DNA of 57,847 nt, filler included, from Stramenopiles sp. TOSAG23-6 (taxonomy: Eukaryota), in assembly GCA_900128565.1 (NCBI GenBank). It is 3 parts of 3 records of this genome, joined end to end, with 100 filler letters (N's around TTAATTAATTAA, not from the genome) between each part and the next. Parts side by side here need not be neighbours in the genome. Positions count along the whole stretch, not along the records: positions 19,368 to 38,584 come from LT636053.1; positions 38,685 to 57,847 come from LT636054.1; 1 more part is not named here. The stretch is one strand, 5' to 3'. The position numbers and the translations under genes were made by a program. Positions within the stretch are counted from its first letter, which is position 1. Each line of letters begins with the position of its first letter. Positions 1 to 57,847 of the stretch are shown piece by piece. The notes under the pieces were generated by a model. That model had not been told where the DNA came from. It searched no databases and worked only from the letters and a program-made list of their open reading frames with translations.

Positions 1-53
1 TGTACCTAACAAATTTTAGTTTTTTTTTTTTGAAATATTTTTCCAAAATACAT
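1..53 (+). other. Family intron, 3' part (ends CAT)
   Basis: TGTACCTAAC...GAAATATTTTTCCAAAATACAT. Confidence 0.8.
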
Positions 54-306
54 GAATTTCCAATCATTCGTTTTCAAAATAGTGATAATTTAGTTATTGC
101 AATTATTGATAAAGAAGGAGGCGAAGATAATAAAACAATAGTTTGGCTACTAAGACGTTCTTATCACCACACAAAAGATTCTGAGTGGGAAGCGACTGGT
201 ATTTCATTTGATGAAGATACTGAAAACCGTGCTGAACCAAAAGTTTCATTTTATGGTAGCGTCACTGGAACTCCGTCAACATATCCTGCCGATCGTGGCG
301 AAAGAT
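54..306 (+). CDS. Open exon between two family introns; link to the TBC exons uncertain
   Basis: Stop-free frame EFPIIRFQ...YPADRGER. It joins the TBC frame only if the next intron ends at 404 (AC). Confidence 0.5.
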
Positions 307-406
307 GTATGTTTTATTTTGTTTCAAATTCGATTTTTTTTTCTTACGAAATTTTGTACCTAACAAATTTTAGTTTTTTTTTTTCAAATATTTTTCCAAA
401 ATACAT
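307..406 (+). other. Family intron, GT-AT (406) or GT-AC (404)
   Basis: Full family consensus; frame is kept only with an end at 404. Confidence 0.7.
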
Positions 407-3400
407 AGTGGCAAAGACTTTAATTGTCTTCAAGCATCATTGCGATTCTTTTCTTTATTGTTGCAGTACCATGATCCTAAACTCGCTAAGTTTCTTGATC
501 AATACAAACTGCCTCCATTTATGTATATACGTTTTTAACATTCATTTTTGACCTACATTTTTTGTATAGAAATTTTTTGTACTAACGAATTTTTTTTTTA
601 CTAAAAAACTAAAAAAAAAATATTTTTCATAATACATGCAACGTCATGGTTCCTTACATTATTTTCACACTCTTTAAGTTTGATCCATTTATTTCCTGTT
701 TGGGATTTTTACATTATTGAAGATAATCCATTTGCACACCATTTTCTTGCTGTGGCAGTCATGTATGTTTTCATCATTTAACCCTAATAACCCTAAATTA
801 TTTTACTATGAAAATTTTGTACCTGACGATTTTTTTTTTATTTGTACAAAAAAAAAAATATATTTTTCACAATACATGATTGATCTTGGAAGGTCTCTAA
901 TGTCAGCTGAATCTGAAACGGATGGTAGACTCAATGTGTCTAGAGATTTACTTATGCAACAATTACTTCGATGTCAGAAACGTATGTATGTTTTAGTTTT
1001 TTTTTTTGTATGAANTTTTTTTTCGTACGAAATTTTGTACCTAACGAAATTAATTTTTTTTTTTTGAAATATTTTTCCAAAATACATGAGGGTCGAAGGT
1101 CTTGGTCGTTGTGGTGGTCATATATGGTTTCATCATTCATTTCGATTTAATTTTTTTTCATACGAAATTTTGTACCTAACATTTTTGTTTTTTTAATATT
1201 TTTAATTATTCATGGTAGTGGTGTCCGAAGATTATGTGAATCCGCGAGACATCTTTTAGAAACAACTCCTCGATCGTTCACTGCGTTACTCAATGAAGTA
1301 TGTTATTCCAAATCTCAACCTAGTGCTACACTATTGAAAAAATTAGAAAGATTACCTTGTCTTGAAGTCCTACCGGGAGAACTTGTACGCAATGCAGAGG
1401 AACAACAGCGCGAGAGAGAAGTGGAGGCAGGAAATATTGTTCAAGAGATTGAACGTATATCAGTCACAAATGTTGGAGTCTCCCAAGTTGCTTCGAAATG
1501 TAAGTATTTCGTAATGGACTGTCGAAGTGTTGCATCATATGATGCTGCCCATTTCTCTATATCTTATCGATTATCGCCTGATTTACTTGATGAAGGAATG
1601 GGAGAACTCTCTGAAATTTTAGATAGTTTCTCAGCAATGAAGGAATGTAATTTATGCTTTGTCGGTGATGCATTGGATTTAAATAAAAAGGAAAGTGTAG
1701 GAAGCAAAGCTCGTACATTCATAAAAAAAGGATGTAGGTTTTTATCATCAATTTCAAAAAAAACAAAATGTATGATAAAAATGTTGTATCTGACAAACGT
1801 TTTTTTTACAAAAACAAATTATTTTTTCACAATACATGGAAACGTGGATTTACAGATAATGACGAGGATGATGATGCTGTAAAATGGGGCGTTTCGACAA
1901 GATTCGCATTGCTCTTTTTACAACGTGGATTTTCAAAGGTAGCTATTGTACCTGGTGGTTTTCCAGCTTGTTTGCGGAAGGCAGGTAGCAGAAGCTCAAT
2001 ATTTGTAAATTGTGAACCAATTGAGAGTGTAAAATGCGACAATAATGTTGGTATGGTGGAGAAATTTTTAGGTGATCATTGGGGTGGAGTAAATAAGATG
2101 TCTTCCATCAAATCTCTACGAAGAAAACAAACACCATTGCGAAATGCAACCGATGCTAATGCTAGATATGCATGGAAATCTTTTAAAGGTCTTTTTATTA
2201 GTGAAAAAACAAAACTAGCATTTCCAAAAATTCCTCTTCCACCAATAGTAACACCAATATCTTCATCTGTGCTTGCAATAAAATGGAAAGATGAAGATGA
2301 TTCTATAGACAAATTTGTACTTGAATATAAACAAGTTCCTTCAGATGGTGATGAGGTCATGACAAAATTCGGTAGAGCCACATTGTGTTGTATACGTAAA
2401 GATGGTATCGCAACTCATTCGTTACATGATTGGAAACTTGATAATGGAGGAATTGTAAATGTGTTTATACCTTTGAGAGATATATGTTTCTCTCCACCAA
2501 AAGTGATTGAGAAATTGCATGATAAAAATAGTGTTGTGAAATGTAAGCCAACGATAGTAAAAATGGAAAATGATAAATGTTTGCCAGATGATCGTTTCGA
2601 GAGTAAGGAAATTTCAAACAAAAAAGTCGTAGAGGTTTCTGAATCCAAAGTAGAGGAAATAAAAACTTTTTCTGTACAATCGAAAATAGATACTCGTCCT
2701 ACTACTTTGGAGAGCAGAAAACATTTTCGTTTGGAAACATCAACTGAATGGCTTAGAGCAAATAATAATGTTCCGATAATTTCAAAATCTAATATCGGAT
2801 TGCCTCACAAGCCTTTTCTTTTAGGCTCTGCTAAAGAAAAGGCAACAACAAAGAATCATACATTTTCTATATCTGTACCATCACCTTTGCTCCCTACATC
2901 TAGGTACTGTGTTCGATTGAGTTCTCACAATTCACAAGGCTGGAGTCATTGGTCATCCCCATCACTACCTGTTTATACTTTATCTCTAGAAGAAGAGGAG
3001 AATCGTGCAAATGAGAGAAAACGAAAGCAAGAAGAAAGAAATGTTGCTTTACAGGCACAAGTAAATATGGAAAGTCGTGAAGGATTAGTATTTTCTGTTG
3101 TATTTGATAGTGGACCTTTAGGTTTGTCACTCAAAGGTGGGAGCATTGGGGGTACCTCTGTCGCTAGAACTAAACCTAATGGTCAAGCTGAATGTCATGG
3201 GGTACAAGTTAATGATGTTGTTGTTGGTGTTGGAGATGAAACTATACTAGACGAAGATTCAGTGGAGATTGTTGTAGCGAAAGTTAAAGCCCATTCTCGA
3301 CCAGTAAAAATTAGATTTTTGCGAAAGACAACACAAGTATCCTTGAATACAAACACAAGTATGTCAAGACTGAATAGAAAGTGTCAAAATGGAAAGAAAG

Positions 3401-4218
3401 ACTCCACAGTTGATGAAAATTCTCAAAAGAAGCATACTGAAAAATCTGATGCAAGTTCATCGAAATTAGCAAATAGCCGAAATTCATTTGGTATTTCTTT
3501 TGGAAAGTTAGGAGGAAAATTTAGCAAGTTAAAGAATAAAATTATGAAAACTGAAACTCATCCTACAAAACGTAATGGTGATGTTGTAGGTCCTTCAGAA
3601 AGAGGCCTCATTAATATCTCAAAATGGCGCGAAGACCCAAAGAAACGTGGTAAATATAAAGATGTAGAAGATAGTAAAATGGAATTCTTTTCATGTTTAT
3701 CGGCTGCTGATGCTTCATTGGAGGGTGCAGATATTGATGATTCACAACGCTGGTTAGTCGTCAATGACTCTTACGTAATGTTTGTTTTATCTTTTTACAA
3801 ATTTCGAATTTTTTTTCGTACGAAATTTCGTACCTAACGATTTTTTTCAAAGTATTTTTCACAACACATGTGTATTTTAGAAGATTCGGAGTATTCTGGA
3901 TGGGGGTCACTGGAAAATAAGTTTCAGTATCGAAATCTTGTAAAAATTACAAGTAAAAAATTAGCAGAAAATGTTTTAATATTTTATATTAATTGTGTTG
4001 ATGATCATGGTCAAGTAGAACTAAAAACATTTTTTTATACAATTGTTAATGCCATGAAACGTCGAGATTGTGTTGCTTCGATTATGACGAAATATAAAGA
4101 AGCGGTACAGAAGGAGAGTTGTCTGAATGATTCCACTACAAATAAGAAATATAAAGAAGTGGTACAGAAGGATAGTCGTCTGAATGATTCCACTACAAAT
4201 AAAAGTTTATCGCCGTAA
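407..4218 (+). CDS. TBC1D23: TBC1D23-like protein, 5'-partial: TBC domain C-half, rhodanese-like, split FN3-like, PDZ, C-terminal PH-like domain. Exons 407-526, 638-762, 878-985, 1088-1121, 1214-1733, 1838-3779, 3870-4218
   Basis: Spliced translation gives LLQYHDPKLAKFLDQYKLPPFMYATSWFLTLF, LLETTPRSF, YFVMDCRS (rhodanese), FDSGPLGLSL (PDZ) and LVVNDSYVMCILE...LVKITSKKLAENVLIFY. These match the TBC1D23 domain order. Confidence 0.85.
527..637 (+). other. Family intron, AT-AT
   Basis: Removal gives PPFMY|ATSWF (TBC YAxxW). Confidence 0.8.
763..877 (+). other. Family intron, GT-AT
   Basis: Removal gives AVM|IDL. Confidence 0.85.
986..1087 (+). other. Family intron, GT-AT
   Basis: Removal gives QKRM|RVEG. 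Confidence 0.8.
1122..1213 (+). other. Family intron, AT-AT
   Basis: Removal gives GGH|GSGVRRL, in frame with TTPRSF. Confidence 0.8.
1734..1837 (+). other. Family intron, GT-AT (diverged)
   Basis: Removal gives KKG-W-KRG, linking the 182-aa and 689-aa ORFs. Confidence 0.8.
3780..3869 (+). other. Family intron, GT-AT
   Basis: Removal gives SYVM|CILE; contains the perfect palindrome GTACGAAATTTCGTAC. Confidence 0.85.
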
Positions 4219-4435
4219 TTAAGAAAACATTTTTTTGATATTCGTTTTAAATAAATATATTTTACATAAATGAGGAATATCTACGTATACCTATACGAGT
4301 TATAAAATACTTTTTATTTTGTAGAGTAAGACAACAAATTTTAATGTATCCCTCTTTTTCACTACTTATAGTTTTATTACCATATAGAATTATCTAGGTT
4401 ATTGTATTCATCTGGAGATTGTAGTTGATTTAGTT

Positions 4436-7400
4436 TTATAACCATGTAGAATCATCTGGGTTATTATATTCATTTGGAGATTGTAGTTGACTTCCATCTA
4501 TTGTATCTCCTATTTCATTTCTATCAACATCTTCTTCTTGATTGGTGCTTTCATTCTTTTGAACTTGCTTATCAGTTTTACCAAGAATTCCCATATCATT
4601 ATTTATAGGAACTACCTTATTACTGCGCTTGAAAGAAACGACTCTAGAGGGATACTGAAGCTGATGTGTATCTCTATCATTATCTTTTAAATCTTCATCT
4701 TTTATATCATCATCTACTTCCTCTTTCAGTTCATCCAGTAGTTTTTTTCTACGACGTTGTTTATGTACTAGGATTTTGTTACGACGTGTTTTTTTTTTTT
4801 TTTCGATCTGTTCTACCGTTTCGTTTCCTAAAATTTTTGCTTCTTTCAGTAATCGCTTGTGGCGTCGTCCTGCTTTTAGCAATTCAAAGAAGCTTAAAAA
4901 CCCATCATTATTCTCGTCAAATTCTTCCAATGCAAGTACATAAGGTTCGAAATATTTATCTACCCTCAAACGTATATTAGGCAACATATAAAACAGGAGA
5001 CACGCTCCATAGACACCTGCAATAATATTACCGATGATGAGAAAATCACCCAGTTTTTCATCATTAGAAGTAAACAATTTGCCAGATATTAGAAGGTTTG
5101 CATAGAATGTGATAAATATCATGATTACTAGAATCATTTGGAGAATAAAATCGGCAGTCCGTTTATATGGCCTGACCCCTGTAAGTATTGTAAGAAACAA
5201 CGCAGCAAGAGTAACACCAACCGCATTTTGTTCAATTCCTTTATCGAACGCAGTCAACATACCAGTCATCATTGCCTTTCGAACCATTTCAACAAACTCA
5301 TACCACCATATCTGTGAACGATAGCATAAAAAAAGGGAACCATATGTACTAATGACTCTGTGGTGCATATGGAGTAATTCTTTATTCTTGGATATTGCAT
5401 GAAACATCTCATTCGGCATATCCTCTTCTGCAATTAGCCAATGACGGACTTTGTATAATGATATTAAACCACAAAGAGGAATTCCTATTACATAAAGAAA
5501 TATACAGACGGTTGCTGTCAGGCGAAGTATATCATAATTTGGACCGTCGCATTCTATACTAATATCAGAAGTGAGATAATTCTTTCCATTTACAGAGAAA
5601 CAATTGAATATTTGAAAGCATCTGACGGTTAATCCTGTAATGAATTGTGATTGTATTTTAACAATGTGTAATGTTAGATTAAGATTAAAAATTTTCATTA
5701 TAAGATAGTTAAAAATAGATCGAATGCAAACTTACCTGGATACATGATAAATATTATTGCCCAAAGGACCCTCCTCGCGTTCATCTTTGCAGATTCACGC
5801 GAAAAATTAGCAGAAGGCTTACAGATAAGAATTAAAGACGCCGTTACAAACGCAAGTGATACCATTATAGCCATCAGTGGCGGCAAGGACATATGCGCAT
5901 AAAATTTTTCGGCGAAGTTTGTAGAAAAGTGACACATGTCAAAATAACCGAAGATCTTCATAAAATCCATATTAATAAAATTGCAATTCGTGCAAAATGT
6001 TTCAAATTTGCTAGGAAATGGTTCGCCTGTAGTGTGTCTCGTTTGGGATATTACTTGTAGATATGATATCAGAAGTTTAATTGTGGCTAAAAGCTCTGCC
6101 CACATATGAACTATACGATGTGACATATGATGACCTAATTGAACCTTCTTTCCATGTAAGCTTTTTCGTCGAAGTCTCTTACGGTGTTCCTTTGCTGATA
6201 TTGGCTCCCGTCTCACTTTCATACTCATTTTCCCCATAAAATCTTTTCTACCGTGTTTTGTGCTTATTTTTCTTGCTAAGGTATGTGCACTGATCGAATG
6301 TTGTCTCAATATTTGGAGTTTCTCTGCCTTAATTTCATCAACATATAAGCCTGTCTTATTTGCCTTTTCCATATTTGCTAAAACATTGTCCTGCATTATC
6401 GCAAATTTTGCTGCCAATTTTAGTTTGTGTTGTATGGATATTCTTTTTTTAGCAGCAGCATCACTAAATACAACTTGATCGGCTGACATTGTCATTATGA
6501 GTAATAACACTATATACAGTGTACAACCCATGACAATAATAACGGTATTCATCGGCGATTGTTTTTCAGGAGAAGAACTACAGTCTCTGCAATTTATATG
6601 ATTTGAATCTAGAACCCAGTTTTCACCATCTACACAACCATGTTTCCACTTCAACTGACATTCGTGTGCACAGACACCAGTATCTACCTCGTTACATTTT
6701 TCTTTGATACATTTATCAAATTTCGTCGTTGAGCAACATATACTGCATAATGGTCCAGTATGACCTTGAGCGCAATTTTGCCAATCATTACCACCAAGGC
6801 AAATTTCAAGAGCAGCGGACTCAGGAACTATATACTTTCCACAATTAATTGGACCATTTGTTGAGAATTCATGTGGTCGTAGTTTTGCGTTATCGTAGAT
6901 TTGCCAGAATCCTGGTGCAAGTGCCATTTTTCTTGTATTTACTTTTGTAAACAATGAAATACCTTTAATACAATGTTTTCTATCAGCTTCCGTCGTATTG
7001 GTGGATACACGAGCTGCTATTTCGTCACACGCACATAATGTGCCTACAGGACATGGTGAACATTGGAGTTGAAATGTCTCTTTTTCTTGGAGCATTTCTA
7101 CTGGGATATCGGTGACTGAAGAAACACCGAATTTTGCCAAATCTAAAGACGTCGTAAAGCCACTTGTTTTTCCAAGGTTTTCATCTAAAAGTGGAATTAA
7201 ATGAGCAAAATGCATAGGAGGACACTCACAACGAGAGTGTGTTTGATCGCCCAATTCGAGAAATACACCTGGGCATTTCTCTGGCACAAGTGAACCAGTG
7301 CCACAAAATTCATCTTCCTGACAGGCTCGTATTTGGTCTGCGGACCTACACGAAGAATTTGGTGGGCATACCGAAACATCAAAAGATCCACTTTCACAGT

Positions 7401-10400
7401 ATGCTGCTTCCCCTGTGTCAATTTGACAAGCTACTTTTGTTGATGGATCAGGACAATAATGACCTGCTGGACACGCTCCTCGGGAAGAGGATCCAGCTTC
7501 ACAATAGTAAGCTCTATCCTTTGAAGATGACTGAGCATTATCACATTTAACTTTTGTACTTGGTGTCGTTATATCATTACTGACGTAACTACAGTAGTGC
7601 CCCAAAGGGCAGATGCTACGCACACTACTTCCTTCAGGACAATAATCGCCCGAGCTACATCGAAGTTCGGTATCAGCGTAATTTTGATTTATGGGGCAAT
7701 AATGCCCTTTTTTGCATTTAATTGGTGAACTTCTCAATGGATGTTCAGCAGAACTGCAGTACATCCCTACGCCACAGATTTGTTCTGTCGAAGGGGTCGG
7801 GCAATAATATCCATTTTGACAGACGCCCTGTTCTACATTTGATCCGCTGCAAAATGAGCCAATCTCACAAAGTGTCTTTGAAGATGGAGTGCTACAATAA
7901 TAGTTCTCAGGGCAATTTGATACTTCTTCTTGTCGGTAAGATCGCAAATGTTCGCATGTCTTTTTATTTCGTGCGTGTGCGAGTAGGGTATAATCATTGT
8001 TAATAGCAAGGATACATCTTTCAGTGACGTTGACTAATGTTCCAACTATGAAATTATCACCTTTTCCTATAACAACTGTATAGTGATTGTTTCCGTTTGT
8101 TTTTTTACACCCAGTGCCATTATCACATTCACTAATACAGTTACCTTCCATGTCCGTACAAGATGGGATAAATCTTCCTCCAGTTACTCTCACAATCAAA
8201 TGGGCTGTTGTTTGTGTATTATTGTCACTTGATGCAGTATCCTCGGAAGTTTTAGTCTTGTCGGAAGTTTTAGTCTTGTCAGAAGTTTTAGTCTTGTCAG
8301 AAGTTTTAGTATCCTCGGACGTTTTAGTGTCCTCGGAAGTCTCATCAGAATCAGTAGATGATTCGCTTTCACGACCAACAGTCTTTACAGAAGTTGCAGA
8401 TGTCCTCGGTGTTATATACCCTAATGGAGGTATTATAGGTGCATTTATCACTATTCTAGGTAAATTATCTTCAGCGCAGTTGTTTTCTGTGTCTATAGTA
8501 ATCACTGGATTTATAACACTCCCAACATTATTTACTGAGTAAGTTCCTTTAGGTTTACATAAATCATTTTCATTTTCAAATTGCATTTCGTAGTCACCAG
8601 TTTTATATGGGCCGGGGTTTCCTCCATTGTCTACAACTGTCACAATTAGTTCTGAATTTACAAACTCCAAGGCAAGTTCTGCGTGTCCAGAGTCAATTTC
8701 TTGGGTTACTTGCATATTCCATAAATGAACAGATGTGTCATCCGGAATTGAAATAGATGGTCTTACATCACAGTTTATATCTTCATCCAACATAACAGAC
8801 CCAATATATCCTTCACTATTGACAATAAATGAACCAGATGGATCTGGTGTACATCTCCCTTCATCATTACTAAATACTACATCATATTCACCAGGAACGT
8901 AGTTTCCATGACCTTCATTAATTATACTTATATACTTGATATTGTCGCTGTCGTCAATTGTAGAGCTACCAACACCCGAATTTGTAGAGGTATCACTCCA
9001 CCCAATAACCCCACCACCGCTGATGGCATACAGCGGGTTATTTACATCAAGATCAAAAATTGTAAGGGTTGCTTCCCATTGTACACCGTCGTTTTCACAA
9101 TATCCGCCTCGGGCATCACAACTGGCAGAAGTATGCGTATTACTGCAGTATTGTCCACTAGGACATGCTTGTTGTATTGATTGACCTTCTGGGCAATAAT
9201 ATCCATTTTTACACTCTTGTCGCTCTTGTTCTTGTGCAACTGTCCAGTTTGACTTACTCCAATTTCTCCCTGCAAATACACAATCCTCATTATTTCCTAT
9301 GTCGTCTCTTCCAATACATCTTCCGCATGACCTTTCATCAGTGAAAATAATCATTGATATTTTGTCATCAGCTGAATGATGAGTTATTAATGTTTGACTA
9401 TATCCTCTTTCCACAGTCAAGGTGGAATACTCCCCACTATCCGCATCATTATAAGTTGTTATTCCTTTGACAAGAACTTTTTCCCAATATTTATTTCCAT
9501 TTGTATCAAGAATTGAATTACTGGACTCAATTTTTAATCTACTCCCAATAGATATTGGATAATTATTATCACTTAATATATCCAAAGTGCTACTGTTTAT
9601 CGTTATACTTTCCCTAAGAATAGACGTAGTCAACATACTACACTCACCTGCTGGACATCCCAAACACGCCGTGGGACAGTAGCCACCCTCTACACAACTT
9701 TGGGCTCTTACATCTTTTGAACCTTCAGTACAGTGACTACCAGCAGGACAAATTCTTTTCACTCCTGGGGTTGAACAGAAATAACCCGCTGGGCAAGGTG
9801 ATACCGTTAGGGGTTCCCCGAGTAATCTGTCTTTGCCGCAATATTGACCTGCTGTACATTGTATTAGAGTTTCAGGATTTGGGCAATAATAACCGTCGGG
9901 GCATTTTAATGGCGAAAATACTCCAACTGGACAGTATGTTCCGTTGATTTTACACGGATATTTCTCACTTGATGTGGGACAATAGTGACCCACATCACAA
10001 GGTTTTGGTTCTTCCGAACCCTCACTACAGTAATTGGCACTTACAGGACTTGGCAAAGGCTGATATTTTGTTTCCGACCAATTTAGAGAAATTTTGATGG
10101 CACTTGATTTAGTTCCACAAGGAATTTCTTCTTCAGAATATTCTCTCTTCGCTCGCCATAATTCAGTTTTTGCGATATCGCTCACAAACTCCACTTCTGG
10201 ACTCTGTTTCCAAGCACGCAAACACACATAAGTTTCATCTGGTACATTAGCCCATGTCAAATACCCCCCCACTGGAATTGTTATAGCGTTCTGTTGAAGT
10301 TCAGCATCTTTTGGGACTCCCATTACTGTTCCATGTGAATATAATTTCTCGTTTTCCTTTACGCGTGATAACGACGAATGGATATATATCATATCTCCAT

Positions 10401-13400
10401 TATATACATGTGAAATAGTTGGCGACACGTTTTTATACAAAATGTCGCCTTCGAATAAGTCGGTGAATATCCCCTCTCCGAAATCAATACTTGTCGGGCT
10501 AGTTGTCGTGACAATTCCAATATCTTTAAATGTAGACCCCCTTTGTACAAATATGTGATCACCAGAAACAAAATGTACTCTTGGATCAACACTTACAGCA
10601 ACTAATGACCCACTTTCCATGTCTGTATTCACTTTTACATTGGTTTCACTGGCAGTAAAAAATGTAAGCTCTGATGCGGATACACTAGTAATAATACCAA
10701 TTGCAGTTCCATCCTTTCGATAAGCCATTGTCTGATGATCATCAGAAGTTTGAACTTGTATTCGTGGGTCAACTCCTTCTACCGTGAGCGTTGTTTGCCC
10801 GGCTAGTATCATAGAAGAACCATCGATACTAATTCCGCGTGGTAATACTTTCAATATCGCATTAGTACCGGTATCGTTTCCGTGTGCAGTTGGAAGTTTC
10901 GAGCATTGGCCAATTTGAGTAATTGAAGTAGATGTTATTTCCCTGTTAGTTTCTGCTTTTGTCATTTCTATGGAAATGTCGCCGATTAATATCAAACCTG
11001 GGGCAAGGAAAGAGCCATATTCGATCTGTACATATATCACGTTACCTTCTGGAATCGACTTCACTCGGCCTTTTGTGCGACAAACGTTTTCAGAATTACA
11101 ATTTTGGGTAACCTTTTCGTCAATAGATATTGATTCTGTCGTGGACGCAATTATAATTTTGATGATATTACGAACCTCAAAATTGGCAATTGGTGGGATG
11201 GAACATACTCCACCCACAAATATTATTGGACCTGGTTTGTATCCTGAACCCCCGTTGACTATACTTATACCCTTAATTCCCATGTTCATTATGCGTACAC
11301 CAGTTGCACCCTGTGCAGGTGTGCTACGAAGTCTAAGCTTTTCGAGTGCTCCAACATNAACTAACGTAGGAGTTNCATTTTTATACAAATTTTCACCTTG
11401 ATGAATATTCACATATGGGACCTCAGTCAGTTTTATACTTGTATCTGATGAAGTATCAATTACACCAATTATTTGATGGTCTTTATTATAAATGGTGTCA
11501 CCTGGAGAAAAATGATGATTAACAAAATCTCCGTTGACTTCGAACGTTTTTATCCCTGAGACATCATTAACTGAATATACACTACTAGGTATTATTGTTC
11601 CAAATGTCAGAGTCAATGAACTTTCATCGGAAACGCGTTCTATGCTAAAAAGTGTTCCTATTTCAGAGAAATCTTCTTTAAAAACGCGCACTCCCGGAAC
11701 AAAATCCGCAATATAACAATCGGGGATAGGACTATCATATTCCATTGGCTTCTTTGAGTACACATTCAAAGGATCTCCACCAGAGTAATCTTCATGAATG
11801 ATGAAGTCTTCAGATGATACCTCAATAATTCCATCACTTGATTTTACGGTAATTGATTCTTTAGCTGATAGTATCAAAACCAAATTATCACTATTCAAGT
11901 CCTTTATATACCATTTGTCATTTTGTGTAAGATCCCATCGCTTAGTTTCTCCTTTGGAAATGGAAAAAGTTAAAGTTGCACTGGTTCCTTTTACAGATGC
12001 CGATAAAGATAAATTTGCAGTCATTATTAAAAATGCATTAACACTGTATTTTGTTGTATCCATTACTGTTTCGGTGTATAAGACACAATCTTTGAAAATA
12101 GGAATATCTTTATCTACACTTCCTCTTCCACGAGGGCCCGAATTGTCCACAAAACTCGGACCATAATCCAAATTAGTTGTTGTCCCCCATCCCATGGTGT
12201 CTTCCCAAGTTTCAGTGTCATCTAATCCGAATACCGATGACGCAAGTAATTTATATGAATATAATTTGTCGTCTACTTCAAGGTGTGTTGATACATTTCT
12301 CGTTAAAACAATTTCGTGATTTTGGGTATCACCGTCACTGTCTGTAACTTTCATACTTTTGATTATACCAATATTTCTTCCGTCGCTTCTAAATATATTA
12401 TCACCGATACTAAAATCCTCATACAATTTGCCACCTTGTGTGTAAAGAATGTCAAGAGATGAACTTGCTCGTATGCTAACTTCTGTCTCTATATTCGAAA
12501 AATGAATCTGAGAAACTTCTGCTTTACTGACAATACCAATGTCAGTACCATCACTCTTATAAACATGTTGCCCAGGACGAAATCTTACAATAGATTCGTC
12601 ATTGTAACCTTTGAGCTTAATGATATCAAAGTTGCCTTCACTGCAAGGAACAATTGTAGTGTCATTTATACATTTATCAACTTGTACTTTGGCATCACTC
12701 TGTAATTTCATTTTCCGCTTATATACAAAAGATGATCCGTCAATGATTGATGAATTCATAGTAACAAACTCAATTGACGAAACACTAGTTGCCTTGATGA
12801 CCCCAATCTCATCATTATATTTTGTATATGCGCGATCTCCTGGACTAAAGTGTATACTGGGATATACATCATATGAGCAACCCAGAGTTATACTTTTTGG
12901 AATATAACTGTCAGTCAAGGACTGGAAAAACACTTCCTCTACTTTGAAAATATTATGACCATTTGCTAAATCTACGATGCTAAAATAAAAAGAGGTACTA
13001 GAAATAATAGTGATTTTACCTTGAGTACAGCAATGTCTATATCTTATAGATGAAGCTTCGGTAGAGTTTCTGCAACACCCTTGATATATAAATGAATTTG
13101 TCTCTAACAATTCTCTCCAGTCATGAGATACATCAAAATTTAGAATATAATAAAAGATATTATATTGTCTCAGTTTAGTTGGTGTGATGGAAGTAGGATG
13201 ATATGCATATAATTGAGTCCCACCATGAATTTCTGATAATCGACTCGATGTTAGCGTAATTGTTTGCCTACAATTCATATCCGTAATATGGCCACTTCCT
13301 GTGTAAGATTTCATGGGTTTACTTGAATCGCCTCTTTTTACACGACTTAACCTTGTAAACACATTACTTTGACTACAATTACCCAGAAGATTTGAGTGTG

Positions 13401-16400
13401 TAGTAATATTCTTAACAATGCCAACATCTAAAAATGTATCAGTCGCATAGATATGATCACCAACTGCAAATTGAGCTGTCGCATCAATTTGATTCCCGTA
13501 CTCAATCTCAATTGTATTTTTATCGGGTTCTTCAAATTTATAAAATGATATTAAACTTTCTTTTTTAATCTCTATCCTAGTTCCAAGAGTATTGATATAT
13601 AGTTCGTCGTCCTTGTACAATTGGAAAGCAGGGGGGGATTCTAGAATTAATTCCGTAGGTTTACACTGATCGACGACTCCTATTAGATCACCATTATATT
13701 TATATACAACATCTCCTTTTACATATTGCAATATGCTACCACCCGTCAACGACACTACATTCGAATCAGTAGTACTAGCAGAAGAAACCTTCATACCCGT
13801 AGCTTTTAAGGCAAAGAAATGCAAAGTGTCAGTTGTAATCATTGATACCGTACCAAGGAATGACATTTCATCAAGATATATTTCATCACCAGGTTGTATT
13901 ATATCATCAATTACCGCATTTCTTATTTGTACAGATATTGCATTGATTTTGATTGACTCTTTAAATTCTATCTCTGCAAATTTCCACAGTTTAGATTTTC
14001 TTACAATTACACCTGTGGGATAAGGAGAAAAATATAACGATGTCCTCGTAGAGTCAACGTTTTCATGGAAACCCCATTCTTCATTTGCGTCATCAGAGGA
14101 ATTTTGATGCATTGGTGTTTTTTTATTTCGAACATATGACAAAATACCGATTTCTTTTGAATTATAAAAAACAGAGTCTCCTGCTGCAAATCGGTAACGT
14201 GCATCTAGTATCTCATTAGTGAATATTGCATTAGCGCCTGCTGAGTGTTGTTTTCTTAGAAAAACTCCAGATGAGGTTATTTCATTACCTTGAAGATCTG
14301 TTTTTCGTGTAAATGATAAATTACCCAATTGACTCTGAAGGTTAGTACTACAATGTCTCCAAGCTATCTTCGTATGAGAAATATCACTAATAGTAATTTT
14401 CCAATTATCAGCGCTTTCACAGATACCATTAACTTCATAATTACTTGTATCGTGACCATCACCAGGTGCTGGAGAGCATTCAAGATCTAACACATTATCC
14501 GCTGTACCAGTCTTATAGCAGACCCACCCCCCATCTTCTACAGTTGTTAAATCGGGCGCAAAATCTATTTCTCCTAATGAGTAAATGGGAGACAGTATCC
14601 TTTCTACCGATTCATTCTGAAGTGTAGTTGTCACAGCATTATCTGCTTGTGATGTCGTATATATCAAAGTATTGCGTGAACAATGAGCATATATAATATG
14701 TGTCTGATCCCCAATAAAATCTATTACTTTAGCATGCCATATACCTTGTCCGGTGCATATTATACTACCAGCGTCGGCTAATTTCAACATGGCACCATAT
14801 TTGTATGGTTGCTCCATACATTCTTCTTCAGATAAAGTTGAATCTGAGCAAGATCGGCCAGTTCCTGGTAATTTACAACCAATATTATCCATCAAATCTT
14901 CTGAATTAATTGCTAATGACATACATACATATCCGCCTGCAATTCCAGGATTCCACGACACCCACGAACCTGTAGTTACTTTATGAGACTTCAATTGGAT
15001 GGATGGTAGAGTCGTAGGAAAATCTGGTATCTTAAACGTGCTTATAGGACTACGATCATCATCATTTTCCGTGCAATATCGCCATCCAAGGTACATCGAA
15101 TTGTTACTGCTGTGATAAGCGCGCATTGCTGAGGTACACTGAATATTTACATCAGTCTTTAGGGAATCGTCGGTTTTTGCGGTTTTACATAAAATCTTGT
15201 CTTCGGGTTTATCTATTTCACTTGAATATGCTGCGAAACATACATAACCACCTGGTGCCCCACCTGACCAAGTTAACATTCCCTGTTGGTCTATTGGCAC
15301 ATCAATAGGAGATAATGTAAGTATCCTAGATGTGTCACCTGGAAATATTACAAGCGGATTACTTACTTCGCCAGCGTCAACACCGTCTTCATTTGATTCT
15401 GTGTTAGATTTACAATATCTCCACCGGAAACGATTCAACGATTTACTCTCCCAGGGAATTTCGATGAGTTTTTCTGCTGTAGAGCACTTTATACTCGTGT
15501 CAATTGTATCTTGATTGTTAATATTTTCATCACATGATTTCATTTTATTGTTATCACAGTAGTAACCTGGGGGGCATTTCAGTGGCGTACCCGTACCCGG
15601 TGGGCAAATGAAGGTTTCACCATCAGCATCATATACAACACCCCTTTCGGCTTTATTGTACGTACAACTTAAAGGGTTTATAGAGCCTGTTGGACAATAA
15701 TGACCCTCTGGGCATTCTATACAAGATGTTTGCAAAATTTTAGAATTATATTTACCCGCGGGACATTGTTCACACACATCCATACCAAAACATAGGTGTT
15801 TCCATGAACAACCCTGAATGTTTTCACAGGATGTCACACCTACTTGTGTAGAACAACTTTCACCATTTAAACCTTCACCAATACAATGCCCTTCTACCCA
15901 ATGTTGTCCGTCGTTTTCACAAGTAATTTTAGTATCATGATTTGGATCTGAACAACCACGCTGCATGTACCAAGTACAATTCGCTGAGATACAATCTTCC
16001 ATAGAACTTTTATCACATTCAACTGTAAAGTATCCGGTAGATGCTCTACATCCTCCCCATGTACAAGTGTCACTTGAACATGTATTTGAATTAGTATTCT
16101 CGCTACAAATGTTTCGTTGATAGGTTCCACTTGGACACACCCTAACATTCACTGTAGCACTTTCATCCCCTTTTCCATGACTATTTGTTGCATGTATTAC
16201 AATATCATAATCCTTGGCAACGCTAACATTGATACGTTCTGATTGAATGTTATCTGTATTATTCGACCATGTGCAGAGACGTGGATGATCACTCCAAGCG
16301 CATTCATCATTATTTTCACAAAGTTCCTGGTTAGCTCCTTGGCAAATATTTGAGATAAAAGCATGAGAAACACACGAGCCTTTGCCGTTGTTGTCCTCCC

Positions 16401-19232
16401 AAGAACAAAGCTTGTCTTCAATACAGCTATCCTCTGAAAGATAAGAATTACATTTTGTTTCATATTTTGGATAACACAGTGATGTATTACATATATTTTT
16501 TGGAAATCGCTCGGAGTAATATTCTTGTCCGTCGACAGAGTCACACACAGGGCAACCATTAGATGTTTCTTTTGTCGAACCAATCGGTGATGGTGCACAT
16601 GGGGTACAACATGGTCTCGCTACGCATGAATTTTCTAGAACAATACAGTCATATATAGAACCCTCAGTTTCACACTGTCCTACGCCATACCCTCCACAAA
16701 TACCACTGTTTATCGCGGTACACTTATTTTGACAAAAATTAAGACCACTTGTTGGCGTCTTTTCTATTATTTCGCTAAACCCAGCGACATCGAATCTAGT
16801 TATAGGTGAGCCGCCATCGCTTCCACAACGCCATGTCACGAGTAAATCAGGGGAACTATTTGTTTTTTCTATTGAAACTTCGACTTGTGTCGGTTTTGAT
16901 GGAGTTGAGGCTGTCATGCTAAAGGCAAGGATACGCGTGTATGGTGACCATCCGACTGGGCTGAGTGATCTTCCACGTACCAGAAGTTTGTCTGTAGTGA
17001 TACCATCCCATACTACAATTCCTTCGTCCTTTATTCTTGGTGTCCAGCTCCCGCCTTCTTCCAATAATTCAAATTGTGTTTTTATCACGCTTTTCATATC
17101 TACCTCAACACGCCTAAGCTGGAACAACTTCGTACCCGCTTCAACTACTTTATCAGCAGAAATTTTGTCGATCGGAATATTTCGCGGTCCAGAGCATTTC
17201 CATAACTTTGTTCCCTCTTCAAGAGTCATTTGTATATTTTCTGAAAATATAGAAATTGTCATATTTTCATTGATGACTTCTACATGTGTGATGGTTCCTA
17301 TAAAAGTATTTTTGTTAATACATACACCATCTCCAATAGTAAAGTCATCTATTAAAGTTGGATGTTTAGTTGTAATTGTAAGAATTTCACGATTTCTGAG
17401 GGTATACCCTGTAGCAGTTTCGGTCTTTTCTGAGTGCTCTACTAAAGCAAATTCTTTCATTTTTCGTTTTCCTATTTTTGAGTTGTATGGGAGTATTACT
17501 GCATTAGGTTCTTCCAATGTAATCACACCATTCCTAGTTTTGGTGTTGATGTTGGTGTTGATGTTAGATTTTGCCACAACACCAACATAAATTCCGACAG
17601 AATCTCCAGATGTCGAAAGTAAAACTACATCCCCAGGGTAAAAAAAATCATCTATTTTTGACGACTTCTTTGTATTTTCGTAGTGAATTATTGTTGTTGT
17701 GTGCTCTTTTGGTATCTCTATTTTTACGATGAATTTATTAAAGTTAATTTTTTTTTGTTGAATAAATAACGCGGAACCATCTGTAAGTATTCGTGTAGTA
17801 TTTTCACCTTGGATAGAAATATATTTATCTCCATCGGAATATGAATTAGCGATAACTAATCCTGTATCTTTGTAAGTTGCCATATAGTTACCCTTATTGG
17901 AATTATCTCCTTTCCAGCCTGGCATTATTGGTATTGGACGAGAAAGGACAGCGAGGTTTTGCGCTGTCGCTATATGCTGTATTTTTTGGCCTAATGCAGT
18001 TAAAGGATTTCCGCCATTTTCATTTACATCACGCCATATGGGAACATCCACTTCTGTGCTCAATATCTTATGCGATGTTTTTGGTTTACACGGGTATGTA
18101 TCGGAGTCTGTTTTTTCATAAACACAAAATCTAACGTCACATTCAGATCCGGTTACGGAGCTATAACATTTATTTGTACAAGTTCCTACAGTAGTTGCAT
18201 TGTCCGTGTAAAAAACATTAATATCAATACCCCATTCTAAGTTATCATTCCATATCCTAGAACTATTGGCATTCATCTCGCATGATTCGCGAGTATCCAA
18301 TTCATGAAGTTTTCTAAGATGAATAATATTTGAATTTTCATCATATTTTACTTCACTGCAATGTGGAGCTTTACAGCTAGATTCATCTCGTGAATACCCA
18401 TCGCTGCACTTCAAAATTTTTAGTTCACATTTATACCCCTTGTCAATCTTGTCTTGCCAAGTGCAGCCGCCTTCCTCTTTACACGTTTTTTCGTCTAATC
18501 CAGCACAATTTTCTTCGCCTATGCAAGAATCACACATAGCTTTGTCAAATTTTTCAACATTTACCAACACTGAGGTGTCATTTTCATGTGTTGTCTTCTC
18601 AACCTCTGCGTAATATTGTGTGTTTTTTGAAAGTGAAAGTTTCTCTCCCTTAATATACCTTCTTCCTGCTAGTCCAAAAGTACTCTCTATTGGCCACATT
18701 TGTAATAACTTATCCCATTTACATACTTCATGGTTAACTGTACATGTATCCTCGTTTACATGCATTTTACAATTATCATACATTTTTTTCCATGGTCGCT
18801 GGATTTTATAAGTCGTTTCCCCCTGGATTGGTACTACAACACCTTCAAATGATTCGATAGTTGCTTTCCGTGTCCGGGCATTATAAAATGTGATACGTGT
18901 AATTAGTCCTGCCCCCTTTCCTCCTGTGAGTACGAGAGTGTGATTTACCAGTTCATTATTATTTCTTGGCATAGAATCCCAAGTGGCACCAGGAAATCCA
19001 TTCGCAAATGCAACAGTAGAGCAGTGTAACTCTACGGGAGTTGAAACATCATGGAATGCAGCATTTGTACTTTCTACACCACGTGCAACATTCATCTCAT
19101 CATCACCTATTTCTGTTAGTTCCATAATTTCATCATCCACTAAAAAAAGAACCTTTTCGCCAATGTCTTGAAACGAATTCAAAAGATCTGCAATTGTATT
19201 AAATGGGGTGTTAGTCACCAAATTTTCTTGTA
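4436..19232 (-). CDS. Giant (>4800 aa, 5'-truncated) cysteine-rich surface protein. It has GCC2/GCC3-like CPxGxYC repeats, beta-rich repeats, an FN3-like unit, a C-terminal multipass membrane domain and a cytoplasmic EF-hand. One intron at 5635-5735
   Basis: The 4507-aa and 420-aa ORFs join by a GT-AG intron (IMYP-G-LTVRCFQIF). Many CPxGxYC repeats; hydrophobic helices (KLLISYLQVISQ, LYVIGIP, WWYEFVEMVRK); loop DENNDGFLSFFE. Confidence 0.85.
5635..5735 (-). other. GT-AG intron with weak family resemblance
   Basis: GTAAGT...ATGAAAATTTT...CTAAC...TACAG; removal gives MYP-G-LTV. Confidence 0.9.
8240..8345 (-). repeat. 18-bp coding tandem repeat (SEDTKT/SDKTKT, about 6 copies)
   Basis: GAAGTTTTAGTCTTGTC recurs. 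Confidence 0.9.
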
Positions 19233-19267
19233 GAAGAAGGTATATTAAGGGAGAGAAACTTTCACTT

Positions 19268-19367
19268 NNNNNNNNNNNNNNNNNNNNNNNNNNNNNNNNN
19301 NNNNNNNNNNNTTAATTAATTAANNNNNNNNNNNNNNNNNNNNNNNNNNNNNNNNNNNNNNNNNNNN
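19268..19367. other. Artificial contig linker (N-run, TTAATTAATTAA, N-run)
   Basis: Six-frame stop linker between N-runs. Confidence 0.95.
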
Positions 19368-19422
19368 GTACAAAATTTCGTACGAAAAAAAAATAAATTT
19401 GAAATTCATAATGAAAACGTAC
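19368..19422 (-). other. Family intron, 5' part running into the gap
   Basis: CAA|GTACGTTTTCATTATGAATTTC...CGTACGAAATTTTGTAC. Confidence 0.8.
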
Positions 19423-22400
19423 TTGAACTTGCAACACTTCTAAAGGTACAATAGAGGTATGTGTATGTAATGCTTGAATACTTGATTTCTGATATTTTTT
19501 TTTATCATTTTGATTTTTTGTTATAAATCGTGAAAATTCTACATGTAATTTTAGGAAAATATTTCAAACATTTGATTTTTTAGTTAAATACAAAATTTTC
19601 ATAGTAAAAAAAAATTTAAAATTCATTTTTTTGTAAACGTACATGATGTTTTTCGTCCCATCTAGAAGAATAACCATCAAAACGTACAACTACAATTCGA
19701 GTTTTTGGATTTTTTAAATGTTCATTTAAATGTTCATTTAAATGTTCATTTAAATGTTCAGTTTTATTTTGAGTGTGATTTTTAGAATTTTCGAAAGTAA
19801 CATTATTTTGGTTGGTCGATACATCATCATCATTTGTTCCAGTAGTTGACTGGTGTAAAGGTTTATCAACATTTTCATCAACATTTTCATCAACATTTTC
19901 ATCAACATTTTCATCAGCTGTTTTTTTCATATCCAACATTTTACTTTCTCTCTCTAAAGATTCCTCAATAGTTTCTATTGATATAATTGTAGCTTGTAGC
20001 CAAACACCTTCTTGATCAAATACATCAACTCTACCATTCACTACAAATAAATTATCATTTTTTTTGATACTATTCGAATCCATAATATCGGGTATATCAT
20101 TTTTTTCCTCACTTGTTGTACCCAAGGAATTTGGATTTTTTGGATTTTGTTGAGTATTCATTGATGTGAAGCTATCATCATTTGTAGTCGTCTTGTCATT
20201 ATCGACATCTTTTTTTTTACTAAACCAATCACCAATTGAAAAAGAACTTTTTTCGGACTTTTTTTTTTCCAAATTTAATTTTTCTTTCAATACAAAAAAA
20301 TCTTTTGGATATTCGAAAGCAACAATGGCATGATTTCGTCGACGTGGAAGGACTTGAACCGATTGATGATCACTGTAAACATTTGCTAACAAACCAGCTC
20401 TTAATTCATACAACTCGAGCCGTGAATGAGTTACACCACCTGATAGTAAAAATATATATATCACACAAAATAAAAATTATTAGCTATGAAATTTTCTATG
20501 AGAAAAACAAAACTGAAATTCATAATGGAAAAAGTACACTGTTCTGAAAGTTCTCTCTTCAAATCTCCTACTGCGCTCAATTGAGGCAACAAAATTGTAT
20601 ACTTTGTTGCCGTCCTACGTAATTTCATATCATCATTTTTATTGTTTTTTCTTGGCGAACTGAAATAAACGATAACAGAAATCGAAATTTGTTTCACGGG
20701 AAGTTGAACTGATACAAAATGCAGTGGTTCAAATCTCAAAGATCTATATCCACATTCTCCACAAGTTACGCTTCCTCGTTCCATTCCAAAAAAGAGATCC
20801 GCTATAGCAGATCTGTTTCTTTTTTTATATTCTATCCAAGCTTCTTCAGCTAAAACTCTATCTGGTTTTGTTATAATTTCAGAATCGCTTTCTTTTCTTT
20901 CAATGAGCTTAGTATCAATTTTATTTTTATCAATGTTTTTATCAATATTATTAGTAGTATTACTATCAATATCATCATCTTTATCATTACTATCACTATT
21001 CTCAGTTCTATCACTGGGTAATTCTTCAACTTGTCTTGCTAACTCAATGCCACATTCATCTTTAACTTTGTTTGTGTCATTTTTGGTACCATTTAATACT
21101 ACAACATCGTCCTTAGTTTCACAATTCGATTCTTTTTGTGGTTTCTTCGGTTTCACATTTTCTCTTACTCGTTGAAGATCTTCATGACAAGACATTAAAC
21201 ATGTATTTTGGAAAAATATTTGAGAAGAAAATTCGTTAGGTATAAAATTTCGTACGAAAAATAAATTCGAANTTGNAAAAAAAANAAAACATACNTGACA
21301 ACGCAACTTCTTGAGCATCCTGTTGCTCACATCCTTCAAATTGAGTATGACATGGATTGTAAAAAGATACGTTACACAAGCGATTGTTTGTTTTGTTAGT
21401 TTGAACATACACACACAGAAAAAAAAAAAAGGTAAACAATTTATGAAAACGAAAACATATATGAACTTAAAACAGCTTTGAAATCATTTGGATATATAAA
21501 ACGTCTTCCATTCGAAGAAGGTTTTTTCCATAACATTTTCAAAAGGTTTGCAAAAGAACAAACAAAACGGCCACCCGATCCAAATTTGTTAGTTACATTA
21601 ATTTGTGTTTCCCATGTATTGAGAAAAAATATTTTTTTTTGTAAAATTTGTTAGGTACGAAATTTCGTATGAAAACCAAAAAAAAAAATTAAATTAGAAA
21701 TTCATATCAAACGTACACTGATCCGAAATGAGAAAATTTCTCAGTAATGGTGCATGACTCAAACATTGCAGAACAGAATTCATATAACAAGTATTACCTA
21801 TATTAGCCAATCCTACAGCACCACGACGATCAGCTTTTCCTTTTCCAGAATGTATTTTGGAAAAATATTTCAAAAAAAAACCGTTATGTACAAAATTACG
21901 TACGAAAAAAAATCGAATTTGAAAAAAAATAAAAACATACATCAAACATTCTACCAAGACCAAGACCATATGATGTATTGTGAAAAAATATGTAATTTGA
22001 TGTTTAATTGTTAGGTACGAAATTTACTACAACAACAAAAAAAATGAAATTCATAATTAAAATGTACATGAATAAAGACCACGAGAGGTATTCCATCGAT
22101 TAATTTTTTGTTGTTGTTTGCGCCGTGCAATTGTTTTTTCCGTGGTGTGAGTTCCTAGAGGCGCAAGCTTGTCGCTATTTGATAAAAACATTTCATCCCA
22201 CTTACTCGACCAACCACAAAAATTAATTCGAAGTCTTTGAATTGGTATAGAATTATTATTATTTTCATCATTTGAAAGATTATTTCCATTATTAGTACTA
22301 TCATTACTTGATTCAACATTTTCTATTTGACCATGTACAGTATTTTCAGTTGTGATACTAACGACCATAGATTCATACCAATTGCCTTCTTTATCACACG

Positions 22401-24660
22401 CATCCAAGCGATCATTTACCTCAAAATTACGAAATCTTTTGTTTTTTTCCTGTGCTACATCAGCAGGCCATCGAAATGTCAATTTTTCTTCTTCTTTTAT
22501 CTTAGATTTTTTTGGGTTGGGGATATCTGTAGGGATATCTGTAGAGGCAATGGAAAGAGCTTGTTCCACCATAAAAGCATCACCAGAATTAACAATGAAA
22601 TTTGGTTCAATATTAATCTCAGTATCATCATTTGTAGTATTATCGAAATGCTCGCAATCCAAAGAATCTAAAGAATTGTTCATACGCTCGGGAGAAACAA
22701 GAACCCATTCTCCTCCAGCAGATTTGTGCCATAGTCGTAAAGGCATTTCTTTCGTTTTTTTAGAAGAATTGTTTTTCTTTTTTTTCTTTTTCTTTTTCTT
22801 TTTTTTCTTCTTCTTACCAAATATTGTCCATTTTTTATCTCCCTTATCTTCACAATTATCGAAATTATCGAAATTATTCAAAATATCACTATTTGAATCT
22901 TTCGCTACAAGCACATGTATTCTTTGATATGCAACATCAAGTAATTGTTGAAAAGTGTTTTTTTTTGATAAACTAATGCTTACAGTGGGGCTCTTAGTGT
23001 CAGAATAGCCGCTTGTTTTATTCATCCAAACACATTTAAATACCAAAGGATATAGCTCAACTGCTCCTCGACAACAAGAACTTGGCATATCAATCTCGTG
23101 AGGCATAGGTACTCCCACATTCATGTATTGTGAAAAAATAATTTTTTTTTTTTTGGAAATTTATAAAAAAAATCGTTAGGTACAAAATTTCATATGAAAA
23201 AAAAATCAAAATTCATGTTGAAACACGTACAAACGGTCTTCTACTACAAATCTTCCAAAAATAGATCCAAGTTTTGAACCATACCATTCATACATTATTA
23301 TCCATAATTTCTCTGGGAATAAAACAAAATCACTAAATTCAGCAAGACCCGGTCGTAAAGTACCAACAAATGCACCCCTAATATCGCTATTATCAATGGC
23401 AGCAGGTTTGTCACCATATGAATGCGATAAACTTCGATTCATATCTAATCTTTGATAACCTGAAGACGTCGATGTCTTGATTGATTCATTGAAATGAACT
23501 TCATGAACAACTTCACTTTTATTGTTTCTATCTTCAGTTCCACAATCAGTAGAAGTATTACGTATTAAACTACTTTCTATAATTGATGTTTCATTAGGGT
23601 TAGGGTTACGTATTAAACTACTTTCTATAATTATTGATGTTTCATTATTTTGTGTCGAGGGAATTTCACTACTTTTTTCTTCAAAAGTACAACGACCCGC
23701 TGCAAACCAATCAACATATTCCGTCCATTCATCCCACCATGTTTTAGATACAACAAACCATGTCTGACCACGGATAGCTCGTCTATTTTGAGAGTCATTT
23801 TCAGTCAACAATCTAAACACTATATCACGTTCATCTGAAGCTGAATGAAGAGGAGAAAATGCTTTTAATAATCTAGACGCGTCAAGATTTTGCCCCTCTA
23901 TTGCCCATTTACGAAAATCCTCATATTCTATTTGTTTAGACACTACTGGCAATATATTCAATGATGAATTTTCCGAATTCTCCAAAGATTCTTCATTTTC
24001 TTTTGTAGTCAAATTAATAGGTTTGTGTTGTTCAAAAAGAACGCGTTCTTGTCTACGAATCCAACAAGACGCACCATCTGTATGAGGACCTACTGAATTG
24101 TTTGCCTTTTTTGTAGTATTATCTCGAGGAATAGAAACACCAAGACTAGCACCAGGCGAAACAACAGCTGTCTCAAGCAAAGTTCGTATTTCCACGTTTG
24201 AAAGCACGCCGTCGTTGTTCAGATCAAATAGATCAAAAACAAGTCGAGCTTTTTCTTCTGGTGAAGCTATGCAACATATACTAATGGCAACGCAAAACTC
24301 GCGAAAGTCTAAAACTCCATTCTCGTCGTGGTCAAATAAACGGAAAGCATTTGAAATGATGGAATCGGGAAAACCAGAATGTTGAAACTCCTCACGGAAA
24401 ATACCTGAAAAGTCATCTTCAGTCAATTTTGCTGTTACACCAAACTCAGATGATGTACATGATTCATCTGAATTCATATTTGAAGCAACAGCCATACGAA
24501 ATTTGCGGAGAAGTCGCTTCACGTCACTGTGCTTCCAGTTGTCCAGAAGCGAATTAGTATAATCGAGATATAGTAAGTCGTCAGTGCTTAAAATCTTTCC
24601 ATCTTTTTCGCGTCTCCACAATAAAGTGCCTTTAGCACGGACACTGTTACATATCCCCAT
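19423..24660 (-). CDS. USP32-like ubiquitin-specific protease (EF-hands, DUSP, UBL, catalytic domain with Tudor/Agenet-like inserts), 3'-truncated by the gap. Exons 24660-23231, 23122-22068, 21972-21941, 21849-21717, 21613-21461, 21351-21295, 21200-20538, 20439-19643, 19542-19423
   Basis: EF loops DHDENGVLDFRE and DLNNDGVLSNVE; DUSP motifs WFVVSKTWW...PAAIDN...WYG; Cys box GLANIGNTCYMNSVLQCL; QQDAQE; CHEDLQRV; SAIADLFFG..CGECG. Confidence 0.9.
19543..19642 (-). other. Family intron, GT-AT
   Basis: Removal gives WDEKHH|VEFS; CAT|GTA is repeated at both junctions. Confidence 0.8.
20440..20537 (-). other. Family intron, GT-AG
   Basis: Removal gives LSEQ-C-GVTH; family internal motifs present. 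Confidence 0.85.
21201..21294 (-). other. Family intron, GT-AT
   Basis: Links QQDAQEVALS to LMSCHEDL. Confidence 0.85.
21352..21460 (-). other. Family intron, AT-AT (diverged)
   Basis: Removal gives FKAVLSS-C-HTQFEG. Confidence 0.8.
21614..21716 (-). other. Family intron, GT-AT
   Basis: Removal gives SDQ-W-ETQIN. Confidence 0.85.
21850..21940 (-). other. Family intron, GT-AT
   Basis: Removal gives RMFD|SGKG, leading into the Cys box. Confidence 0.8.
21973..22067 (-). other. Family intron, GT-AT
   Basis: Removal gives LYS-S-YGLG. Confidence 0.8.
23123..23230 (-). other. Family intron, GT-AT
   Basis: Removal gives VEDR-L-NVG; the upstream exon ends TT. Confidence 0.85.
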
Positions 24661-24895
24661 CGTGAAAATATATGAATGGTGTAGTAGAAATAATTAGATC
24701 AGCAGTTCTGAAGATAATTTTGCAATCTCAAAATTTAATCTATATAAGAATAAGATTCTTCTGAAATCTTTGAACGTGGCACGGAAACGCACGAAATATT
24801 GATGGATTGTCTAAATAAATCGAAATTCAAAAAAGAAGTCAAAAGAAGTAGACTTTTCCATCTGATAAAGATTTCAAAAAGTATATCCAAGATGA

Positions 24896-24955
24896 TATTG
24901 TTTGGGTGATCTGTCGATATCATTATTATTGTTTGGGTGATCTGACGATATCATT
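24896..24955. repeat. 31-bp-period tandem duplication in the divergent USP/kinase intergenic region
   Basis: TATTGTTTGGGTGATCTG(T/A)CGATATCATT twice. Confidence 0.85.
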
Positions 24956-24973
24956 GTAGATAGAATTATTGCG

Positions 24974-26166
24974 ATGGGTGTGTGTGCTTCAAAGACGTTC
25001 CCAATTGAATTATGCAAGGAATACGAAGTCGTTGAGGCTGTCACTTTAACTCTTGCTTTAACTCATCCTTTAACTTCTGTACATGGCGAATTTTATGCGG
25101 CCACACGAATAATGGATGAGACTCCAGTGGCAATAAATAAATACGTATTAAAAGATGAAAAAAACGCACAGTACAAGCAAGAAATGGAAGATATGCGCCG
25201 TGAACTTGGACTCTTTGCAAAGATGAAGCATCCTAATATTCTTGAATACATTGGCCAGTTTGAAACTAAGAAGGAACTCTTTCTTGTGACTGAGCAAATT
25301 AAAGGAGGAGAGTTGTGGCGCACATGTCGAGAAAGGATAATTTTCAAGGAACCACATGCACGACACGTGATTAAGAGTTTGCTTTCTGCTATAGATTATC
25401 TTCATTCGCAAGGAATCGTCCATCGAGATGTAAGACTGGAGACTTTGCTGTTTAAAGAAAAGGTATCGACAGATATAGATGACCCAATCAACTCAACAGT
25501 AAAACTGCATGGGTTTTCGCTTGCGGTGACTGTTGGCGATGATGAATATGGTGGTATTTCAAAAGCTGGTGGGATGCGTTTAGTTCCTCCTGAAGTGGCT
25601 GGTCATATGTTAAAAGAAAGGAACCCAGATCATTGTGACCTTTATGAAGTATCTGGAAACGACAAAACTCCTCTCAACTATGGGAAACCTGCTGATATCT
25701 ATTTGATAGGCTGTGTTACGTATGAATTAATCTGTGGCTATCAATTATTTGATTTTAAAAAATCTGAGATGGCTGTCGTCGATCTGTTGAAGGAAATATC
25801 TAAGGTATGTTTTATTTTTTTTTCAACTTCTATTTTTTTTTCGTACGAAATTTTGTACCTAACGTTTTTTTTTAAATATTTTTTCACAATACATGGTTAC
25901 CTTGAATTCCATTCTCCATATTGGGATGATATATCCGATAGCGCAAAGGAATTCGTCAAGTTTTGCATATATGTTTTATTTTTTTTCAATTTCGAGGTTT
26001 TTTTTTGTTTTTTTGGTTTTTTATAAAAATTTTGTAATTAACAAATTTTACAAAAAAAAATATTTGTTCACAATTCATGGATGTGAACCCAAAAACGAGA
26101 CCCAAAGTGAAGCAATTGATGGAGCATGCATGGATTAAGAAATCAACTAATTCCAAAATGTTCTAA
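24974..26166 (+). CDS. CAMK-like protein kinase, probably a pseudokinase. Exons 24974-25804, 25895-25968, 26079-26166
   Basis: HPNILE, GGEL, IVHRDVRLE, YGKPADIY; spliced C-terminus ISKGYLEFHSPYWDDISDSAKEFVKFCMDVNPKTRPKVKQLMEHAWI. Confidence 0.88.
25805..25894 (+). other. Family intron, GT-AT
   Basis: AAG|GTATGT...ACAT|GGT gives ISK|GYLEF. Confidence 0.9.
25969..26078 (+). other. Family intron, AT-AT
   Basis: Removal gives KFC-M-DVNPKTR. Confidence 0.85.
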
Positions 26167-26230
26167 TAATTAATTATACATTTGTTTATTTCATTTTTTA
26201 GCAAAATTATTATTATAATAATTAGAAATA

Positions 26231-28501
26231 TCAGCAATTTCTGGTACCTGTAGAAGCAAGTTCAATCGTCTGCAACATTGAACGGCCAATGGACATATAT
26301 TGTGGAAAAATATTTCAAAAAAAAAAAAAGAAAATTTGTTAGGTACAAAATTTCCTATGAAAATATAAATTCGATTTTTTTGTAAAAAAAAAATAAAACA
26401 TACTCTATAACTGGTGGAGTGACCGCATTGCCGATTGCATGGTAGAAACGCCACCACTCATTACCTCCGGCACTTCCATTGGCATCGGCAATGGCTCGTG
26501 ACGTCTTAAAAGAATCAGGAAAGCCTTGAAGACGAGCACATATATTGAAAAAAATATTTAAAAAAAAACCTTAGGTACGGAATTTTCTATATAAAAAAAA
26601 TATTAAAAAAAAAAAACTTAGGTACGGAATTTTCTATATAAAAAAATTGAAATTCATCATGAAAACATACATTCCCTTGGCGTTAAGAATCTCGGATTGT
26701 GTGGCGGGTGTCTTGGGACTATTTGACTACGACCAAGGAGATCCTGGTGATAGGATGAAATGATAGCTTGTGTTTGTCGATCTGGCCACATGTACTGTGA
26801 AAAAATATTTTTTTAAATAATCGTTAGGTACACATTTTCGTACGAAAAAAAACAATTCGATAAAAATCATGATGAAAACGTACACAACTCGCTTTGGCAT
26901 TCTTTGCTTAAAAGAACGAGAGCGTTGTACTTTCCCCCATTGCTTATCAGTGAGCGTGATTGCTTTCAGTAATAACGGTTGATAAGATGTAAGGTCTGCC
27001 TCATTTTCGAGTATGTCTGCGGCTCTTAGTGAACACATTTGGTTGAGTTCATCAGGCCATGAGAATGTATTTTGGAAAAATATTTCAAAAAAAAAAACTT
27101 AAAATTTGTTAGGTACAAAATTTCGTATGAAAACCAAAAAAAAAAAAAATCGAAATTGAAATTGAAAAAAAATAAAACATACATGGAGTTTTAACATCAT
27201 TTCTAAACCCTACAAGATATAGTCTATTTCTACGCTGTGGAGTTTTAGAAGCTGAATTAATTGTATTCCAGTACACATGTATAATGAAAAATATGTTTTT
27301 CTTTTTGATTAAAAAAAATTGTTAGGTGCAAAATTTTCAATGAAAAAAATATTAGGGTTAGGGTTTAATAATGATGAAAATGTACATAATAACCAGCATT
27401 CTTCAGTGATAATACAATTTCCCGCATAGCCCCACCAACTGTCGCCATTGCCACTGAATCAGAAGAATTGCCTTTCACTGGCAAACCAATAGTTGTTGTA
27501 GCATTTTCATGTAAATTAGAGTCCTTATTTTTTTTTGAATTTGAATCTATTTCTTTTGAATTTGTACCAGTTGAACAATGAAGTAACCCTGGGACATTCT
27601 CTAGCAGAAAACATTTCGGCATATGATCATTCAAAATTCGAGTGATTTCAAGAAAAAGTGAACCCTTACCCTTGGTATCTTTGAACCCTGGTTGATCTCC
27701 AAGCGTGCTAAACGGCTGACAGGGAAAACCAGCGACGAGCATGTCATGTTCCGGAATATCCACTGATCTCACTTTAGTAATGTCACCTGCCAGGATTGAT
27801 TTTTTTTTTGAAGATGGATCCGAAAAATTTAAAGAATAAATTGCTTTCGCACGATTATCAATTTCAGAAGCGAATACGCAAGTTCCACCAAGGGATTCCA
27901 AGCCAAGTCGAAAACCACCAAGACCTGCAAAAAGCTCTATGAAACGAAATTGTTTTTTTTTTTGAGTCACTATATTTACTGGAACCGGCGATTTCTCTTT
28001 TTTTCCTTCATTCGAACCCCATACAAGCTCCTGACTGGTAGGAATTCGTAGTTGTGGGCGCCAAGAGGCTCTTCCTTCGTCTAACAGCACACGCAACTCA
28101 GCTGGAAGGCAATCGGCGACCTCCCTTGAAACCTCCCTTGAATGTACAACGTTGTTATTTATGTATGCAGTAAGAGCGCTTGTTCCAGGCTCAATAACAG
28201 GAACAACGCGACTCTCTTTTAGAGAGGAGGTCAAAAGAGGCGCAATTATATCAGGGTTACCAAATCGTCCTTGGAGAGTTTCTACCCACAACACCTTTGT
28301 TCGTCGAGGAGGAGGTTCTCTATAGTTTTCGGGATACCAATTCGCAGCCTTAAGCATTTCCACAACGCGTTGTGTGAGTTTGGTCTCAATCATTAATGCT
28401 CCTGCGTTTGCTCCGCATCGAGAGACACCATTGAATTCAAAGTTCATTCCAGGTTGTGCCGCCAATTTGTTGACACTATTCCGCTTCCGCTTCCGACCCA
28501 T
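26231..28501 (-). CDS. DNA (cytosine-5) methyltransferase, bacterial Dcm-like / DNMT6-like. Exons 28501-27386, 27276-27183, 27064-26884, 26789-26671, 26539-26404, 26294-26231
   Basis: Core C5-MTase motifs recovered after splicing: FIELFAGLGG, GFPCQPFS, LLENVPG, PQRRNRLYLVGFR, RFLTPRECARLQGFP, AIGNAVTPPV. Confidence 0.92.
26295..26403 (-). other. Family intron, GT-AT
   Basis: Removal gives GNAVTPPVI-E-SIG. Confidence 0.85.
26540..26670 (-). other. Family intron, GT-AT, with an internal ~47-bp duplication
   Basis: Removal gives LTPRE-C-ARLQGFP. Confidence 0.9.
26790..26883 (-). other. Family intron, GT-AT
   Basis: Removal gives KRV-V-WPDR; the internal CAG is out of frame. Confidence 0.85.
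27065..27182 (-). other. Family intron, GT-AT
   Basis: Removal gives KTP-F-SWP. Confidence 0.85.
27277..27385 (-). other. Family intron, GT-AT
   Basis: Removal gives NAGYY|VYWNTIN. Confidence 0.9.
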
Positions 28502-28760
28502 TTGAATACTCTGGCTTATTAGTATGTAGTATTATTTTTCGTAGAAGAAAACAAACAGACTTGAGATTCAATTTTTGAGACTGACTTCCAAAGTAATAAA
28601 AACACGAAAAGTCACCGATTTCGATTTGCTTTTCAAAATGCATGGAAATTCTTAATTTAATTTCCCAAATCGGGCGTTTCTTATAAAAAAACAAAACAAA
28701 AAAACAACACATATTTATATCATATATCATATCAAAGTATTTATATAATGTCATCAAAGT

Positions 28761-31700
28761 CTATTTTATCTTTTTCCCAAGAGTTGAAATCACTTCAATT
28801 TCTGATTTTTTAGTTCCCACCAAAGCAATTTCATTATTGATGTCATTAATTTTTTTTTCTAGGTATTTCGATTTTGAACTTTTTTTCTCCATATGAACCG
28901 CTAATAATTCAATAAATAACTTTTGGGTTTTTTTCAATGCTTTATATTGACTCTGAAGTTTTACTATTTGTGCTGAATGATTGGATTTTGTTTCAAGTTT
29001 ATTCATGTTATATTTGAGGTGAGGAGCTGAATGATTTTGTGGGTTTCGATTTACATGATTGTGCCATTCTCTTAAAGGTTTCGTCAAAGCTGAATGATTT
29101 TGTAAAAGCATTGGCAATATATTTTTAGCTTTCCTTTTTAGCGGTGTACTTTTCGATTTTCTGAGACTTTTAGTTGTCCACGCATTTTTTTTCTTTTGAT
29201 TATTTGTTTTTTTCTTTTTATTATTAGATTTGGGTTTTACCTTTTTTATTGTAAAAGTAGATGAGCCATTAAATGGAAATGCTTCCATCAAACGACTCCT
29301 TGCCCGCCTCTTTTTTGTATATTTCAATGCTTTTGGAATATTTCTTCCTGCCTTGTATACTTTCCGTACATGTTTTACTCCTCTTTTTCCTATATCTTTA
29401 GTTATCTTGGCTCGATTAATCGTTTTTTTCAAAAGTTTTTCTGAATGTTGATTGAAAGGTTTCTTCAAAGATGTATCTGCTGGTTGTTTTTCCGTTTCTG
29501 AAAACTTTACAACTTTGCTTGAAGCCAGTGTAGTATGATCGCATATTTTCATATTGGCTACATTGTTCACTGATCCTGATTTTTGTGGGTGAAAGATTCT
29601 TGTATTCTTCATCAATCTTTCCGTATTTCTTTGAATTAAGTATTCGCGTTTGACTTTATTATGATCATTAAACACTTTATAATTTTCTGGTAGTACATCT
29701 AGTATTTCGAATAATCGAATAAATAAGTCACCAAATTGTCGATAAGAAATATTTCTTGATAAATTCAATGAAGCTTCTTCGTCGCGAAAACTATATTTTT
29801 GCTTTCGAAATTCCCTCTGGGATTTCTTCATATCGAATTGTGCATTTTGATGCCTCTTTCGCAATCGTGAAAGTAGAGAAGAAAAATCTTTTCCAGTGCA
29901 TTGGACTACAACTGAAAATCTCTCAGAAATGTGGCATAACTCAATTTTGGTTGGCATTGCCATATTAAATGAAGAAGGTTTTAATCGCGGTAGAATTCTT
30001 TTAAAATCTTCTTCTGAGACTATCCCACCTCTTACTCTGTCATATGGTATAAATAAAGCTCTGATAATACTTTTATACTTTTTGCCGAAAATTCGCTGTC
30101 TCTCTTTCAAAACAAAGGCCAGTTTTATTAATCCAATAAATGCTGGTTTTGTGAGACCATATTTATCCCTCAAGAGTTTGACTCGCCTTTCTTTTCGCAA
30201 TAGTTCTATTTGTTTTGAAAATAATCTTTTATTGTGGTGCTTCTTTTCCTCCCATAAAGATGCTTTTTCATGTAGATATTGTTTTACGACTGATAGATCG
30301 CATGTTGTTTGAATACATGTTAAAAGTGCTCGCCAGTGTACCTCATTACAATTAAAAACATCCCCAAATTTTATTAAACATCGAATCTCCGATCGTGATA
30401 TAAAAAGATTACACTTTTGCATAATATTTTGAAATGCTAGAACAAACTTTATCGGTGATATCACACCAATGTTATTTTCATCGTGAGTTTCAAATTCACT
30501 GAAAAATGTGGCTAGACTTACATCTTGATTGTTTACATTGTTGTATGAATCATCTGTATCCTTTTGAATATTATCTTCTGTTGAGATGCGTAGACTCTGA
30601 AAATAAGTATTTAGTGTATTTACGCCAGAAGAAAGAGACACACCTACTTTTTGGACCCGGGCTTTTGGAATAGTAGACTCCAATTTGTTTAACAAGTTAT
30701 ATAATTCTTTCTCTCTGTTTATCCTAAGTCGTATTTTAAAGCTAGGTACTTTCCGACGATGTTTTCTTTTTAATTCCTTGCCAACTTCCTGTGCTGATCG
30801 AATACCTACAACTTCATCTCCTTCCCATTCGAAATGTTGTTTCCATTCAACATGTCTCCCAGTTTTTTCCAGCCAATGAAATATTACCCTTTGAATAGTT
30901 CTAGCTGTTCTATCCAACTTTCGTTGGCGGCGTCTTCTTGACACTCTCTGTATAAAAATTGCGGCTTTTGTTTTGATCCTTGCCTGTCTCACTGCCTGCC
31001 ATTGCCTTTCTAGCATGACTTTATTTCGTTGTGCACTTACAATTGCACAAGATACTTTTACTCTATACGAACATTGAATGGTTAAAGCAGCATTTTGCCT
31101 TTTACGTTCATCGATAATTCTACGAACCTCGTGTTGAATTTTACACGCCGCGACATAGCGAATCCTTCTGAGTTCTCTCATTTTGTCCACAATTTTTTTA
31201 TTTCTGTACATACGCCATGCTGATTGAATTTTAACGAGCGCACTAGAAATATTTCGTTTTATAAAAGAATTTGGCAAAAGACCTGCCACATTAGGCACAA
31301 TCAGAAATTTCTCAAGCTCAGTATCATTATCTGCTAATGTCAATGTATACTTTGGCATTGCATATCCAACTTTTACCATATTTTTCTTGATATGTTTCGT
31401 AGTATTATAAAGACTTCTTGATTGTTCAGATACATTGCTATGAACTTCGTGTATGTCGTCTTTTTCAAAAACTTCCCTCATCTGTGAGAACCATTTATCA
31501 TCATATCTAAAGGCGCTGCGAAACTCCATTCCATCTATGTTACATAAACATGGAAGCCGATCTATTTTGCTTTTACGTCTACTGCATTTAATCCATGAAT
31601 ATTCCACTAAATGAAGATCATGAAGTCGAGAAAAAAGACATCCGTCCATTTCCACAGATGATTCAGTTTTATTTTCATCCTTATTTAAAAACATTTCACC

Positions 31701-34700
31701 TTTACTCTTTTTTACCACCCAAGTACCAACTCGTGGTGGGGCATAGATTTCCTGATTATGTTTTATACATTGTTTAATTAAATCTCTTAAATACACATTA
31801 TTATTCTCTGTATTTACTAGATAAATAATGCCGTCGGGCCCGATTTCTTCTTGAAATTTTACAAGTTTCCCTTCTATTGATATGTTTATACTTCCTAAAC
31901 AAACTTCGCGTTTTTCGATTCCCCAATTACAAAGATCGCGCCCACCAAAAGTAGCTGTATTTTCATACATATTTGATTCAGCTATTTCCTTTACTATGTT
32001 TTCTTGTGCTGATACTTCTTCTGATTCCACTAGTGTCCCTGGAAATGACGGCAATGAAAGTGATGTAGATGATGATGAATGTATTTTTGAAGAAATAGTT
32101 TTATATCTACATGCATTTTCAAGTTCTATGAGATCAAGATCAGATGGACAAGAAATGTTGCGATAGTTCTCGGCTGCATTTGAATGAAAATACGAAGCGT
32201 TCTCAAAATCACATTGTAAAGCATAATGAAATGCTGCCTCTGTACAATGATAACCAGCAGACGGGTAGTTCCCGATGTCTTTGTGATACTTCGCTGCAGC
32301 AATATGATGTTTGATTATTGGTCTGCGGATAAAAAGTACACGTTTTTTGAAGTCCCCTAACCGAGTAGAAATTGGAGGAGATGGTGGCATTGACCAAATA
32401 GTTTTTTTTTTTAAAGGAGAAACCAATAAGGCATTCGCGTCTTCCACACTTGAATTTTCTAAATCCAATCCATTAATGGATAATAACCTCATACCAATAC
32501 ATACACCCCCTCTAATAAACTGTTTCTTTGAATCATTCCAATCACTCGCGAAACCTGCAATTTGCGACCCGCTGCTTTCATGACTTACCGGTCGAAGAAT
32601 TATCCCCGCAGAACTACCCGAAGCACCATTTAAATTTATCGTAACATCATCTTTTTCTATTTCTAGAAATTTTGTATCTTCGATTTTTTCTCCTTTATCG
32701 AGAAACTCGCATAACTGCTGTACACCATTTTTCAAAGTTATATTTCTTCTTTCAATTATTTTAATTTTGTGTGTCACATCCTTCAAATTATTTGTATGTA
32801 AGATGTAGTTTGCTTTTGCCTTTTGAAATAATGCGTCGGCGGCGACTGCAGACCTACGTTGCTCTGGAGTTGCGGTTATTCCATCCGCAATATCTGCCTT
32901 TTTCAAAGCTCGTATTTCTTTTCTGTCTAACTCCTTCTTTAGAGGTTTAATCATACTTTGCAATTTCCTCATGCTTTTTCTATTCATTTCGTACAACTCC
33001 ATTGAATTCTCCAAAGCCTCTACAGCTAATCGATTCTCTGATGTGTTTCTTTCGCGCCTTGATCTAAGCTGTTTTACAAAATTTGATAATTTGTCTATTT
33101 GATGGTATTTATTACCGTAAAATTGGGTTGATAGTAATATTTGTGATATTTTATAGTCATTTGTCCTAAATGCTACATGTAGAGCATTGTTCCCAAGTCT
33201 ATTTTGTATGTCAAGTTTTGCCCCGGTATCCAAAAGTATCATTGCTGCTTGAAATCTATGTTTCGCAATTGCGCGTAATAAACAAGAAGACCCTCGAATG
33301 TCTATTGAATTAGGATCTTCACCGCGCTGCAATAATTTTAGTATCTGAAAATAGTTACCTTGATCAATTGCTTTATGTAATGGATTTCGGGGTTTAATTT
33401 CAATGCCTATAATTTTAGCATATTCTACAAAATCTCTTGCAATATGCCCACGCACTTGCGCCTGTATCATAACAACATACCTTTTTGTCTGTTCTAATCT
33501 AATTTTAAATTCACGTCGACATATCCATCCTCTGAAAGATTTCTGTACAACAATTGATGCGTGTTTTAACTTTTGAAATTTAGTACGATGAATAAATCTT
33601 CTTATTTGAGCTTGTAGTATACACATTGCTGCACGTTTACATGCCATCATAGCAATCACATGGGAGCGACGAAAACATGCCTGGACTTTAGTGATTAGCG
33701 CTAAACGTCGCCGTATCATCTTACGAACCTTTGATTGAGTACTGATAACAAATGTCTCAAGAATACGAAGGTAAAGACGTAATATTACTCCTCTAATAAT
33801 AGCTTGAAATTGAATAATTCCTCGTAAAAATGATAAATAAAGTAATCTTGCGCGCCTACGTCGATAACAACTTTGAACCAATGTTGCCGCAGATATTTTC
33901 TTCTTTAATAATGTACGCGATTTTTGTTTCTTGCTGATGCGTTTTATCATAACAACAGTTGCACTTTTGCCTTCAATTTCTTGTCTTGCTCTCATTCTTC
34001 TTTCACGAGCTTTTCTTCGTGCAATGTGTTTTCGATATTCAATTTGAATTTTGCGTGCTGAAGCATGTTGAGTTTTCAAACGACGTTTCTTTGCAATGCG
34101 TTTTACCATCACTACAGTAGCACTTTTACCTTCTATTTGTTTCCGCGCCTTTTTTCGTCGTACCCATTTTCGATAAACTCTCTGAATTATTCTTACTGCA
34201 TTATGTTGACACTTTAGTTGCATACGGAGAGAATATCCTCTCCAATTACACTGCAATGTAATTGCCGCTCTTGTACGAAGTAACTGTAATGCTTCTTCTC
34301 TCATTTGCTTTACTTTTTTTCTTGCCACATTTCCTCGATAGTATGCTTGTACTATAATTATTTTGCAAATCTTCTTAGCACGTAAACGTTTTGCGATGTG
34401 TCTTCGAATATGTACCTGGATCAAAGATGCAGCCACAAGTAACCCTTTCAAGCGCCACTGTTTTTGAATACGAGCTGCTGCATTTGCTTCCTCTTTTCTT
34501 CTCTTTTTTCTAGCTTCACATGCTTTTTTTTCTGCTATCCGGGCATCTTTTTGCGTCCTTTCTACAGCAGCATCAGCTTCTTTATCCCTTTTTCTTTGTG
34601 TATGCGATCGTTGACATTTTTTTAATCTTAGAGCAGCATAATTTTCATTGCGGCGTTGTTTACGTACATGTATACCTCGACGACGGGCTTGACATGTTGT

Positions 34701-36029
34701 TGCTGCAAGTCTATAGGATTCGAACTTTTGTCTTGACATTTCACTTTTAAATAAAGAATTTACTTCTCTTGCGATTGCATCAAAATCTAAATCTATTTCA
34801 CCTGCAGCCATTCGTTTCATTTCACAATCAGTCCGCAACTTTGTTTTGAGTAGAGTTTCCTTTTCTTTTTTTTCCTGTTGTTTTAGCAGCCATTTTTTTG
34901 CTTTTTTATCATTTAATAATTTCTTTTGACTTTCTACACGTGCCAACTCGTTTTGTTTGATCATATCTAAACAATATTTTCTTTCTCTGGCTTTGTTAGC
35001 TTCATACAAACGCTTTTGCATTCGCTTCTTCCACATATTTTCTTCCTTCTCTTTATTTTGGCGAGCAATTAACTTTTCTTTTTCTTTGGCCTTTGCTTCC
35101 TCCTCTTTTTTGAAATATTCATTCTGTGAAGCAATTTTCATTTGTTTTTGCATAGAATTATAAATTTCTTTTGCGCGTTTCTTTTCTCGTCTTATAGACA
35201 TACGATAAAACTCTTTCTTTTTATCTTTTTCTTCTTTCTTCTTATGCTTAAATTGTTGTGCAGTTTCTTTAATTTCTGCGAGCATTTTTTTACGTTGCAA
35301 AGCTTGTACTTGAAGCTGTCTTTCATCTTCTTTTTCCCATTTCATGAATTCAATAGTCTCCTCCTCTAATTTGATCTTGGCTAGGGCATTTTTTTTTTCT
35401 CGCCACTCAATAACAGATGGTGGAACAACATATTGTTTTGTTAGATCTAGACCGGGCAGAGGAAAATGGCGTTTTGACTTTCGTTTTGACTTTCGTTTTG
35501 ATTTTGTTTTGGATTTTGGATTTTTTTTCATTTTTATTGCATCATTTGCTTCATCCTTTGTTTTAACAAAACGATGTTGCTCTGTAATACCACCATCGGA
35601 ATTTACCTGTTCTAGTAAGGAAACACCATCGGCGAATTCGATGAAGCGACTGCCATCTGGATAAATACACTCAAACTGTGCCGGAGATAAAGTGATAACA
35701 GTACCATCTGAAAATTTTTCAATTGAGCCATCCTTAGTTTCAATAACCCTTCTAGATGATTCTCTTTGATTTGCTTTATAAGATAGTTCAAATGCAGAGG
35801 AAACAATGTCTGGAAGGAATCTTTTCCTAGAATCACGCGTTTTGCTTCCAAACCCCCTACTACTTCCGCTTCTGCTTTTACTTCTACTTCTACTTCTACT
35901 TCTGCTTCTACTTCTGCTTCTGCTTCTGCTTCTGCTTCTACTTCTGCTTCTACTTTCGCTCCTGCTTCTACTTCTGCTCCCGCTTCTGCTTCTACTTTCG
36001 CTGCTGCTTCTGCTTCGAGAACGAGGCAT
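28761..36029 (-). CDS. 2422-aa intronless protein: N-terminal RS-dipeptide tract, coiled coil, many IQ motifs, ankyrin repeats, PDZ-like and degenerate EF-hand-like segments
   Basis: Single ORF with (RS)n, repeated IQxxxRGxxxR (VQAYYRGNVAR, IQAQVRGHIAR, IQSAWRMYRNK) and ankyrin motifs NPLHKAI and GNNALHVA. Confidence 0.85.
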   Translation of the reverse strand: MPRSRSRSSSESRSRSGSRSRSRSESRSRSRSRSRSRSRSRSRSRSRSRSKSRSGSSRGFGSKTRDSRKRFLPDIVSSAFELSYKANQRESSRRVIETKDGSIEKFSDGTVITLSPAQFECIYPDGSRFIEFADGVSLLEQVNSDGGITEQHRFVKTKDEANDAIKMKKNPKSKTKSKRKSKRKSKRHFPLPGLDLTKQYVVPPSVIEWREKKNALAKIKLEEETIEFMKWEKEDERQLQVQALQRKKMLAEIKETAQQFKHKKKEEKDKKKEFYRMSIRREKKRAKEIYNSMQKQMKIASQNEYFKKEEEAKAKEKEKLIARQNKEKEENMWKKRMQKRLYEANKARERKYCLDMIKQNELARVESQKKLLNDKKAKKWLLKQQEKKEKETLLKTKLRTDCEMKRMAAGEIDLDFDAIAREVNSLFKSEMSRQKFESYRLAATTCQARRRGIHVRKQRRNENYAALRLKKCQRSHTQRKRDKEADAAVERTQKDARIAEKKACEARKKRRKEEANAAARIQKQWRLKGLLVAASLIQVHIRRHIAKRLRAKKICKIIIVQAYYRGNVARKKVKQMREEALQLLRTRAAITLQCNWRGYSLRMQLKCQHNAVRIIQRVYRKWVRRKKARKQIEGKSATVVMVKRIAKKRRLKTQHASARKIQIEYRKHIARRKARERRMRARQEIEGKSATVVMIKRISKKQKSRTLLKKKISAATLVQSCYRRRRARLLYLSFLRGIIQFQAIIRGVILRLYLRILETFVISTQSKVRKMIRRRLALITKVQACFRRSHVIAMMACKRAAMCILQAQIRRFIHRTKFQKLKHASIVVQKSFRGWICRREFKIRLEQTKRYVVMIQAQVRGHIARDFVEYAKIIGIEIKPRNPLHKAIDQGNYFQILKLLQRGEDPNSIDIRGSSCLLRAIAKHRFQAAMILLDTGAKLDIQNRLGNNALHVAFRTNDYKISQILLSTQFYGNKYHQIDKLSNFVKQLRSRRERNTSENRLAVEALENSMELYEMNRKSMRKLQSMIKPLKKELDRKEIRALKKADIADGITATPEQRRSAVAADALFQKAKANYILHTNNLKDVTHKIKIIERRNITLKNGVQQLCEFLDKGEKIEDTKFLEIEKDDVTINLNGASGSSAGIILRPVSHESSGSQIAGFASDWNDSKKQFIRGGVCIGMRLLSINGLDLENSSVEDANALLVSPLKKKTIWSMPPSPPISTRLGDFKKRVLFIRRPIIKHHIAAAKYHKDIGNYPSAGYHCTEAAFHYALQCDFENASYFHSNAAENYRNISCPSDLDLIELENACRYKTISSKIHSSSSTSLSLPSFPGTLVESEEVSAQENIVKEIAESNMYENTATFGGRDLCNWGIEKREVCLGSINISIEGKLVKFQEEIGPDGIIYLVNTENNNVYLRDLIKQCIKHNQEIYAPPRVGTWVVKKSKGEMFLNKDENKTESSVEMDGCLFSRLHDLHLVEYSWIKCSRRKSKIDRLPCLCNIDGMEFRSAFRYDDKWFSQMREVFEKDDIHEVHSNVSEQSRSLYNTTKHIKKNMVKVGYAMPKYTLTLADNDTELEKFLIVPNVAGLLPNSFIKRNISSALVKIQSAWRMYRNKKIVDKMRELRRIRYVAACKIQHEVRRIIDERKRQNAALTIQCSYRVKVSCAIVSAQRNKVMLERQWQAVRQARIKTKAAIFIQRVSRRRRQRKLDRTARTIQRVIFHWLEKTGRHVEWKQHFEWEGDEVVGIRSAQEVGKELKRKHRRKVPSFKIRLRINREKELYNLLNKLESTIPKARVQKVGVSLSSGVNTLNTYFQSLRISTEDNIQKDTDDSYNNVNNQDVSLATFFSEFETHDENNIGVISPIKFVLAFQNIMQKCNLFISRSEIRCLIKFGDVFNCNEVHWRALLTCIQTTCDLSVVKQYLHEKASLWEEKKHHNKRLFSKQIELLRKERRVKLLRDKYGLTKPAFIGLIKLAFVLKERQRIFGKKYKSIIRALFIPYDRVRGGIVSEEDFKRILPRLKPSSFNMAMPTKIELCHISERFSVVVQCTGKDFSSLLSRLRKRHQNAQFDMKKSQREFRKQKYSFRDEEASLNLSRNISYRQFGDLFIRLFEILDVLPENYKVFNDHNKVKREYLIQRNTERLMKNTRIFHPQKSGSVNNVANMKICDHTTLASSKVVKFSETEKQPADTSLKKPFNQHSEKLLKKTINRAKITKDIGKRGVKHVRKVYKAGRNIPKALKYTKKRRARSRLMEAFPFNGSSTFTIKKVKPKSNNKKKKTNNQKKKNAWTTKSLRKSKSTPLKRKAKNILPMLLQNHSALTKPLREWHNHVNRNPQNHSAPHLKYNMNKLETKSNHSAQIVKLQSQYKALKKTQKLFIELLAVHMEKKSSKSKYLEKKINDINNEIALVGTKKSEIEVISTLGKKIK

Positions 36030-36243
36030 AAGGAAGTATCTTTTAATCTATGTTTGACATTACTTAAAACTGCTTGGAATAGTATTAGGCACAAACAAAA
36101 GAAAGTTCCTCCGTACAGGAATTTGAAACTGTCACAGAGAAATCCGTTTTTTTCTGAATTTTTCTTGAAAAAATATGCGCAAACGCTGCGCAAACCTGCC
36201 CAATTTAAGAATTTATTTTTTATTATATATTGAATATTTATCA

Positions 36244-38250
36244 TTACCACGATGCATTATTTAAATTAAATTTGTACAATTCATTCCGTTTTTTTTTCAT
36301 TTCAACGGCAACGTCCTTTAGCTGTTGGTTTAACTTTTCATCTTCAGCATTCTCTGATAGCGATCGTTTTAATTTTTGATACTGCAATTCTAGGATTTCA
36401 AATTCTGTCGCAAGCGATGATGACGTCGTACCTTCACTGACTGTAGAACTTTTCACATTTGTTTCAGTCTTATTCATGACATTACCGGCAGTGGATTCAG
36501 TTTTTGGAAGTTCTACTTCTGCAAATGCGAGCACTTTATCGCTATTTGTGATATTACCGGCCTTGGATTCAGTTTTTGGAAGTTCTAATTTTTTAAATGA
36601 GAGTATTTCATCGCTATTCATGACATTACCGGCAGTGGATTCAGTTTTTGGAAGTTCTACTTTTTTAAATGAGAGTATTTCATCGCTATTCACGATATTA
36701 CTTGCTGTGGATTCAGTTTTTGGAAGTTCTACTTCTTCAAATGCGAGCATTTCATCGCTATTTGTGATCTTACCGGCTGTGGATTCGGGTTTTGGAAGTT
36801 CCACTTTTTTGAATGAGAGTGCTTCATCATGTATACCATTATGTTGATTATTTTTGTATGTCACTAAAATCGGATTTTCAACAGGGTCTGCAACTTTGGT
36901 TTCTTCGATGTTTTGAAAGGTAGATACTGTTATATCTGAGTCTACTGAATCTGAAACTTTAGTTTCTTCAGCGTTTTGTGATGTAGATACTACAATATTT
37001 TTATCTGTGATATCACGGGGAATGTCATCGGTGCTTCCTTGAAAAGCTGTGTCATACTTTATGGAAAATTCAACATTATCAGGATGTACTACATCGACTC
37101 TTTCTTGAGAAAAAATATTAACTTTTTCATCTTTTCTATTTTTTACTTTTTTCTCGTCACTTTCTAATTGTTTAACCCTCATTGCTTTTTGAATAGCTCC
37201 AATTACAGAAAATGATCTAGCAGATGACGGACCACACGGCACAAAAGGTACAAAACGACCTAATTTCTTCGCTAACCTAAAATTTGAATTTTTTACACTT
37301 CGTCGGCGAACACGAAAACGAATAGGTTTACTACGTTGCTTTCTTCGCTTTGTATGTGCTTTAAAGATACTTTTATCAATCACATTATTACGTAGAGGAA
37401 GACTATCTTGAACTAAACTGCTTCCTCTGTCTTTATTTCTTCGACAAACTTGTTTTGGTTTGCTTATATTATCAGCTTTATGATACCGTCTTGGATTCTC
37501 ATGTTTCATTTGCGAGTTATGAAAGTCCACTGTGTTTTGTCTTGGATATTTCTGGATATTTCCCTCATCTGATCTAGGTACACACAATTTATACGAAGTA
37601 ATTTCGGGTATCACTTCTGTTCCGATGTACTTCTTATTATTTCTAGTATTATTTCTAGGATACGAAGATTTTAAGCACGANTCTTCTACTTTCTTTATTG
37701 ATGTTTCATACTTTGTTCTATTTCTTTGAATTACGAAGGCAGGGGAATGTTCACTATTTGAAGATGCACTTTGTACCTCTTTCAATTTCTGATTTTCACG
37801 CAACAGAGTGTGATACTTCTCTGTAATCATATGATTCATGGTTAGTGCGCTATTTAATCGCTCGCGGAGATTTTCCATTTCATGTATCGATTTTGCTCTG
37901 TCAAACACGCTCAACTCAATCGCCTTTTCCTTTCGTACTTGTTCCTTCTGCATTTTTCGATACATCTGAAGCTCAGCACGTTCCTCGGTTTTATCTTCAT
38001 TTTCACCTAGACGCCGACGAAGGTAATCAACCTCTTGTAGATGTTGTGCGCTCTCTAATAGTTTAATTTGACATTCTTTTTCATTGAGCTTTTGTTCCAA
38101 TAATCTTATCTTTTTCTCAAGGTCTGAATGTGAGGTTTGTTCAGCAGTTGTTCGAAGGAGTTCGTCTCTTTCTGTTTCTAGTTTCTTTACCTTCTCCTTT
38201 AAAGATTTAATAGCTATTATAGCAGCATTACTGCTAGAACTAGAGAACAT
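36244..38250 (-). CDS. CEP57: CEP57/translokin-like centrosomal coiled-coil protein
   Basis: N-terminal AIIAIKSLKEKVKKLETER, central VPFVPCGPSSARSFSVIGAIQ and a C-terminal coiled coil resemble the three conserved Cep57 blocks. Recognised from memory, not from a search. Confidence 0.65.
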   Translation of the reverse strand: MFSSSSSNAAIIAIKSLKEKVKKLETERDELLRTTAEQTSHSDLEKKIRLLEQKLNEKECQIKLLESAQHLQEVDYLRRRLGENEDKTEERAELQMYRKMQKEQVRKEKAIELSVFDRAKSIHEMENLRERLNSALTMNHMITEKYHTLLRENQKLKEVQSASSNSEHSPAFVIQRNRTKYETSIKKVEXSCLKSSYPRNNTRNNKKYIGTEVIPEITSYKLCVPRSDEGNIQKYPRQNTVDFHNSQMKHENPRRYHKADNISKPKQVCRRNKDRGSSLVQDSLPLRNNVIDKSIFKAHTKRRKQRSKPIRFRVRRRSVKNSNFRLAKKLGRFVPFVPCGPSSARSFSVIGAIQKAMRVKQLESDEKKVKNRKDEKVNIFSQERVDVVHPDNVEFSIKYDTAFQGSTDDIPRDITDKNIVVSTSQNAEETKVSDSVDSDITVSTFQNIEETKVADPVENPILVTYKNNQHNGIHDEALSFKKVELPKPESTAGKITNSDEMLAFEEVELPKTESTASNIVNSDEILSFKKVELPKTESTAGNVMNSDEILSFKKLELPKTESKAGNITNSDKVLAFAEVELPKTESTAGNVMNKTETNVKSSTVSEGTTSSSLATEFEILELQYQKLKRSLSENAEDEKLNQQLKDVAVEMKKKRNELYKFNLNNASW
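36470..36830 (-). repeat. 63-bp coding tandem repeat, about 6 copies of a 21-aa unit (xFxxVELPKTESTAGNxxNSDExL)
   Basis: GGATTCAGTTTTTGGAAGTTCTA recurs at 63-nt spacing. Confidence 0.9.
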
Positions 38251-38584
38251 TATTTATGTATTCTAAATCTTTGGAATCCAGTCGGCATGTTCATATATAA
38301 TGGCTTATTTGTAAATAGTATTACGGTATAACGCAGATACGCAATGCTCATCCGTTTTGTGCGTTAAAAACAAGTCAAAAATTTGATTCTTTTTTAACTG
38401 CCACGCCACGTGGCATATTAACGCTAACACGAAATACGATACATTCAGACTGTTTTCATTATAAAAAAGAGTTCGTGGGAAAGCGCATTCCGATCTGGAT
38501 GATTTGTACTGGTATTCTCGATGGAGGGGTGTTCTGAACTGGGAGATTCGCAATCATTCGAACAATTCTTTCGCCTTTTACTAA

Positions 38585-38684
38585 NNNNNNNNNNNNNNNN
38601 NNNNNNNNNNNNNNNNNNNNNNNNNNNNTTAATTAATTAANNNNNNNNNNNNNNNNNNNNNNNNNNNNNNNNNNNNNNNNNNNN
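38585..38684. other. Artificial contig linker (N-run, TTAATTAATTAA, N-run)
   Basis: Same linker as at 19268. Confidence 0.95.
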
Positions 38685-39700
38685 GGGTCATCTTTTCGAG
38701 GTTTTAACATCCTATATGCTTCCATGGTTTCTGCATCCATTTGTGAGGAGTTTCCATTGAATGAGTTGTACTTACGACTTCTTTCAGATGCAACACCGTT
38801 TCTTTGAAAGTTTTTTTCCTTCTCTAAAGCTATTTTCATTTTATCTTGGTCCAATTTTATATCTTCTGATTCACCATATAGTGTTTTTTCGTTATTAACA
38901 GGTTTATTAGAGACCTCCGATGAAGTTGATACCTTTGACAACAATTTTCGTTCCATTACAGTTTTTGATGCCATTTTCGCACGAATTCCAGCTTCACCTG
39001 TACAATACGATTTCTCAACACATTGTTGGCAACATCGATAACCCCACTCTTGTGTTTCTAAATCAAACCAAGATCCCCAAACACTTTTATGATTATTAAT
39101 TAAAACATCTTCTTCATACTTGGTTCGTCGAATAGTCTCAGTGCTAGTTGTTTGACCAATAATACGCCCTTCAGAATTATATTGCAGTTGGTGTTCAGTC
39201 TGACCAAGAAGTAAAGATCTATCTGGAGCACGCAGTTTAGACTGATCACCATATTTTTCAAGTATTTTTTCAGACCGACTCGTTTTTATTTTGTTTTTCC
39301 TTTCTTGGAACTGCTTTTGTAGTACTGCTACTGCTGTAGGATTGCCACTCGTATTAACTCCACTGCCACGACTATAACTTTCCCACGCAAAACTTTGAGA
39401 TTTTAAAAAACCTACGCTTTCACCAGAAACACGAGTTGCATTATCTCCTGAATATACAGCTAGTTCTTTTGGTATATGTGGAGTAGGATTACCTCTCATA
39501 GACCGTGACTTTGGATCGTAGTGAGCAGAGTTTGGATCAAGATTTCGTAAGTACTTTGGAATAGATCAGAATCAGAACCATAAACTGTTGATTGATAGTC
39601 TTCCGGTTTTTTCTTGTCACCAAATTTGGCATCTCGTTGCTTAATTTTTTGACGACGAGATTCAGCTTCAGCATCATTAAACTTCTTTATAGTTCTTTTA
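38685..39700 (-). CDS. SLU7: SLU7 second-step splicing factor, central/C-terminal fragment; inverted and internally disrupted in this assembly
   Basis: PKYLRNLDPNSAHYDPKSRSMRGNP, GDNATRVSG, FAWE, ILEKYG, KYEEDVLINNHKSVWGSW, WGYRCC..SYCTG, MEAYRM..RKDD. The frame breaks near 39563. Confidence 0.85.
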
Positions 39701-39701
39701 T

Positions 39702-40022
39702 GCATATAGGATGTTAAAACCTCGAAAAGATGACCCGATGAATGCATTTCTAACAGAAAAAGAAGAAAATCAAAATGAAAATAATGAAGCAGTCAAAAGT
39801 ATTAAAAGAAAGCGTTCCAAGAAACGAAGTTCTTCGTACTCGTCAAGTAGTAGTAGTTCTAGTTCTGGTAGTAGCTCTAGTTCTGGTAGTAGCTCTGATT
39901 CTGACAGTAATTCCGATAGTAGTTCTAATTCGGAATCTGCGGAGGAGAAGAAGATAAATAAGAAAAGAAAAAGTTCTGGAAAGGATCACAAAAAGCGAAG
40001 AACAAAGAAAAGAAAGAAATAA
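39702..40022 (+). CDS. SLU7: C-terminal end of SLU7 (AYRMLKPRKDDPMNAF...Ser/Lys-rich tail)
   Basis: 39702-39736 is the exact reverse complement of 38685-38719 and continues the SLU7 frame to a stop at 40022. Confidence 0.8.
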   Translation, partial: AYRMLKPRKDDPMNAFLTEKEENQNENNEAVKSIKRKRSKKRSSSYSSSSSSSSSGSSSSSGSSSDSDSNSDSSSNSESAEEKKINKKRKSSGKDHKKRRTKKRKK

Positions 40023-40142
40023 TTCTGCAAGAAAAACTCATTTATTTTAAACATACCGTTGAACTCAATTTGTGTAAAATGTAATATTAAAATCGCATAT
40101 AAGCTATTCCCACAAGGAACTCTTCATTTATATATTCGACAA

Positions 40143-41669
40143 TTATTTTTCTGTAGCCCGATCGGGGATCATTCCATCTACAGCTATACGTGGCTCTACA
40201 CCAATACGGCGAAGACCAGCCCTAAATTCATTAAAGTCAATAGTTCCATTACCATCTGTATCAATGATATCAAAGAGTTGCTGCACAAGTTCAATATCTT
40301 CAACCCCTTTTTCCACTGGTATAAATGTTTTCTCCGATGGTTCTCTTCGTATCTTTGAATCTAGACGATCAGAAACTGCCTTTACAAATTCCTCAGTTGA
40401 TAATCCTGAAGGCCCACACAGATCCCGTGTTCCTTTACCTTCAACCATTAGTTCGTGCATGGTTTTTCTCAAATGTCCTGTAAAATCATGAATTTTTTGT
40501 TTCTTTTCACCTTCAAATGAAAGATCAGCTGCATGGTTCATTGCGCCAATTAATGCTTCAACCATACCTAAAGGATTGAAGGAAGTCTCTTCACCCCGTT
40601 GATGAGCTTCCCATAAGTCAGCAACTGTTCCATGAGATGCCTCATATTCTTTAATCATAGTACCATCATCATTTTTCCCGATAAGATTCGAAGTGATAAA
40701 TCCAGGACTGCGGTGAACCTGTGCAACTTCGTCTGTGAGCATGTCACCATCATAATTATGAGCAGCCATTCCAAAGCCACCACCCGTCCATCGGATAATC
40801 TGCATAGTAGCAGCATCAGAGATAAGGTGTTGAAGTTCTCCATTTGTGTCTTTTAATAGACCTTTAGCAGAAAACTTATCTTTGTAATCCTTATCAAATA
40901 CCTCCTTCATAGCCACCCAGAATCCTTCCTGCCATTTGAATACGGTCTTTTTAGTGACCACATATGGTACAACACCAGCACCATCATCGGCCTCTAAACA
41001 TCGTGAGAAGAAGTGGTGTGCGAGGTCAGTCACGTTGTCCAGAGGATTATCGTATGAAACTACAACACTGGAGTTGTCTGTTAAATGACGATTATCAATT
41101 ACACTTGGTGCACTCCCATCTTGTGGATGAAACATAGTAGTAACCTGACCTTTGCCAACTGCAGCCCATCCTGCTGAATATTCACCACCAACAGCATGTC
41201 GTTCAAACAACACAGGCCTTTTGAAACCTAAATCAAGACCATCTATGTGAATAGTATCACGGCTTATTGTAATACCGTTCCATCCACGTCGCATTGCTCC
41301 GTTTGGACTACCCCAAGCTTTCTTAAGTCCCAACTTTTCCTTCTGGACCTCCGTTGGAGTAATTGTTGGTTCTTTAAAGATTGCACCAATACGCTTTCCT
41401 GCAGCAACTGCGTCATGCAAAACTTTATCCTCCGTATTATCTCGAGATACGCAACTTAGATCATAGAAATCCCAAGAAGACGTGTCAAAACGAGGATGTA
41501 TCCATTCATCTAATATCAATTGCATACAATAACGAGTCATCTCCTCTCCTTTGATGAAAACCATCGGAGGAGCGACAAGCTTATCTCCAGATGCAGTTGA
41601 GAATGAACGAGCCACCAGATTGTGATACTTCACAGTCAAAGAGCTACGACAAAAGAGACTACGGAGCAT
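40143..41669 (-). CDS. IDH: Isocitrate dehydrogenase (NADP-type family), likely mitochondrial, with a C-terminal EF-hand; intronless
   Basis: GEEMTR, KEPTITP, WGSPNGAMRR, HNYDGDMLTD, EASHGTV, TSFNP, DTDGNGTIDFNE; presequence-like N-terminus. Confidence 0.93.
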   Translation of the reverse strand: MLRSLFCRSSLTVKYHNLVARSFSTASGDKLVAPPMVFIKGEEMTRYCMQLILDEWIHPRFDTSSWDFYDLSCVSRDNTEDKVLHDAVAAGKRIGAIFKEPTITPTEVQKEKLGLKKAWGSPNGAMRRGWNGITISRDTIHIDGLDLGFKRPVLFERHAVGGEYSAGWAAVGKGQVTTMFHPQDGSAPSVIDNRHLTDNSSVVVSYDNPLDNVTDLAHHFFSRCLEADDGAGVVPYVVTKKTVFKWQEGFWVAMKEVFDKDYKDKFSAKGLLKDTNGELQHLISDAATMQIIRWTGGGFGMAAHNYDGDMLTDEVAQVHRSPGFITSNLIGKNDDGTMIKEYEASHGTVADLWEAHQRGEETSFNPLGMVEALIGAMNHAADLSFEGEKKQKIHDFTGHLRKTMHELMVEGKGTRDLCGPSGLSTEEFVKAVSDRLDSKIRREPSEKTFIPVEKGVEDIELVQQLFDIIDTDGNGTIDFNEFRAGLRRIGVEPRIAVDGMIPDRATEK

Positions 41670-42047
41670 GGTAAGACTTTTACAAATAAAGAAACTTGCA
41701 ATTCAAATAACGAAGTATCTAATGCTTAAAATATTTTATCTGGGAGAAGCTGGTATATATATACAAAAGGATATAGCAGACACACGCGATGATTCTAGCT
41801 TTACTACAAGTAGCCTAGGAAGGTAACACTCTCTCGATCGTGTGAAAAATCTTTTTTATTACGTTTTGTTGACGTGTCATGACAGAAAAGACTGACTTCT
41901 TGCAATTAATTGGGACACATGTGTACAACACACTACATCGGCTAGCTACTACGTATAGGTTCTACTAGTCCTATTTCAATTAGTTTTGTACCTAAAACTT
42001 CTTAAGGGTCTGTGTGTGAGTTCATGATGCATTTTCAGAGTAGAGGA

Positions 42048-44843
42048 ATGTTTGTACGTCGTATATTTTGCTCGAATAGAACTTTTTCTAACCGCGTTGG
42101 TCGTGGACGACAACCGTTTGGACGAGGTAATTATGGTAGAGTTGGGAAAAAGTCGTTGAATAAACGTGAAAATTATCAAAGAGATTCAAGTAAACGTAAC
42201 CTAGTACGCTCCCTGGACTTTGCTGAACAGTGGAAGATAAAACTAAAAGAAAAAGAGACTAAAGCACACAAAAAGATTTTGAGTCAAGTATCAGCTGCAG
42301 CAAAGCCAACAACAAAACGAGGGAATCGACTAGAAAAATCCAATTCTTCCATAGATTCGATGACAGCGCATAGAAAACTACGGGCTGGGGGTAAACGTGA
42401 TGTGAGAGATATCAAGAACGAATCAACAGCCAACACAGTTAATCCGTCTAGCATAGAAAAGGAAAAGATAAATCGGAGACTCGAGGAAGCACGAGCAACA
42501 GTTCGAATTCCCCGTCGCCCTCCACCAAAGCGGACGTTGCGTTTCAACGACAAATTTGCTGGTGCTGATGGTAGACAAGCTGCATTTAGCCAACGTCATG
42601 AAAAGCATAAAGCTTTTGGCAATGCCAGACGAGCAAAAGAAGTTGTCAAGAAAAAGAAAAAAGACCGAGATTATCAACGAGCACAAGTTCAAACTTTTGA
42701 CGATTGGCTCTCTGTGAGTAAGTCTGGTAAGAAGGGTCGCAAAGTTCAATATTTTGATGGTATCCCTTTAAGAGACTTGGCAGCAGCAATGCGAGTGCAA
42801 ATCCGTCATTTACAAAATGCTTTCTTTGAACTGGGTGAAATAAAGTTAAGTAAAGCTAAAAGTACCCATGATAATATACCTGCAGATATTGCTGAACTTG
42901 TCATTGCAGAATTTGGTATGACTCCAATTGTTTCTTCTGCACCTCAAGATGTATTTAATGAAGATTTTTTAGATTTGACTCCTACTCCTCGTGGAGGTTG
43001 TTCAACGCTTTCAGAAGAAGAACGTTCTGAGCTCCCAGACCGTCCTCCTGTTGTTGCTGTAATGGGACATGTTAACCATGGAAAAACAAGTTTATTGGAT
43101 TCTCTTAGGAAGCGCCATCATATTCACAATTCTGTTGTAAAAGATGAAAATGAAAGTTTTGATATTGCAGCAGACATTTGTACTGTTGAAGCGGGTAATA
43201 TCACACAAGCAATGTCAGCGTTTGCTGTAGAATTAGGTGGTCGAAAACGTGGAGCATTCATTGATACTCCTGGACATGCTGCATTTTCAAAAATGAGGGA
43301 GCGTGGTGTTATGATTACTGACATTGCTCTAGTTGTAGTGGATGCTGTACAGGGGCTACAAAGACAGACAAATGAAACAATTCAACTTTTAGCACAACAA
43401 ATTCCTCCAACTCCTGTTGTCCTTGCTCTAAATAAGTGTGACTTACTAGAGCCACATGAATTAGAAGAAGCTCGTAAAAAGGTTTCTTCTCAAATAATGA
43501 ATCTAGGATTTATGACTGAAGAAGATGGAGGGGATGTTCAGATGGTAGAGGTTTCTGCCAAAGAGAATACTGGTCTCGAGTCTTTAGAGGAAGCCATTTT
43601 ATTATCCGCTGAAATCATGGAACTTCGGGCAGCTCGTGAAGGTCGTGGAGAAGCTGTTGTACTTGAAGCAAAAGTCACTCCTGGTATTGGTCCTTCAATT
43701 ACTGCTATGGTGACCTGCGGTACAATTAATGAGGGTGACTATTTTGTCTGTGGCACAAAGTGGGGTCGTGTGCGTCAACTCAATTGTTGTAAAGGTATGT
43801 CTTTAGAACAAGCGTATGCTTCTACACCAATTCAAATTGTGGGTATAAATGACACTGTAGCTGCTGGTGATGAGTTGATTTGTGCAGATGATGAAGAGCA
43901 TGCAAAGTCAATAGCAAATGCTCGTCTGCAACGCGATATGACAGAATCGGATGAAATTGAAAGAAAAAAAATAGAAGATTTGCGAAGAGATCATCATTTG
44001 GCCAAGGTAGAATTAGATCAATTAATACTTTCCAAGTCGAAAGAATTGGGAAGGAAACTTAGACCAAGTGAACGCACAGAATTGACTGATAAGTTCAAAC
44101 TAGATACTGATGCAAGATTAGATGCAGCAAGTAGTATTGGCAATGATAAAGATTCGAATATTTCCCCTCTAGATCCGAATATTTCTAGTGTTTCTCTTAT
44201 TCTGAAAGCGGACACAGATGGAGCATTAGAAACTTTAAAGGCTGAAATAATGTCAATACCTCAACACAAACTTAATGTTCGTATAGTACAATCAGGTGTT
44301 GGCACAGTTACAAAAAATGATTTATTTAAAGCAGATACATATGGAGCCGCAATTTTTGGTTTTAATACAAAGACACCCAAAGTTATACGTGATACAGCTG
44401 ATGAGGAACAAATCAATATATATGAAGATCCAATTATTTACTCTGTTGTTGATCAAGTTAAGGAGTTTATGATTGACTCACTGCCTCCAATTATAGAGGA
44501 AAAAATGCTTGGACAGGCTAGAATTTTACAGACTTTTGATATTACTAAGCGTGGTAGAAGAACATTTGAGGTTGCAGGTGTTAAAGTTGTTTCTGGTGAA
44601 ATTAAACGCAGCAATAAAATGCGTTTATTGCGCGGAAAAAATGTAATTTTTGAAGCACCATATTTATCTAGTCTACAGCATTTTAAAGAAAAAGTTAATG
44701 TGATAAAACAAGGATCAGAATGCGCATTATCGCTACATGGTTGGGAAGAGAGAACAGTTGATGAGAAAGAGCCTATTGAATTTAAGGAGGGAGATATACT
44801 CCAAAGTTTTGAAAATGTTGCAACAAAGCAAACATTAGTGTAG
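42048..44843 (+). CDS. MTIF2: Mitochondrial translation initiation factor IF-2; intronless (start may be 42024, 42027 or 42048)
   Basis: RPPVVAVMGHVNHGKTSLLD, EAGNITQ, FIDTPGHAAFSKMRERG, LNKCD, VSAK, LKADTDG, SLQHFKEKV..GSEC. Confidence 0.93.
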   Translation: MFVRRIFCSNRTFSNRVGRGRQPFGRGNYGRVGKKSLNKRENYQRDSSKRNLVRSLDFAEQWKIKLKEKETKAHKKILSQVSAAAKPTTKRGNRLEKSNSSIDSMTAHRKLRAGGKRDVRDIKNESTANTVNPSSIEKEKINRRLEEARATVRIPRRPPPKRTLRFNDKFAGADGRQAAFSQRHEKHKAFGNARRAKEVVKKKKKDRDYQRAQVQTFDDWLSVSKSGKKGRKVQYFDGIPLRDLAAAMRVQIRHLQNAFFELGEIKLSKAKSTHDNIPADIAELVIAEFGMTPIVSSAPQDVFNEDFLDLTPTPRGGCSTLSEEERSELPDRPPVVAVMGHVNHGKTSLLDSLRKRHHIHNSVVKDENESFDIAADICTVEAGNITQAMSAFAVELGGRKRGAFIDTPGHAAFSKMRERGVMITDIALVVVDAVQGLQRQTNETIQLLAQQIPPTPVVLALNKCDLLEPHELEEARKKVSSQIMNLGFMTEEDGGDVQMVEVSAKENTGLESLEEAILLSAEIMELRAAREGRGEAVVLEAKVTPGIGPSITAMVTCGTINEGDYFVCGTKWGRVRQLNCCKGMSLEQAYASTPIQIVGINDTVAAGDELICADDEEHAKSIANARLQRDMTESDEIERKKIEDLRRDHHLAKVELDQLILSKSKELGRKLRPSERTELTDKFKLDTDARLDAASSIGNDKDSNISPLDPNISSVSLILKADTDGALETLKAEIMSIPQHKLNVRIVQSGVGTVTKNDLFKADTYGAAIFGFNTKTPKVIRDTADEEQINIYEDPIIYSVVDQVKEFMIDSLPPIIEEKMLGQARILQTFDITKRGRRTFEVAGVKVVSGEIKRSNKMRLLRGKNVIFEAPYLSSLQHFKEKVNVIKQGSECALSLHGWEERTVDEKEPIEFKEGDILQSFENVATKQTLV

Positions 44844-44886
44844 TGTTTATTATATGCTTTTACATTTTAATATAAAGGAATTATTA

Positions 44887-46825
44887 CTATATTGGTTCAC
44901 ATAATGTACAGTCGCATTCAAAGTGATACGGTCGTAAACATTCTCTACGTTCTTCAGTACTACATTGAGTTCCATCGATATAAGACACGCAAAGTTCATC
45001 ACCACATTTTATATCTTTTATTGCATGAAGAGAAACCTTCGCGAACGATTTCTCTAAGTCAAGTCTATCTTCTGCCTCATCAAGTCCAGCAGCAACATTG
45101 GGTTGACAACTATGATTTAGGGTAGCATACCTTGAACAAAGTCCAGAAGCAGTTGCTGATGGAAAGCATGGAATACCTTTATTTACTTTCATGAGATTTT
45201 TCTCAAAGTCTTCTAAAGCTACTTTCATATTTTTAGCTGTGCAGTCCATCTTTGCTCTATTTAGAAAAGCCCATAGCGGAGAAGGTACATCAACTTGAAC
45301 TACATTGGTTTGAACACAACCAATAATATAGTCCAAGAAGTGAGGTGTCAATAAAGACGCAGCTGCGACTGCAGCATCGTCATCAAAAGAGTGCATAAAT
45401 AAAATCTGCATTGCTTGTAGAGGTTCTCTAAAGACTTCGTCCCACGTTGAGTTTACTTTAAATTTATCTTTTCGCTCATTTTCAGACATACCAAAGAGAA
45501 TCATACAAGTATCCACAGCTGATACAGTTGAGAACTGACCTATTATTTCATCCACTGCATTTTCCATTGGAACTTTGCCTGTTGTATGCCTCCCTATTAT
45601 ACGACATATTAACCGAAGAATAAGACCAAGATGAAGAACGTCGTACTGACCAAGCCCGCGAAAATTACGTAAAGCTGTAATAGCAGCAGGATCTTTGTGT
45701 GTACAAAGAATGCGATGATATTCGTCCGATGCATTCTTTCGACATTTTTCTGAACAATATACAGTTTCACAATTCTTACAAGATACTGGCTTTGGAAGAA
45801 AATCTGTACCACACCCTTGCAATACTGTTTCACGTATAATCGTTTTGTATTTAGGGGATTTTAATTGTATATTACTAACTTTCGCTGCATGACGAACAAC
45901 TTGCCAAATAGGCCCTATGTATTGTGAAAAAATATTTCAAAAAAAAATTGTTAGGTACGAAATTTCGTATGAAAAAAAAAAGTTAAATTAAAAATTCATA
46001 TAAAACGTACATAAAACGAAGACAATGATCGCATGTCATTGACTCAGGAATTATTTCTATTGATGCACATCCATCATCACCTAAGAGTTTTCGGTGAAAT
46101 GCAATAGGCTTTTCGTAACTTCCAACTGCGGCAGTACGAGCCAAATTTTCTGTAGCAATTACACCTACTCCGTGTCCTTTAATTATTTGAGGTTTATATG
46201 GGACAGAAATATTTAAAGAATTAAATATATCTGCAATTTTCAAGACACGATTATTCATACTATTTTGTGTTTGTACAACAGATAATGCGTCAGATTTATT
46301 TAGCACTGAAGATGCTACAGATACATTTGACGTAACCCTTTTCAAGATTTTCTGGAAAACTTCAGTAGGATCTTCACTACATGATTTATTTGGAGAAATA
46401 GAACATTGTTTATCTGTCAAAGTCTTTGACTTTTTTTTCTTCTTCTTCTTTTTACGTTTTCTTGTTTTCTTCACATCTACATTATTTTCCAAACTCTTTT
46501 GTCCGAGTAATTCTGAAGGAACTTCAGAAGACGTGACATCCACTGATGGCAATAAGCACTCTTTCATTTGAGGTTTAGAATTTACAGAGGGTAAACCACT
46601 TTCTATGACTTTACTGCACTCAGATGGTTGTGTATTTGAAGAAGAAGGATTTACTTTTGGATCAATATCAGACTCTTCTTGTGATTTTCGAAGTAATCCC
46701 TCAATGCGGTGGAGTTTCAGTGTGCGTTTTATATCATCAGTCAACCGACTAATTAAACTAGAAAGCTCATACTCATCCAAAGAAACTTCGGCATCCTTAA
46801 GCAACTGATAAATACAAGTACTCAT
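44887..46825 (-). CDS. SMYD-like SET/MYND lysine methyltransferase. Exons 46825-46011, 45916-44887
   Basis: GHGVGVIATENL, CDHCLRF-IG, CKNCETVYCSEKC, LNHSCQPN, IKCGDELCVSYI, YHFECDCTLC. Confidence 0.9.
45917..46010 (-). other. Family intron, GT-AT
   Basis: Removal gives CDHCLRF-I-GP; the adjacent AG is out of frame. Confidence 0.9.
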
Positions 46826-47130
46826 CCTATACTAATAAAATATACCACTAATCTGTTCTTATAAATGATAATACCAATATTGGGTACATCTGGTACCAGT
46901 ATGAATGCTTAATTACTACTCTAGCTTTCGTGGTAGTGTTTTACTGGGTAGTAGGTTGATCAGTTTCTTTTCACTGACTATACCTACCTACCGCCTACTG
47001 GCTAGGCTAGGGTTAGGGTTTCAGGAGCGAAAATTGCAATTGAAATCAATGTGTTCTAAAAAAGTCATAATTCAACTGCAAAAGAAGGAAGGGTTATTAT
47101 AATGATATTTAGTTAAATAACTCATCCAAA

Positions 47131-50100
47131 ATGAGCCAAAGTTGTCTCATCATTGGTGGTGGTGTAGCGGGTGCTTGTCTCAGTCGAACACTGGCTGCAC
47201 GTGGTGTCGCGGTAACACTCATTGAAAAATCAGAGCTACTTTGCTCCGGTGCAACTTGGCATGCTGCTGGTTTGGTCACTCGGTTTGGCGGTAGTCCCAA
47301 GCTGAAAAAGATTCATGTCCGATCACTTCAAATTCTAAACGAATTGCACGACGAAAGTGAGAATGGCATTAGTCTTCATACACCTGGTTCTATACGAATA
47401 ATTGAAAAGGGTAACCCCGATCGCCTCAAAGAGGCCCATCAACATGTTGCAATGGCTGCTTTGTATGACGATCCGGAATTTCCATGTGAAATCATTTCTG
47501 CGGATGAGTGTGGAGAAAGACATCCTCTATTAGACTGTAGCAATGTAGAATGTGGTGTTTGGACTCCAAATGATGGTGATATTGATCCCACGTCACTAGT
47601 TAATGCTGTGTCCGGGAAAGCAAAAGCAGATGGTGCAAAATATATACTTAATACAGAAGTTGTGTCTATTGAACACCGTCAAGGAGGTGGATTTTGTGTC
47701 AAATCTGCATGTGGACAAGTATTTGAAGGTGATATGCTTGTCAACGCAGCTGGTCTTTGGTCTAAACAGATAACAGAAATGGTTGGTGATGGTATGGTAC
47801 ACCCAGGTTTCATTATTGAGCACCAATATGTAAGTTTCCATGTGCTTTTTTTTTTCGTGGTTTTTGTGATAAATTTTATTTTTCTTTTACAAAGAAAATT
47901 CCATACCTCACAATAATTGTTTTTGTGTGATGTATTTTTTACCCAATATGCAATCACAGAAGAAATTCCAGAAATTGCAGCACTACTCGCTAAAGGTAAA
48001 AGAGTGTACGTTTCTAATTTAATTTTTTTTTTGTACAAAATTTTGTACAAAATTTTGTACCTAACAATTGTTTTTACTAAAAAAATACTTTTTCACAATA
48101 CGTCCCTGTTTTACGCGATCTCAAAGGTTCAAGTTATATTCGACAAGAAAGATCAGGTATATTAGTCGGGCCTTATGAGGAACGGACTGTATTACGGAAT
48201 AAACCTGATGATCGAGGTACCTGGAAGAATGGACCTCCTAGCGATTGGGGGCATGAGCTATTTCCTGATGCACTTGATCGTATTGAGGGTAACTTACTTT
48301 CTGCGATGGAACTTTGTCCAAGTCTTGCTGAAGTTGGATTTATCAATTGTACAAATGGACCTACAATTTGGACTGGAGATTCACTTGCTCGTGTAGGTCG
48401 AACACATAGTACGTTTTCATTATAAATTTCATTTTTTGTGTATAGAAAATTTTGTACCTAACGACTTTTTTTTGAATATTTTTCACAAGACATTTCCAGG
48501 ATATTTCGATTTCAATACACTTACATATGGTATCGCTCAATCTCCAGCACTTTCTGAGTATTTAACTTCAATTATGCTTGATGGCGAACAACCGTTTGAT
48601 GCTGCAGCAAATTTCGATCCAGTGCGGTATGGCTCTTGGGCAACAGCAGGAACAGTTATTGGTGATGCATATACAGAAGACGTTGTACTTGACACATATG
48701 GAAAAAATAATTGTATTGCTTATCCCTTTGAGAATCGAAAAGCTGGACGTTCTCATCTTGTAGAAATACAAAGCCCACTATACCCCAAACTTCTAGAACA
48801 GGGTGCTCGTTGTACATTTAGCTTATCTGGTGTTGAAGTACCTGCATGGTTTGAAGGTATTTCATCTGCTTCTTCTATTAGTGAAATTCCTATAAAACCA
48901 GTTGAAAATGAATTAACGTTTGATCATCATGAGTGGGCACCACACGCAGCTGCTGAGTCTCAACATGTCCTACATTCAGTGGGTATCCAATATGCATCGT
49001 TTTCTAAAATAAAAGTATCTGGGCCTCATGCTCGTGATTTTCTAATGCGTGCTACAACAAATATTATACCCAAAAAAATGGGACCATGTAGGCTGACATA
49101 TGCTTTGACACCTAAAGGAAAAGTTTTAGCAGAGTTTTCAGTCACAAAGACTGATGTATGTTTTCATCATTGATGTAAGATTTTTTGTTTTTTTTCATAA
49201 GAAATGTTGTACCTAACAAATTTTAAACTTTAAAAATATTTTTTCAGAGTATATGAAGATGAGTATTATTTGGTTGGTTCTCGAGATTACGCAGAGCATG
49301 ATACATTGTGTACATTTTCATCATGAATTTCAAAATTATTATTCAAATTTATTATTTTTTTACCTATGTGGATTTCAATTTTTGTAACATACCTAACAAA
49401 ACAATCAAATTTTTGAAATATTTTTTTACAATTTACGGTTTCGTTCAATTCTTCATCATGGTTCAAATCACTCTGATTCAAAAGAAGATAATTGGAAATT
49501 GTCTTTAGGCCTTTCTAATTGTTTAGATGTAAAAGTAGAAAATATTTCAGATGATGTAGATATGTATGTTTTATTTTTTTCAATTTCGAATTGTTTTTTC
49601 CGTACGAAATTTCGTACCTAACAAATTCTACAAAAAAAAATATTTTTTCACAATATATTTTACATTTGGCTGGCCCAAAAAGTCGAGAATTACTTGGAGC
49701 TATATCCCCTGCAGTGCTTGATATTCCATTTATGAATATGAAGTCACTTGAAATTGCAGGTCAGTTAGTAAACGTATTTCGTGTTTCTTTTTCTGGTCTA
49801 GTTGGGTTTGAAATTCATTGTCCTCGTAATTCTAGTAGTGTGACTGCCGTGTATGATGCATTACAAGAACATCCGTTGGCAACAAAAGAAAAATTAAATC
49901 TTCGACCTTTTGGAGGATATGCTTTAAATGCACTTCGTGTTGAAGTAGGATTTCGTGTAAAAGCTGATTTGGATTATATGCACTACAAAGAAGCTGGTAT
50001 TGAACCATTTACTTCAATGAAAAAATCTATGGGATTTATTGGTAAAAATACAAAATCATTGGAAGATATCACAAAAAAACCTGCAATGTTTCAGGTCAAT

Positions 50101-50551
50101 ACTGAGAGTGGTTATGAATGGAGTATTCCTAGCGATTGTCCAATGTATGTTTCATTCTTCATTTTTACCCATTTTTTTTTTTCATAGAAAATTTCATACC
50201 TAACATTTTTTTTATCCCAAAAAAAAAACAATTTTTCACAATACATTCGGGATCCATCAAATAATGATGTAGTAGGCTACACAACAGGATCTGCCTTTGG
50301 TGCTCGAACAAATAAAACGATTGCCATGGGTTACCTACATGTACATTTTCATCATTTACTTTTACCTATTTTTTTACTATGAAAATTTTATACCTAACAA
50401 AAAAAATTAAATGTTTTGAAATATTTTTGTAAAAGTACATTCTGATGTATCAAAGAACAAATTATATGTAGAATCGTATGGTAAGAAATGGAATGTTACG
50501 GTGCTCTCTGAACCACCTTCAACCGTTACTGGACGAGATGGTGATTTTTAA
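47131..50551 (+). CDS. DMGDH: Dimethylglycine dehydrogenase-like FAD oxidoreductase with a GcvT domain; 9 exons
   Basis: IIGGGVAG, SGATWHAAG, DGDIDP, EHQY-AITE, PVLRDL..SSYIRQE, HLAGPKSRELL, RVSFSGLVGFEIH, ALNALRVE, VGYTTGSAFG. Confidence 0.9.
47830..47949 (+). other. Family intron, GT-AT (GTAAGT donor)
   Basis: Removal gives EHQY|AITE; CCAATAT precedes both junctions. Confidence 0.85.
48006..48103 (+). other. Family intron, GT-GT (or 48004-48101 GT-AC)
   Basis: Either register gives KR-V-PVLRD. Confidence 0.8.
48409..48493 (+). other. Family intron, GT-AT
   Basis: Removal gives GRTH-I-PGYF. Confidence 0.85.
49156..49254 (+). other. Family intron, GT-AT
   Basis: Removal gives TKTD|EDEYYLVGS; two upstream AGs are out of frame. 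Confidence 0.9.
49310..49436 (+). other. Family intron, GT-AC
   Basis: Removal gives HDTL-W-FRS (conserved HDxxW). Confidence 0.8.
49564..49658 (+). other. Family intron, GT-AT
   Basis: Removal gives DVD-I-LHLAGPKSR. Confidence 0.9.
50145..50246 (+). other. Family intron, GT-AT
   Basis: Removal gives DCP-I-RDP..VVGYTT. Confidence 0.85.
50341..50440 (+). other. Family intron, GT-AT
   Basis: Removal gives AMGYLH|SDVSK. Confidence 0.85.
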
Positions 50552-50873
50552 TTATAATCCTTTAAGAATTTGAGATTTGTTACGAAATATTGAAAAAATA
50601 TTTTATGTTTCAATAAAAACCAAATAATTCGTTTATTCATATTTTTGCTTATTCTGTGTTTTCTTCTTTTCCATTTCATAAGGCCATTTAATATACATGA
50701 ATAAATTTAGAAGTGGTAGTGGTAGTGGTAGTGCATCAGTTCAAATATTGGCGGTATTGGTGGACACAAAGTCAACAGTCAAATTGCAAATTGAATTGAA
50801 TTTTAAATTCGAAATTAGAAATCAAAATTATGACCTAAACAAAAAAAAAGTAGTTTTTTGTTGTAAAGAAAGT

Positions 50874-52079
50874 CTAAACCAAAAAGACATCATCATCAAC
50901 AAGAGCATCTTTCACTAACACTTGATTCAGATATCTTTTCGGAAATCTATTTCTAATCTGTGCTCGGATTAATTTCCCTGTATATTTCCTTCTATTTGGA
51001 ATAATTTTTTTTGACATTATATCTGCAATACCCTTAGGTGTTAGACGTGGTTTCATTTCAAATAGTTCTGTGAGTTTTGCTATTTCAGCGTCACTCCAGA
51101 AATCTTTACGAGGACGAGGAAATTTAGGGGCATCAGGAAATCTAGCATAAATCTGGTTACATATCGCACTTACTGTATATTTCCTTCGATTTGGAACAAG
51201 TTCTTTTGACATTATATCTGCTATATCTTGAAATGATAATTTTGGCCTCATATTATTCAATTTCTTGAGCTCTTCTATTTCAGTGTCACTCCAAAAATCT
51301 TTACGAAGAAACCTAGGGGCATCAGGAAATCTATTATGAATCTGTGAACAAATAATTCGTGCTGTATATTTCCTTCGATTTGGAACAAGCTCTTTTGACA
51401 TTATATCTGCTATATCCTGCAATGATAGCTTTGGCCTCATATTATTCAATTTCTTGAGCTTTGCTATTTCAGCGTCACTCCAAGAATCTTTAGGAGGAAA
51501 TTTAGGGGCATCAGGAAATCTATTATAAATCTGTGAACAAATCACATTTACTGTATATTTCCTTCGATTTGGAACAAGTTCTTTTGACATTATATCTGCT
51601 ATATCCTGGTATGATATTTTTGGCCTCAGATTATTCAATTTCTCCAGCTTTGCTATTTCAGTATCACTCCAAATAACACACCTCTTCCTCTTAGCCATAG
51701 TGTTACAAGAAGAAGGTAGGCAGTTGATTTGTAACATTCTTTGCAAACGTCTTTTTTTTTTTTCTCGATTCAAGTTTTCACGTTCAATTCCTTGTTCTAT
51801 AGATTTTTGTTGAGAAGAAAATTGATTTGCCTCATGTGGATTATTCGATGAAAGCATATTGCTACAAGGAGCAAGAGCCAAACATGGATCTGGATTTGGT
51901 GTTTCACCATTATTTTGCTCAGAAGAACCACTACGCCATTGTAGTGTGAGCTTCCGCCTTCGAATCACTGGAATTTTCATTTCTGCTAGGAGTTCAATGA
52001 ATTCTGTCTGTGGCATTTGAAGAATTTCCTCAATTTTGCACGAATACTCTTTAGCAATATCATCAAGCGTATACTCCAT
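50874..52079 (-). CDS. Protein with a SAM-like N-terminus and four tandem ~63-aa Myb/SANT- or GcrA-like helix-turn-helix repeats
   Basis: Four units of WSDxEIxxLxxL...IADIMSKExxPNRRKYT...I.NRFP; 189-nt DNA period. Confidence 0.7.
   Translation of the reverse strand: MEYTLDDIAKEYSCKIEEILQMPQTEFIELLAEMKIPVIRRRKLTLQWRSGSSEQNNGETPNPDPCLALAPCSNMLSSNNPHEANQFSSQQKSIEQGIERENLNREKKKRRLQRMLQINCLPSSCNTMAKRKRCVIWSDTEIAKLEKLNNLRPKISYQDIADIMSKELVPNRRKYTVNVICSQIYNRFPDAPKFPPKDSWSDAEIAKLKKLNNMRPKLSLQDIADIMSKELVPNRRKYTARIICSQIHNRFPDAPRFLRKDFWSDTEIEELKKLNNMRPKLSFQDIADIMSKELVPNRRKYTVSAICNQIYARFPDAPKFPRPRKDFWSDAEIAKLTELFEMKPRLTPKGIADIMSKKIIPNRRKYTGKLIRAQIRNRFPKRYLNQVLVKDALVDDDVFLV
50930..51675 (-). repeat. ~189-bp coding tandem repeat, 4 copies
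   Basis: CTGTATATTTCCTTC..TTTGGAA and TTTGACATTATATCTGC each recur four times. Confidence 0.9.
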
Positions 52080-52279
52080 CTTCTAAAGATTAAAGTGCAA
52101 ACCAGTATCTACTACGGTACATATAGTAGCTGATTGGACTATTATTCCAATTTTTGATTTTTGAAATGTCAACTTTTGTGAGTCTTTGAGTCTTTGACCA
52201 GTCACTCACTTGATGGCCGCGGCCAAATCCATAACCTGGTACGGAGTATTACAGGTACTAAAAAGAACATTATTTCAAG

Positions 52280-53533
52280 ATGCAAATGAAGCATAATACT
52301 GAACAAGCTGCTGCTCCACCAGCAAAACGAGTAAAGTTAAACAATGCTGTTACCCTGAGTCACTTTTCTACCAATGAATTAGGTGTCACTAACAACTGGA
52401 AAATGTTTGGAACGAAAAACAGTCCAACGTTATATGTCCGTGATTTTGATACTTCCAAGTCAGATAAAGACAAAAAAGTTGCTGGTTTTGATATGGACTG
52501 GAATTTGATTCAAACAAAATCAGGAAAGAGACATCCTCGTTCACCTGATGACTGGAAGTTATGGCATGATAGTGTTCCAACTAAGCTTCAGGCTTTGCAC
52601 CGTGAAGGTTATACCATTTGTGTTTTTACTAATCAAAGAGGCATTTCTAATGGAAAGACGAAAGCGACGGATATTTTTAAAAAAATAGAAGATATTCAGT
52701 CTTCTCTTGAGGTTCCATTGATTGCATTTATATCTGCTGCCAATGATTGTTTTCGAAAACCACGAGTAAATGCCTGGAGGCAAATGGAAAAAATAGTAGG
52801 TANTGTTTTACGTAAAGACTCTTTTTTTGTTGGAGATGCTGCAGGTCGAGTTCCACCNTNAGTNAAGAAGAAAGATTTTAGTAATACTGATCTTAAATTT
52901 GCAATGAATTTAGGCATTTCATTTATGACTCCTGANGAATGCTTTCTTGGACTTACACANACATATGAAAAGAACAACTTTTCTTTTGATCCTCGGAAAC
53001 TTGGTGAAAACCCTACAAAACTCCCTTGTTTCTCCNAGGCTTCTTTTGAAATGATTATCATGGTTGGCTCTCCTGGTTCTGGAAAAAGTTTTTTCTCACG
53101 TAATATTTTTTCTTCCTATGAAAGAATTAATCAAGATACTTTGAAAACGAAGAAGAAATGTTTAAAAGCTTGCCAAATAGCTTTAGATTCAAAAAAATGT
53201 GTGATCATTGATAAACAAAATACAAGTGTGAATGATAGAGCTCCATANATCGAAATGGCAAACAAGGCTGGAGCATCNGTTAAATGTATATGGATGAATG
53301 TGAGCAAAGAGTTTTGTTTNCATTTAAATACATATCGATCTTTGAATGTAGCATCTTTTGAACATAGAGGAGTAAAGGAAGTNCCACCTGTGGTCATCCA
53401 TTCTTTTTACAAAAANTTAGAAAAACCAACACTAAAGGAAGGATTTACTGATATTATTCCCATTGGTTTGAATCATTTTACNTTATCTGACAAATCTGCA
53501 GATGTTGCATTAATAAGATCATTTTTGTTGTGA
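52280..53533 (+). CDS. PNKP: Bifunctional polynucleotide 3'-phosphatase/5'-kinase; intronless
   Basis: AGFDMDWNLIQTKSG, VFTNQRG, FRKP, SFFVGDAAGR, DFSNTD; P-loop GSPGSGKS; RINQDTL. Confidence 0.93.
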   Translation: MQMKHNTEQAAAPPAKRVKLNNAVTLSHFSTNELGVTNNWKMFGTKNSPTLYVRDFDTSKSDKDKKVAGFDMDWNLIQTKSGKRHPRSPDDWKLWHDSVPTKLQALHREGYTICVFTNQRGISNGKTKATDIFKKIEDIQSSLEVPLIAFISAANDCFRKPRVNAWRQMEKIVGXVLRKDSFFVGDAAGRVPXXXKKKDFSNTDLKFAMNLGISFMTPXECFLGLTXTYEKNNFSFDPRKLGENPTKLPCFSXASFEMIIMVGSPGSGKSFFSRNIFSSYERINQDTLKTKKKCLKACQIALDSKKCVIIDKQNTSVNDRAPXIEMANKAGAXVKCIWMNVSKEFCXHLNTYRSLNVASFEHRGVKEXPPVVIHSFYKXLEKPTLKEGFTDIIPIGLNHFXLSDKSADVALIRSFLL

Positions 53534-53626
53534 AATTTCATGGTATGTAAGCTATTCGTTTTATTGAAAAATAAACATTTTATTTCAACATCCTCTTTGA
53601 AACAAAGCATAAATAAACATTTTATT

Positions 53627-55654
53627 TCAACATCCTCTTTGAAACGAAGCATGGCGTAGACGATTTACAGCAGCAATGACTTCCAAAGCACGAGGTCTAG
53701 CCATGTTACCCAGCTTAGTAAATGTACCAAAATGATCCATTCCTTCTTCACTATCCATAGCATNATCAATAGCCACTTTCATGTCAGCCATAGAATCATA
53801 TTTTTTCTGTTTTCCAAGCCACTGTACAGCATAAGCAGTTGCACGTGTTTGAGATGTCTCTACTAATTGCTCTATAGCACACAAGTCAATCTTAGTTGCA
53901 CCATATTCTATAATCTTTTTATCTCGACACATAACTTTGCCTCTGTCNCCACGAACAGCTAAACTATGAGGTAATGGAGAGCGTCGACTTGCGCTACATT
54001 GATTTGAGCACGTCAAAGATCGAATGACATCGTCGTCAGAAATGACACCTTCTGTATTTTTCCTAGCTCTTTTCNACATTGGGGCATCTCCATCCTCTTT
54101 TGAAGTTAGAAATATTTGAGGAATCTTTGATTCATTTTGTGCAAATGCATGAGCAATAGCCTTTGCTTTTGCTGTCACATCNGTTGCTTTGTANCAATCC
54201 ATCAATATAACAGTATCTGCAACACTAAAGAAGCAACCTGCTCCACCAACAACAAGAACTGTACTAACTTTCAGATTTTGCCATAATTGACGAGCCCGTG
54301 AAAGAAATGGGGTAATTGGTTCTTTATGAGAGGGTAATAAGTGAGCCATNTGNTCATCCCGAATCATAAAGTTAGTAGCACAAGAGTCTTCGTCCATTAG
54401 CAATGTTTTCGACCCCGCTTGAAGTGCTTCTACAATATTTGCAGCTTGACTAGTAGATCCTGAAGCATCAGATGTGCTAAATTCTGTGGTACCTTTACCC
54501 ATTGGTAGATTGTTAATAAAAGCTGATATATCGAGTGAGTGAATTGCCCTTCCATCTTCTGCTCTTATCTTCAAAGCATCTGCATCAGTTACCACAAATT
54601 CTCGCCCATCACCCGGTATGTGGTTATAGCATCCNACTTCAAGTGCTTTTAATAAGGTTGATTTCCCATGAAAACCACCACCAACAATAAGAGTTACACC
54701 TTGCGGGATACCACAGCCTACCAAAAGACCAGAATTCGGTACAGTAAATTTATGTTCTAAACTAGTTGGTGACGAAAATGCAACTGCTGTAGATAAATCC
54801 ATTGGCAAATCACTAGCACCACTATCACGAGGTAAAATTGAACCATTTACAATAAAAGCAGTTAAACCTGCATCTCTTAACTGACCNCGTAAACTTTCTT
54901 GATCTTCCACACAAAGNACATGTTTTTTGCCAGCATTTTGGTCAACACCAGAACCATTCCAATTGAGTGCAGCATCTACTAATAAAGGGATGTCCCGAAC
55001 AAATATCTCTATAGCACGTCTACCCATTATAGAGCGACCTCTTGCTGGAAGTGCAACTGTAAAGCGAGCTTCTACAGAAGTTTCAGTCACAATTACACTT
55101 GTTCGTTCGAGAACATGTTGACCAGGTTTATCAATACTCATATTTCCACCTTTGGGGCCTGACCATCCCTTCCCAGTACTAGATTTATCAGTGCCTTTTG
55201 CATGAGCTGCCTTCCAAAAGCATCTAGTAAAGTAATCGGCAAGAGCCACACGACGAGTTCGAGAAGAAACAAGTTCACTTGGAACGTTGGCTTGCGAATG
55301 TTCAATTAGGACATGACATCGTGAAGGTGGCGCATAGGAGTCTCCTTGAACGTGATTTACACCAAGAACATACTTTGTATTACAATTATCAAATGACCAA
55401 AGCCCACGTATATCTTTGTATGCATTATAGGATTTCCCGTCAATACGACGCAACTCCTTTTCCAAGTCGTTTTGTGAACCTACTCGGTTGACAGGTCCAG
55501 AGTCATGATGCTTATGTTGACTTCGACTACCACCACCACGCCCTCCATATTTAGCTTTATAATATGCTCCTCTACCTCTACCTCTTCCGCGACCGCCACC
55601 TCTTCCACCACGGTAGCCACCACCTCCGCGGCCTCTACTATATGATGATCGCAT
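53627..55654 (-). CDS. ABC-class ATPase (MRB1590 / bacterial 'predicted ABC ATPase' family) with an N-terminal RGG tail; intronless
   Basis: IDGKSYNAYKDI, HVQGDSYAPPSR, VALPARGRSI, LIVGGGFHGKSTLL, YNHIPGDGRE, ASGSTSQAAN, LLMDEDSCATNFMIRD, RPRALEVIAAVNRLR. Confidence 0.88.
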   Translation of the reverse strand: MRSSYSRGRGGGGYRGGRGGGRGRGRGRGAYYKAKYGGRGGGSRSQHKHHDSGPVNRVGSQNDLEKELRRIDGKSYNAYKDIRGLWSFDNCNTKYVLGVNHVQGDSYAPPSRCHVLIEHSQANVPSELVSSRTRRVALADYFTRCFWKAAHAKGTDKSSTGKGWSGPKGGNMSIDKPGQHVLERTSVIVTETSVEARFTVALPARGRSIMGRRAIEIFVRDIPLLVDAALNWNGSGVDQNAGKKHXLCVEDQESLXGQLRDAGLTAFIVNGSILPRDSGASDLPMDLSTAVAFSSPTSLEHKFTVPNSGLLVGCGIPQGVTLIVGGGFHGKSTLLKALEXGCYNHIPGDGREFVVTDADALKIRAEDGRAIHSLDISAFINNLPMGKGTTEFSTSDASGSTSQAANIVEALQAGSKTLLMDEDSCATNFMIRDXXMAHLLPSHKEPITPFLSRARQLWQNLKVSTVLVVGGAGCFFSVADTVILMDXYKAXDVTAKAKAIAHAFAQNESKIPQIFLTSKEDGDAPMXKRARKNTEGVISDDDVIRSLTCSNQCSASRRSPLPHSLAVRXDRGKVMCRDKKIIEYGATKIDLCAIEQLVETSQTRATAYAVQWLGKQKKYDSMADMKVAIDXAMDSEEGMDHFGTFTKLGNMARPRALEVIAAVNRLRHASFQRGC

Positions 55655-56007
55655 GAAAAGTTTTAAAAAGGTACTTCTTTTTTTCGTAGATTTTTTTATC
55701 GAATGTATTGACTCGAAAAACAAACAAACCTGTTGCTGNTGGTCAATGTGACATNTCATCAACATCATAATGTCATTATATGTCACAACAACAAACAATT
55801 ATCAAAAACACAAACAAACAACAACAATAATTTTCAAAATATTTATTGTTCAATGACAAATTCAAAGCTTTTAATTATTTACATGACATTGTGGCAGGGA
55901 TTTAAGTATATCGGTGGTATTAAAAAAGNAATAACGCATACTTTTGAATGTTAGGTNTTTATTACAATCTCAAATCTTAAAAAAATCNATAGCTCTTTTT
56001 TTANTCA

Positions 56008-57291
56008 CTATTCAGACAAATCTAAAGTACAACCAATAAGAATNTGATCTGATGGATTTTCCTCGTTTGGGCAGAGTGGTTGAGAGTGATCAGGATATGN
56101 TTCAGTTGCCTGAGGCGTTTCCAATACTTCTTCAACACTCCAGTGATCTGAGATAAATACATAGTCAATTGTATCCGTAAATGCATTTGGTTTCTTTTCA
56201 CCTCCACTAACAGTATGATTTGTCCAAGAAGGTTCATGGCCTTGATATTCCATATACGCCGATCGAAANGGAAATTCTAAACTAGGCTTCCATGAAACAC
56301 GTGCTTTCGCAATTACATCTTCTGATATATAAGCAGGATCATCTGGGCTTATTGAACCACTNGTGATCAGAGCATATGGACCATCAACTGGTTTAATATT
56401 AAAATCACCTAATAAAACATAAGGCTTGATAATATCACTATCTGCAGTAGCAAGGTCNATGACACGTTGTGCACAAAGTTGGGTGTGGATTGTCATAATT
56501 GGTTGTTGCCAGTAACAACATGGCATGTGGTACGTAGATACGATGAAAGAAGGGCCTGAGGACACTTTACTACGGCTTCGTGTCATTCTACCAGAATACC
56601 ATGAGCTACCAGAACTTGAATCTTTACCCCGTAGCTCAAATGATATCATATTATTATATCTTTTACGTGAGTACTCAAATGAACATANTTTTTCGACAGC
56701 TTTTGGTTTTGACCATACGAAGAATTCTTGCAAGCCAGGAACTGCGGCTAAAACACATAANAATAGTGTTATGAAAAGATNAAAGTCCNTTACCCTTTCA
56801 ACTTCTAGTATCAAGGACGCAGCAACAGTTACTGGCAATACTATNCTAGTAATAGTTTCGCCAATTGATANAAACCGTNTTACAGATGAACATAATGNAN
56901 TTCCTTTCGTCTTTTTCTTATCAGTGTCCTTTAACATTTTGATTGCTGGAGACTGTCCAACTCTGAAAATATCAGCATTCACTAGTTCATACTTTTCCAT
57001 AGGAAAAGCAAGAGAAACACCCATAAATCCACTCCATTGACTTCCATAAAGACTATCGCAGTAATAGTAACCATTTGATAAAAACAAAGCGTGAAACCGT
57101 CCTGACCATTCCATACAAACTTCTTGTAGGGCAATGATGGCACGTCTATTCATTTGTTCTTGTAGCTTTGCTACGATACGCTCATATCGAGTTTCTGGAT
57201 CACAGTCTTCAGGCTTACAGTGTAGAAACCANCCCGAATTCCCAAGAAAAGGGGAAAGAACATTGTATGAGACAAAATCGTGATGCGACAT
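56008..57291 (-). CDS. EEP-superfamily phosphatase/nuclease (CCR4/nocturnin/Angel-like) with an internal hydrophobic insert
   Basis: SYNVL, ALQEV, TYHMP, LLGDFN, TIDYVF, PSDx. Confidence 0.85.
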   Translation of the reverse strand: MSHHDFVSYNVLSPFLGNSXWFLHCKPEDCDPETRYERIVAKLQEQMNRRAIIALQEVCMEWSGRFHALFLSNGYYYCDSLYGSQWSGFMGVSLAFPMEKYELVNADIFRVGQSPAIKMLKDTDKKKTKGXXLCSSVXRFXSIGETITXIVLPVTVAASLILEVERVXDFXLFITLXLCVLAAVPGLQEFFVWSKPKAVEKXCSFEYSRKRYNNMISFELRGKDSSSGSSWYSGRMTRSRSKVSSGPSFIVSTYHMPCCYWQQPIMTIHTQLCAQRVXDLATADSDIIKPYVLLGDFNIKPVDGPYALIXSGSISPDDPAYISEDVIAKARVSWKPSLEFXFRSAYMEYQGHEPSWTNHTVSGGEKKPNAFTDTIDYVFISDHWSVEEVLETPQATEXYPDHSQPLCPNEENPSDXILIGCTLDLSE

Positions 57292-57554
57292 TTGCTCACC
57301 TATAACTAACTATACTTTCGTTGCGCACTTTTTGGCGTGTCGAAAAATTTATGACACGCGCTGGCCACGAGTCGAATTTTTATCAGCAATTTTTATTTTA
57401 TCTCAATTATATTATTATAGTAGCAAGTAGAGCTACCGGTCATATGAACAACTGATAGCAAAATAAATGAGATTTTTTTTTATTCATTATATACTTTAAG
57501 TCACACCTGATTTGAGATTCTTCTTAAGACTTATACTAGTAATTTTTTTTAAAA

Positions 57555-57792
57555 TTAGTATGAGAAAACAGGTACAAAATTTTCGGCGAGTAGCTTTTCA
57601 GTGAGAGACTCCTCATTTTTGATAGTGGTCTCGATATCTGTCACAAACATTGGCTCATCAGCAACGCCACACATATTTTTGCCCATCTCAAGGTAAATAT
57701 AACCTTTTTCTCCCCAATCCGTTGCCCAACTGTTACGTACGATCCAGTATGGAGTTACATTTTCCATGTTTACACCAACAATTTGTACACAG
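57555..57792 (-). CDS. Last exon of a papain-family (C1A) cysteine protease
   Basis: (H)CVQIVG...PYWIVRNSWATDWGEKGYIYLEMGKNMCGV. Confidence 0.9.
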
Positions 57793-57847
57793 ATGTATTG
57801 TGAAAAAAAAATGTAGTCNAAANTTNTTAGGTACAAAATTTCGTACG
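57793..57847 (-). other. Family intron, 3' part (ends CAT)
   Basis: CGTACGAAATTTTGTACCTAA...TTTTCACAATACAT|C TGT GTA CAA. Confidence 0.85.

What the first reader, a model, noticed from the sequence alone, without database searches (positions are those of the whole stretch)
1..57847. A eukaryote whose default intron is GT-AT: non-canonical 3' splice sites throughout the window
Seen: 32 complete ~100-nt insertions interrupt seven unrelated genes across all three contigs, always in the sense orientation. Removing them restores conserved motifs (LTPRE-C-ARLQGFP, EHQY|AITE, ISK|GYLEFHSPYW, MY|ATSW). My tally of termini is 23 GT-AT, 4 AT-AT, 1 GT-AC, 2 ambiguous and 2 GT-AG. Consensus: 5' RTAYRTTTT, branch-like GTACCTAAC about 30-50 nt from the end, 3' AAATATTTTTCACAATAYAT. 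Established: U2 introns almost always end in AG. Exceptions I know of are U12 introns, euglenid nonconventional introns, and non-canonical introns in Fritillaria and Amoebophrya. I know of no lineage where GT-AT is the norm, though I cannot exclude a report. Inference: this organism splices with a re-specified or relaxed 3' splice site (YAU).
Basis: partly seen in the sequence, partly recalled or inferred. Interest (0 to 1): 0.97.

Follow-up and report, generated by a model that had tools for sequence, protein, structure and literature searches.

The report
Marine protist introns ending in AT
An uncultured marine stramenopile carries a repeated family of about 100-base introns that start with GT but end with AT instead of the near-universal AG, which public gene models for this genome have missed.

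Summary
The window is three contigs of a compact, AT-rich eukaryote. It contains 31 complete and 3 cut copies of one 85-131 nt family, all sense to their genes, plus one ordinary GT-AG intron. Removing the copies gives continuous ORFs in six genes. All 13 junctions of two genes line up with 25 and 30 homologues.

My termini tally: 24 GT-AT, 4 AT-AT, 1 GT-AC, 1 GT-GT (the same product as GT-AC) and 1 GT-AG/AT ambiguous. One poly(A) metatranscriptome contig skips exactly one element at a junction where only GT-AT (or TA-TG) fits. An independent DNA metagenome keeps the elements. Conserved Ile and Trp at two junctions confirm one GT-AT cut and one GT-AC cut.

These are RNA-spliced introns with U, rarely C, as the last base. 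AGs 4-7 nt upstream of the cut are bypassed. However, the family looks like a mobile "introner", a canonical GT-AG intron coexists, and genome-wide dominance is not shown. Which spliceosome acts is open: the signals are yeast-like U2 signals, but R at +1 and GT-AT/AT-AT ends recall U12-type introns. My literature searches found no earlier report, and public gene models mishandle all eight junctions of one gene.

The parts
1..53 (+). 3' part of a family intron cut by the contig end (gene A)
   Evidence: nhmmer hit, model positions 51-92
307..406 (+). A1, family intron. It is nominally GT-AT, but the frame is only restored by 307-404 (GT-AC) or 309-406 (AT-AT)
527..637 (+). A2, AT-AT intron. Removal restores ...FMY|ATSW
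763..877 (+). A3, GT-AT intron. It carries a CCCTAA-like stretch
986..1087 (+). A4, GT-AT intron
1122..1213 (+). A5, AT-AT intron
1734..1837 (+). A6, GT-AT intron (5' GTAGGT)
3780..3869 (+). A7, GT-AT intron (5' GTTTGT)
5635..5735 (-). H1, canonical GT-AG intron (CAG|GTAAGT...TCTAAC...ACAG|G). The family-like motif CACAATTCAT lies 5 nt before its AG; an AT cut there would be out of frame
   Evidence: plus the ORF frames (my arithmetic)
19368..19422 (-). 5' part of a family intron cut by the contig end (gene B)
19543..19642 (-). B8, GT-AT intron, missed by the profile
20440..20537 (-). B7, GT-AG intron, or GT-AT if it ends at 20443. Both are in frame
21201..21294 (-). B6, GT-AT intron. Removal restores the USP QQDAQE...HEDL spacing (the motif is recalled, not from a call)
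21352..21460 (-). B5, AT-AT intron. It is diverged and was missed by the profile
21614..21716 (-). B4, GT-AT intron
21850..21940 (-). B3, GT-AT intron
21973..22067 (-). B2, GT-AT intron. A poly(A) RNA contig stops matching exactly at 22068
   Evidence: (record 17)
23123..23230 (-). B1, GT-AT intron. It is skipped exactly by a poly(A) RNA contig
   Evidence: (record 19)
25805..25894 (+). C1, GT-AT intron (ISK|GYLEFHSPYW). Upstream exon ends AG
25969..26078 (+). C2, AT-AT intron
26295..26403 (-). D5, GT-AT intron after GNAVTPPVIE. Upstream exon ends GA
26540..26670 (-). D4, GT-AT intron. It splits the Cys codon of TPRE|CARLQGFP and has an internal 47-nt duplication
26790..26883 (-). D3, GT-AT intron. 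Upstream exon ends GT; an unused AG lies 5 nt before the cut
27065..27182 (-). D2, GT-AT intron
27277..27385 (-). D1, GT-AT intron. It carries a CCCTAA-like stretch
45917..46010 (-). E1, GT-AT intron in a SET-domain gene
47830..47949 (+). F1, GT-AT intron (EHQY|AITE)
48006..48103 (+). F2, GT-GT in the family register, the same product as GT-AC at 48004-48101
48409..48493 (+). F3, GT-AT intron. The junction codon gives the conserved Ile; an unused AG lies 4 nt before the cut
49156..49254 (+). F4, GT-AT intron. Unused AGs lie 7 and 5 nt before the cut
49310..49436 (+). F5, GT-AC intron. The junction codon gives the conserved Trp. Missed by the profile
49564..49658 (+). F6, GT-AT intron
50145..50246 (+). 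F7, GT-AT intron
50341..50440 (+). F8, GT-AT intron. An unused AG lies 5 nt before the cut
57793..57847 (-). 3' part of a family intron cut by the contig end (cysteine-protease-like gene G)

Best explanation
The insertions are spliceosomal introns of one repeated, introner-like family in a compact marine stramenopile genome. The source label of identical public proteins reads GSMAST32; taking that to mean a MAST-3-type organism is my recall.

Each copy carries its own signals:
- 5' |RTAYRTTTT (G at +1 in 27 of 31, A in 4).
- A palindromic TTTCRTAYGAAA box.
- A branch-like TACCTAAC box 32-53 nt from the end, followed by T runs.
- An ~18-nt 3' block, ATATTTTTYACAATAYAT|.

They are removed from pre-mRNA exactly from the first R to the final AT (AC in one or two copies), which restores the reading frame. 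The 3' cut is set by the extended 3' block, not by the first AG after the branch box. The same genome still splices at least one ordinary GT-AG intron, so 3' splice-site acceptance is broadened rather than replaced.

Shown: family membership, sense orientation, exact frame and motif restoration, one RNA junction, DNA retention, and residue-level confirmation of one GT-AT and one GT-AC cut.

Inferred:
- A spliceosome does the removal, with a lariat at TACCTAAC.
- The last intron base pairs with the first. All combinations seen, G..U, A..U and G..C, are Watson-Crick or wobble pairs.
- The family spread as a mobile element into AT|G sites, leaving the exonic AT as a target-site copy.
For: Family: 31 elements found by nhmmer (E down to 3e-15) plus 3 found by eye. 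Pairwise identity has a median of 0.64 against 0.53 for shuffles (shuffle maximum 0.63), and the best pairs, 0.80-0.88, lie in different genes. Non-signal spacers define two subfamilies (7 and 12 of 32 introns; 4% and 2.3% in shuffles). The palindromic box is present in 15 of 32 (0.45% in shuffles). Element-bearing bins reach summed contig depths of 10^2-10^4, against about 3-8 for unique DNA, in an independent metagenome.

Intron nature: 34 of 34 copies are sense. Continuous ORFs form in six genes. Only 8 of 31 lengths are multiples of 3 (my count from the lengths). Pfam profile coordinates run on across exons. All 8 junctions of gene F are collinear with 25 orthologues, and all 5 of gene D with 30 homologues; D4 splits a Cys codon conserved in 29 of 30. 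An intronless orthologue, L001, is collinear over F1-F3.

RNA versus DNA: poly(A) RNA run X7, record 19 (339 nt, depth 6.3), joins 23121 to 23230. X7 record 17 stops exactly at 22068. DNA run X3, records 4 and 5, retain D3, D4 and D1.

Register: the B1 junction excludes an NN-AC register. F3 gives Ile (I/L/V in 24 of 25 orthologues, F in 0). F5 gives Trp (23 of 25) only as GT(49310)-AC(49436).

AG not used: 8 of 31 introns hold an AG between the branch box and the end. In D3, F3, F4 and F8 it lies 4-7 nt from the cut and would break the frame.

Insertion-site signature: the exon ends in AT in 21 of 31 (background 0.094, p=4.5e-15), and the next exon starts with G in 21 of 31 (p=2e-8). This is independent of phase, which is about even.
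Against: - Direct RNA proof covers one junction, plus one contig end that is merely consistent with splicing.
- Only contigs could be laid, not reads. An intron-less allele in the RNA library cannot be formally excluded.
- The non-poly(A) RNA run X6 holds unspliced contigs across C1 and D3, and the elements are abundant in all three RNA runs. So retention, pre-mRNA or DNA carry-over exists.
- For 21 of 31 introns the register is ambiguous (GT-AT = AT-AC), and TA-TG cannot be told from GT-AT at B1.
- A1 does not work as GT-AT.
- No snRNA gene is in the window and no whole genome is held, so the machinery is unknown.
- The terminal inverted repeat is only 4 bp (GTAT/ATAC). In the 9 introns whose upstream exon does not end in AT, the 3' dinucleotide copies the exon only once (F2). 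So the target-duplication reading is weak.
- No near-identical (>90%) pair and no empty site was seen, so mobility is inferred, not shown.
Confidence: 0.75

Rival explanations
1. The family is a massively expanded U12-type (minor spliceosome) intron class with co-evolved signals, as in Physarum. The major spliceosome handles only the rare GT-AG introns.
For: - A or G at +1, followed by TAY, with a long invariant 5' motif.
- GT-AT and AT-AT are among the commonest non-canonical U12-type boundaries in Physarum: 17% and 8% of 1,014 (preprint 10.1101/2020.10.12.336362, passages).
- The 3' block puts a conserved CAC/A 9-10 nt before the cut, the distance at which Physarum's U12 branch motif sits.
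- The TACCTAAC box matches the TTCCTTAAC consensus quoted at 6 of 9 positions (my count) and lies within 45 nt of the end in 26 of 29 introns.
- Blastocystis, another stramenopile, has 253 minor introns, 77% AT-AC (PMC10639083, passage).
Against: - None of the 31 has CC at +5/+6 of the defining [G/A]TATCCTT motif; they have RT there.
- 5' GTATGT plus TAC(C)TAAC plus T runs is the classic yeast-type U2 layout (recalled).
- A perfect TACTAAC occurs in A2.
- No A..C terminal pair was seen.
- No U11, U12, U4atac or U6atac gene could be looked for.
Confidence: 0.18
2. The true chemical register is AT-AC, two bases to the left, so these are ordinary-looking AT-AC introns and GT-AT is an artefact of where the reader drew the line.
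For: Twenty-one of 31 upstream exons end in AT, and 15 of these can be written AT...AC with an identical product. A1 and F5 need a cut after AC.
Against: - At B1 the RNA contig fits GT-AT and not TT-AC.
- At F3 the left-shifted register would put Phe where 24 of 25 orthologues have I/L/V.
- At D3 and D5 it would give Met, seen once in 30 and never in 29 homologues.
- The intronic AT is kept in 29 of 31 introns while the exonic AT varies (21 of 31).
Confidence: 0.04
3. The elements are removed without a spliceosome, by a structure-guided mechanism like euglenid or hemistasiid-diplonemid nonconventional introns or Amoebophrya hairpin introners. Alternatively they are cut out of DNA like ciliate eliminated sequences.
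For: The ends are non-canonical. There is a short direct repeat (exonic AT / intronic AT) and a 4-bp terminal inverted repeat.
Against: - Predicted folding is no stronger than in shuffles (mean z -0.34).
- Only 7 of 32 introns pair 3 or more bases between their two ends.
- The termini are uniform, not diverse.
- Canonical-looking 5' site, branch box and T tracts are conserved even in the most diverged copies.
- DNA of an independent metagenome keeps the elements while poly(A) RNA lacks one.
Confidence: 0.03

Closest known systems
Introner elements (Micromonas, Aureococcus and many other, mostly aquatic, eukaryotes)
   Same: A family of short, mutually similar introns in unrelated genes, all sense, carrying their own splice signals, with a short flanking repeat and many copies. 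The literature description comes from passages of PMC9860276, PMC12130899, PMC11282704 and PMC7789003.
   Different: Described Micromonas/Aureococcus introners use canonical splice motifs (PMC7789003 passage); here 30 of 31 do not end in AG. Target-site duplications of 3-9 bp are reported; here there is at most a 2-nt AT. No autonomous partner and no presence/absence polymorphism was seen.
Transposon-derived non-canonical introns of the tunicate Fritillaria borealis
   Same: Most introns escape GT/AG. An exonic trinucleotide left by insertion mirrors the 3' splice site (review PMC11282704 passage). They are spliced by a modified U2-type system with divergent U2AF paralogues (PMC13326754 abstract and introduction). 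The exonic AT / intronic AT seen here follows the same logic.
   Different: Fritillaria's common ends are AG-AC and AG-AT, so the 5' GT is lost. Here the 5' site stays GT (27 of 31) and only the last base changes. Here there is one uniform family with an 18-nt 3' motif, in a protist and not an animal. U2AF paralogues could not be examined.
U12-type (minor) introns, including the Physarum expansion
   Same: R at +1, a long conserved 5' motif, a tolerated last base other than G, and GT-AT and AT-AT as known variants.
   Different: The defining 5' motif and branch motif are not matched. Minor introns are a small minority of introns in almost all genomes, whereas here the class is 31 of 32 introns in the window. 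The snRNAs could not be tested.
Non-conventional introns of euglenids, some diplonemids and Amoebophrya
   Same: Non-GT-AG ends at high frequency in a marine protist, with short direct repeats at the borders.
   Different: Those have diverse ends and strong pairing between the intron ends (8-20 nt inverted repeats in Amoebophrya). Here the ends are uniform and no such structure is predicted.

Membership tests
Spliceosomal intron (general) | Removed from RNA while present in DNA | tested here: met
   Met for one junction: poly(A) RNA contig X7 record 19 skips 23123-23230. DNA contigs of X3 retain D1, D3 and D4. The other 30 are inferred from ORF and homologue collinearity.
Spliceosomal intron (general) | Lariat formed at a branch adenosine | not testable with these tools
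   Only contigs could be laid, and no branch reads are available.
U2-type (major) intron | GT (GC)-AG termini | tested here: not met
   Only 1 of 31 family introns can end in AG, and it is ambiguous. H1 (5635-5735) meets the criterion.
U2-type (major) intron | 5' site GTRNGT-like, YTRAY branch box upstream of a pyrimidine tract | tested here: met
   GTAYGT in most. A CTAAC-type box was found in 29 of 31, 32-53 nt from the end. T runs occupy -15 to -11 and follow the box.
U12-type (minor) intron | 5' site [G/A]TATCCTT | tested here: not met
   R-T-A-Y is present at +1 to +4, but +5/+6 are RT in 31 of 31, never CC. The consensus is as quoted.
U12-type (minor) intron | Branch motif TTCCTT[G/A]AC close to the 3' site, no pyrimidine tract between | tested here: inconclusive
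   TACCTAAC matches 6 of 9 positions but lies 32-53 nt away. The 3' block has CAC/A at -10 to -7 with no T tract after it.
U12-type (minor) intron | U11, U12, U4atac and U6atac snRNAs in the genome | not testable with these tools
   No whole genome is held. Rfam found nothing in the window.
Introner element | Many introns in unrelated genes sharing sequence beyond the splice signals | tested here: met
   Thousands of element-like contigs are in DNA run X3 (6430 contigs laid on 17 kb). These are summed over organisms, so this is not a copy number.
Introner element | Signs of transposition: target-site duplication, terminal inverted repeats, presence/absence between relatives | tested here: inconclusive
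   Exonic AT in 21 of 31 (p=4.5e-15). The inverted repeat is only 4 bp, GTAT/ATAC. The 3' AT does not co-vary with non-AT exon ends in 8 of 9 cases. No relative's DNA was available.
Fritillaria-type transposon-derived non-canonical intron | AG-AC / AG-AT ends, exonic repeat forming the 3' site, divergent U2AF paralogues | tested here: not met
   The ends differ (GT-AT) and the exonic-repeat logic is only analogous. The paralogues are not testable.
Structure-dependent non-conventional intron (euglenid, diplonemid, Amoebophrya) | Stable pairing that brings the intron ends together | tested here: not met
   Mean z -0.34 against shuffles. Seven of 32 introns have 3 or more end-to-end pairs.
Ciliate-type internal eliminated sequence | Excised from DNA; TA-bounded | tested here: not met
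   DNA contigs retain the elements. A TA...TA register does not hold generally, from reading.

The most novel reading that the evidence does not exclude
This marine stramenopile lineage has evolved a second mode of 3' splice-site choice. A sequence-defined ~18-nt 3' element ending in YAU (or YAC) replaces AG. The first and last intron bases form a Watson-Crick or wobble pair (G..U, A..U, G..C) instead of the universal G..G. Thousands of mobile introners exploit this mode and make up most introns of the genome. The machine would be either a major spliceosome with altered second-step or U2AF-type factors, or a minor spliceosome re-tuned and expanded beyond the Physarum case.
Probability: 0.35. 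Interest if true: 0.92.

Novelty: new variant of a known kind. Interest (0 to 1): 0.84.

Why it matters
- The GT-AG rule is one of the most constant features of eukaryotic genes, and the few lineages that break it show what the spliceosome's chemistry really requires.
- This case keeps the 5' GT and a yeast-like branch box and changes essentially only the last base, G to U. That isolates the second-step 3' recognition problem more cleanly than Fritillaria, Amoebophrya or euglenozoans do.
- It also adds a non-canonical member to the introners, which bears on how transposons create introns.
- There is a practical consequence. The public gene model for gene F mishandles all eight junctions, and the model of an intronless neighbouring gene has spurious internal deletions. 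Protein sets and metatranscriptome mappings for this abundant group of uncultured ocean grazers are therefore likely to be systematically wrong wherever this family sits.

Tried and rejected
- Whole-genome search: no genome is held, so snRNAs, splicing-factor paralogues and genome-wide counts were out of reach.
- tRNA scan and Rfam at gathering thresholds on the window: nothing.
- Earlier findings of this scan by place, sequence and words: nothing on this genome.
- Brute-force search for frame-keeping boundaries: uninformative because of the short exons.
- Protein search for short RNA-derived fragments across B1/B2: 46 candidates, none scored.
- Metagenome-contig search with gene F exon 1: only two GC-rich (68-69%) intronless orthologues and no relative with the family.
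- Element core motif in viral contigs: 0 matches.
- A 17-mer of the motif in prokaryote genome contigs: 31 single matches, about the number chance gives by my estimate. Only two weak partial profile hits turned up among all 33 loci held.
- Co-variation of 5' +4 with 3' -6, which would indicate a stem between the ends: 2 of 11 GTAC introns have a matching GTAC, the rest do not, by my reading. Rejected.
- RNA structure: none.
- A TA...TA (Paramecium-like) register and use of the AG after A1's branch box to cure its frame problem: both fail by my arithmetic.
- Absence of copies from intergenic DNA is not informative, because only about 6% of the window is intergenic by my arithmetic.
- Many parts of the laid stretch had no RNA cover in X6, X7 or X9. 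I draw nothing from that.
- Most joints in table 5 link different copies of the repeat and were set aside as repeat artefacts.
- Supplements of all papers were closed. The supplements of PMC5778133 and of the introner surveys may hold intron statistics that I could not see.

Full report
**What the window is.** It holds 57,847 bases at 30-41% G+C. N runs at 19268-19367 and 38585-38684 split it into three contigs, and single Ns are scattered through it. The genes are eukaryotic and tightly packed. They include:
- a TBC/rhodanese/PDZ protein (gene A);
- a USP-type protease with EF hands and DUSP (gene B);
- a CaMK-like kinase (gene C);
- a C5 DNA methyltransferase (gene D);
- a SET protein (gene E);
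- a dimethylglycine-dehydrogenase-like enzyme (gene F);
- mitochondrial IF-2, PNKP and a SLU7 fragment;
- two very long uninterrupted ORFs of 4537 and 2428 codons.

No whole genome is held. Two public proteins whose source label begins GSMAST32 are identical to the window's exons. I read that label, from memory, as a MAST-3-type marine stramenopile. I did not trace the record further.

**The observation.** A profile built from four copies and iterated finds 32 hits, which are 31 elements. ORF breaks exposed three more diverged members and one ordinary intron. The window therefore holds 31 complete family introns of 85-131 nt, 3 copies cut by contig ends, and one canonical GT-AG intron (5635-5735).

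All 34 family copies are sense to their genes (p=6e-11 if orientation were random). In the family register the ends are:

| Ends | Count |
|---|---|
| GT-AT | 24 |
| AT-AT | 4 |
| GT-AC | 1 |
| GT-GT (same product as GT-AC) | 1 |
| GT-AG or GT-AT | 1 |

The consensus is:
- exon ...AT | RTAYRTTTT at the 5' end;
- a palindromic TTTCRTAYGAAA box;
- TACCTAAC 32-53 nt from the end;
- T runs;
- ATATTTTTYACAATAYAT | G... at the 3' end.

**They are introns.**
- Removing them gives continuous ORFs in genes A-F. The exception is 307-406, which must be cut as GT-AC (307-404) or AT-AT (309-406).
- Lengths show no excess of multiples of three: 8 of 31, my count. Phases are about even.
- Pfam coordinates continue from exon to exon. 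DNA_methylase runs 1-126, 139-165, 284-315. Gene F runs DAO, FAO_M, GCV_T 1-99 and 142-236, then GCV_T_C.
- With 25 orthologues of gene F and 30 homologues of gene D, all 13 junctions are collinear. D4 splits the Cys codon of RE|CARLxGFP, which is Cys in 29 of 30.
- A GC-rich intronless orthologue from a metagenome is collinear across F1-F3.

**RNA versus DNA.**
- In a poly(A) metatranscriptome (X7), a 339-nt contig joins 23121 to 23230 and so skips exactly the 108-nt element B1.
- Another X7 contig stops matching at 22068, the predicted 5' splice site of B2, with 42 unplaced letters. That equals the next 32-nt exon plus 10 nt.
- Contigs of an independent DNA metagenome (X3) run through D3, D4 and D1.
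- Against efficient removal, a non-poly(A) RNA run (X6) has contigs that read into C1 and through D3, and element-bearing bins are deep in all RNA runs.
- Element bins reach summed depths of hundreds to over 12,000 in X3, against about 3-8 for unique sequence. The family is therefore very abundant in that community. These depths sum over contigs and organisms and are not a copy number.

**Which register.** For 21 of 31 introns the upstream exon ends in AT, so GT-AT and AT-AC give the same mRNA. The informative cases favour GT-AT.
- B1 has an upstream TT, and its RNA junction fits only GT-AT or the one-base slide TA-TG.
- F3 yields Ile where orthologues have I/L/V in 24 of 25. The left-shifted register would give Phe, seen in none.
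- D3 and D5 would give Met in the shifted register, which is rare or absent in homologues.
- F5 is a true GT-AC: only 49310-49436 gives the Trp found in 23 of 25 orthologues. Its AC aligns with the family's AT.
- The intronic AT is more constant (29 of 31) than the exonic AT (21 of 31).

**AG is not the signal.** Eight introns carry an AG between the branch-like box and the end. In D3, F3, F4 and F8 it lies 4-7 nt before the cut, and using it would break the frame that the orthologues confirm. The used AT is not the first AT after the box either, so the extended 3' block defines the site.

**A canonical intron coexists.** At 5635-5735 a CAG|GTAAGT...TCTAAC...ACAG|G intron joins two long ORFs in frame. 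A family-like CACAATTCAT lies 5 nt before its AG, but an AT cut there would be out of frame (with the frames; my arithmetic). AG recognition is therefore retained.

**A mobile family.**
- Copies in unrelated genes are 64% identical at the median, against 53% for shuffles (shuffle maximum 63%). The best pairs reach 80-88%.
- Two subfamilies share spacers that are not splice signals, and 15 of 32 share a palindrome.
- The exon before the intron ends in AT (p=4.5e-15), and the exon after it begins with G (p=2e-8).
- This fits an introner that inserts at AT|G and leaves a 2-nt copy. It equally fits a splicing preference or spread by reverse splicing.
- The inverted repeat is only GTAT/ATAC, and no empty site or near-identical pair was seen.
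- Copies are clumped: all lie in seven genes, and none lies in about 35 kb of other ORFs.

**Mechanism.**
- 5' GTATGT plus TAC(C)TAAC plus T tracts is the yeast-type U2 layout (recalled). A major spliceosome that accepts U or C at the last position is therefore my first choice.
- All first/last base combinations seen (G..U, A..U, G..C) can form Watson-Crick or wobble pairs. That could replace the G..G contact known from spliceosome structures (recalled; inference).
[quoted passage not shown] A stramenopile relative, Blastocystis, is rich in minor introns. However, the defining U12 5' motif is not met.
- No end-to-end RNA structure is predicted. That argues against euglenid-, diplonemid- or Amoebophrya-type removal.

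**Novelty.**
- Lineages rich in non-GT-AG introns are known. In Fritillaria fewer than 10% of introns are GT/AG, with AG-AC and AG-AT ends, transposon origin and divergent U2AF. In Amoebophrya more than 60% are non-canonical.
- None has GT-AT as the rule. Ten full-text searches found no report for MAST-3 or any other lineage.
- Of the papers opened, I saw passages, abstracts or single sections only, and supplements were closed.
- The main texts of two papers on MAST single-cell genomes say nothing on unusual splice sites.
- The public model of gene F differs from the spliced product at all eight junctions.

**Verdict.** This is a real, well-supported and apparently unreported variant of introner-type spliceosomal introns. 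It still needs genome-wide RNA evidence and the snRNA complement.

Noticed in passing
window 47131-50551 (gene F) and 42006-44843: Public proteins identical to the window's exons show annotation errors. P0121 (791 aa) mishandles all eight gene F junctions: it reads into introns, skips codons and truncates at F7. It also drops 7 residues inside exon 4. P0001 has five internal deletions relative to the uninterrupted IF-2 ORF (743 of 746 aligned residues identical).
   Followed up: yes
window 38633-39565 (-): A fragment of SLU7, the second-step factor involved in 3' splice-site choice (Pfam Slu7, E=4.8e-54, profile positions 91-253). Its start is cut by the contig end. It is worth inspecting in an organism that splices at AT.
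   Followed up: no
window 5698-19311 (-), 28761-36047 (-) and other ORFs: Family introns are strongly clumped. All 34 copies lie in seven genes. None lies in about 35 kb of other ORFs, including uninterrupted ORFs of 4537 and 2428 codons. The first has no Pfam domain over 4500 residues; the second has only IQ and ankyrin repeats.
   Followed up: partly
window 763-877 (+) and 27277-27385 (-): Two introns of the same subfamily carry a short telomere-like stretch (AACCCTAA...CCCTAA) at the same place near their 5' part.
   Followed up: no
window 26548-26646: Intron D4 contains a 47-nt tandem duplication (2.1 copies, 94% matches) that doubles its branch-like box. Here the box reads CCTAAG instead of CCTAAC.
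   Followed up: partly
family introns, about 31-50 nt from their 5' end: A 12-nt perfect or near-perfect palindrome (TTTCGTACGAAA or TTTCATATGAAA) sits just upstream of the branch-like box in 15 of 32 introns (0.45% in shuffles). A DNA-level palindrome hints at a protein-binding site of the mobile element.
   Followed up: partly
window 5635-5735 (-): The one canonical GT-AG intron resembles the family weakly (64% to its best match, at the edge of the shuffle maximum) and carries the family's 3' motif 5 nt before its AG. It may be a family member that acquired an AG.
   Followed up: partly
window 25805-25894 (+): Intron C1 is 90 nt long and has no in-frame stop, so the plain ORF 24941-26026 reads straight through it. 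A retained copy would insert 30 residues in the kinase's C-lobe.
   Followed up: no
window 50978-51673 (ORF 50874-52082, -): A 189-nt tandem repeat (3.7 copies, 84% matches) lies inside a 402-codon ORF that has only weak HTH_32-type hits.
   Followed up: no

What the first reader, a model, noticed from the sequence alone, without database searches (positions are those of the whole stretch)
307..50440. All introns are one repeat family: introner-like, with terminal inverted repeat and AT|G target
Seen: unrelated genes share near-identical intron stretches. For example CGAAATTTTGTACCTAACAAATTTTA...AAATATTTTTCCAAAATACAT occurs in both 307-406 and 27065-27182. Lengths are 85-131 nt. With the preceding exonic AT, many copies read ATGTA(T)...(A)TACAT, an inverted repeat. 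21 of 32 upstream exons end in AT and 22 of 32 downstream exons start with G. Longer junction repeats occur (CATGTA at 19543-19642, CCAATAT at 47830-47949). Established: introners are often non-autonomous DNA transposons that take a splice site from their target-site duplication. Inference: an element duplicating AT(G) targets would generate AT acceptors, as AG|G targets generate AG acceptors. No transposase is present in this window.
Basis: partly seen in the sequence, partly recalled or inferred. Interest (0 to 1): 0.85.

Follow-up and report, generated by a model that had tools for sequence, protein, structure and literature searches.

The report
Intron family spliced without AG ends
Nearly every intron in this marine protist DNA is a copy of one ~100-base sequence that is cut out of the RNA at a GT start and an AT (not the near-universal AG) end, which looks like a mobile "introner" family using an unreported splice rule.

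Summary
The window is gene-dense eukaryotic DNA; the one identical database protein carries a stramenopile-type label. It holds 35 introns. 34 match one 85-131 nt family, all in sense orientation inside 7 genes. One further GT-AG intron is only faintly family-like. The family has a 5' GTAYGTTTT, a centre ..CGTACGAAATTTTGTACCTAAC, a T/A run and a 3' box ATATTTTTCACAATACAT.

Of 29 introns with frame-checked ends, 23 read GT-AT, 3 AT-AT, and one each GT-AG, GT-GT and GT-AC. Spliced ORFs are continuous in 6 genes. Poly(A) metatranscriptome contigs join the exons exactly as predicted for 4 dimethylglycine-dehydrogenase introns, and for 2 more by letter count, including the unambiguous GT-AC one. 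DNA contigs keep the introns.

Copying rather than mere splice signals is supported by:
- 96% identity between introns of unrelated genes;
- linked 5'/spacer/centre/3' variants that define subfamilies;
- a shared telomere-like insert in two introns;
- a hundred- to thousand-fold excess of summed contig depth over intron bins.

The AT|G flank bias is real (19/29 and 20/29). A locus-specific target-site duplication is not shown. The "inverted repeat" is 5-6 bases, with no RNA structure. So the introner-like reading is supported, but a duplication origin for the AT acceptor remains open.

The parts
1..53 (+). 3' part of a family intron cut by the window edge (ends ..CCAAAATACAT|G)
   Evidence: nhmmer E=2.4e-5; sequence
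307..406 (+). family intron, subfamily A; exact ends unresolved
   Evidence: HMM E=4.8e-13. 100 nt is out of frame. 307-407 (GT..TA) or 305-408 (AT..AG) give a 1148-1149 aa ORF, or the draft has an indel in exon 1.
527..637 (+). family intron, AT-AT (starts ATACGT)
   Evidence: Pfam TBC profile runs 166|167 across the junction; ORF continuous
763..877 (+). family intron GT-AT, carries a CCCTAA-type insert
986..1087 (+). family intron GT-AT, subfamily A
1122..1213 (+). family intron with a shortened 5' end; frame fits AT-AT (92 nt)
   Evidence: nhmmer 1124-1184 E=6.9e-7; frame
1734..1837 (+). family intron GT-AT (GTAGGT)
3780..3869 (+). family intron GT-AT (GTTTGT)
5635..5735 (-). probable conventional GT-AG intron (CAG|GTAAGT..CTAAC..TTACAG|G) joining the 4537-aa ORF to the TRP/EF-hand ORF; only faintly family-like
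   Evidence: In-frame join, phase 1. No family HMM hit. Alignment score z about 3 against shuffles. No RNA or homology support.
19368..19422 (-). 5' part of a family intron, cut by an N block
   Evidence: nhmmer E=5.5e-6; sequence
19543..19642 (-). family intron GT-AT with CAT|GTA at both junctions
20440..20537 (-). family intron GT-AG (ends TATCAG)
   Evidence: nhmmer 20472-20530 E=0.0022; frame-consistent in the 1482-aa USP ORF
21201..21294 (-). family intron GT-AT, subfamily A
21352..21460 (-). diverged family intron AT-AT (ATATGT..ATCCAT)
   Evidence: weak HMM hit E=0.48; frame
21614..21716 (-). family intron, unambiguous GT-AT (exon ends GT)
21850..21940 (-). family intron GT-AT, subfamily A
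21973..22067 (-). family intron GT-AT
23123..23230 (-). family intron, unambiguous GT-AT (exon ends TT)
25805..25894 (+). family intron, unambiguous GT-AT (exon ends AG), subfamily A
25969..26078 (+). family intron AT-AT (ATATGT)
26295..26403 (-). family intron, unambiguous GT-AT (exon ends GA)
26540..26670 (-). family intron GT-AT with its central box duplicated
   Evidence: two HMM hits; alignment; frame
26790..26883 (-). family intron, unambiguous GT-AT (exon ends GT)
   Evidence: best HMM hit, E=8e-16; frame
27065..27182 (-). family intron GT-AT, subfamily A; 96% match to 307-406
27277..27385 (-). family intron GT-AT with the same CCCTAA-type insert as 763-877
45917..46010 (-). family intron GT-AT in the SET-domain gene
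47830..47949 (+). DMGDH intron 1 (GTAAGT..CCAATAT), 7-nt junction repeat
   Evidence: RNA contig joins 47822|47943, 120 nt skipped; gap-free homolog alignment
48006..48103 (+). DMGDH intron 2, GT-GT (or GT-AC if slid by 2)
   Evidence: RNA contigs of two runs join 48003|48102, 98 nt
48409..48493 (+). DMGDH intron 3, unambiguous GT-AT
   Evidence: Only this cut gives the Ile seen in 9 of 15 homologs; shifted cuts give Phe, which no homolog has. Not bridged by an RNA contig.
49156..49254 (+). DMGDH intron 4, GT-AT
   Evidence: The RNA contig's 57 unplaced letters equal exon 5 plus 2 nt
49310..49436 (+). DMGDH intron 5, unambiguous GT-AC
   Evidence: Restores a Trp invariant in 16 of 16 sequences. 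An RNA contig piece starts at 49437 with the right letter count.
49564..49658 (+). DMGDH intron 6, GT-AT, subfamily A
   Evidence: RNA contig joins 49559|49655, 95 nt
50145..50246 (+). DMGDH intron 7, GT-AT
   Evidence: homolog alignment; frame
50341..50440 (+). DMGDH intron 8, GT-AT, 5-nt junction repeat
   Evidence: RNA contig joins 50335|50436, 100 nt
57793..57847 (-). 3' part of a family intron at the window edge, before the last exon of a papain-like protease gene
   Evidence: nhmmer E=1.1e-5

Best explanation
These are spliceosomal introns that belong to one introner-like repeat family of about 100 nt.

Each copy carries its own full set of signals:
- a yeast-like 5' site, GTAYGTTTT;
- a branch box, TACCTAAC, preceded by a half-palindromic CGTACGAAATTT;
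- a T/A run;
- a fixed 3' box, ATATTTTT(T)CACAATACAT.

The cut falls directly after the 3' box. The intron therefore normally ends in AT, and occasionally in AC, GT or AG.

Shown:
- the family;
- its subfamilies;
- the exact excision in RNA for the dimethylglycine dehydrogenase gene;
- the non-AG ends;
- the AT|G flank bias.

Inferred:
- The family spread by copying into many genes of a lineage that had few other introns.
- The host's major spliceosome places the 3' cut by the 3' box, not by an AG or by distance from the branch. The branch-box to 3' end distance varies from 32 to 53 nt.

How copies move (DNA transposition with a 2-bp AT duplication, or reverse splicing) is not resolved.
For: Family:
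- 34 HMM-detectable copies in 58 kb, 0 expected by chance for the two-box pattern (9 matches against 0 in 100 shuffles).
- Pairwise match averages 0.75, against 0.62 for shuffled introns, with a maximum of 0.96 between unrelated genes.

Copy descent:
- The 5' A-type end is linked to a spacer motif, CAAATTCGA (8/10 against 0/21, P=6e-6).
- It is linked to the centre CGTACG (7/10 against 1/21, P=3e-4).
- It is linked to the 3' variant TCCAAAATACAT (6/10 against 0/21, P=3e-4).
- Mutual information between columns at least 25 apart is 0.171, against 0.147 +/- 0.004 in 300 column shuffles.
- The same CCCTAA-type insert sits at the same place in 763-877 and 27277-27385.

Abundance:
- In a seawater DNA metagenome, exon bins have summed contig depth of about 2-12 (one bin 0) and intron bins about 290-13,800.
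- 2469 contigs of run X3 were laid at 90% likeness or more. Two RNA runs show the same pattern.

Splicing:
- Removing the introns gives continuous ORFs of 864, 1482, 579, 341, 616 and 1064 aa.
- All 8 DMGDH junctions align without gaps to 15 homologs.
- Poly(A) RNA contigs join exons across introns 1, 2, 6 and 8, and by letter count across 4 and 5. DNA contigs carry the introns.
- A normal Slu7 is encoded in the window.

One probable ordinary GT-AG intron (5635-5735) would show that the host does not need the family's long boxes.
Against: - All copies are in genes and in sense orientation; none is intergenic or antisense. That also fits old, constrained introns. The window has only about 3 kb of intergenic DNA by my rough count, so about 2 copies would be expected there.
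- Copies cluster in conserved, domain-coding genes. Two giant ORFs have none (0 against 8.9 expected, P=1e-4; 0 against 4.7 expected, P=0.009). Old introns in old genes would look like this too.
- No polymorphism, empty site or autonomous element was seen.
- RNA support comes from one gene and from contigs of two runs of one study. No unambiguous GT-AT junction is bridged by RNA.
- The summed depth includes other organisms and partial matches, so it is not a copy number.
Confidence: 0.68

Rival explanations
1. The family is a non-autonomous cut-and-paste DNA transposon with core GTAYGT...AATAC. It duplicates a 2-bp AT target. The downstream copy of the duplication became the acceptor, so the AT acceptor is a by-product of the transposase's target choice.
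For: - AT precedes 19 of 29 introns and AT ends 26 of 29.
- In 48006-48103 both are GT instead.
- Junction repeats run longer than in permuted pairs (mean 2.03 against 1.68, P=0.001). The atypical 3' ends CCAATAT and ATAT copy the upstream exon.
- A eukaryotic transposon group with 2-bp, typically AT, duplications exists: ISL2EU (PMC4122938, discussion passage).
- Introners that take one splice site from the duplication are described in 10.1101/2022.06.06.494994 (passages).
Against: - The per-position test gives no locus-specific match at -1 or -2 (ratios 0.99 and 1.07). By the criteria quoted, this case is 'ambiguous'.
- 8 of the 9 introns with a fully read non-AT upstream dinucleotide do not repeat it at the 3' end.
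- The inverted ends are only 4-6 nt.
- No antisense or intergenic copy and no transposase lie in the window.
Confidence: 0.25
2. Same family, but spread through RNA. Excised copies reverse-splice into transcripts at sites the spliceosome likes (..AT|G..). They are then fixed by reverse transcription and recombination, as proposed for fungal introner-like elements.
For: - All 34 copies are genic and in sense orientation.
- No locus-specific duplication is seen.
- Copies are concentrated in a subset of genes.
- The AT|G preference could be an exon-binding preference of the spliceosome.
- The fungal model is mentioned in the passages read.
Against: - No reverse transcriptase lies in the window.
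- The excess of junction repeats is not predicted.
- No stable RNA fold (mean z -0.26, 0 of 29 below -2). My recollection, not checked here, is that fungal elements are reported to fold stably.
Confidence: 0.25
3. These are not mobile. They are old introns of an intron-poor lineage whose spliceosome demands long signals, possibly kept alike by gene conversion. The likeness would then be constraint, not copying.
For: - The conserved blocks sit where splice signals sit.
- Every copy is in sense orientation in a gene.
- Copies favour conserved domains.
- Strict uniform intron signals are known in other picoplankton (earlier finding e1-567715; not tested here).
Against: - Two alternative, internally linked versions of the 5' end, spacer, centre and 3' box coexist.
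- A shared telomere-like insert occurs in two unrelated genes.
- Identity reaches 96% through spacer sequence.
- A probable plain GT-AG intron is spliced without the boxes.
- Intron phases are even, 9/10/11.
Confidence: 0.12
4. The introns are really AT-AC introns (/ATGTATG...ATAC/) handled by a minor, U12-like or AT-AC-tolerant pathway.
For: - For the 19 introns preceded by AT, the AT-AC reading gives the same mRNA.
- A at +1 occurs in 3-4 copies.
- 3' ends are variable, as in U12-type introns (recalled).
Against: - Ten introns are not preceded by a clean AT (nine read another dinucleotide, one reads AN), and they keep the same architecture. Those read as unambiguous GT starts.
- The 5' consensus is GTATGTTTT, not RTATCCTT.
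- The branch box lies 32-53 nt from the 3' end, outside the short U12 range (recalled).
Confidence: 0.04

Closest known systems
Introners of Micromonas pusilla and Aureococcus anophagefferens (Huff, Zilberman & Roy 2016, recalled and cited in the passages of PMC7789003; survey 10.1101/2022.06.06.494994, passages read)
   Same: Short, non-coding, highly similar introns are inserted in many unrelated genes. They carry their own splice signals, form families and subfamilies, and occur in marine picoeukaryotes including a stramenopile.
   Different: - Those are reported with canonical GY-AG ends. Many have clear duplications and inverted repeats, and they coexist with many ordinary introns.
- Here the acceptor is AT in about 90% of copies, the duplication is ambiguous, the inverted repeat is trivial, and the family makes up 34 of 35 introns in the window.
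Non-canonical introner elements of Amoebophrya (PMC7789003, abstract and passages read)
   Same: Repeated introns with non-GT-AG borders and direct repeats overlapping the exon/intron boundary, found in a marine protist. Standard gene finders fail on them.
   Different: - Amoebophrya elements have 8-20 nt inverted repeats that form a hairpin, no single border rule, and many families.
- Here there is one rule (GT...AT), a yeast-like 5' site and branch box, and no fold.
Extended fixed intron signals of intron-poor eukaryotes (yeast GTATGT/TACTAAC; Trichomonas and Giardia 3' motif; Irimia & Roy 2008): recalled, not read here
   Same: A strong 5' site GTATGT, a TACTAAC-like branch box and a fixed sequence next to the 3' cut.
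   Different: Those introns end in AG and are alike only at the signals. Here the likeness runs through the spacers and shows subfamilies.
ISL2EU / PHIS cut-and-paste transposons (PMC4122938 and PMC4482050, passages read)
   Same: A 2-bp, typically AT, target duplication and AT-rich targets.
   Different: No transposase, no long inverted repeats and no empty site were seen here. This link is a lead only.
Euglenid non-conventional introns and Fritillaria borealis non-canonical introns (search listings only for the Euglena and diplonemid papers; Fritillaria recalled)
   Same: Lineage-wide use of non-GT-AG borders.
   Different: - Euglenid introns lack conserved borders and pair their ends.
- As I recall, the Fritillaria introns lack GT at the 5' end.
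- Here the 5' half is conventional and only the last base departs.

Membership tests
Introner (repeat-family intron) | Many introns in unrelated genes alike over their whole length | tested here: met
   34 copies in 7 genes. Mean match 0.75 against 0.62 for shuffles, maximum 0.96.
Introner (repeat-family intron) | Subfamilies or linked variants that show copying from master copies | tested here: met
   Fisher P from 6e-6 to 3e-4 between 5' end, spacer, centre and 3' variants. Long-range mutual information exceeds all 300 shuffles.
Introner (repeat-family intron) | Locus-specific target-site duplication | tested here: inconclusive
   Per-position ratios are about 1. The run-length excess has P=0.001 but rests on a few introns.
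Introner (repeat-family intron) | Recent gain: presence/absence polymorphism, or positions not shared with relatives | not testable with these tools
   No genome is held. Metagenome, viral and genome collections gave no related locus. The single read-laying run listed only 15 of 227 joints.
Introner (repeat-family intron) | Copies also outside genes or in antisense (for DNA-transposon types) | tested here: not met
   None in this window at nhmmer E<=10, apart from 17-24 nt scraps. Only about 3 kb is intergenic by my rough count.
Major (U2-type) spliceosomal intron | GT 5' site, branch box and excision from RNA | tested here: met
   Consensus GTATGTTTT and TACCTAAC. RNA contigs skip the introns.
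Major (U2-type) spliceosomal intron | AG at the 3' end | tested here: not met
   1 of 29 frame-checked family introns ends in AG; 26 end in AT.
Minor (U12-type) intron | 5' RTATCCTT, and a branch site 10-26 nt from the 3' end (recalled definition) | tested here: not met
   5' consensus GTATGTTTT. The branch box lies 32-53 nt from the end.
Structured non-canonical introns (euglenid or Amoebophrya type) | Intron ends paired in a stable helix | tested here: not met
   Mean fold z is -0.26, with 0 of 29 below -2. RNAalifold gives no consensus pairs.
ISL2EU-type MITE | 2-bp AT duplication, terminal inverted repeats, and a cognate DDE transposase | tested here: inconclusive
   AT flanks are frequent but not locus-specific. 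Inverted ends are 4-6 nt. No transposase domain in the scanned ORFs.

The most novel reading that the evidence does not exclude
A whole eukaryotic lineage has replaced its intron complement with one mobile element. The element's 2-bp AT target duplication (ISL2EU-like) became the acceptor. The spliceosome now reads YAT, placed by a 3' box, instead of YAG. This would be the first genome in which GT-AT is the standard intron type, and a live example of a transposon rewriting the splice code.
Probability: 0.22. Interest if true: 0.93.

Novelty: new variant of a known kind. Interest (0 to 1): 0.8.

Why it matters
- **Splice rule.** AG at the 3' splice site is among the most constant rules of eukaryotic gene expression. 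A free-living marine protist in which about nine of ten introns end in AT, and are shown to be removed in RNA, would give a natural system for asking how the second catalytic step picks its site.
- **Introner origin.** It would also test directly whether introners can import a new splice rule.
- **Annotation.** Gene finders that assume GT-AG fail here. The public model of the dimethylglycine dehydrogenase gene reads through introns: it is 791 aa, against 864 aa when spliced. Gene counts, completeness figures and 'pseudogene' calls for this lineage may therefore be distorted.
- **Literature.** My searches found no paper describing GT-AT introns as a lineage's main type. The phrase 'GT-AT introns' gave 0 papers. 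Related term sets gave nothing pertinent. Supplements were not seen.

Tried and rejected
- **Whole genome.** None is held for this window.
- **Earlier notes.** No notes on this genome and no look-alikes.
- **Rfam.** 0 hits at gathering scores, so no snRNA to check.
- **Related loci.** A DMGDH exon used as query against metagenome contigs gave 204 pattern matches, none confirmed. The two-box intron pattern gave 0 matches in metagenome, viral and prokaryote genome contigs.
- **Translated intron as protein query.** It found only the window's own public model.
- **RNA fold and consensus structure.** Nothing.
- **Read laying.**
  - Intron 3 (48409-48493) and intron 7 were not bridged by a listed RNA contig.
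  - Exon-exon joints in the DNA run could not be looked for, because only 15 of 227 joints were printed.
  - Run X8 gave exon pieces and one unspliced piece, but no spliced contig in the rows shown.
- **Longest-ORF heuristic for intron phase.** It misjudged short exons, and I replaced it with whole-gene ORF chaining.
- **Pfam on the end of the 4537-aa ORF.** It gave nothing to confirm the GT-AG join at 5635-5735.
- **P0121.** This protein of four Myb-like repeats (50874-52082) was considered as a Harbinger-type partner protein. It has no adjacent DDE gene, no PDB match and only a sub-threshold HTH hit, so I dropped it.
- **Slu7 in the window.** It is ordinary: E=1.8e-53 to human SLU7.


Full report
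**What the window is**

The window is 57.8 kb of gene-dense, 30-41% GC eukaryotic DNA. It has scattered single Ns and four 44-N blocks.

Pfam on the long ORFs gives:
- a TBC/FN3/PDZ protein and a USP-type protease with EF hands;
- a protein kinase and a C5 DNA methyltransferase;
- an IQ/ankyrin giant, Slu7, an isocitrate dehydrogenase-EF-hand fusion and eIF5B;
- a SET protein, dimethylglycine dehydrogenase (DMGDH), PNKP, an ABC-class ATPase and an EEP nuclease.

The only identical database protein (P0001) bears the label 'eukprot:GSMAST32.ASY1.ANO1.2091.1'. The next DMGDH relatives, at about 60% identity, include stramenopiles such as Hondaea. I did not trace the record further. No whole genome is held.

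**The observation**

Scanning for the box TTGTACCTAAC gave 35 hits against 16 +/- 4 expected. Printing the hits in register showed a common architecture.

An HMM built from 28 introns finds all copies. Every significant hit is in the sense orientation of the gene that holds it. Reading the minus strand added three copies the first regex missed. One more came from the DMGDH gene.

In all I count 35 introns:
- 34 are family members. Two of these are cut by the window ends and one by an N block.
- One is a probable conventional GT-AG intron at 5635-5735(-).

Lengths are 85-131 nt, median 100. The 91-column consensus is GTATGTTTT.. / ..TTTTTTCATACGAAATTTTGTACCTAAC.. / ..AAATATTTTTTCACAATACAT.

**Where the cuts are**

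DMGDH (47131-50.6k, +) gave the best test.
- With eight introns removed at the motif-anchored ends, the ORF is 864 aa. All eight junctions align to 15 homologs without a gap.
- Intron 3 (48409-48493) has no slide ambiguity. Only GT...AT gives the Ile present in 9 of 15 homologs; the shifted cuts give Phe, which none has.
- Intron 5 (49310-49436) must be GT...AC. This restores a Trp invariant in 16 of 16 sequences.

RNA evidence comes from Logan contigs of two poly(A) metatranscriptome runs of one study.
- One contig lies on 47696-47822 | 47943-48003 | 48102-48251.
- A second lies on 47951-48003 | 48102-48258.
- A third lies on 49096-49153 | 57 unplaced letters | 49437-49559 | 49655-49718.
- A fourth lies on 50245-50335 | 50436-50588.

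The skipped lengths (120, 98, 95 and 100 nt) are exactly those predicted. The coordinates differ from mine only by the junction repeats. The 57 unplaced letters equal exon 5 (55 nt) plus 2 nt, so introns 4 and 5 are also removed.

Contigs of an independent seawater DNA metagenome run across exon-intron borders instead, for example 47593-47891 and 48052-48470. Introns 3 and 7 were not bridged in the rows shown.

In the other genes, removing the introns gives continuous ORFs:
- USP, 8 introns, 1482 aa, with intact Cys-box and QQDAQE..HEDL motifs;
- DNMT, 5 introns, 579 aa, with ENVPGL, QRRNR, TPRECARLQGFPD and GNAV;
- kinase, 2 introns, 341 aa;
- SET, 1 intron, 616 aa;
- TBC gene from exon 2, 6 introns, 1064 aa.

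The Pfam TBC profile runs 166|167 across the 527-637 junction.

Two cases stay open:
- 307-406 is out of frame as GT-AT. The frame needs 307-407 or 305-408, or an indel in this draft.
- The intron near 1126 fits only as 1122-1213.

Of 29 frame-checked family introns, the ends are GT-AT 23, AT-AT 3, GT-AG 1, GT-GT 1 and GT-AC 1. Where the exon ends in AT (19 cases), an AT-AC reading gives the same mRNA. Six introns are unambiguous GT-AT.

**Copying or constraint?**

Four results favour copying.
1. Likeness runs through the spacers. 307-406 and 27065-27182, in unrelated genes on opposite strands, match at 96%.
2. Variants are linked along the element. The 5' form GTATGTTTTATTTT goes with:
   - the spacer motif CAAATTCGA (8/10 against 0/21);
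   - the centre CGTACG (7/10 against 1/21);
   - the 3' form TCCAAAATACAT (6/10 against 0/21).

   The alternative form is GTAC(G/A)TTTTCATCATGAATTTC. Mean mutual information between informative columns at least 25 apart is 0.171, against 0.147 +/- 0.004 and a maximum of 0.157 in 300 shuffles.
3. Two introns in different genes share a telomere-like CCCTAA insert at the same place.
4. In the metagenome and in two RNA runs, summed contig depth is about 2-12 in most exon bins (one DNA-run bin is 0). It is hundreds to about 13,800 in intron bins. Assemblies break or chimerise at the introns. The tool warns that this is not a copy number.

The probable plain GT-AG intron at 5635-5735 is not found by the family HMM and is only weakly alike. 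If real, it shows the host does not require the long boxes. It rests on an in-frame join alone.

Two results fit old introns as well.
- No antisense or intergenic copy lies in the window.
- The distribution is strongly uneven. There are 8 in DMGDH, 9 in the USP gene, 8 in the TBC gene and 5 in the DNMT gene. There are none in the 13.6-kb and 7.3-kb ORFs (P=1e-4 and 0.009) or in nine smaller genes.

Intron phases are even at 9/10/11, which is not significantly different from the usual phase-0 excess at this sample size.

The AT|G bias is real. I applied the test described in the introner survey, which compares the match within a locus with the match between loci (passages).
- No position shows a locus-specific match. 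The ratios at -1 and -2 are 0.99 and 1.07. In that survey's terms the duplication is 'ambiguous'.
- Junction-repeat run length does exceed permuted pairs (2.03 against 1.68, P=0.001). The excess comes from 47830-47949 (7 nt), 50341-50440 (5), 49564-49658 (4) and 48006-48103 (GT/GT). In three of these the intron's atypical last bases copy the exon.
- Against this, 8 of the 9 introns with a fully read non-AT upstream dinucleotide still end in AT, AC or AG.
- The inverted repeat is ATGTA(T)/(A)TACAT only. The introns do not fold better than shuffles, and RNAalifold finds no pairs.
- A transposon group with 2-bp, typically AT, duplications does exist: ISL2EU (PMC4122938, passage). The model therefore has a concrete candidate partner, but none is in the window.

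**How the 3' cut is probably chosen**

The branch box lies 32-53 nt from the cut. The 3' box is always flush with it. I therefore infer that the box, not distance and not an AG, places the cut. This is inference.

Both G and A occur at +1, and T, C and G occur at the last base, without co-variation. A conserved Slu7 is encoded in the window.

**Comparison with known systems**

The closest relatives in kind are:
- the algal introners;
- the non-canonical introner elements of Amoebophrya (PMC7789003, passages).

The differences are one uniform GT-AT rule, conventional 5' and branch signals, no hairpin, and near-total occupation of the intron complement.

The U12-type and euglenid-type definitions are not met.

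A paper on single-cell MAST genomes that I read in passages (PMC5778133) mentions introns only in its gene-prediction methods. It reports low gene numbers for MAST-3 assemblies. Whether that is connected is untested.

**Verdict**

- The introner-like reading is likely (about 0.7).
- A duplication origin of the AT acceptor is possible but unproven (about 0.2-0.25).
- GT-AT as the standard intron type appears unreported in the literature I could search.

Noticed in passing
38633-39565 (-), with N blocks at 38585-38684: Encodes the C-terminal two thirds of Slu7, the second-step factor that helps choose the 3' splice site (Pfam 4.8e-54; E=1.8e-53 to human SLU7 residues 271-581). The part just upstream (39566-39720) is in another frame, so there is a frameshift or gap in the draft. 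Nothing unusual was seen in the aligned part.
   Followed up: partly
5698-19311 (-): A single 4537-aa ORF with no family intron and no Pfam hit in three 1500-aa pieces. The USP gene upstream (24693 to 19450) has no stop before the N-interrupted intron at 19422, so both may be one giant gene.
   Followed up: partly
47131-50600 (+) vs P0001: The public protein model for this gene (791 aa) reads through family introns and stops inside one. One translated intron of it even matches another intron at 21613-21672 (85% over 20 aa). Annotation of this genome is likely damaged by non-AG introns.
   Followed up: yes
50874-52082 (-): ORF of four tandem repeats of about 65 aa (W.D.EI..L..LN..RPK.S.QDIADIMSKELVPNRRKYT...). 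They look Myb/SANT-like. There is a sub-threshold HTH_32 hit, no PDB sequence match and no neighbouring transposase.
   Followed up: partly
763-877 (+) and 27277-27385 (-): Telomere-like AACCCTAA(TAA)CCCTAA segment inside two introns, at the same relative position.
   Followed up: partly
26540-26670 (-) and 48006-48103 (+): Internal tandem duplications of the central box. There are two copies of TATAGAAAATTCCGTACCTAAG, and three of TTGTACAAAATT-like units. The branch region may grow by slippage.
   Followed up: no
40143-41702 (-): Isocitrate/isopropylmalate dehydrogenase domain fused to C-terminal EF hands in one intron-less ORF.
   Followed up: no
family consensus, about positions 20-28 and -22 to -15: Subterminal 7-8 nt inverted repeat, ATTTCAAA / TTTGAAAT, in many copies. 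It is AT-rich and was not picked up by folding.
   Followed up: no

Follow-up and report, generated by a model that had tools for sequence, protein, structure and literature searches.

Nearly all introns in the window, the 57,847-nucleotide stretch of Stramenopiles sp. TOSAG23-6 DNA analysed here, are copies of a single introner-like, mobile-looking element of about 100 bases. The four introns that begin with AT do not form a separate class but belong to this family, in which each is an independent G(+1)-to-A variant. We put the probability of the whole explanation, an introner-like family with YAY 3' ends that is removed by a U2-type spliceosome and tolerates A(+1) variants, at roughly 0.65. 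The best protein match (88%) was a EukProt CDS named GSMAST32..., which makes a MAST-3-like stramenopile the probable host.

Complete introns numbered 32, of which 31 were family or family-like and one was an unrelated canonical GT-AG intron (Table 1). The termini of the 31 were GT-AT (23), AT-AT (4), GT-AC (2), GT-GT (1) and GT-AG (1), and the final triplets CAT (22), TAT (5), TAC (2), CAG (1) and CGT (1). This tally bears out the original prediction that the ends across the family are AT, AG or AC and that T is kept at +2 (31 of 31), and adds a GT end at 48103. That position had been named as a possible exception to an otherwise persistent A(-2); the GT end is there, and the shift-equivalent GT-AC reading 48004-48101 can keep A(-2). 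AT or AC ends thus occur in 29 of the 31 copies, or in 30 if 48006-48103 is taken as GT-AC, and AG ends persist in two of the 32 introns (20440-20537 and 5635-5735). An nhmmer search of the window with the family gave 31 hits at E<1e-3, identity between copies in different genes reached 93%, and a 19-base family core occurred nine times in the window as against none in 100 shuffles, so the pattern is far above chance expectation. Copies typically span about 100 nt at 19% G+C and have the layout exon ..AT / GTAYGTTTT ... TTTTCRTACGAAATTTYGTACCTAAC ... ATATTTTTYCACAATACAT / G.. exon. When hit coordinates were compared with the gene models, all copies proved to be sense-oriented within genes.

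The dinucleotide at the end of the upstream exon was identical to that at the end of the intron in 21 of 31 cases (binomial p=8e-15 at an AT dinucleotide frequency of 0.097), and the repeat was absent from the other 10. Because the intron in most copies ends in the same two bases as the exon, excising the element with one repeat copy restores the coding sequence. The repeat resembles a target-site duplication, and the 3' AT of the family looks as if it were copied from the exon end; at 48006-48103 the exon ends in GT and so does the intron, whose end thus follows the exon. The same 21 introns can be rewritten as AT...AC by a 2-nt shift that leaves the mRNA unchanged, and for these we infer the exact cleavage positions. 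Inspection of the sequences by eye revealed no autonomous element and no terminal inverted repeat exceeding about 6 nt, and a transposon origin is therefore suggested by analogy.

Removal of the element and one repeat copy produced long open reading frames, far above the unspliced ones, in all six multi-exon genes that carry family introns. The TBC gene (6 introns removed) then encodes 1065 aa, the USP gene (8 introns) has 1485 codons, with five of eight junctions gapless against the homolog P0124, and the kinase gene (2 introns) encodes 341 aa, both junctions being gapless against homologs. The DNA methyltransferase (DNMT) gene (5 introns) yields 579 aa, a dimethylglycine-dehydrogenase-like gene (8 introns) 870 codons with seven of eight junctions gapless, and one further gene 616 aa. 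Several junctions are fixed to the codon. At 49310-49436 only the AC end yields a Trp, which is found at that column in four of five aligned homologs; an AG located 10 nt downstream of 47830-47949 is out of frame; and the LTPRE-C-ARLQGFPD formed at the 26540-26670 junction is presumably a conserved C5-methyltransferase motif. Reading the intron that starts at 307 as GT-AT (307-406) disrupts the frame (ORF of 1116 aa, as against 1150 aa with 307-404), possibly through an assembly indel. Among the nearby family-like ends of the unrelated intron, 5635-5735, only AG was in frame, and its removal joined a 4522-aa ORF to the next one to give 4909 aa.

Table 1. Introns and truncated intron copies in the window, with the evidence for each.
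Position	Strand	Feature	Evidence
1..53	+	family intron 3' part, truncated at window start	nhmmer
307..404	+	family intron; GT-AC 307-404 or TG-AT 306-406 would fit frame	ORF lengths
527..637	+	AT-AT, ATACG...ACAT	TBC-domain gene; frame joins; Pfam RabGAP-TBC flanks
763..877	+	GT-AT family	frame
986..1087	+	GT-AT family	frame chain
1122..1213	+	AT-AT by family rule, ATATGG...TTCAT, ambiguous	frame chain joins
1734..1837	+	GT-AT family, GTAGGT start	frame
3780..3869	+	GT-AT family, GTTTGT start	frame
5635..5735	-	canonical GT-AG, CAG/GTAAGT...TTACAG/, not detected as family member	frame
19368..19422	-	family intron 5' part, truncated by N run	nhmmer, sequence
19543..19642	-	GT-AT family-like	weak nhmmer hit; within 1485-codon USP ORF
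20440..20537	-	GT-AG family, sole family copy with AG end	nhmmer E=5.5e-5; gapless vs P0124
21201..21294	-	GT-AT family	gapless vs P0124
21352..21460	-	AT-AT, ATATG...TCCAT	USP/UCH gene; gapless vs ortholog P0124
21614..21716	-	GT-AT family	gapless vs P0124; junction codon a conserved Trp
21850..21940	-	GT-AT family	frame
21973..22067	-	GT-AT family	frame
23123..23230	-	GT-AT family	gapless vs P0124
25805..25894	+	GT-AT family, no exon/intron repeat	gapless vs three kinases
25969..26078	+	AT-AT, ATATG...TTCAT	protein kinase gene; gapless vs P0121-P0123, kinase subdomain XI
26295..26403	-	GT-AT family, TATAT end	579-aa DNMT ORF
26540..26670	-	GT-AT family, branch block duplicated (CTAAG twice)	junction codon gives LTPRE-C-ARLQGFPD
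26790..26883	-	GT-AT family	frame
27065..27182	-	GT-AT family	frame
27277..27385	-	GT-AT family	frame
45917..46010	-	GT-AT family	616-aa ORF after removal (1 intron)
47830..47949	+	GT-AT family-like, GTAAGT start	junction in IEHQY/A, conserved in 5 homologs
48006..48103	+	GT-GT, equal to GT-AC at 48004-48101 (shift L=2)	gapless KR/VPVLRDL vs homologs
48409..48493	+	GT-AT family, no repeat	homolog alignment, Ile/Val column
49156..49254	+	GT-AT family	gapless vs homologs
49310..49436	+	GT-AC family-like	homolog-supported Trp
49564..49658	+	GT-AT family	gapless DDVD/ILHLAGP
50145..50246	+	GT-AT family	gapless vs homologs
50341..50440	+	GT-AT family	frame; 870-codon ORF
57793..57847	-	family intron 3' part, truncated at window end	nhmmer

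The four predicted ATAYG starts were found as ATACG at 527 (+) and ATATG at 1122 (+), 21460 (-) and 25969 (+), with AT ends at 637, 1213, 21352 and 26078, respectively. Homology fixes three of them (527, 21460 and 25969) to the codon, and for none of these three was an equal-length in-frame GT/GC-AG alternative found within 40 nt. The exons flanking 527-637 match Pfam RabGAP-TBC profile positions 130-166 and 167-206, so that the profile runs from 166 to 167 across the junction; the intron is shift-equivalent to 525-635 (AT-AC), with identical mRNA. The alternative 523-633, on the other hand, would replace a Tyr that we take to be conserved in TBC domains. In the gapless alignment to P0124 the 21352-21460 junction lies directly upstream of a QQDAQE motif, and an RNA contig terminates at 21354, near the end of this intron. 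The remaining case, 1122-1213, could also be read in frame as a GT-AG intron of the same length, 1127-1218, and no homolog favours either reading. The nearest relative of each of the four was a GT-start intron of another gene, which supports an independent origin of each A(+1). The observation of AT-AT introns in the original prediction thus holds, but its emphasis does not, as the AT-start copies are scattered G-to-A variants of a GT-AT introner-like family.

The splice signals of the family are yeast-like. The 5' site conforms to [AG]TA[CT][GA]T in 26 of 31 introns, and an ACCTAAC-like branch motif was found in 30 of 31, with the branch A 32-53 nt (median 39.5) from the 3' end. The GTAYGT start and the ACCTAAC branch are accompanied by a T tract; the T run foreseen at +6 to +9 was present, at least three of the four bases being T in 31 of 31 introns. 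RTATCC at the 5' end and TCCTTRAY anywhere in the intron, the U12 hallmarks, were each found in 0 of 31, and the window gave no Rfam matches. The original prediction had named a modified major and a diverged minor spliceosome as alternatives; these signals favour the major one. One feature counts against this preference: compared with the yeast motif, ACCTAAC contains one additional C, and it bears a partial likeness to the branch motif of U12 introns. It is chiefly the T run and the flexible termini that give a U12-like impression.

Contigs matching the stretch numbered 1130-1313 in each of runs X1-X3 and 75 in X4. Most bins with family introns had contig depths of hundreds to thousands, and exon-only bins had depths near zero, which points to many more family copies in the sampled communities. 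Among the joints listed (15 of 67), none came from an RNA contig joining two exons across a family intron; these joints connect different intron copies. Contigs reading through introns (25537-25857, 26694-26918 and 26620-26871) came from runs X1 and X3, whose library label is 'RNA-Seq other', not PolyA, and could represent pre-mRNA or DNA. Two polyA RNA contig matches ended at 22068, an exon edge, and at 23121, with 42 and 60 letters unmatched, respectively. One more family copy with identical ends was seen in a public metagenome contig (L003), where the frame joins as read from the sequence and its ORFs.

Non-canonical introns of larvacean tunicates of the genus Fritillaria were reportedly described by Henriet et al. 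in 2019. According to a later account of F. borealis and F. pellucida (Soo et al. 2026, PMC13326754), the final intron triplet is almost always YAY, a YAY triplet often lies directly upstream of the 5' site, and AT is the commonest 3' end (34% in F. borealis, 44% in F. pellucida). The same text states that all intron classes require the U2-type spliceosome and that the snRNA pairing regions are conserved, and among the possible origins of divergent splice sites it discusses introner transposons. The window family shares the YAY ends and the predominance of 3' AT. Fritillaria 5' ends, as given there, are mainly AG (AG/AC, AG/AT) and its introns are diverse, whereas the window has a strong GTAYGT and nearly all of its introns belong to one family; moreover, Fritillaria is an animal, whereas the window host is a protist whose best match is a MAST-3-named CDS. 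According to PMC7789003, introners of the dinoflagellate parasite Amoebophrya carry direct repeats of 3-5 nt that overlap the borders between exon and intron; non-canonical introns exceed 60% of the total there, and the minor spliceosome was not detected. Repeated introns, border repeats and non-canonical ends are thus common to both, but Amoebophrya introners carry 8-20 nt inverted repeats forming a hairpin that joins the exon ends and have no fixed terminal dinucleotides, whereas the window family has no predicted conserved structure and well-defined termini and internal splice signals. Micromonas and Aureococcus introners, for which the same paper describes direct repeats, terminal inverted repeats and canonical splice motifs, resemble the family as short, non-autonomous, sense-oriented elements in many genes whose duplicated target forms part of a splice site; those families are GT-AG, and 29 of 31 copies here end in AT or AC.

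A diverged minor (U12-type) spliceosome, with snRNAs that changed in step with an RTAYGTTTT 5' site and an ACCTAAC branch, appears unlikely. U12-type introns need a branch roughly 10-20 nt from the 3' end, far closer than the 32-53 nt seen here, and GTAYGT fits standard U1 and U6 pairing, even though the family 5' site and the U12 consensus have RTA at +1 to +3 and the T run in common. On the side of the minor spliceosome, Blastocystis (see below) is a relative of MAST-3. The possibility of writing 21 introns as AT...AC would suit this explanation, but the other 10 have no such reading, and neither hallmark motif occurs in the family. Also in its favour, according to PMC10639083, U12-type introns tolerate AT-AC, AT-AA and AT-AT ends, AT-AT being a known rare class and, in animals, the second commonest non-canonical minor terminus after AT-AA; in the stramenopile Blastocystis all four minor snRNAs are present, and of its 253 identified minor introns 77% are AT-AC. 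The family resembles the non-canonical U12-type introns of that text in the purine at +1, T at +2, A at -2 and variable last base, and differs from them in lacking a U12 5' site or branch consensus and in its branch distance. Minor introns are, in the same text, a small minority almost everywhere, whereas 30 of 32 window introns are of the family type. It is likewise improbable that the repeat-bearing copies are truly cut 2 nt upstream at both ends (/ATGTAYG...ATAC/), with GT-AT a mere convention. This would leave the 21 mRNAs unchanged and agree with the unshifted AC ends at 49310-49436 (homolog-supported) and 307-404 (frame only) and with the GT-AC reading of 48006-48103. It would, however, move the GTAYGT block to +3 to +8, where it has no known snRNA pairing, and the introns without repeat (25805, 26403, 48409 and others) splice in frame at GT and AT; 25805-25894, having no repeat (shift L=0), allows no AT-AC reading, and at 48409-48493 the shifted cut would, by translation of the sequence, give Phe in a conserved column where the window has Ile and four of five homologs Ile or Val.

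That the AT-start copies are defective, either unspliced or rescued by nearby cryptic canonical sites, and hence uninformative about spliceosome tolerance, seems quite improbable. They are among the more diverged members (nearest-neighbour identity 0.64-0.80), and 1127-1218 offers such a rescue for one of them. The other three lack an equal-length one within 40 nt, 527 having only its shift-equivalent AT-AC, and downstream exons are open and conserved (about 540 further USP codons; kinase subdomain XI); it is also unlikely that four independent G-to-A changes in 31 introns are all both recent and lethal. Removal without a spliceosome, by DNA excision as with ciliate internal eliminated sequences or by another RNA cut-and-ligate pathway like that proposed for euglenid non-conventional introns, is very improbable. 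Short AT-rich elements that have non-GT/AG ends and leave behind one copy of the 2-nt direct repeat bounding them could be so interpreted, as could the intron-bearing contigs in RNA libraries, but the family conserves its 5' site and branch motifs at spliceosome-appropriate positions and every copy is sense-oriented within genes. Furthermore, RNAalifold on 26 copies predicted 0 pairs, that is, no conserved structure uniting the ends, and the short terminal complementarity showed no compensatory changes (U at -3 in 0 of 4 A(+1) introns; G at -6 in 2 of 11 C(+4) introns).

Most likely, then, the family is handled by the major spliceosome with YAY instead of YAG as the 3' rule, as in Fritillaria. 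The U2-type machinery would excise the copies through their strong yeast-like 5' site and branch site and place the 3' splice site after YAY (CAT, TAT, TAC). The second splicing step in this lineage would take U, and also C or G, as the final intron base, whereas A at -2 and a pyrimidine at -3 would remain necessary. Where the final base is U, either purine might be tolerated at +1, so that G-to-A changes there would survive. With AT in place of the near-universal AG, the splicing machinery of this host appears to accept another intron end.

The larger story in the window is an AT-ending introner family, which goes beyond the four AT-start introns. A search profile was made from copies carrying the GTACCTAAC motif, and nhmmer run over the window returned 31 matches at E<1e-3, spread over 7 genes. 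Because one intron was matched twice, these represent 27 complete introns and 3 copies truncated at a window end or at Ns. With the diverged family-like introns and the single canonical intron (see the table), the window contains 32 complete introns. Identity between copies in different genes reaches 93%, and a 19-base family core occurs nine times in the window vs 0 times across 100 shuffles. Alignment of 26 copies revealed three conserved blocks, namely GTAYGTTTT (5' end), TTTTCRTACGAAATTTYGTACCTAAC (centre) and ATATTTTTYCACAATACAT (3' end). The median length of the 31 family and family-like introns is 100 nt and their G+C content is 19%; the G+C content of the 57,847-base window is 30-41%.

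Features of the window (slashes mark exon-intron borders)
Feature	Position	Strand	Remark
Diverged family-like intron	19543-19642		found via weak matches or by eye
Diverged family-like intron; AT-start with -4 pyrimidine	21352-21460	-	found via weak matches or by eye
Diverged family-like intron	47830-47949		found via weak matches or by eye
Diverged family-like intron	49310-49436		found via weak matches or by eye
AT-start intron with -4 pyrimidine	1122-1213	+	
AT-start intron with -4 pyrimidine	25969-26078	+	
Unrelated canonical intron	5635-5735	-	CAG/GTAAGT...TTACAG/
ORF of 4,537 aa	5698-19311	-	without family introns
ORF of 2,428 aa	28761-36047	-	without family introns
TBC/PDZ/fn3 gene			eukaryotic gene
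USP with EF-hands and DUSP domain			eukaryotic gene
Protein kinase			eukaryotic gene
C5 DNA methyltransferase			eukaryotic gene
Mitochondrial-type IF-2			eukaryotic gene
Aminomethyltransferase-fold dehydrogenase (dehydrogenase-like gene)			eukaryotic gene
PNKP and others			eukaryotic genes

Several copies have peculiarities of their own. A near-perfect palindrome, GTACGAAATTTCGTAC, lies directly before the branch motif and overlaps it in most family introns (e.g. 3815-3835, 21650-21670, 45950-45970). RNAalifold detected no conserved pairing there; the palindrome may belong to the element at the level of DNA. Telomere-like repeats (AACCCTAA units) are present in the 5' third of introns 763-877 (+) and 27277-27385 (-), and intron 26540-26670 (-) has a tandemly duplicated branch block with CTAAG, not CTAAC, in both copies. 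Even the canonical intron contains a family-like 3' motif, CACAATTCAT, which stops 5 nt before the AG; a CAT end would be out of frame there. Intron load is very uneven, the two long ORFs without family introns adjoining genes with 5-8 introns each.

In public metagenomes the 19-base core was found at four loci, and a real family copy was present only in one contig (L003, 35% G+C). This contig carries one full copy with the same borders, AT/GT...ACAT/, and manual reading of the sequence and its ORFs indicated that the frame joins upon removal of the copy. The contig terminates in telomere-like repeats similar to those inside introns 763-877 and 27277-27385. A search of viral contigs with the core gave no match. 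A Bacteroidales MAG was rejected as a family carrier, its one match consisting of the core alone with no full copy.

Intron limits were set by profile columns: an intron was taken to begin with the GTAYGT (or ATAYG) block and to end with the final T of ACAT. When introns were removed at these limits, the USP gene (8 introns) yielded a single ORF of 1,485 codons and the dehydrogenase-like gene (8 introns) one of 870 codons, similar to its homologs of 846-865 aa. The products of the TBC (6 introns), kinase (2), DNA methyltransferase (5) and one further gene (1) were 1,065, 341, 579 and 616 aa, respectively; the longest ORFs of the same regions left unspliced were 349-699 aa. Alignments were gapless over both kinase junctions (three kinases compared, the second junction falling inside subdomain XI), over seven of the eight junctions of the dehydrogenase-like gene (five homologs; several junctions within invariant residues, e.g. 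IEHQY/A and DDVD/ILHLAGP) and over five of the eight USP junctions, compared with the 1,709-aa ortholog P0124, the other three being in weakly conserved regions. To codon level, the junctions are fixed by the homologs.

With these limits, the termini of the 31 family and family-like introns are GT-AT (23), AT-AT (4), GT-AC (2), GT-GT (1) and GT-AG (1). GT-AG introns thus number two of 32 when the canonical intron is counted and only one of 31 within the family. The final intron triplet is YAY in 29 of the 31, or in 30 if the end at 48103 is read as 48101; since the preceding exon also ends in GT, 48006-48103 with its GT end is equivalent to a GT-AC intron at 48004-48101. Intron 49310-49436 is supported as GT-AC because the AC end alone gives a Trp common to four of five homologs. 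The GT-AC assignment of 307-404, where the GT-AT rule fails, is based on frame alone, and the frame trouble is possibly an assembly error. The exon upstream of this intron, 54-305 (+), gave no TBC match and resembles avidin weakly, in the C-terminal part of that protein (E=0.56); its inclusion in the TBC gene is uncertain, which bears on the frame problem. A branch motif was recognised in 30 introns, and 8 of these have an AG between branch and 3' end that is left unused.

The original prediction held that four introns start with ATAYG and end in AT, and the ATAYG starts were found at all four places, the one at 21460 on the minus strand. As AT-AT introns, three of them (527, 21460 and 25969) are confirmed by homology and the fourth, 1122, is ambiguous. 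Introns 25969-26078 and 21460-21352 have no canonical alternative of equal length within 40 nt, and both are confirmed by gapless alignments. For 527-637 the confirmation comes from the Pfam TBC profile, the flanking exons matching positions 130-166 and 167-206; the mRNA is identical with that of 525-635, which reads AT-AC. The alternative 523-633, named as an example in the original prediction, would put His in place of a Tyr that stands four residues ahead of a Trp, and this Tyr is presumably conserved in TBC domains. Intron 1122-1213 and its GT-AG reading, 1127-1218, are equal in length and frame, and the homologs do not decide between them. For each AT-start intron the nearest relative is a GT-start intron of another gene (identity 0.64-0.80), so that A at +1 has four independent origins. 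An A at +1 is accompanied by a pyrimidine at -4 (TCAT or CCAT, not ACAT) in three of the four AT-start vs two of the 27 GT-start introns (Fisher p=0.008, small sample); the association may come from a compensating contact or be fortuitous.

The exon-end dinucleotide equals the intron-end dinucleotide in 21 of the 31 introns (p=8e-15), being mostly AT and once GT/GT. Such a 2-nt repeat resembles the trace expected from a short target-site duplication. Removing the element together with one repeat copy would bring back the original coding sequence, and this would account for the position of the 3' cut behind AT; the same duplication logic is described for introners of other protists (PMC7789003). 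The repeat could also stem from a favoured context of insertion or splicing, and it is missing in 10 of the 31 introns. The first base of the downstream exon is G in 21 of the 31, and repeat and G together point to a preferred site like (C)AT/G. In the 21 introns with the repeat, cutting at GT...AT and cutting two bases further upstream, at AT...AC, give the same mRNA. The 10 repeat-free introns are still in frame when cut at the GT and AT positions, and at 48409 the shifted cut would replace a conserved Ile/Val by Phe (manual reading against the homolog alignment).

As to the machinery, the original prediction had left the choice between a modified major and a diverged minor spliceosome, and the internal signals favour the former and make the latter unlikely. 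U12-type 5' splice sites have the consensus RTATCCTT, and the U12-type branch motif sits about 10-20 nt from the 3' end. An RTATCC start was found in 0 of the 31 introns, +5 being G or A and +6 T, and the U12 branch motif TCCTTRAY was likewise found in 0 of the 31. The yeast-type U2 signals that the original prediction had recognised were borne out: a yeast-like 5' site, [AG]TA[CT][GA]T, is present in 26 of the 31 introns and an ACCTAAC-like branch motif (CTRAC, TTAAC or similar) in 30, the distance from the branch-like A to the 3' end being 32-53 nt (median 39.5) and the alignment showing a T-rich (T/A-rich) tract after the motif. Of the features of U2-type introns, a GTRNGT-like 5' site capable of pairing with U1 and U6 is found, as is a YTRAY branch with pyrimidine tract, and the termini depart from GT-AG (or GC-AG, rarely AT-AC). 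A diverged minor spliceosome is the less likely option; Blastocystis, a stramenopile, has all four minor snRNAs (PMC10639083). The Rfam search of the window gave zero matches. The U2-like 5' site and branch, the lack of RTATCC and TCCTTRAY and the AG ends of two introns argue for a U2-type spliceosome. The favoured reading is that the second step of this U2-type spliceosome tolerates U, C or G as the final base, with A(-2) and Y(-3) kept. PMC13326754 describes a non-Watson-Crick pairing of the first intron base with the last, G-G and A-C being isosteric; by inference, U at -1 might partner either G or A at +1.

RNA contigs from four seawater metatranscriptome runs (X1-X4) were placed on 21296-37680 at a likeness of at least 90%, with 1,130-1,313 contigs in each of X1-X3 and 75 in X4. 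Over 21296-27400, most family-intron bins reached summed depths in the hundreds to thousands, and exon-only bins of the same genes stayed near zero; high family-intron depth was seen in all but one of the four runs, also in one polyA-selected library (of two). This depth implies that the family has many more copies than are visible in the window. The pattern could arise from genomic copies in the thousands, from a large amount of unspliced RNA or from introns that stay stable after excision. Of the 67 joints in 21296-37680, the 15 listed connect different intron copies, and none of these 15 joins two exons over a family intron. Contigs read through introns in X1 and X3, which are 'RNA-Seq other' and not PolyA libraries. 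In polyA contigs, one match breaks off at 22068, a predicted exon edge, leaving 42 letters unmatched, and another at 23121, leaving 60, one base before the predicted edge 23122, which fits the prediction because G stands on both sides of the join. A further polyA contig ends at 21354, three bases within the AT-AT intron 21352-21460; owing to the shared CAT, this is the first point where spliced and unspliced forms would differ. These three ends are no more than hints. Two contig stops at 35854 were rejected as an intron edge, the place bordering a GAAGCA/GAAGTA simple repeat (35855-36030, minus strand) that forms the low-complexity start of the 2,428-aa ORF and at which RNA contigs break.

The top match of the IF-2 ORF is a EukProt CDS named GSMAST32... 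(88% identical; second-best match 57%), which we take to come from one of the MAST-3 single-cell assemblies of PMC5778133. This match speaks against a Fritillaria-type tunicate as the host, which had been suspected at first. All five RNA runs containing parts of the stretch 20400-27500 are seawater metatranscriptomes. Our most far-reaching interpretation, to which we give somewhat less than an even chance (about 0.45), is that in a MAST-3-like uncultured marine stramenopile the 3' rule of the major spliceosome has shifted from YAG to YAU/YAY genome-wide, in a change independent of that in tunicates. A single invading introner would have driven the shift, its target-site duplication serving as the 3' end, and the first and last bases would form a purine-U pair, hence both GT-AT and AT-AT introns would splice.

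Non-canonical introns linked to introners are already known from Fritillaria (PMC13326754) and Amoebophrya (PMC7789003), and canonical introners from Micromonas and Aureococcus (PMC7789003). The likeness to Fritillaria lies in the YAY final triplet and in the YAY that often precedes the 5' site there (PMC13326754); here CAT or TAT stands directly before the 5' site in 14 of the 31 introns. The introners of Amoebophrya form a hairpin. In contrast, RNAalifold predicted 0 pairs on the 26 copies of the present family, and no compensatory change was found in the 4-6 nt complementarity of the intron ends; this lack of structure and of compensatory change sets the family apart. Introners may have terminal inverted repeats or a related autonomous element with a transposase; the complementarity seen by eye at the ends of the present copies is only about 6 nt (ATGTAT/ATACAT), and a copy bearing a transposase was not noticed in the window. 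In those parts of the literature on MAST-3 and related stramenopiles that could be consulted (including PMC5778133, 10.64898/2026.04.17.719054, PMC12614181 and PMC12130899), GT-AT or AT-AT introns or introners were not found; the supplements may carry intron statistics. What is new here is the lineage, the predominance of GT-AT termini and the fact that one family, its U2-like internal signals intact, accounts for them.

Why eukaryotic introns nearly all end in AG and how far spliceosomes can stray are open questions. Non-AG intron ends have so far been approached mainly via Fritillaria, and here would be a second, unrelated lineage, in which about 94% of the introns (30 of 32 in 58 kb) are non-GT/AG with textbook 5' and branch signals. 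It would lend itself to a natural comparison of what the first and last base pair, A(-2) and U2AF-like factors do, and would show in clean form how an introner can fix a non-canonical splice rule. Gene predictors allowing only GT-AG would break almost every multi-exon gene in such organisms, and published gene sets from marine stramenopile single-cell genomes may be affected.

Follow-up and report, generated by a model that had tools for sequence, protein, structure and literature searches.

Non-canonical introns in the larvaceans Fritillaria borealis and F. pellucida were reportedly described by Henriet et al. in 2019. According to excerpts of a study of these two species, AT is the commonest 3' intron end (34% and 44%, respectively), a YAY triplet lies directly upstream of the 5' site and recurs as the last three intron bases, termini are highly diverse with a 5' end that is mostly AG (AG/AC 18%, AG/AT 16%, GT/AG 5%), and duplication of U2AF was shown (Soo et al. 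2026, PMC13326754). For these introns, the part of a review drawn on here proposes derivation from a transposon (MITE) (PMC11282704). The introners of Amoebophrya, as portrayed in sections of Farhat et al. 2021 (PMC7789003), have non GT-AG borders with no common dinucleotide, direct repeats of 3-5 nt that overlap these exon/intron borders and, at the ends, inverted repeats of 8-20 nt that form hairpins; GC content is >50% and U1 snRNA was not found. The same part of the review (PMC11282704) presents the introners of Micromonas pusilla and Aureococcus anophagefferens as short non-autonomous elements giving thousands of similar, sense-biased introns. In canonical introners, of the two splice sites one comes with the element and the other with the target-site duplication, making GT/GC...AG introns that therefore fit the ordinary spliceosome, while the nonconventional introns of euglenids have non-canonical borders, TSD-like junction repeats and a likely MITE origin, show no polypyrimidine tract and depend on pairing of one end with the other (PMC11282704).

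The closest precedents for the introns described here, which occur in the window (the whole stretch of 57,847 nucleotides analysed), are the Fritillaria 3'-AT introns and the Amoebophrya introners. As far as those excerpts go, the YAY repeat of Fritillaria is the same kind of direct repeat and poses the same register problem as the arrangement CAT/GT...CAT/ of the window family, and a T-rich tract is kept in both. Fritillaria introns start mostly with AG, whereas 28 of 31 window introns start with GT, and the hosts are an animal and a stramenopile, respectively. With the Amoebophrya introners the family has in common that it consists of repeated marine-protist introns with border repeats and inverted-repeat ends, but it differs in its uniform borders, a palindrome of 4-6 bp, no predicted conserved structure and classical 5' and branch signals. 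As in canonical introners, element and one repeat copy together make up the intron; since this repeat is AT in the window family, its 3' site is AT, unlike theirs. Euglenid introns resemble the family in non-canonical borders, TSD-like junction repeats and a likely MITE origin, whereas the family conserves a T tract and a branch box, with no pairing predicted. A likeness to U12-type introns lies in the purine at +1 followed by TAT, in the tolerance of non-AG 3' ends and in a strongly conserved branch box ending in TAAC; the U12-type 5' site is RTATCC as against RTAYGT, however, the branch box of the family lies 32-53 nt from the end, and an AT-AC register is excluded where testable.

A family of sense-oriented introns

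The window joins three contigs of an AT-rich marine stramenopile, and its closest labelled relative is a MAST-3 CDS; for MAST-3, a literature search returned no report of such introns. A profile built from the window introns and searched with nhmmer across the window recovered 34 family members (31 complete, three truncated by a contig or window end), all of them in sense orientation to the host gene and none outside genes. Every intron seen in the window belongs to this one family. All intron counts refer to these 58 kb of genome; an unrelated metagenome contig of 3.2 kb (L001) bears an extra copy, and an Rfam search of the window gave no match. The introns are 85-131 nt long (typically ~100 nt), with a length that is not a multiple of three in 24 of the 31 complete copies, and a whole-length alignment holds for 29 of the 31. 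Pairwise identity averages 66% and reaches 93% between unrelated genes on different contigs. The core motif TTTGTACCTAAC (≤2 mismatches) has 28 matches versus 6.4 expected (100 shuffles, maximum 15), and the core motif TTCACAATACAT has 33 versus 13.7 expected (shuffle maximum 24).

Copies share a fixed order of 5' splice site, branch box TACCTAAC, T-rich tract and conserved tail ...TTTTTYCAMAATACAT. The 5' splice site is the very first base of the element, G or rarely A, followed by TAYGT; GTAYGT-type starts make up 23 of 31 (GTATGT 12, GTACGT 7, GTACAT 4), and a CTAAC-type branch box was found in 30 of the 31 complete introns, 32-53 nt before the end. Judged by their motifs, the GTAYGT 5' site and the TACCTAAC branch box are yeast-like signals. 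In the reading adopted below (register 0), the 31 complete introns start with GT (28) or AT (3) and end with AT (28) or AG, GT or AC (1 each). The last two upstream-exon bases are AT in 21 of the 31 (binomial P = 7e-15, given a background frequency of 9.6% across long ORFs of the window), GT in five, and TT, AG, GA, TA and AN in one each. An AG lies between branch box and intron end in 8 of 31 introns, and there is none over the entire intron 25805-25894. Two introns hold good T-tract CAG sites that, from the reading frames, appear to be bypassed: use of the CAG 7 bases before the end of 49156-49254 would lead to a stop, and use of the CACAG acceptor 5 bases before the end of 26790-26883 would break the frame.

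The first copies lie on the plus strand, where a 3' part ending in ...AAAATACAT (1-53; nhmmer model 52-103, E 4e-6) is cut by the window start. It is followed by introns at 307-406 and 986-1087 (both AT/GTATGT...ACAT, with the exon end before the slash), 523-637 (AT/GTATAT...ACAT, branch box GTACTAAC), 763-877 (AT/GTATGT...ACAT, CCCTAA-like repeats inside), 1122-1213 (A-start, CAT/ATATGG...TTCAT), 1734-1837 (AT/GTAGGT...ACAT) and 3780-3869 (AT/GTTTGT...ACAT). On the minus strand, a 5' part (19368-19422, AA/GTACGT) has lost its 3' part at the contig-join linker 19268-19367, and complete copies occupy 19543-19642 in a USP-like gene (CAT/GTACGT...TTACAT), 20440-20537 (GT/GTACTT...TATCAG, GT-AG), 21201-21294 (AN/GTATGT...ACAT), 21352-21460 (A-start, CAT/ATATGT...TCCAT, with a divergent interior and branch box AAACTAAC), 21614-21716 (GT/GTACGT...ACAT), 21850-21940 (AT/GTATGT...ACAT, after a 32-nt micro-exon), 21973-22067 (CAT/GTACAT...ACAT) and 23123-23230 (TT/GTACGT...ACAT), the last with direct RNA support. 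A kinase gene on the plus strand contains 25805-25894 (AAG/GTATGT...ACAT), after which the kinase domain resumes in frame, and 25969-26078 (A-start, CAT/ATATGT...TTCAT) lies on the same strand. Minus-strand copies are found at 26295-26403 in a C5-DNA-methyltransferase gene (GA/GTATGT...ATATAT), 26540-26670 (AT/GTATGT...ATATAT), 26790-26883 (GT/GTACGT...CACAGTACAT), 27065-27182 (CAT/GTATGT...ACAT, 93% identical to 307-406), 27277-27385 (AT/GTACAT...ACAT, CCCTAA repeats inside) and, in a SET/MYND gene, 45917-46010 (AT/GTACGT...ACAT). The branch-box block of 26540-26670 is tandemly duplicated, with CTAAG occurring twice. A DMGDH-like gene on the plus strand carries 47830-47949 (AT/GTAAGT...CAATAT), and further plus-strand copies are 48006-48103 (GT/GTACGT...ATACGT, exon end and intron end both GT), 48409-48493 (TA/GTACGT...GACAT), 49156-49254 (AT/GTATGT...TTTTTTCAGAGTATAT), 49310-49436 (GT/GTACAT...AATTTAC), 49564-49658 (AT/GTATGT...ATATAT), 50145-50246 (AT/GTATGT...ACAT) and 50341-50440 (CAT/GTACAT...GTACAT). 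A 3' part in a papain-like protease gene (57793-57847, minus strand) is cut by the window end.

Every removal tested restores conserved protein in frame. The spliced DMGDH-like product of 864 aa is collinear with orthologues at all eight junctions, the spliced methyltransferase recovers TPRECARLQGFPD, restored by removal of 26540-26670, and GNAVTPPV, and the spliced kinase recovers ...GYLEFHSPYWDDISDSAKEF adjoining exon 1.

A short palindrome at the intron ends takes in the exon AT (at/GTAT...ATAC AT), with positions 1-6 Watson-Crick paired in 20, 22, 21, 24, 24 and 16 of 27 copies. This pairing, and border-overlapping direct repeats such as those that the sections on Amoebophrya also report (PMC7789003), would suit a structure-guided or other nonconventional excision, in which paired ends set the cut and the site may vary between copies, as proposed in the excerpts for euglenid nonconventional introns (PMC11282704) and Amoebophrya introners (PMC7789003). 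We consider such excision unlikely: the palindrome is only 4-6 bp, RNAalifold gave no conserved pair in 29 copies, which argues for linear signals and against a hairpin-guided cut, the yeast-like 5' site, CTAAC box and T tract are kept in spliceosomal order and spacing, and the three junctions testable for register share a single one.

The register of excision

With 21 of 31 upstream exons ending in AT, most junctions can slide by one or two bases with the mRNA unchanged, as the initial annotation had recognized. It argued from register consistency alone and named as informative the exon ends TT at 23230, AAG at 25805, GA at 26403, TA at 48409 and AA at 19422. All five are present, but the intron at 19422 has its 3' end outside the window, cut at 19368 by a 100-base linker. 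Further informative junctions, with exons ending in GT, are 21716, 26883 and 49309; the first codes Q-W in both registers and is informative solely at the RNA level. The statement that the introns always read RT...AT is correct for the start (31 of 31), but three end otherwise, namely 20440-20537 (AG), 48006-48103 (GT) and 49310-49436 (AC). The supposed GT-AG member 20440-20537 does end in CAG but has an in-frame GT...AT alternative 3 bases upstream, after ...ACTAT. The residues predicted for the two registers (R-L-N/R-M-N, S-K-G/S-N-G, I-E-S/I-M-S and H-I-P/Q-F-P) are those that the sequence gives.

Three junctions (23230, 48409 and 49309) were tested for register. RNA data came from four seawater RNA runs, of which X2 is a poly(A) metatranscriptome. 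X2 record 11 (339 nt, depth 6.3) matches 22843-23121 and, without intervening letters, 23230-23289, with 0 mismatches on the short side of the joint. Recomputing all registers, the joint 23121/23230 is reproduced by registers -1, 0 and +1 alone, whereas -2 fails, and the spliced product codes the predicted R-L-N. At 48409, the sole junction whose mRNA differs in every neighbouring register, register 0 gives Ile, as against Phe in registers -1 and -2 and Ser in +1; aligned orthologues have I, V or L (4/4/4) in 12 of 13, with F in one distant homologue, which favours H-I-P over Q-F-P as anticipated. At 49309, registers 0 and +1 give Trp (...HDTLWFR...) and registers -1 and -2 give Arg; Trp occupies this column in 9 of 11 rows (MAFFT; R in one row) and in 8 of 11 alignments (BLAST). 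The tests at 48409 and 49309 rest on conserved residues, not RNA. Register 0 alone passes all three, so the introns are read as RT...AT, a register supported by three independent tests; for the 21 AT-flanked introns, whose products are uninformative, it would extend by homology of position. Homologues at 25805 (S-K-G vs S-N-G) and 26403 (I-E-S vs I-V-S/I-M-S) did not discriminate between K and N or among E, V and M, and these residue choices are covered by none of the RNA contigs shown.

Register -1, which leaves the last T (G in the 'AG' member) in the exon to give TG...CA introns, agrees with the RNA joint at 23230 and would turn the GT-AG member into TG...CA like the other copies. It is nevertheless very unlikely, as it puts Phe at 48409 and Arg instead of Trp at 49309, makes the first base T, G or A with the conserved purine moved to +2, and yields 5' ends GG or AG at 25805, 26403 and 48409.

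The direct RNA evidence for register is one low-depth contig from a metatranscriptome, and because 2 of 279 bases differ from the window, the strain behind X2 record 11 is a different one. Instead of mRNA, the record could represent DNA carried over from an allele that lacks the intron, in which case the exon joint would still show. More generally, the joined contig might be DNA, from an intron-less allele or strain or through DNA-level elimination, and the window genes disrupted by insertions. That the sole joined record comes from a strain differing at two bases speaks for this, as do the facts that RNA libraries can contain DNA and that unspliced contigs running into or across an intron occur (X1 record 6, 25537-25857; X1 record 7, 26694-26918; X3 record 22, 26620-26871). 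In favour of a mobile family, RNA contigs of the four runs pile up on the elements, with a summed depth of 960-7157 in element bins versus 0-8 in most exon bins (X1-X3). The match of X2 record 9 begins exactly at 22068, next to intron 21973-22067, with 42 unplaced letters ahead, which fits splicing but falls short of proof. We regard a DNA origin as highly improbable, however, since 34 of 34 copies are sense and none lies outside genes, and the tested removals all restore the frame although 24 of 31 copies have a length not divisible by three, a pattern that introns under selection should show and disruptive insertions should not.

TCCTTAAC is the branch consensus of U12-type introns, in which the spacing from branch box to intron end is short. 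AT-AC introns (register -2, upstream AT intronic and last AT exonic), U12-like or derived from that type, are scarcely credible: an AT...AC reading leaves the mRNA unchanged in 21 of 31 copies, and there is a likeness to U12-type introns in R at +1 and in the TCCTTAAC-like box (TACCTAAC), but the RNA joint at 23230 excludes this register, Q-F would stand in place of [RKH]-[IVL] at 48409, Arg would replace the conserved Trp at 49309, Met would appear at 26883, where register 0 gives Val and 40 homologues have A32 V2 I2 R2 L1 S1 and no M, the 5' dinucleotide would become TT, AG, GA, TA or GT in 9 of 31, +5/+6 are GT in the family and CC in the U12 5' site, and the branch box lies far past U12 spacing.

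Proposed spread and splicing of the family

Quite probably, all the window introns belong to a single short mobile family (an introner) that is spliced in the U2-type manner with AG not required. Its host is an AT-rich marine stramenopile, a relative of MAST-3, among whose genes the family would have spread, presumably by transposition. Excision in register 0 would cut before the initial G/A and behind the last AT. Of a direct repeat that spans two and often three bases (YAT), the downstream copy would be taken out with the element and the upstream copy left in the exon; it is because this repeat flanks the element that 21 of 31 junctions are slidable. This repeat probably arose as a target-site duplication or else through a strong AT/G insertion preference. 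It is missing in 9 of 31 copies, in two of which (exon ends GA and TA) two substitutions would separate the exon end from AT, and the terminal inverted repeat of just 4-6 bp is a weak transposon feature. The 58 kb of genome showed neither an empty site nor a presence/absence polymorphism.

Removal would most likely be by a U2-type spliceosome with lariat chemistry, a type suggested by the motifs, as 5' site and branch box are classical and yeast-like. The 3' site rule may have shifted from YAG to YAT (rarely AC, AG or GT), so that AG would be dispensable and could be passed over. The genes of a marine protist thus appear to carry many copies of a single mobile intron with an AT 3' end, and excision of GT...AT instead of the near-universal GT...AG would imply a splicing machinery that dispenses with AG at the intron end.

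Census and genomic setting of the intron family

A profile built from 27 introns returned 38 matches in the window, among which were 34 elements and three weak antisense matches inside elements; it replaced a permissive intron scan whose 681 candidates were mostly spurious. Thirty-one elements are complete, with lengths of 85–131 nt, and three are truncated by a contig or window end. All 34 are oriented in sense to the host gene, and at least six genes carry them. Twenty-nine of the 31 complete copies were aligned end to end, and pairwise identity among copies averages 66% (range 44–93%). The closest relative of a copy mostly lies in a different gene or contig, and copies 307–406 and 27065–27182 are 93% identical. 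The introns of the window are copies of one element, and their likeness is not confined to the ends. They are clustered, with eight in 1–3869, 17 in 19368–27385, eight in 47830–50440, and one at 45917–46010. No copies were found in the 13.6-kb ORF 5698–19267, the 7.3-kb ORF 28764–36047, or the isocitrate dehydrogenase (IDH), IF2-like, PNKP, ABC-ATPase, and coiled-coil genes of the window.

A scan for the element pattern (branch box, gap, tail) found one metagenome contig and no genome or viral contigs. This contig (L001, 3221 nt) carries one copy at ~2475–2576 on the minus strand, ..CAT|GTATGT...ACAT|G, within an unrelated ORF, so that the family is present outside this assembly; the copy is AT-flanked and hence holds no register information. 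Telomere-like CCCTAA/TTAGGG repeats occur in one intron subfamily (763–877, 27277–27385: GTAYRTTTTCATCAT...AACCCTAA...CCCTAA), at 2290–2330 of L001, and once in a coding exon of the USP gene (23596–23610).

The window has a G+C content of 32–41% and carries eukaryotic genes on both strands. Pfam assignments comprise a USP32-like protease with EF hands and a DUSP domain (24693 down to 19423, minus strand), a CaMK-like kinase (24974–26166), a C5 DNA methyltransferase (28501 down to ~26200, minus strand), an enzyme similar to DMGDH/sarcosine dehydrogenase (47131–50700), IDH fused to EF hands, Slu7, a SET/MYND protein, and others. The top labelled relative of the IDH protein is the EukProt CDS 'GSMAST32...' (81% identity), and the next matches, at 70% identity or less, are unlabelled or derive from haptophytes, chrysophytes, and other protists. 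From this one gene and one label, our guess is that the host may be a marine stramenopile near MAST-3.

The filler blocks at 19268–19367 and 38585–38684 each consist of 44 N, TTAATTAATTAA, and 44 N. They are linker-like with stops in all six frames, and we therefore read the window as an artificial end-to-end join of three contigs. The joins truncate the 4537-codon ORF 5698–19267, the intron at 19422, and the Slu7 gene. The truncated ORF (minus strand) is unbroken over more than 4500 codons up to the contig edge, and its product is cysteine-rich, with many CPxGxYC-type repeats and a C-terminal multi-pass region. At the start of the third contig, 38685–38719 and 39702–39736 form a perfect 35-nt inverted repeat. 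The Slu7 coding sequence (Pfam PF11708, E 5e-54) occupies 38685–39565 on the minus strand, runs down to 38685, and continues (AYRMLKPRKDDP...) on the plus strand from 39702 to 40030; its N-terminal part (profile positions 1–90, zinc knuckle) is absent from the contig. This inverted arrangement is a fold-back of the type known from chimeric assemblies built on amplified single-cell DNA. Slu7, a second-step factor with a role in 3' splice-site choice, is encoded in the window by chance.

Splice signals and junction register

The copies share a common plan, exon (Y)AT | G/A-TAYGTTT..., a variable A/T-rich stretch, TTTTTCRTAYGAAAWTTTYGTACCTAAC, 20–40 nt of A/T, and GAAATATTTTTYCAMAATACAT | exon. 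Registers are counted from the cut before the G/A of RTAYGT and after the final AT (register 0, RT...AT); register −1 gives TG...CA and register −2 AT-AC-like ends. In register 0, the 31 complete introns start with GT (28) or AT (3), and the 5' motifs are GTATGT (12), GTACGT (7), GTACAT (4), others (5), and the three AT-starts. An invariable AT end would be too strong a rule; 28 of the 31 introns end in AT, and one each in AG (ambiguous), GT, and AC. Intron position −2 is A in 30 of 31, position −1 is T in 29, C in one, and G in one, and the first downstream exon base is G in 21. The branch box reads TACCTAAC, with a CTAAC core in nearly all copies. A CTAAC-type box was found 32–53 nt upstream of the intron end in 30 introns, and T runs precede the intron tail. 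The 31st intron (26540–26670, minus strand) has a ~47-nt tandem duplication spanning the branch-box block, and both boxes read CTAAG instead of CTAAC. The three A-start introns (1122–1213, 21352–21460, and 25969–26078) all follow an exon ending in CAT and fall in different subfamilies by their 5' parts. They have a pyrimidine at −4 (TCAT, CCAT, TCAT) versus A at −4 in 26 of 28 G-start introns, and +1 and −4 may covary.

Assignment of the register is complicated by the upstream exons, which end in AT in 21 of 31 cases versus a background of 9.6% (P = 7e-15). At these 21 junctions exon and intron both end in AT and registers −2 to 0 yield the same mRNA, as had been pointed out in the initial annotation; at some of them the range is wider still. 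The junctions that it singled out as informative (23230, 25805, 26403, 48409, and 19422) were all found in the sequence as described.

Five RNA runs from two studies, all seawater metatranscriptomes, shared words with 19400–28600 (shares 0.05–0.19), and RNA contigs of four runs were mapped on 21296–28700. One contig of 339 nt (run X2, record 11, at a low depth of 6.3) lies on 22843–23121 and then on 23230–23289, and thus spans the minus-strand intron 23123–23230. Its two mismatches are far from the joint, with none on the short side. When the joint was recomputed for registers −3 to +3, only −1 (TG..CA), 0 (GT..AT), and +1 (TA..TG) fitted; register −2 (TT..AC) does not reproduce it, and the contig encodes R-L-N, the product expected in the initial annotation. 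Unspliced contigs are present in the same runs (X1 records 6 and 7, X3 record 22). RNA depth on the elements reaches hundreds to thousands because contigs of many copies pile up there. Among the RNA contigs listed for 21296–28700, none joins across 25805, 26403, 26883, or 21716.

Junction 48409, at the plus-strand intron 48409–48493, is the sole one where every neighbouring register changes the mRNA. A search of the next exon against 1.84 billion representatives returned full-length orthologues at 44–64% identity. The junction residue in the alignment is I, V, or L (four rows each) in 12 of 13 rows and F in the remaining, distant row; the preceding residue is R, K, or H in nine of 11 close rows and T and A in the other two. 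Register 0 gives H-I, −1 H-F, −2 Q-F, and +1 H-S, and the isoleucine of the predicted H-I-P matches the I/V/L of the 12 rows. The plus-strand intron 49310–49436, absent from the initial annotation, follows an exon ending in GT and itself ends in AC. Registers 0 and +1 place Trp in HDTLWFR and registers −1 and −2 Arg; orthologues read HDxxW[FLM] in eight of 11 BLAST alignments, and the column holds Trp in nine of 11 MAFFT rows, with L and R in the other two. Register 0, as originally proposed, alone passes all three tests and so has the support of one RNA joint and of conservation at two junctions.

At 26883, Val is expected in any register from −1 to +2 and Met in register −2; the column in 40 homologues holds A32 V2 I2 R2 L1 S1 and no M. 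At 26403 (minus-strand intron 26295–26403), the column in 40 methyltransferase homologues holds A31 C5 Q1 S1 T1 N1 and no E, V, or M; the most similar methyltransferase tail (P0355, ...PPVIQSIG...) has Q there, which may favour E, the residue expected in register 0, only faintly. A search with kinase exon 1 against 5.8 billion proteins gave 11 matches with top local identities of 24–35% and no orthologue. In PDB CaMK alignments the residue that precedes the G of GY(L/Y)EF is E, K, or A, and homologues therefore do not separate K from N at 25805.

Excision of the elements restores conserved proteins. Once spliced, the DMGDH-like protein (864 aa) aligns collinearly with orthologues across eight of eight junctions, the methyltransferase regains TPRECARLQGFPD and GNAVTPPV, and the kinase continues with GYLEFHSPYWDDISDSAKEF, which PDB CaMKs carry directly after the exon-1 homology. 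As 24 of the 31 lengths are not divisible by three, the elements cannot simply be read through. Intron 25805–25894 (plus strand) contains no AG at all, which rules out a GT-AG reading. In 49156–49254 (plus strand), a canonical-looking acceptor of T tract and CAG (TTTTTTCAG) lies seven bases before the homology-supported end, and in 26790–26883 (minus strand) another, CACAG, lies five bases before it; use of either would break the frame.

Relation to known intron classes and origin

The first bases are GTRNGT-like and a CTRAY branch box lies upstream of a pyrimidine tract, both as in U2-type introns, and the 3' YAG of that type is found in one of the 31 at most, with an internal CAG passed over in two. 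GTATGT/GTACGT and CTAAC resemble the corresponding signals of yeast. Judged from these motifs, the introns are most likely U2-type, with strong, yeast-like sites and a differing last base. U12-type introns have a 5' site RTATCCTT and a branch box ~10–25 nt from the 3' end. The family differs in both respects, with GT, AT, or similar and never CC at +5/+6 (31 of 31) and boxes 32–53 nt from the end (30 introns). AT-AC termini of the U12 type are ruled out at 23230 by RNA and at 48409 and 49309 by conservation. Rfam gave no matches on the window, including no snRNAs.

The nearest precedent is Fritillaria, described as having 3' AT as the commonest intron end (34–44%), YAY before the 5' site and at the intron end, and duplicated, diverged U2AF subunits (PMC13326754). 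Likewise, the last three intron bases of the family are CAT (23), TAT (5), or TAC (1) in 29 of 31 copies, and the exon ends in YAT in 14 of 31 (CAT 8, TAT 6). Fritillaria 5' ends are, by the same account, mostly AG, and its termini very diverse (PMC13326754); in contrast, the family has GT in 28 and AT in three copies and no AG start in register 0.

The family shares sequence over the whole intron among unrelated genes, as introners do, with 34 members in 58 kb. Twenty-two of the 31 complete copies retain an intact 2-nt border repeat (AT/AT 21, GT/GT 1), and in nine the two sides do not match. In 48006–48103 both repeat copies are GT instead of AT, and exon position −3 is C in eight of the 21 AT-flanked copies. 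Many near-identical, sense-only, gene-restricted copies with a direct repeat of 2–3 nt at the borders fit the introner model, in which one splice site comes with a short element and the other from the duplicated target (PMC11282704). Duplicated target bases AT would thereby become the acceptor AT. The upstream repeat copy would be the exonic one and has drifted in nine of 31; persistence of the downstream copy, in 28 of 31, would be expected of a splice signal. An identical pattern would result if the copies had spread by reverse splicing into AT|G sites instead of by transposition; the 58-kb window yielded no empty site, no autonomous element, and no convincing terminal inverted repeat. Apart from an end palindrome of 4–6 bp (at|GTAT...ATAC AT), nothing points to hairpin-guided excision as in Amoebophrya or euglenids: hairpin introners and euglenid nonconventional introns have extended end pairing, whereas RNAalifold on 29 copies returned no conserved pairs and end complementarity stops after 5–6 bp. 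Amoebophrya introners are described as having direct and inverted repeats and no common termini (PMC7789003), and those of Micromonas and Aureococcus as canonical (PMC11282704).

Implications for 3' splice-site recognition

Few rules of eukaryotic gene expression are as conserved as GT...AG, and the large-scale departures known to us (Fritillaria, Amoebophrya, euglenids) form a small and messy set. The observation is real, and in this sample of 58 kb it is most likely a stramenopile introner family that follows a GT...AT code. We put at even chances that in a MAST-3-like stramenopile lineage YAU has replaced YAG as the 3' rule across the genome, that essentially all introns would stem from one introner leaving AT repeats, and that AG has ceased to serve as an acceptor even downstream of a good T tract.

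Large introner surveys begin from annotated introns. According to a 2025 survey, usual 5' ends were GT, GC, GA, and AT and usual 3' ends AG and AC, and families with mainly other ends were kept only if transcript or RNA-seq alignments backed the junctions (PMC12130899). Our literature searches found no paper linking MAST-3 or its cultured members with non-canonical introns and none on GT-AT non-canonical protist introns, and among the matches listed for introners, stramenopiles, and non-canonical splicing none concerned MAST. In the available text of Seeleuthner et al. 2018 on MAST single-cell genomes, introns appear in the methods only and non-canonical ones are unmentioned; that of a 2025 Incisomonas genome paper has no occurrence of 'intron'.

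MAST-3 protists abound in the ocean and are mostly uncultured. In genomes of this kind, gene finders that presuppose GT-AG will break up the majority of genes with several exons. Table 1 of the MAST single-cell study gives 3289 and 2694 predicted genes for MAST-3 assemblies of ~19–21 Mb, and 4652–8537 for MAST-4 assemblies of 28–33 Mb (PMC5778133). The markedly few predicted genes of MAST-3 may be due to such gene finders. If the YAU rule is genome-wide, a near-uniform GU...AU intron code would here be met in a protist for the first time, as an independent, cleaner parallel to Fritillaria, and altered recognition of the last intron base on the side of U2AF35, Slu7, or Prp8 would be predicted. 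The uniform ends, together with classical 5' and branch signals, isolate one change, G to U at the last intron base, and 3' splice-site choice without AG therefore becomes directly testable.

What the first reader, a model, noticed from the sequence alone, without database searches (positions are those of the whole stretch)
26790..50440. Canonical-looking AG acceptors are skipped in favour of AT
Several introns have an AG within about 10 nt of the inferred end, yet using it breaks the frame: TTTTTCACAG-TACAT (26790-26883), TTTTTCAG-AG-TATAT (49156-49254), CAAG-ACAT (48409-48493), AAAAG-TACAT (50341-50440) and CAT|AG (45917). Under first-AG-after-branch scanning the four intronic AGs would be chosen. 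Inference: the acceptor is set by position or structure, or by a motif (WWTAYAT), rather than by AG scanning.
Basis: partly seen in the sequence, partly recalled or inferred. Interest (0 to 1): 0.8.

Follow-up and report, generated by a model that had tools for sequence, protein, structure and literature searches.

The report
Mobile-element introns spliced GT...AT, not AG
About thirty copies of one roughly 100-base repeat interrupt seven genes of this marine protist, and they are cut out of the messenger RNA at a normal GT start but at an AT end, not the near-universal AG.

Summary
The window is AT-rich eukaryotic DNA. Its only near-identical database protein carries the source label GSMAST32. 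It holds 33 sense-oriented copies of one ~100-nt repeat in 7 genes: GTAYGTTTT ... GTACCTAAC ... TTTTTYCACAATACAT.

Read from repeat start to repeat end, the 29 complete copies are:
- GT-AT: 24
- AT-AT: 3
- GT-GT: 1
- GT-AC: 1

Only one junction can also be written with an AG end, and then as TA-AG. These boundaries reopen an 864-aa dimethylglycine-dehydrogenase ORF and a 579-aa DNA-methyltransferase ORF, and the junctions fall in gap-free conserved blocks of homologs.

Metatranscriptome contigs join the exons exactly as predicted at three introns, and stop at the predicted ends of three more. An independent DNA metagenome keeps the introns. Eight introns have an AG between the CTAAC branch-like motif and the inferred 3' end, and these AGs go unused.

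One claim needs qualifying. "AG breaks the frame" is true only if the GT donor is held fixed. Two of the cited introns have in-frame GT-AG alternatives that add 1 or 3 residues.

The best reading is an introner-like element spliced by a U2-like machinery that ends introns after TAYAT. A U12-like route is not excluded. I found no prior report.

The parts
47830..47949 (+). Intron 1 of the dimethylglycine-dehydrogenase-like gene; old diverged repeat copy; GT-AT (9 equivalent readings, none ending AG)
   Evidence: ORF continuity. Junction EHQY|AIT is gap-free in homologs. RNA contig X7 record 21 leaves exactly 61 unlaid nt, equal to 7 + 54. nhmmer hit.
48006..48103 (+). Intron 2; ends ACGT; readable as GT-GT, TG-CG or GT-AC, with no AG reading possible
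   Evidence: RNA contigs X8 record 27 and X7 record 21 skip 98 nt here. Junction RV|PVLRDL is conserved. Ambiguity options.
48409..48493 (+). Intron 3; GT-AT is the only reading; an AG lies 4 nt before the end (CACAAG-ACAT)
   Evidence: Frame. Junction GRTHI|PGY matches R[IV]PGY in 4 of 4 homologs. No RNA piece was displayed over it.
49156..49254 (+). Intron 4; GT-AT; CAGAG lies 5-7 nt before the end
   Evidence: Junction is gap-free against 3 of 4 homologs. An in-frame GT(+4)..CAGAG alternative adds 3 residues.
49310..49436 (+). Intron 5; GT-AC (ends TTTAC)
   Evidence: The W codon T|GG matches a conserved W. RNA contig X7 record 22 starts to match at 49437.
49564..49658 (+). Intron 6; GT-AT (ends TATAT)
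   Evidence: Junction DVDI|LHLAGP is conserved. RNA pieces end at 49559 and start at 49655, which are the -4 equivalent positions.
50145..50246 (+). Intron 7; GT-AT
   Evidence: Junction DCPI|RD. RNA contig X8 record 29 begins to match at 50245, the -2 equivalent position.
50341..50440 (+). Intron 8; GT-AT, also readable as TA-AG; AAAAG lies 5 nt before the end
   Evidence: RNA contig X8 record 29 joins 50335 to 50436, a skip of 100 nt. Equivalent readings.
45917..46010 (-). Intron in the SET-domain gene; GT-AT; the exon begins with AG right after the end
   Evidence: 273 open codons upstream and 342 downstream, in frame only at AT. DNA contig X3 record 5 retains it.
27277..27385 (-). DNA-methyltransferase gene intron 1; GT-AT; an AG 24 nt before the end is not used
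   Evidence: Frame. Junction is gap-free in homologs. AG position.
27065..27182 (-). Methyltransferase intron 2; GT-AT
   Evidence: Frame.
26790..26883 (-).
   Evidence: Frame. The product VVWPD aligns to LAW.D in homologs. The in-frame GT(-2)..CACAG alternative adds 1 residue and is not excluded.
26540..26670 (-). Methyltransferase intron 4; GT-AT (ends ATATAT); internal tandem duplication gives two CCTAAG motifs
   Evidence: Junction TPRE|CARLQGFP lies in a conserved motif with no gap.
26295..26403 (-). Methyltransferase intron 5; GT-AT
   Evidence: Junction PPVIE|SIGRSML aligns gap-free to homologs.
23123..23230 (-). Intron in the EF-hand/DUSP gene; GT-AT
   Evidence: 487 open codons upstream and 354 downstream, in frame.
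21973..22067 (-). Intron; GT-AT; followed by a 32-nt exon
   Evidence: In frame jointly with the next intron.
21850..21940 (-). Intron; GT-AT
   Evidence: In frame jointly with the previous intron.
21614..21716 (-). Intron; GT-AT
   Evidence: In frame.
21201..21294 (-). Intron; GT-AT
   Evidence: An in-frame option is listed. The upstream frame is ambiguous.
20440..20537 (-). Diverged repeat copy whose 3' end reads ACTATCAG; the acceptor is unresolved (CAG, TAT and others are all in frame)
19543..19642 (-). Intron; GT-AT
   Evidence: In frame.
19368..19422 (-). 5' part of a further copy, cut off by a run of N
25805..25894 (+). Protein-kinase gene intron; GT-AT
   Evidence: Repeat hit. An in-frame option is listed. 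The downstream frame was judged from the kinase C-terminal sequence (my reading).
25969..26078 (+). Kinase gene last intron; A at +1; AT-AT (ends TTCAT)
   Evidence: Sequence. Readings. The junction was inferred from the spacing of the kinase C-terminal motif, which I recall rather than tested.
1..53 (+). 3' part of a copy at the window edge
307..406 (+). Intron in the TBC-domain gene; GT-AT if the 51-codon upstream frame is coding. A GT-AC reading 2 nt shorter fits the other open frame.
   Evidence: Unresolved.
527..637 (+). TBC gene intron; A at +1; AT-AT or AT-AC
   Evidence: The flanking exons match RabGAP-TBC profile positions 130-166 and 167-206 with no gap. Readings.
763..877 (+). TBC gene intron; GT-AT; carries telomere-like CCCTAA units
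986..1087 (+). TBC gene intron; GT-AT
1122..1213 (+). Diverged copy; A at +1; AT-AT; boundaries inferred from frames only
1734..1837 (+). Intron; GT-AT (starts GTAGGT)
   Evidence: 194 open codons upstream and 665 downstream, in frame.
3780..3869 (+). Intron; GT-AT (starts GTTTGT); an AG 17 nt before the end is not used
   Evidence: 680 open codons upstream and 115 downstream, in frame.
57793..57847 (-). 3' part of a copy in a papain-like protease gene at the window edge; ends CACAATACAT
5635..5735 (-). Comparator: an ordinary GTAAGT...CTAAC...(39 nt)...TTACAG intron in the giant 4,537-codon gene
   Evidence: In frame at CAG. No RNA evidence.

Best explanation
These are real introns made by a high-copy, roughly 100-nt introner-like mobile element. 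The element brings its own splicing signals: a yeast-like 5' site GTAYGT, a branch-like GTACCTAAC, T-rich tracts and a 3' terminal TTTTTYCACAATACAT.

The pre-mRNA is cut before the G of GTAYGT and directly after the terminal TAYAT. The whole element is removed and the reading frame is restored. AG plays no visible part: intronic AGs up to 24 nt from the end, and an exonic AG 2 nt past it, are not used in the productive mRNA.

Shown: the copies, their sense orientation, the exon joins in RNA, their retention in DNA, and the non-AG ends.

Inferred: the major (U2-type) spliceosome of this organism does the cutting, and its exon-ligation step accepts U (rarely C) at intron position -1 when it follows the TAYA context. 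The upstream AT that precedes most copies is taken to be a target-site feature of the element.
For: Family and orientation:
- An nhmmer profile finds 35 hits, which make up 33 introns in 7 genes. Every one is on the coding strand of its host gene.
- The core motif occurs 31 times, against 6.7 +/- 2.5 in shuffles.

Ends:
- The 29 complete copies read GT-AT 24, AT-AT 3, GT-GT 1 and GT-AC 1. Only one has an equivalent reading that ends in AG.

Frames:
- 13 of 14 informative introns are in frame.
- These boundaries give an 864-aa ORF and a 579-aa ORF.

Homology:
- Junctions fall inside gap-free conserved blocks: EHQY|AIT, RV|PVLRDL, GRTHI|PGY, DVDI|LHLAGP, and TPRE|CARLQGFP, PPVIE|SIG.
- The TBC profile runs 166|167 across 527-637.

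RNA versus DNA:
- Metatranscriptome contigs X7 and X8 join the exons across 47830-47949, 48006-48103 and 50341-50440.
- They also start or stop at the predicted ends of 49310-49436, 49564-49658 and 50145-50246.
- DNA contigs of run X3 keep the introns (records 5, 7 and 8).

U2-like build:
- Position +5 is G or A in 26 of 27 copies and never C.
- CTAAC lies 31-53 nt from the 3' end, with T-runs between. This is the same layout as the one ordinary GTAAGT...CTAAC...39 nt...CAG intron in the window.

The automated gene model P0001 of the same locus is broken at each of these introns.
Against: - No raw reads were available, so AT versus AG use could not be counted. Contigs drop rare forms.
- No displayed RNA piece crosses three of the five cited introns (48409-48493, 49156-49254, 45917-46010), and 26790-26883 was outside the stretch laid.
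- 13 of 27 introns have some in-frame GT/GC...AG alternative within the range searched. Homology argues against most of these but does not exclude all, notably at 26883-26790.
- AG is about twofold under-represented in the tails: 8 observed against 15.5 +/- 3.1, P about 0.014. The copies share ancestry, so this is not an independent-sample test.
- Three copies have A at +1, which would normally block exon ligation in a U2-type spliceosome (established knowledge, recalled). GT-AT and AT-AT are termini reported for U12-type introns (PMC1557818, passages seen).
- The spliceosome type was not tested. No genome is held for this window and no snRNA lies in it.
- The branch point is inferred from sequence alone.
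Confidence: 0.6

Rival explanations
1. The family is spliced by a minor (U12-type) or minor-derived spliceosome. That machinery tolerates non-AG ends and sets the 3' site by context rather than by AG.
For: - GT-AT and AT-AN are the non-canonical pairs reported as competent for U12-type splicing. [quoted passage not shown]
- This family shows GT-AT 24 and AT-AT 3 of 29.
- Some non-photosynthetic stramenopiles keep a full U12 system and hundreds of minor introns (Blastocystis: PMC5608401 and PMC10639083, passages).
- GTATGTTTT matches 7 of 9 positions of GTATCCTTT (against the recalled consensus).
Against: - No copy has C at +5 (0 of 27) or C at +6 (0 of 27). The ATCC core is therefore absent.
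- The only branch-like motif, ACCTAAC, lies 31-53 nt from the 3' end. That is far beyond the roughly 10-15 nt typical of U12-type introns (consensus and distances from the Physarum preprint passages and recall).
- T-rich tracts are present, as in U2-type introns.
- GT-GT and GT-AC are not in the U12 lists I saw.
Confidence: 0.2
2. The ends are set by an RNA fold or by another, non-spliceosomal machinery, as proposed for Euglena nonconventional introns or Amoebophrya introners. The GT and CTAAC would then be incidental parts of the transposon.
For: - The last six letters AUACAU are complementary to AU|GUAU at the 5' junction. Exon positions -2 and -1 are A in 20 and T in 23 of 27 copies.
- Two introns keep the cut position although their last two letters differ.
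- In Amoebophrya, repeated introns with direct and inverted repeats at the borders have no fixed dinucleotides (PMC7789003, passages).
Against: - RNAalifold finds 0 consensus pairs in 22 copies.
- The +4/-6 position does not co-vary. By my count, 9 of 11 GTAC copies keep a mismatching -6 base (A in 8, T in 1).
- Unlike Amoebophrya, the ends are uniform and the 5' site and branch motif match spliceosomal consensus.
Confidence: 0.1
3. There is nothing unusual. The genes use ordinary GT-AG sites a few bases away, as in the automated gene model, and the AT ends are a misreading, a sequencing error or a reverse-transcription artefact.
For: - 13 of 27 introns have an in-frame GT/GC...AG alternative nearby.
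- P0001 was built that way.
- Short direct repeats at the borders (up to 7 nt at 47830-47949) are the setting in which template switching occurs (Physarum preprint, methods passage).
Against: - 14 of 27 introns have no such alternative.
- P0001 loses or gains residues inside conserved blocks at every junction and ends prematurely.
- RNA contigs end their match exactly where the AT-type junction predicts, not where the GT-AG alternatives would (47822 rather than 47833; 50335 rather than 50329).
- T at -1 recurs in 26 of 27 copies, so it is not a base-calling error.
- An independent DNA metagenome matches the window.
Confidence: 0.04
4. The elements are removed from DNA (ciliate-type eliminated sequences), or the RNA comes from intron-less gene copies.
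For: The elements are short and AT-rich with repeat-flanked ends, and their boundaries are ambiguous by 1-7 nt.
Against: - DNA contigs of a separate seawater metagenome carry the introns at single-copy depth (X3 records 5, 7 and 8). No displayed DNA joint removes one (69 further joints were not shown).
- The ends are not TA...TA.
- The standard genetic code reads all the genes.
Confidence: 0.02

Closest known systems
Introner elements of Micromonas, Aureococcus and other eukaryotes (reviewed in PMC11282704; survey PMC12130899; passages seen)
   Same: Both are short, near-identical, high-copy sequences found as introns in many unrelated genes in sense orientation. Both carry their own splice signals, and their border repeats are consistent with transposon insertion.
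   Different: Described introners use canonical ends. The 2025 survey treated AG and AC as the accepted 3' ends and discarded families with unfamiliar sites unless RNA supported them. This family ends in AT in 27 of 29 copies.
Non-canonical introners of Amoebophrya (PMC7789003, passages seen)
   Same: Both are repeated introns with non-GT-AG borders and short direct repeats across the junctions. In both cases standard gene predictors fail.
   Different: Amoebophrya introns show no preferred dinucleotides and have 8-20 nt inverted repeats that form hairpins. Here the ends are uniform (GT...AT), the 5' site and branch motif are spliceosome-like, and no fold is predicted.
Non-GT/AG introns of the tunicate Fritillaria borealis (bioRxiv 10.1101/2025.08.15.670264, abstract and outline seen; the Henriet 2019 paper seen only as a title in a reference list)
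   Same: Both are a lineage-wide departure from GT-AG, attributed there to the major spliceosome with altered 3'-site recognition by divergent U2AF.
   Different: There 95% of introns escape the rule at both ends. Here the 5' GT is kept and only the last base differs. U2AF could not be examined here.
U12-type introns with GT-AT or AT-AT termini (PMC1557818; Physarum preprint; passages seen)
   Same: The terminal dinucleotide pairs are the same, and the last base is tolerant in both.
   Different: This family has no RTATCC 5' motif, and its branch-like motif lies 31-53 nt from the end. Known U12-type cases are rare individual introns, not a repeat family.
Rare U2-type GT-AT introns in mammals (DGCR2; PMC1557818, passage seen)
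   Same: Both combine a good U2-type 5' site and pyrimidine tract with an AT end.
   Different: Those are single conserved oddities, whereas here AT is the rule for a whole family.

Membership tests
Spliceosomal U2-type intron | 5' splice site GT with a GTRNGT-like extension | tested here: met
   G at +1 in 26 of 27, T at +2 in 27 of 27, A at +3 in 25, G or A at +5 in 26, T at +6 in 27. In the corrected 29-intron set, 26 start GT and 3 start AT.
Spliceosomal U2-type intron | Branch-site motif (CTRAY) upstream of a pyrimidine tract | tested here: inconclusive
   CCTAAC or a one-letter variant lies 31-53 nt from the end, with T-runs between. This is a sequence match only; the branch point was not mapped.
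Spliceosomal U2-type intron | 3' end YAG | tested here: not met
   0 of 29 end in AG at the aligned end. One has an equivalent TA-AG reading.
Spliceosomal U2-type intron | Removed from RNA but present in DNA | tested here: met
   RNA contigs join across 3 introns and stop at the predicted ends of 3 more. DNA contigs retain the introns. The other 23 complete introns have no RNA evidence.
U12-type (minor) intron | 5' site RTATCCTT | tested here: not met
   C at +5 in 0 of 27 and C at +6 in 0 of 27. The consensus is as quoted in the Physarum preprint.
U12-type (minor) intron | Branch site TTCCTTRAC close to the 3' end | tested here: not met
   The nearest match, ACCTAAC, lies 31-53 nt from the end. 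No closer match was seen in the last 22 nt.
U12-type (minor) intron | Minor snRNAs and U11/U12 proteins present in the genome | not testable with these tools
   No genome is held for this window and there is no Rfam match in it.
Introner / transposon-derived intron family | Many similar copies forming introns in unrelated genes | tested here: met
   33 copies in 7 genes, all in sense orientation. Repeat bins reach depth 9363 against about 8 for unique sequence in DNA run X3. That figure sums all contigs laid, so it is only a rough sign of high copy number.
Introner / transposon-derived intron family | Terminal inverted repeats and target-site duplication | tested here: inconclusive
   Exon -2/-1 is AT in 18 of 27 copies and the intron ends in AT. 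GTAT...ATAC is a 4-nt inverted repeat. No empty site was available for comparison.
Structure-defined nonconventional intron (Euglena type) | Conserved base pairing that brings the ends together | tested here: not met
   RNAalifold predicts 0 pairs in 22 copies.
Ciliate-type internally eliminated sequence | TA-bounded and absent from bulk DNA | tested here: not met
   The ends are not TA...TA, and an independent DNA metagenome retains them.

The most novel reading that the evidence does not exclude
This lineage has a third natural splice rule beside GT-AG and AT-AC. Its spliceosome ligates exons after a U (or C) rather than a G. It reads the first and last intron bases as a Watson-Crick or wobble pair: G-U in 25 introns (the 24 GT-AT plus the GT-GT intron), A-U in 3 and G-C in 1, with U-A or U-G at +2/-2. 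A mobile element carrying that rule has seeded on the order of a thousand GT-AT introns across the genome.
Probability: 0.3. Interest if true: 0.9.

Novelty: new variant of a known kind. Interest (0 to 1): 0.8.

Why it matters
- **Splicing mechanism.** The terminal AG is among the most conserved signals in eukaryotic gene expression. A whole family of introns with an ordinary 5' site and branch motif but an AT end, in a free-living marine protist, would be a natural experiment on how the 3' splice site is chosen at exon ligation. It would also show how far that step can drift.
- **Origin of introns.** It adds a case in which a mobile element, not slow mutation, spreads an unusual splice rule.
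- **Gene models.** Predictors that insist on GT-AG corrupt the gene models of this organism. The database protein for the dehydrogenase is wrong at every one of these junctions and is truncated. Proteomes and functional surveys built on such models inherit the errors.
- **Introner surveys.** Surveys that start from annotated introns would miss this family.

Tried and rejected
- **Whole genome.** None is held. U2AF35, Prp8, Prp18, Prp22 and the snRNAs could therefore not be examined.
- **Rfam on the window.** No match.
- **Metagenome pattern scan** for the branch-region motif.
- **Earlier findings of this scan.** Nothing by place, by sequence or by words.
- **Last protein search,** for near-identical fragments that might cross introns 3 and 4. 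There were no hits at E <= 1e-60 in the 121-385 aa range.
- **RNA cover.** No displayed RNA piece lies over 48409-48493, 49156-49254 or 45917-46010, and 26790-26883 was outside the stretch laid. This is not evidence against splicing there.
- **A full open model of the TBC-domain gene (1-4218).** None of the boundary combinations tried gave one ORF. The first exon has two open frames and may hold an assembly frameshift or a further intron.
- **AT-AC reading (cut 2 nt upstream at both ends).** It is possible for most copies. It fails where the upstream exon does not end in AT, and it gives TQFP instead of the conserved T.IP at 48409-48493.
- **First/last base pairing idea.** All four variant events preserve a pair, but all four are transitions, so the result is not significant.
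- **Papers.** Eight searches and passages of three papers on marine stramenopile genomes (PMC5778133, PMC8163842, PMC12614181) gave no mention of non-canonical introns in these organisms.

Full report
**What the window is.** The window is AT-rich (30-41% G+C in 2-kb bins), gene-dense eukaryotic DNA read with the standard code. It carries 231 N. The only near-identical protein in the large collection carries the source label eukprot:GSMAST32.ASY1.ANO1.2091.1 (96% identity). Reading that label as a marine stramenopile single-cell assembly is my recollection, not a tool result. No whole genome is held for the window.

**The repeat.** The motif GTACCTAAC (one mismatch allowed) occurs 31 times, against 6.7 +/- 2.5 in shuffles. 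Printing the flanks showed one family of about 100 nt: GTAYGTTTT(CATCATGA) ... TTTTTTTCRTACGAAATTTYGTACCTAAC ... AAATATTTTTYCACAATACAT. A profile built from 23 copies finds 35 hits, which make up 33 introns in 7 genes, and each is on the coding strand of its host gene. The host genes are:
- a TBC-domain gene;
- an EF-hand/DUSP gene;
- a protein kinase;
- a cytosine-5 DNA methyltransferase;
- a SET-domain gene;
- a dimethylglycine-dehydrogenase-like gene;
- a papain-like protease.

Several long genes have none. The 4,537-codon ORF at 5698-19311 and the 2,428-codon ORF at 28761-36047 are examples.

**Checking the ends by frame.** Cutting each copy from the G of GTAYGT to the last T of TAYAT gives one 864-aa ORF for the dehydrogenase gene (8 introns) and one 579-aa ORF for the methyltransferase (5 introns). 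Fourteen introns have long, unique open frames on both sides, and 13 of them are in frame. The 14th (22067-21973) is followed by a 32-nt exon and is in frame jointly with the next intron.

**Checking the ends by homology.** Against four dehydrogenase homologs of about 50% identity, 6 of 8 junctions sit in gap-free conserved columns. Examples are EHQY|AIT, RV|PVLRDL, GRTHI|PGY, HDTLW, DVDI|LHLAGP and DCPI|RD. In the methyltransferase, TPRE|CARLQGFP and PPVIE|SIG are likewise exact. The automated model P0001 of the dehydrogenase locus forces GT-AG. As a result it is wrong at the junctions it reaches, retains one intron and ends early.

**Terminal dinucleotides.** Read at the aligned ends, the 29 complete introns are GT-AT 24, AT-AT 3, GT-GT 1 and GT-AC 1. 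Short repeats across the borders mean most junctions have 2-9 equivalent readings. Only one of the 29 has a reading that ends in AG (50341-50440, as TA-AG). 48409-48493 has GT-AT as its only reading. An AT-AC reading, 2 nt upstream at both ends, is possible for many copies, but not for those whose upstream exon does not end in AT.

**RNA and DNA.** Contigs of three seawater metatranscriptomes and one seawater DNA metagenome were laid on 38700-50700.
- RNA contig X8 record 27 runs 47951-48003 and then 48102-48258. That is a skip of 98 nt, equal to intron 2 in its -2 reading.
- X7 record 21 runs 47696-47822, then 61 unlaid letters, then 48102-48251. The 61 letters equal the 7 ambiguous letters plus the 54 of exon 2, so introns 1 and 2 are both removed.
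- X8 record 29 runs 50245-50335 and then 50436-50588. That is a skip of 100 nt, equal to intron 8. Its match starts at the -2 position of the end of intron 7.
- X7 record 22 matches only 49437-49559, with 115 and 65 further letters on either side. X8 record 28 starts at 49655. These are the predicted ends of introns 5 and 6.
- DNA contigs of X3 run from exon into intron (records 5, 7 and 8).

So the elements are present in DNA and absent from RNA. The GT-AG alternatives at introns 1 and 8 are excluded for these contigs, because the matches would then reach 47833 and stop at 50329.

There are limits to this evidence. These are assembled contigs, not reads, so proportions cannot be given. Sixty-nine further joints were not displayed. 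No displayed RNA piece crosses 48409-48493, 49156-49254 or 45917-46010, and 26790-26883 was not in the stretch laid.

**The AG question.** Eight of 27 introns have an AG between the CCTAAC motif and the inferred end. In 6 of them the AG lies at least 10 nt past that motif, at 4, 5, 5-7, 5, 17 and 24 nt before the end. One exon begins with AG directly after the cut (45917). With the GT donor fixed, none of these AGs is in frame.

- An in-frame GT(-2)...CACAG reading of 26883-26790 adds one residue, and the homolog alignment does not exclude it.
- GT(+4)...CAGAG at 49156-49254 adds three residues.
- Overall, 13 of 27 introns have some in-frame GT/GC...AG alternative in the range searched, and 14 have none.

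AG is also about half as common in these tails as composition predicts: 8 against 15.5 +/- 3.1 (which assigns one branch motif differently). Because the copies descend from one sequence this is not an independent test, but avoidance of AG cannot be ruled out.

**What sets the 3' end.** A motif fits best.
- Position -1 is T in 26 of 27 introns, -2 is A in 26, -3 is C or T in all 27, -4 is A in 25 and -5 is T in 24.
- Exon +1 is G in 17 of 27.
- The distance from the branch-like motif varies from 31 to 53 nt, so a ruler from that motif is unlikely.
- RNAalifold predicts no consensus pair.
- The last two letters are tolerant. 48006-48103 ends ACGT and 49310-49436 ends TTAC at the same aligned position, and both ends are supported by RNA pieces and conserved residues.
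- Three copies have A instead of G at +1. One of them (527-637) is supported by unbroken TBC-profile numbering across the junction.

**Which machinery.** This is inference.

For the major spliceosome:
- The 5' site and branch motif look U2-type and yeast-like.
- The one ordinary intron in the window has the same layout: GTAAGT ... CTAAC ... 39 nt ... TTACAG, in frame.

Points that keep a minor-spliceosome route open:
- GT-AT and AT-AT are termini described for U12-type introns.
- Some stramenopiles keep that system.
- A at +1 is awkward for a U2-type second step (recalled).

Against the minor-spliceosome route:
- The U12 5' core is absent (no C at +5 or +6).
- The branch-like motif is far from the end.

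SLU7 happens to lie in the window (38699-39565, minus strand). It matches Pfam Slu7 at 4e-54 and human SLU7 residues 271-572 at 1.7e-51, with the KYLRNLDPNSA.YDPK.R.MR motif intact. Over the readable part it is neither lost nor visibly divergent. I put the major-spliceosome reading at about 0.6, a minor-type route at 0.2, a fold or other machinery at 0.1, and artefact or DNA-level explanations at about 0.06 together.

**Comparison and novelty.** The family behaves like an introner: many similar sense-oriented copies that form introns, with border repeats. Described introners use canonical ends. Amoebophrya introners are non-canonical, but they lack fixed ends and have hairpins. Fritillaria has departed from GT-AG at both ends. 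A family with an ordinary GT start and a uniform AT end is a new variant.

Eight literature searches and passages of three papers on marine stramenopile genomes gave no mention of it. Supplements were closed, so intron tables there were not seen.

Noticed in passing
window 38633-39792 (-): A SLU7 splicing-factor gene lies in the window. The frame shifts near 39560, inside a GATTCT-type hexamer repeat. The first 90 positions of the Pfam profile find no match upstream, and a run of N interrupts the 3' part (38590-38690). The DNA metagenome contig X3 record 1 also stops matching at 39561.
   Followed up: partly
window 763-877 (+) and 27277-27385 (-): Two repeat copies carry telomere-like CCCTAA units just after the 5' GTAYRTTTTCATCAT block (AACCCTAATAACCCTAA and AAACCCTAACCCTAA).
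   Followed up: no
window 26540-26670 (-) and 48006-48103 (+): Internal tandem duplications of the branch-region unit. One intron has two copies of ATATAGAAAATTCCGTACCTAAG, and the other has three TGTACAAAATTT-like units. The GTAC-containing unit recurs up to four times per element.
   Followed up: no
window 20440-20537 (-): A diverged copy whose 3' end reads TTTTTACTATCAG. CAG, TAT and other ends are all in frame, so it may be a family member that has acquired an ordinary AG acceptor.
   Followed up: partly
window 5635-5735 (-): The one ordinary GT-AG intron contains ATCACAATTCAT just before TACAG, which resembles the repeat's 3' end plus 5 nt. It may be an old copy whose acceptor moved to an AG.
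   Followed up: no
window 54-306 (+): The first full exon of the TBC-domain gene has two long open frames (84 and 51 codons). Only the shorter fits the GT-AT cut at 307-406. An assembly frameshift or a small extra intron is likely.
   Followed up: partly
window 5698-19311 (-): A single open frame of 4,537 codons has no repeat copy. Together with the 2,428-codon frame at 28761-36047, it shows that the element is very unevenly spread among genes.
   Followed up: no
window 50874-52082 (-): A 402-codon ORF built partly of tandem units of about 190 bp, with only weak sub-threshold matches to a homeodomain-like HTH family (HTH_32, 1.4e-6, below the curated cut-off). A link to a transposase DNA-binding domain is speculation.
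   Followed up: no
window 45918-46318 and other repeat bins: Summed contig depth over repeat copies is 9363 in DNA run X3, against about 8 on unique sequence. In RNA runs X6 and X7 it is 1508 and 2465. The element is therefore very abundant in the seawater populations and also in RNA libraries (unspliced or excised intron RNA, or DNA carry-over).
   Followed up: no
exon positions beside all 27 introns counted: The exon ends in AT before the intron in 18 of 27 cases and starts with G after it in 17 of 27, giving AT|G on both sides. This may be the element's target site or a splice-context preference.
   Followed up: partly
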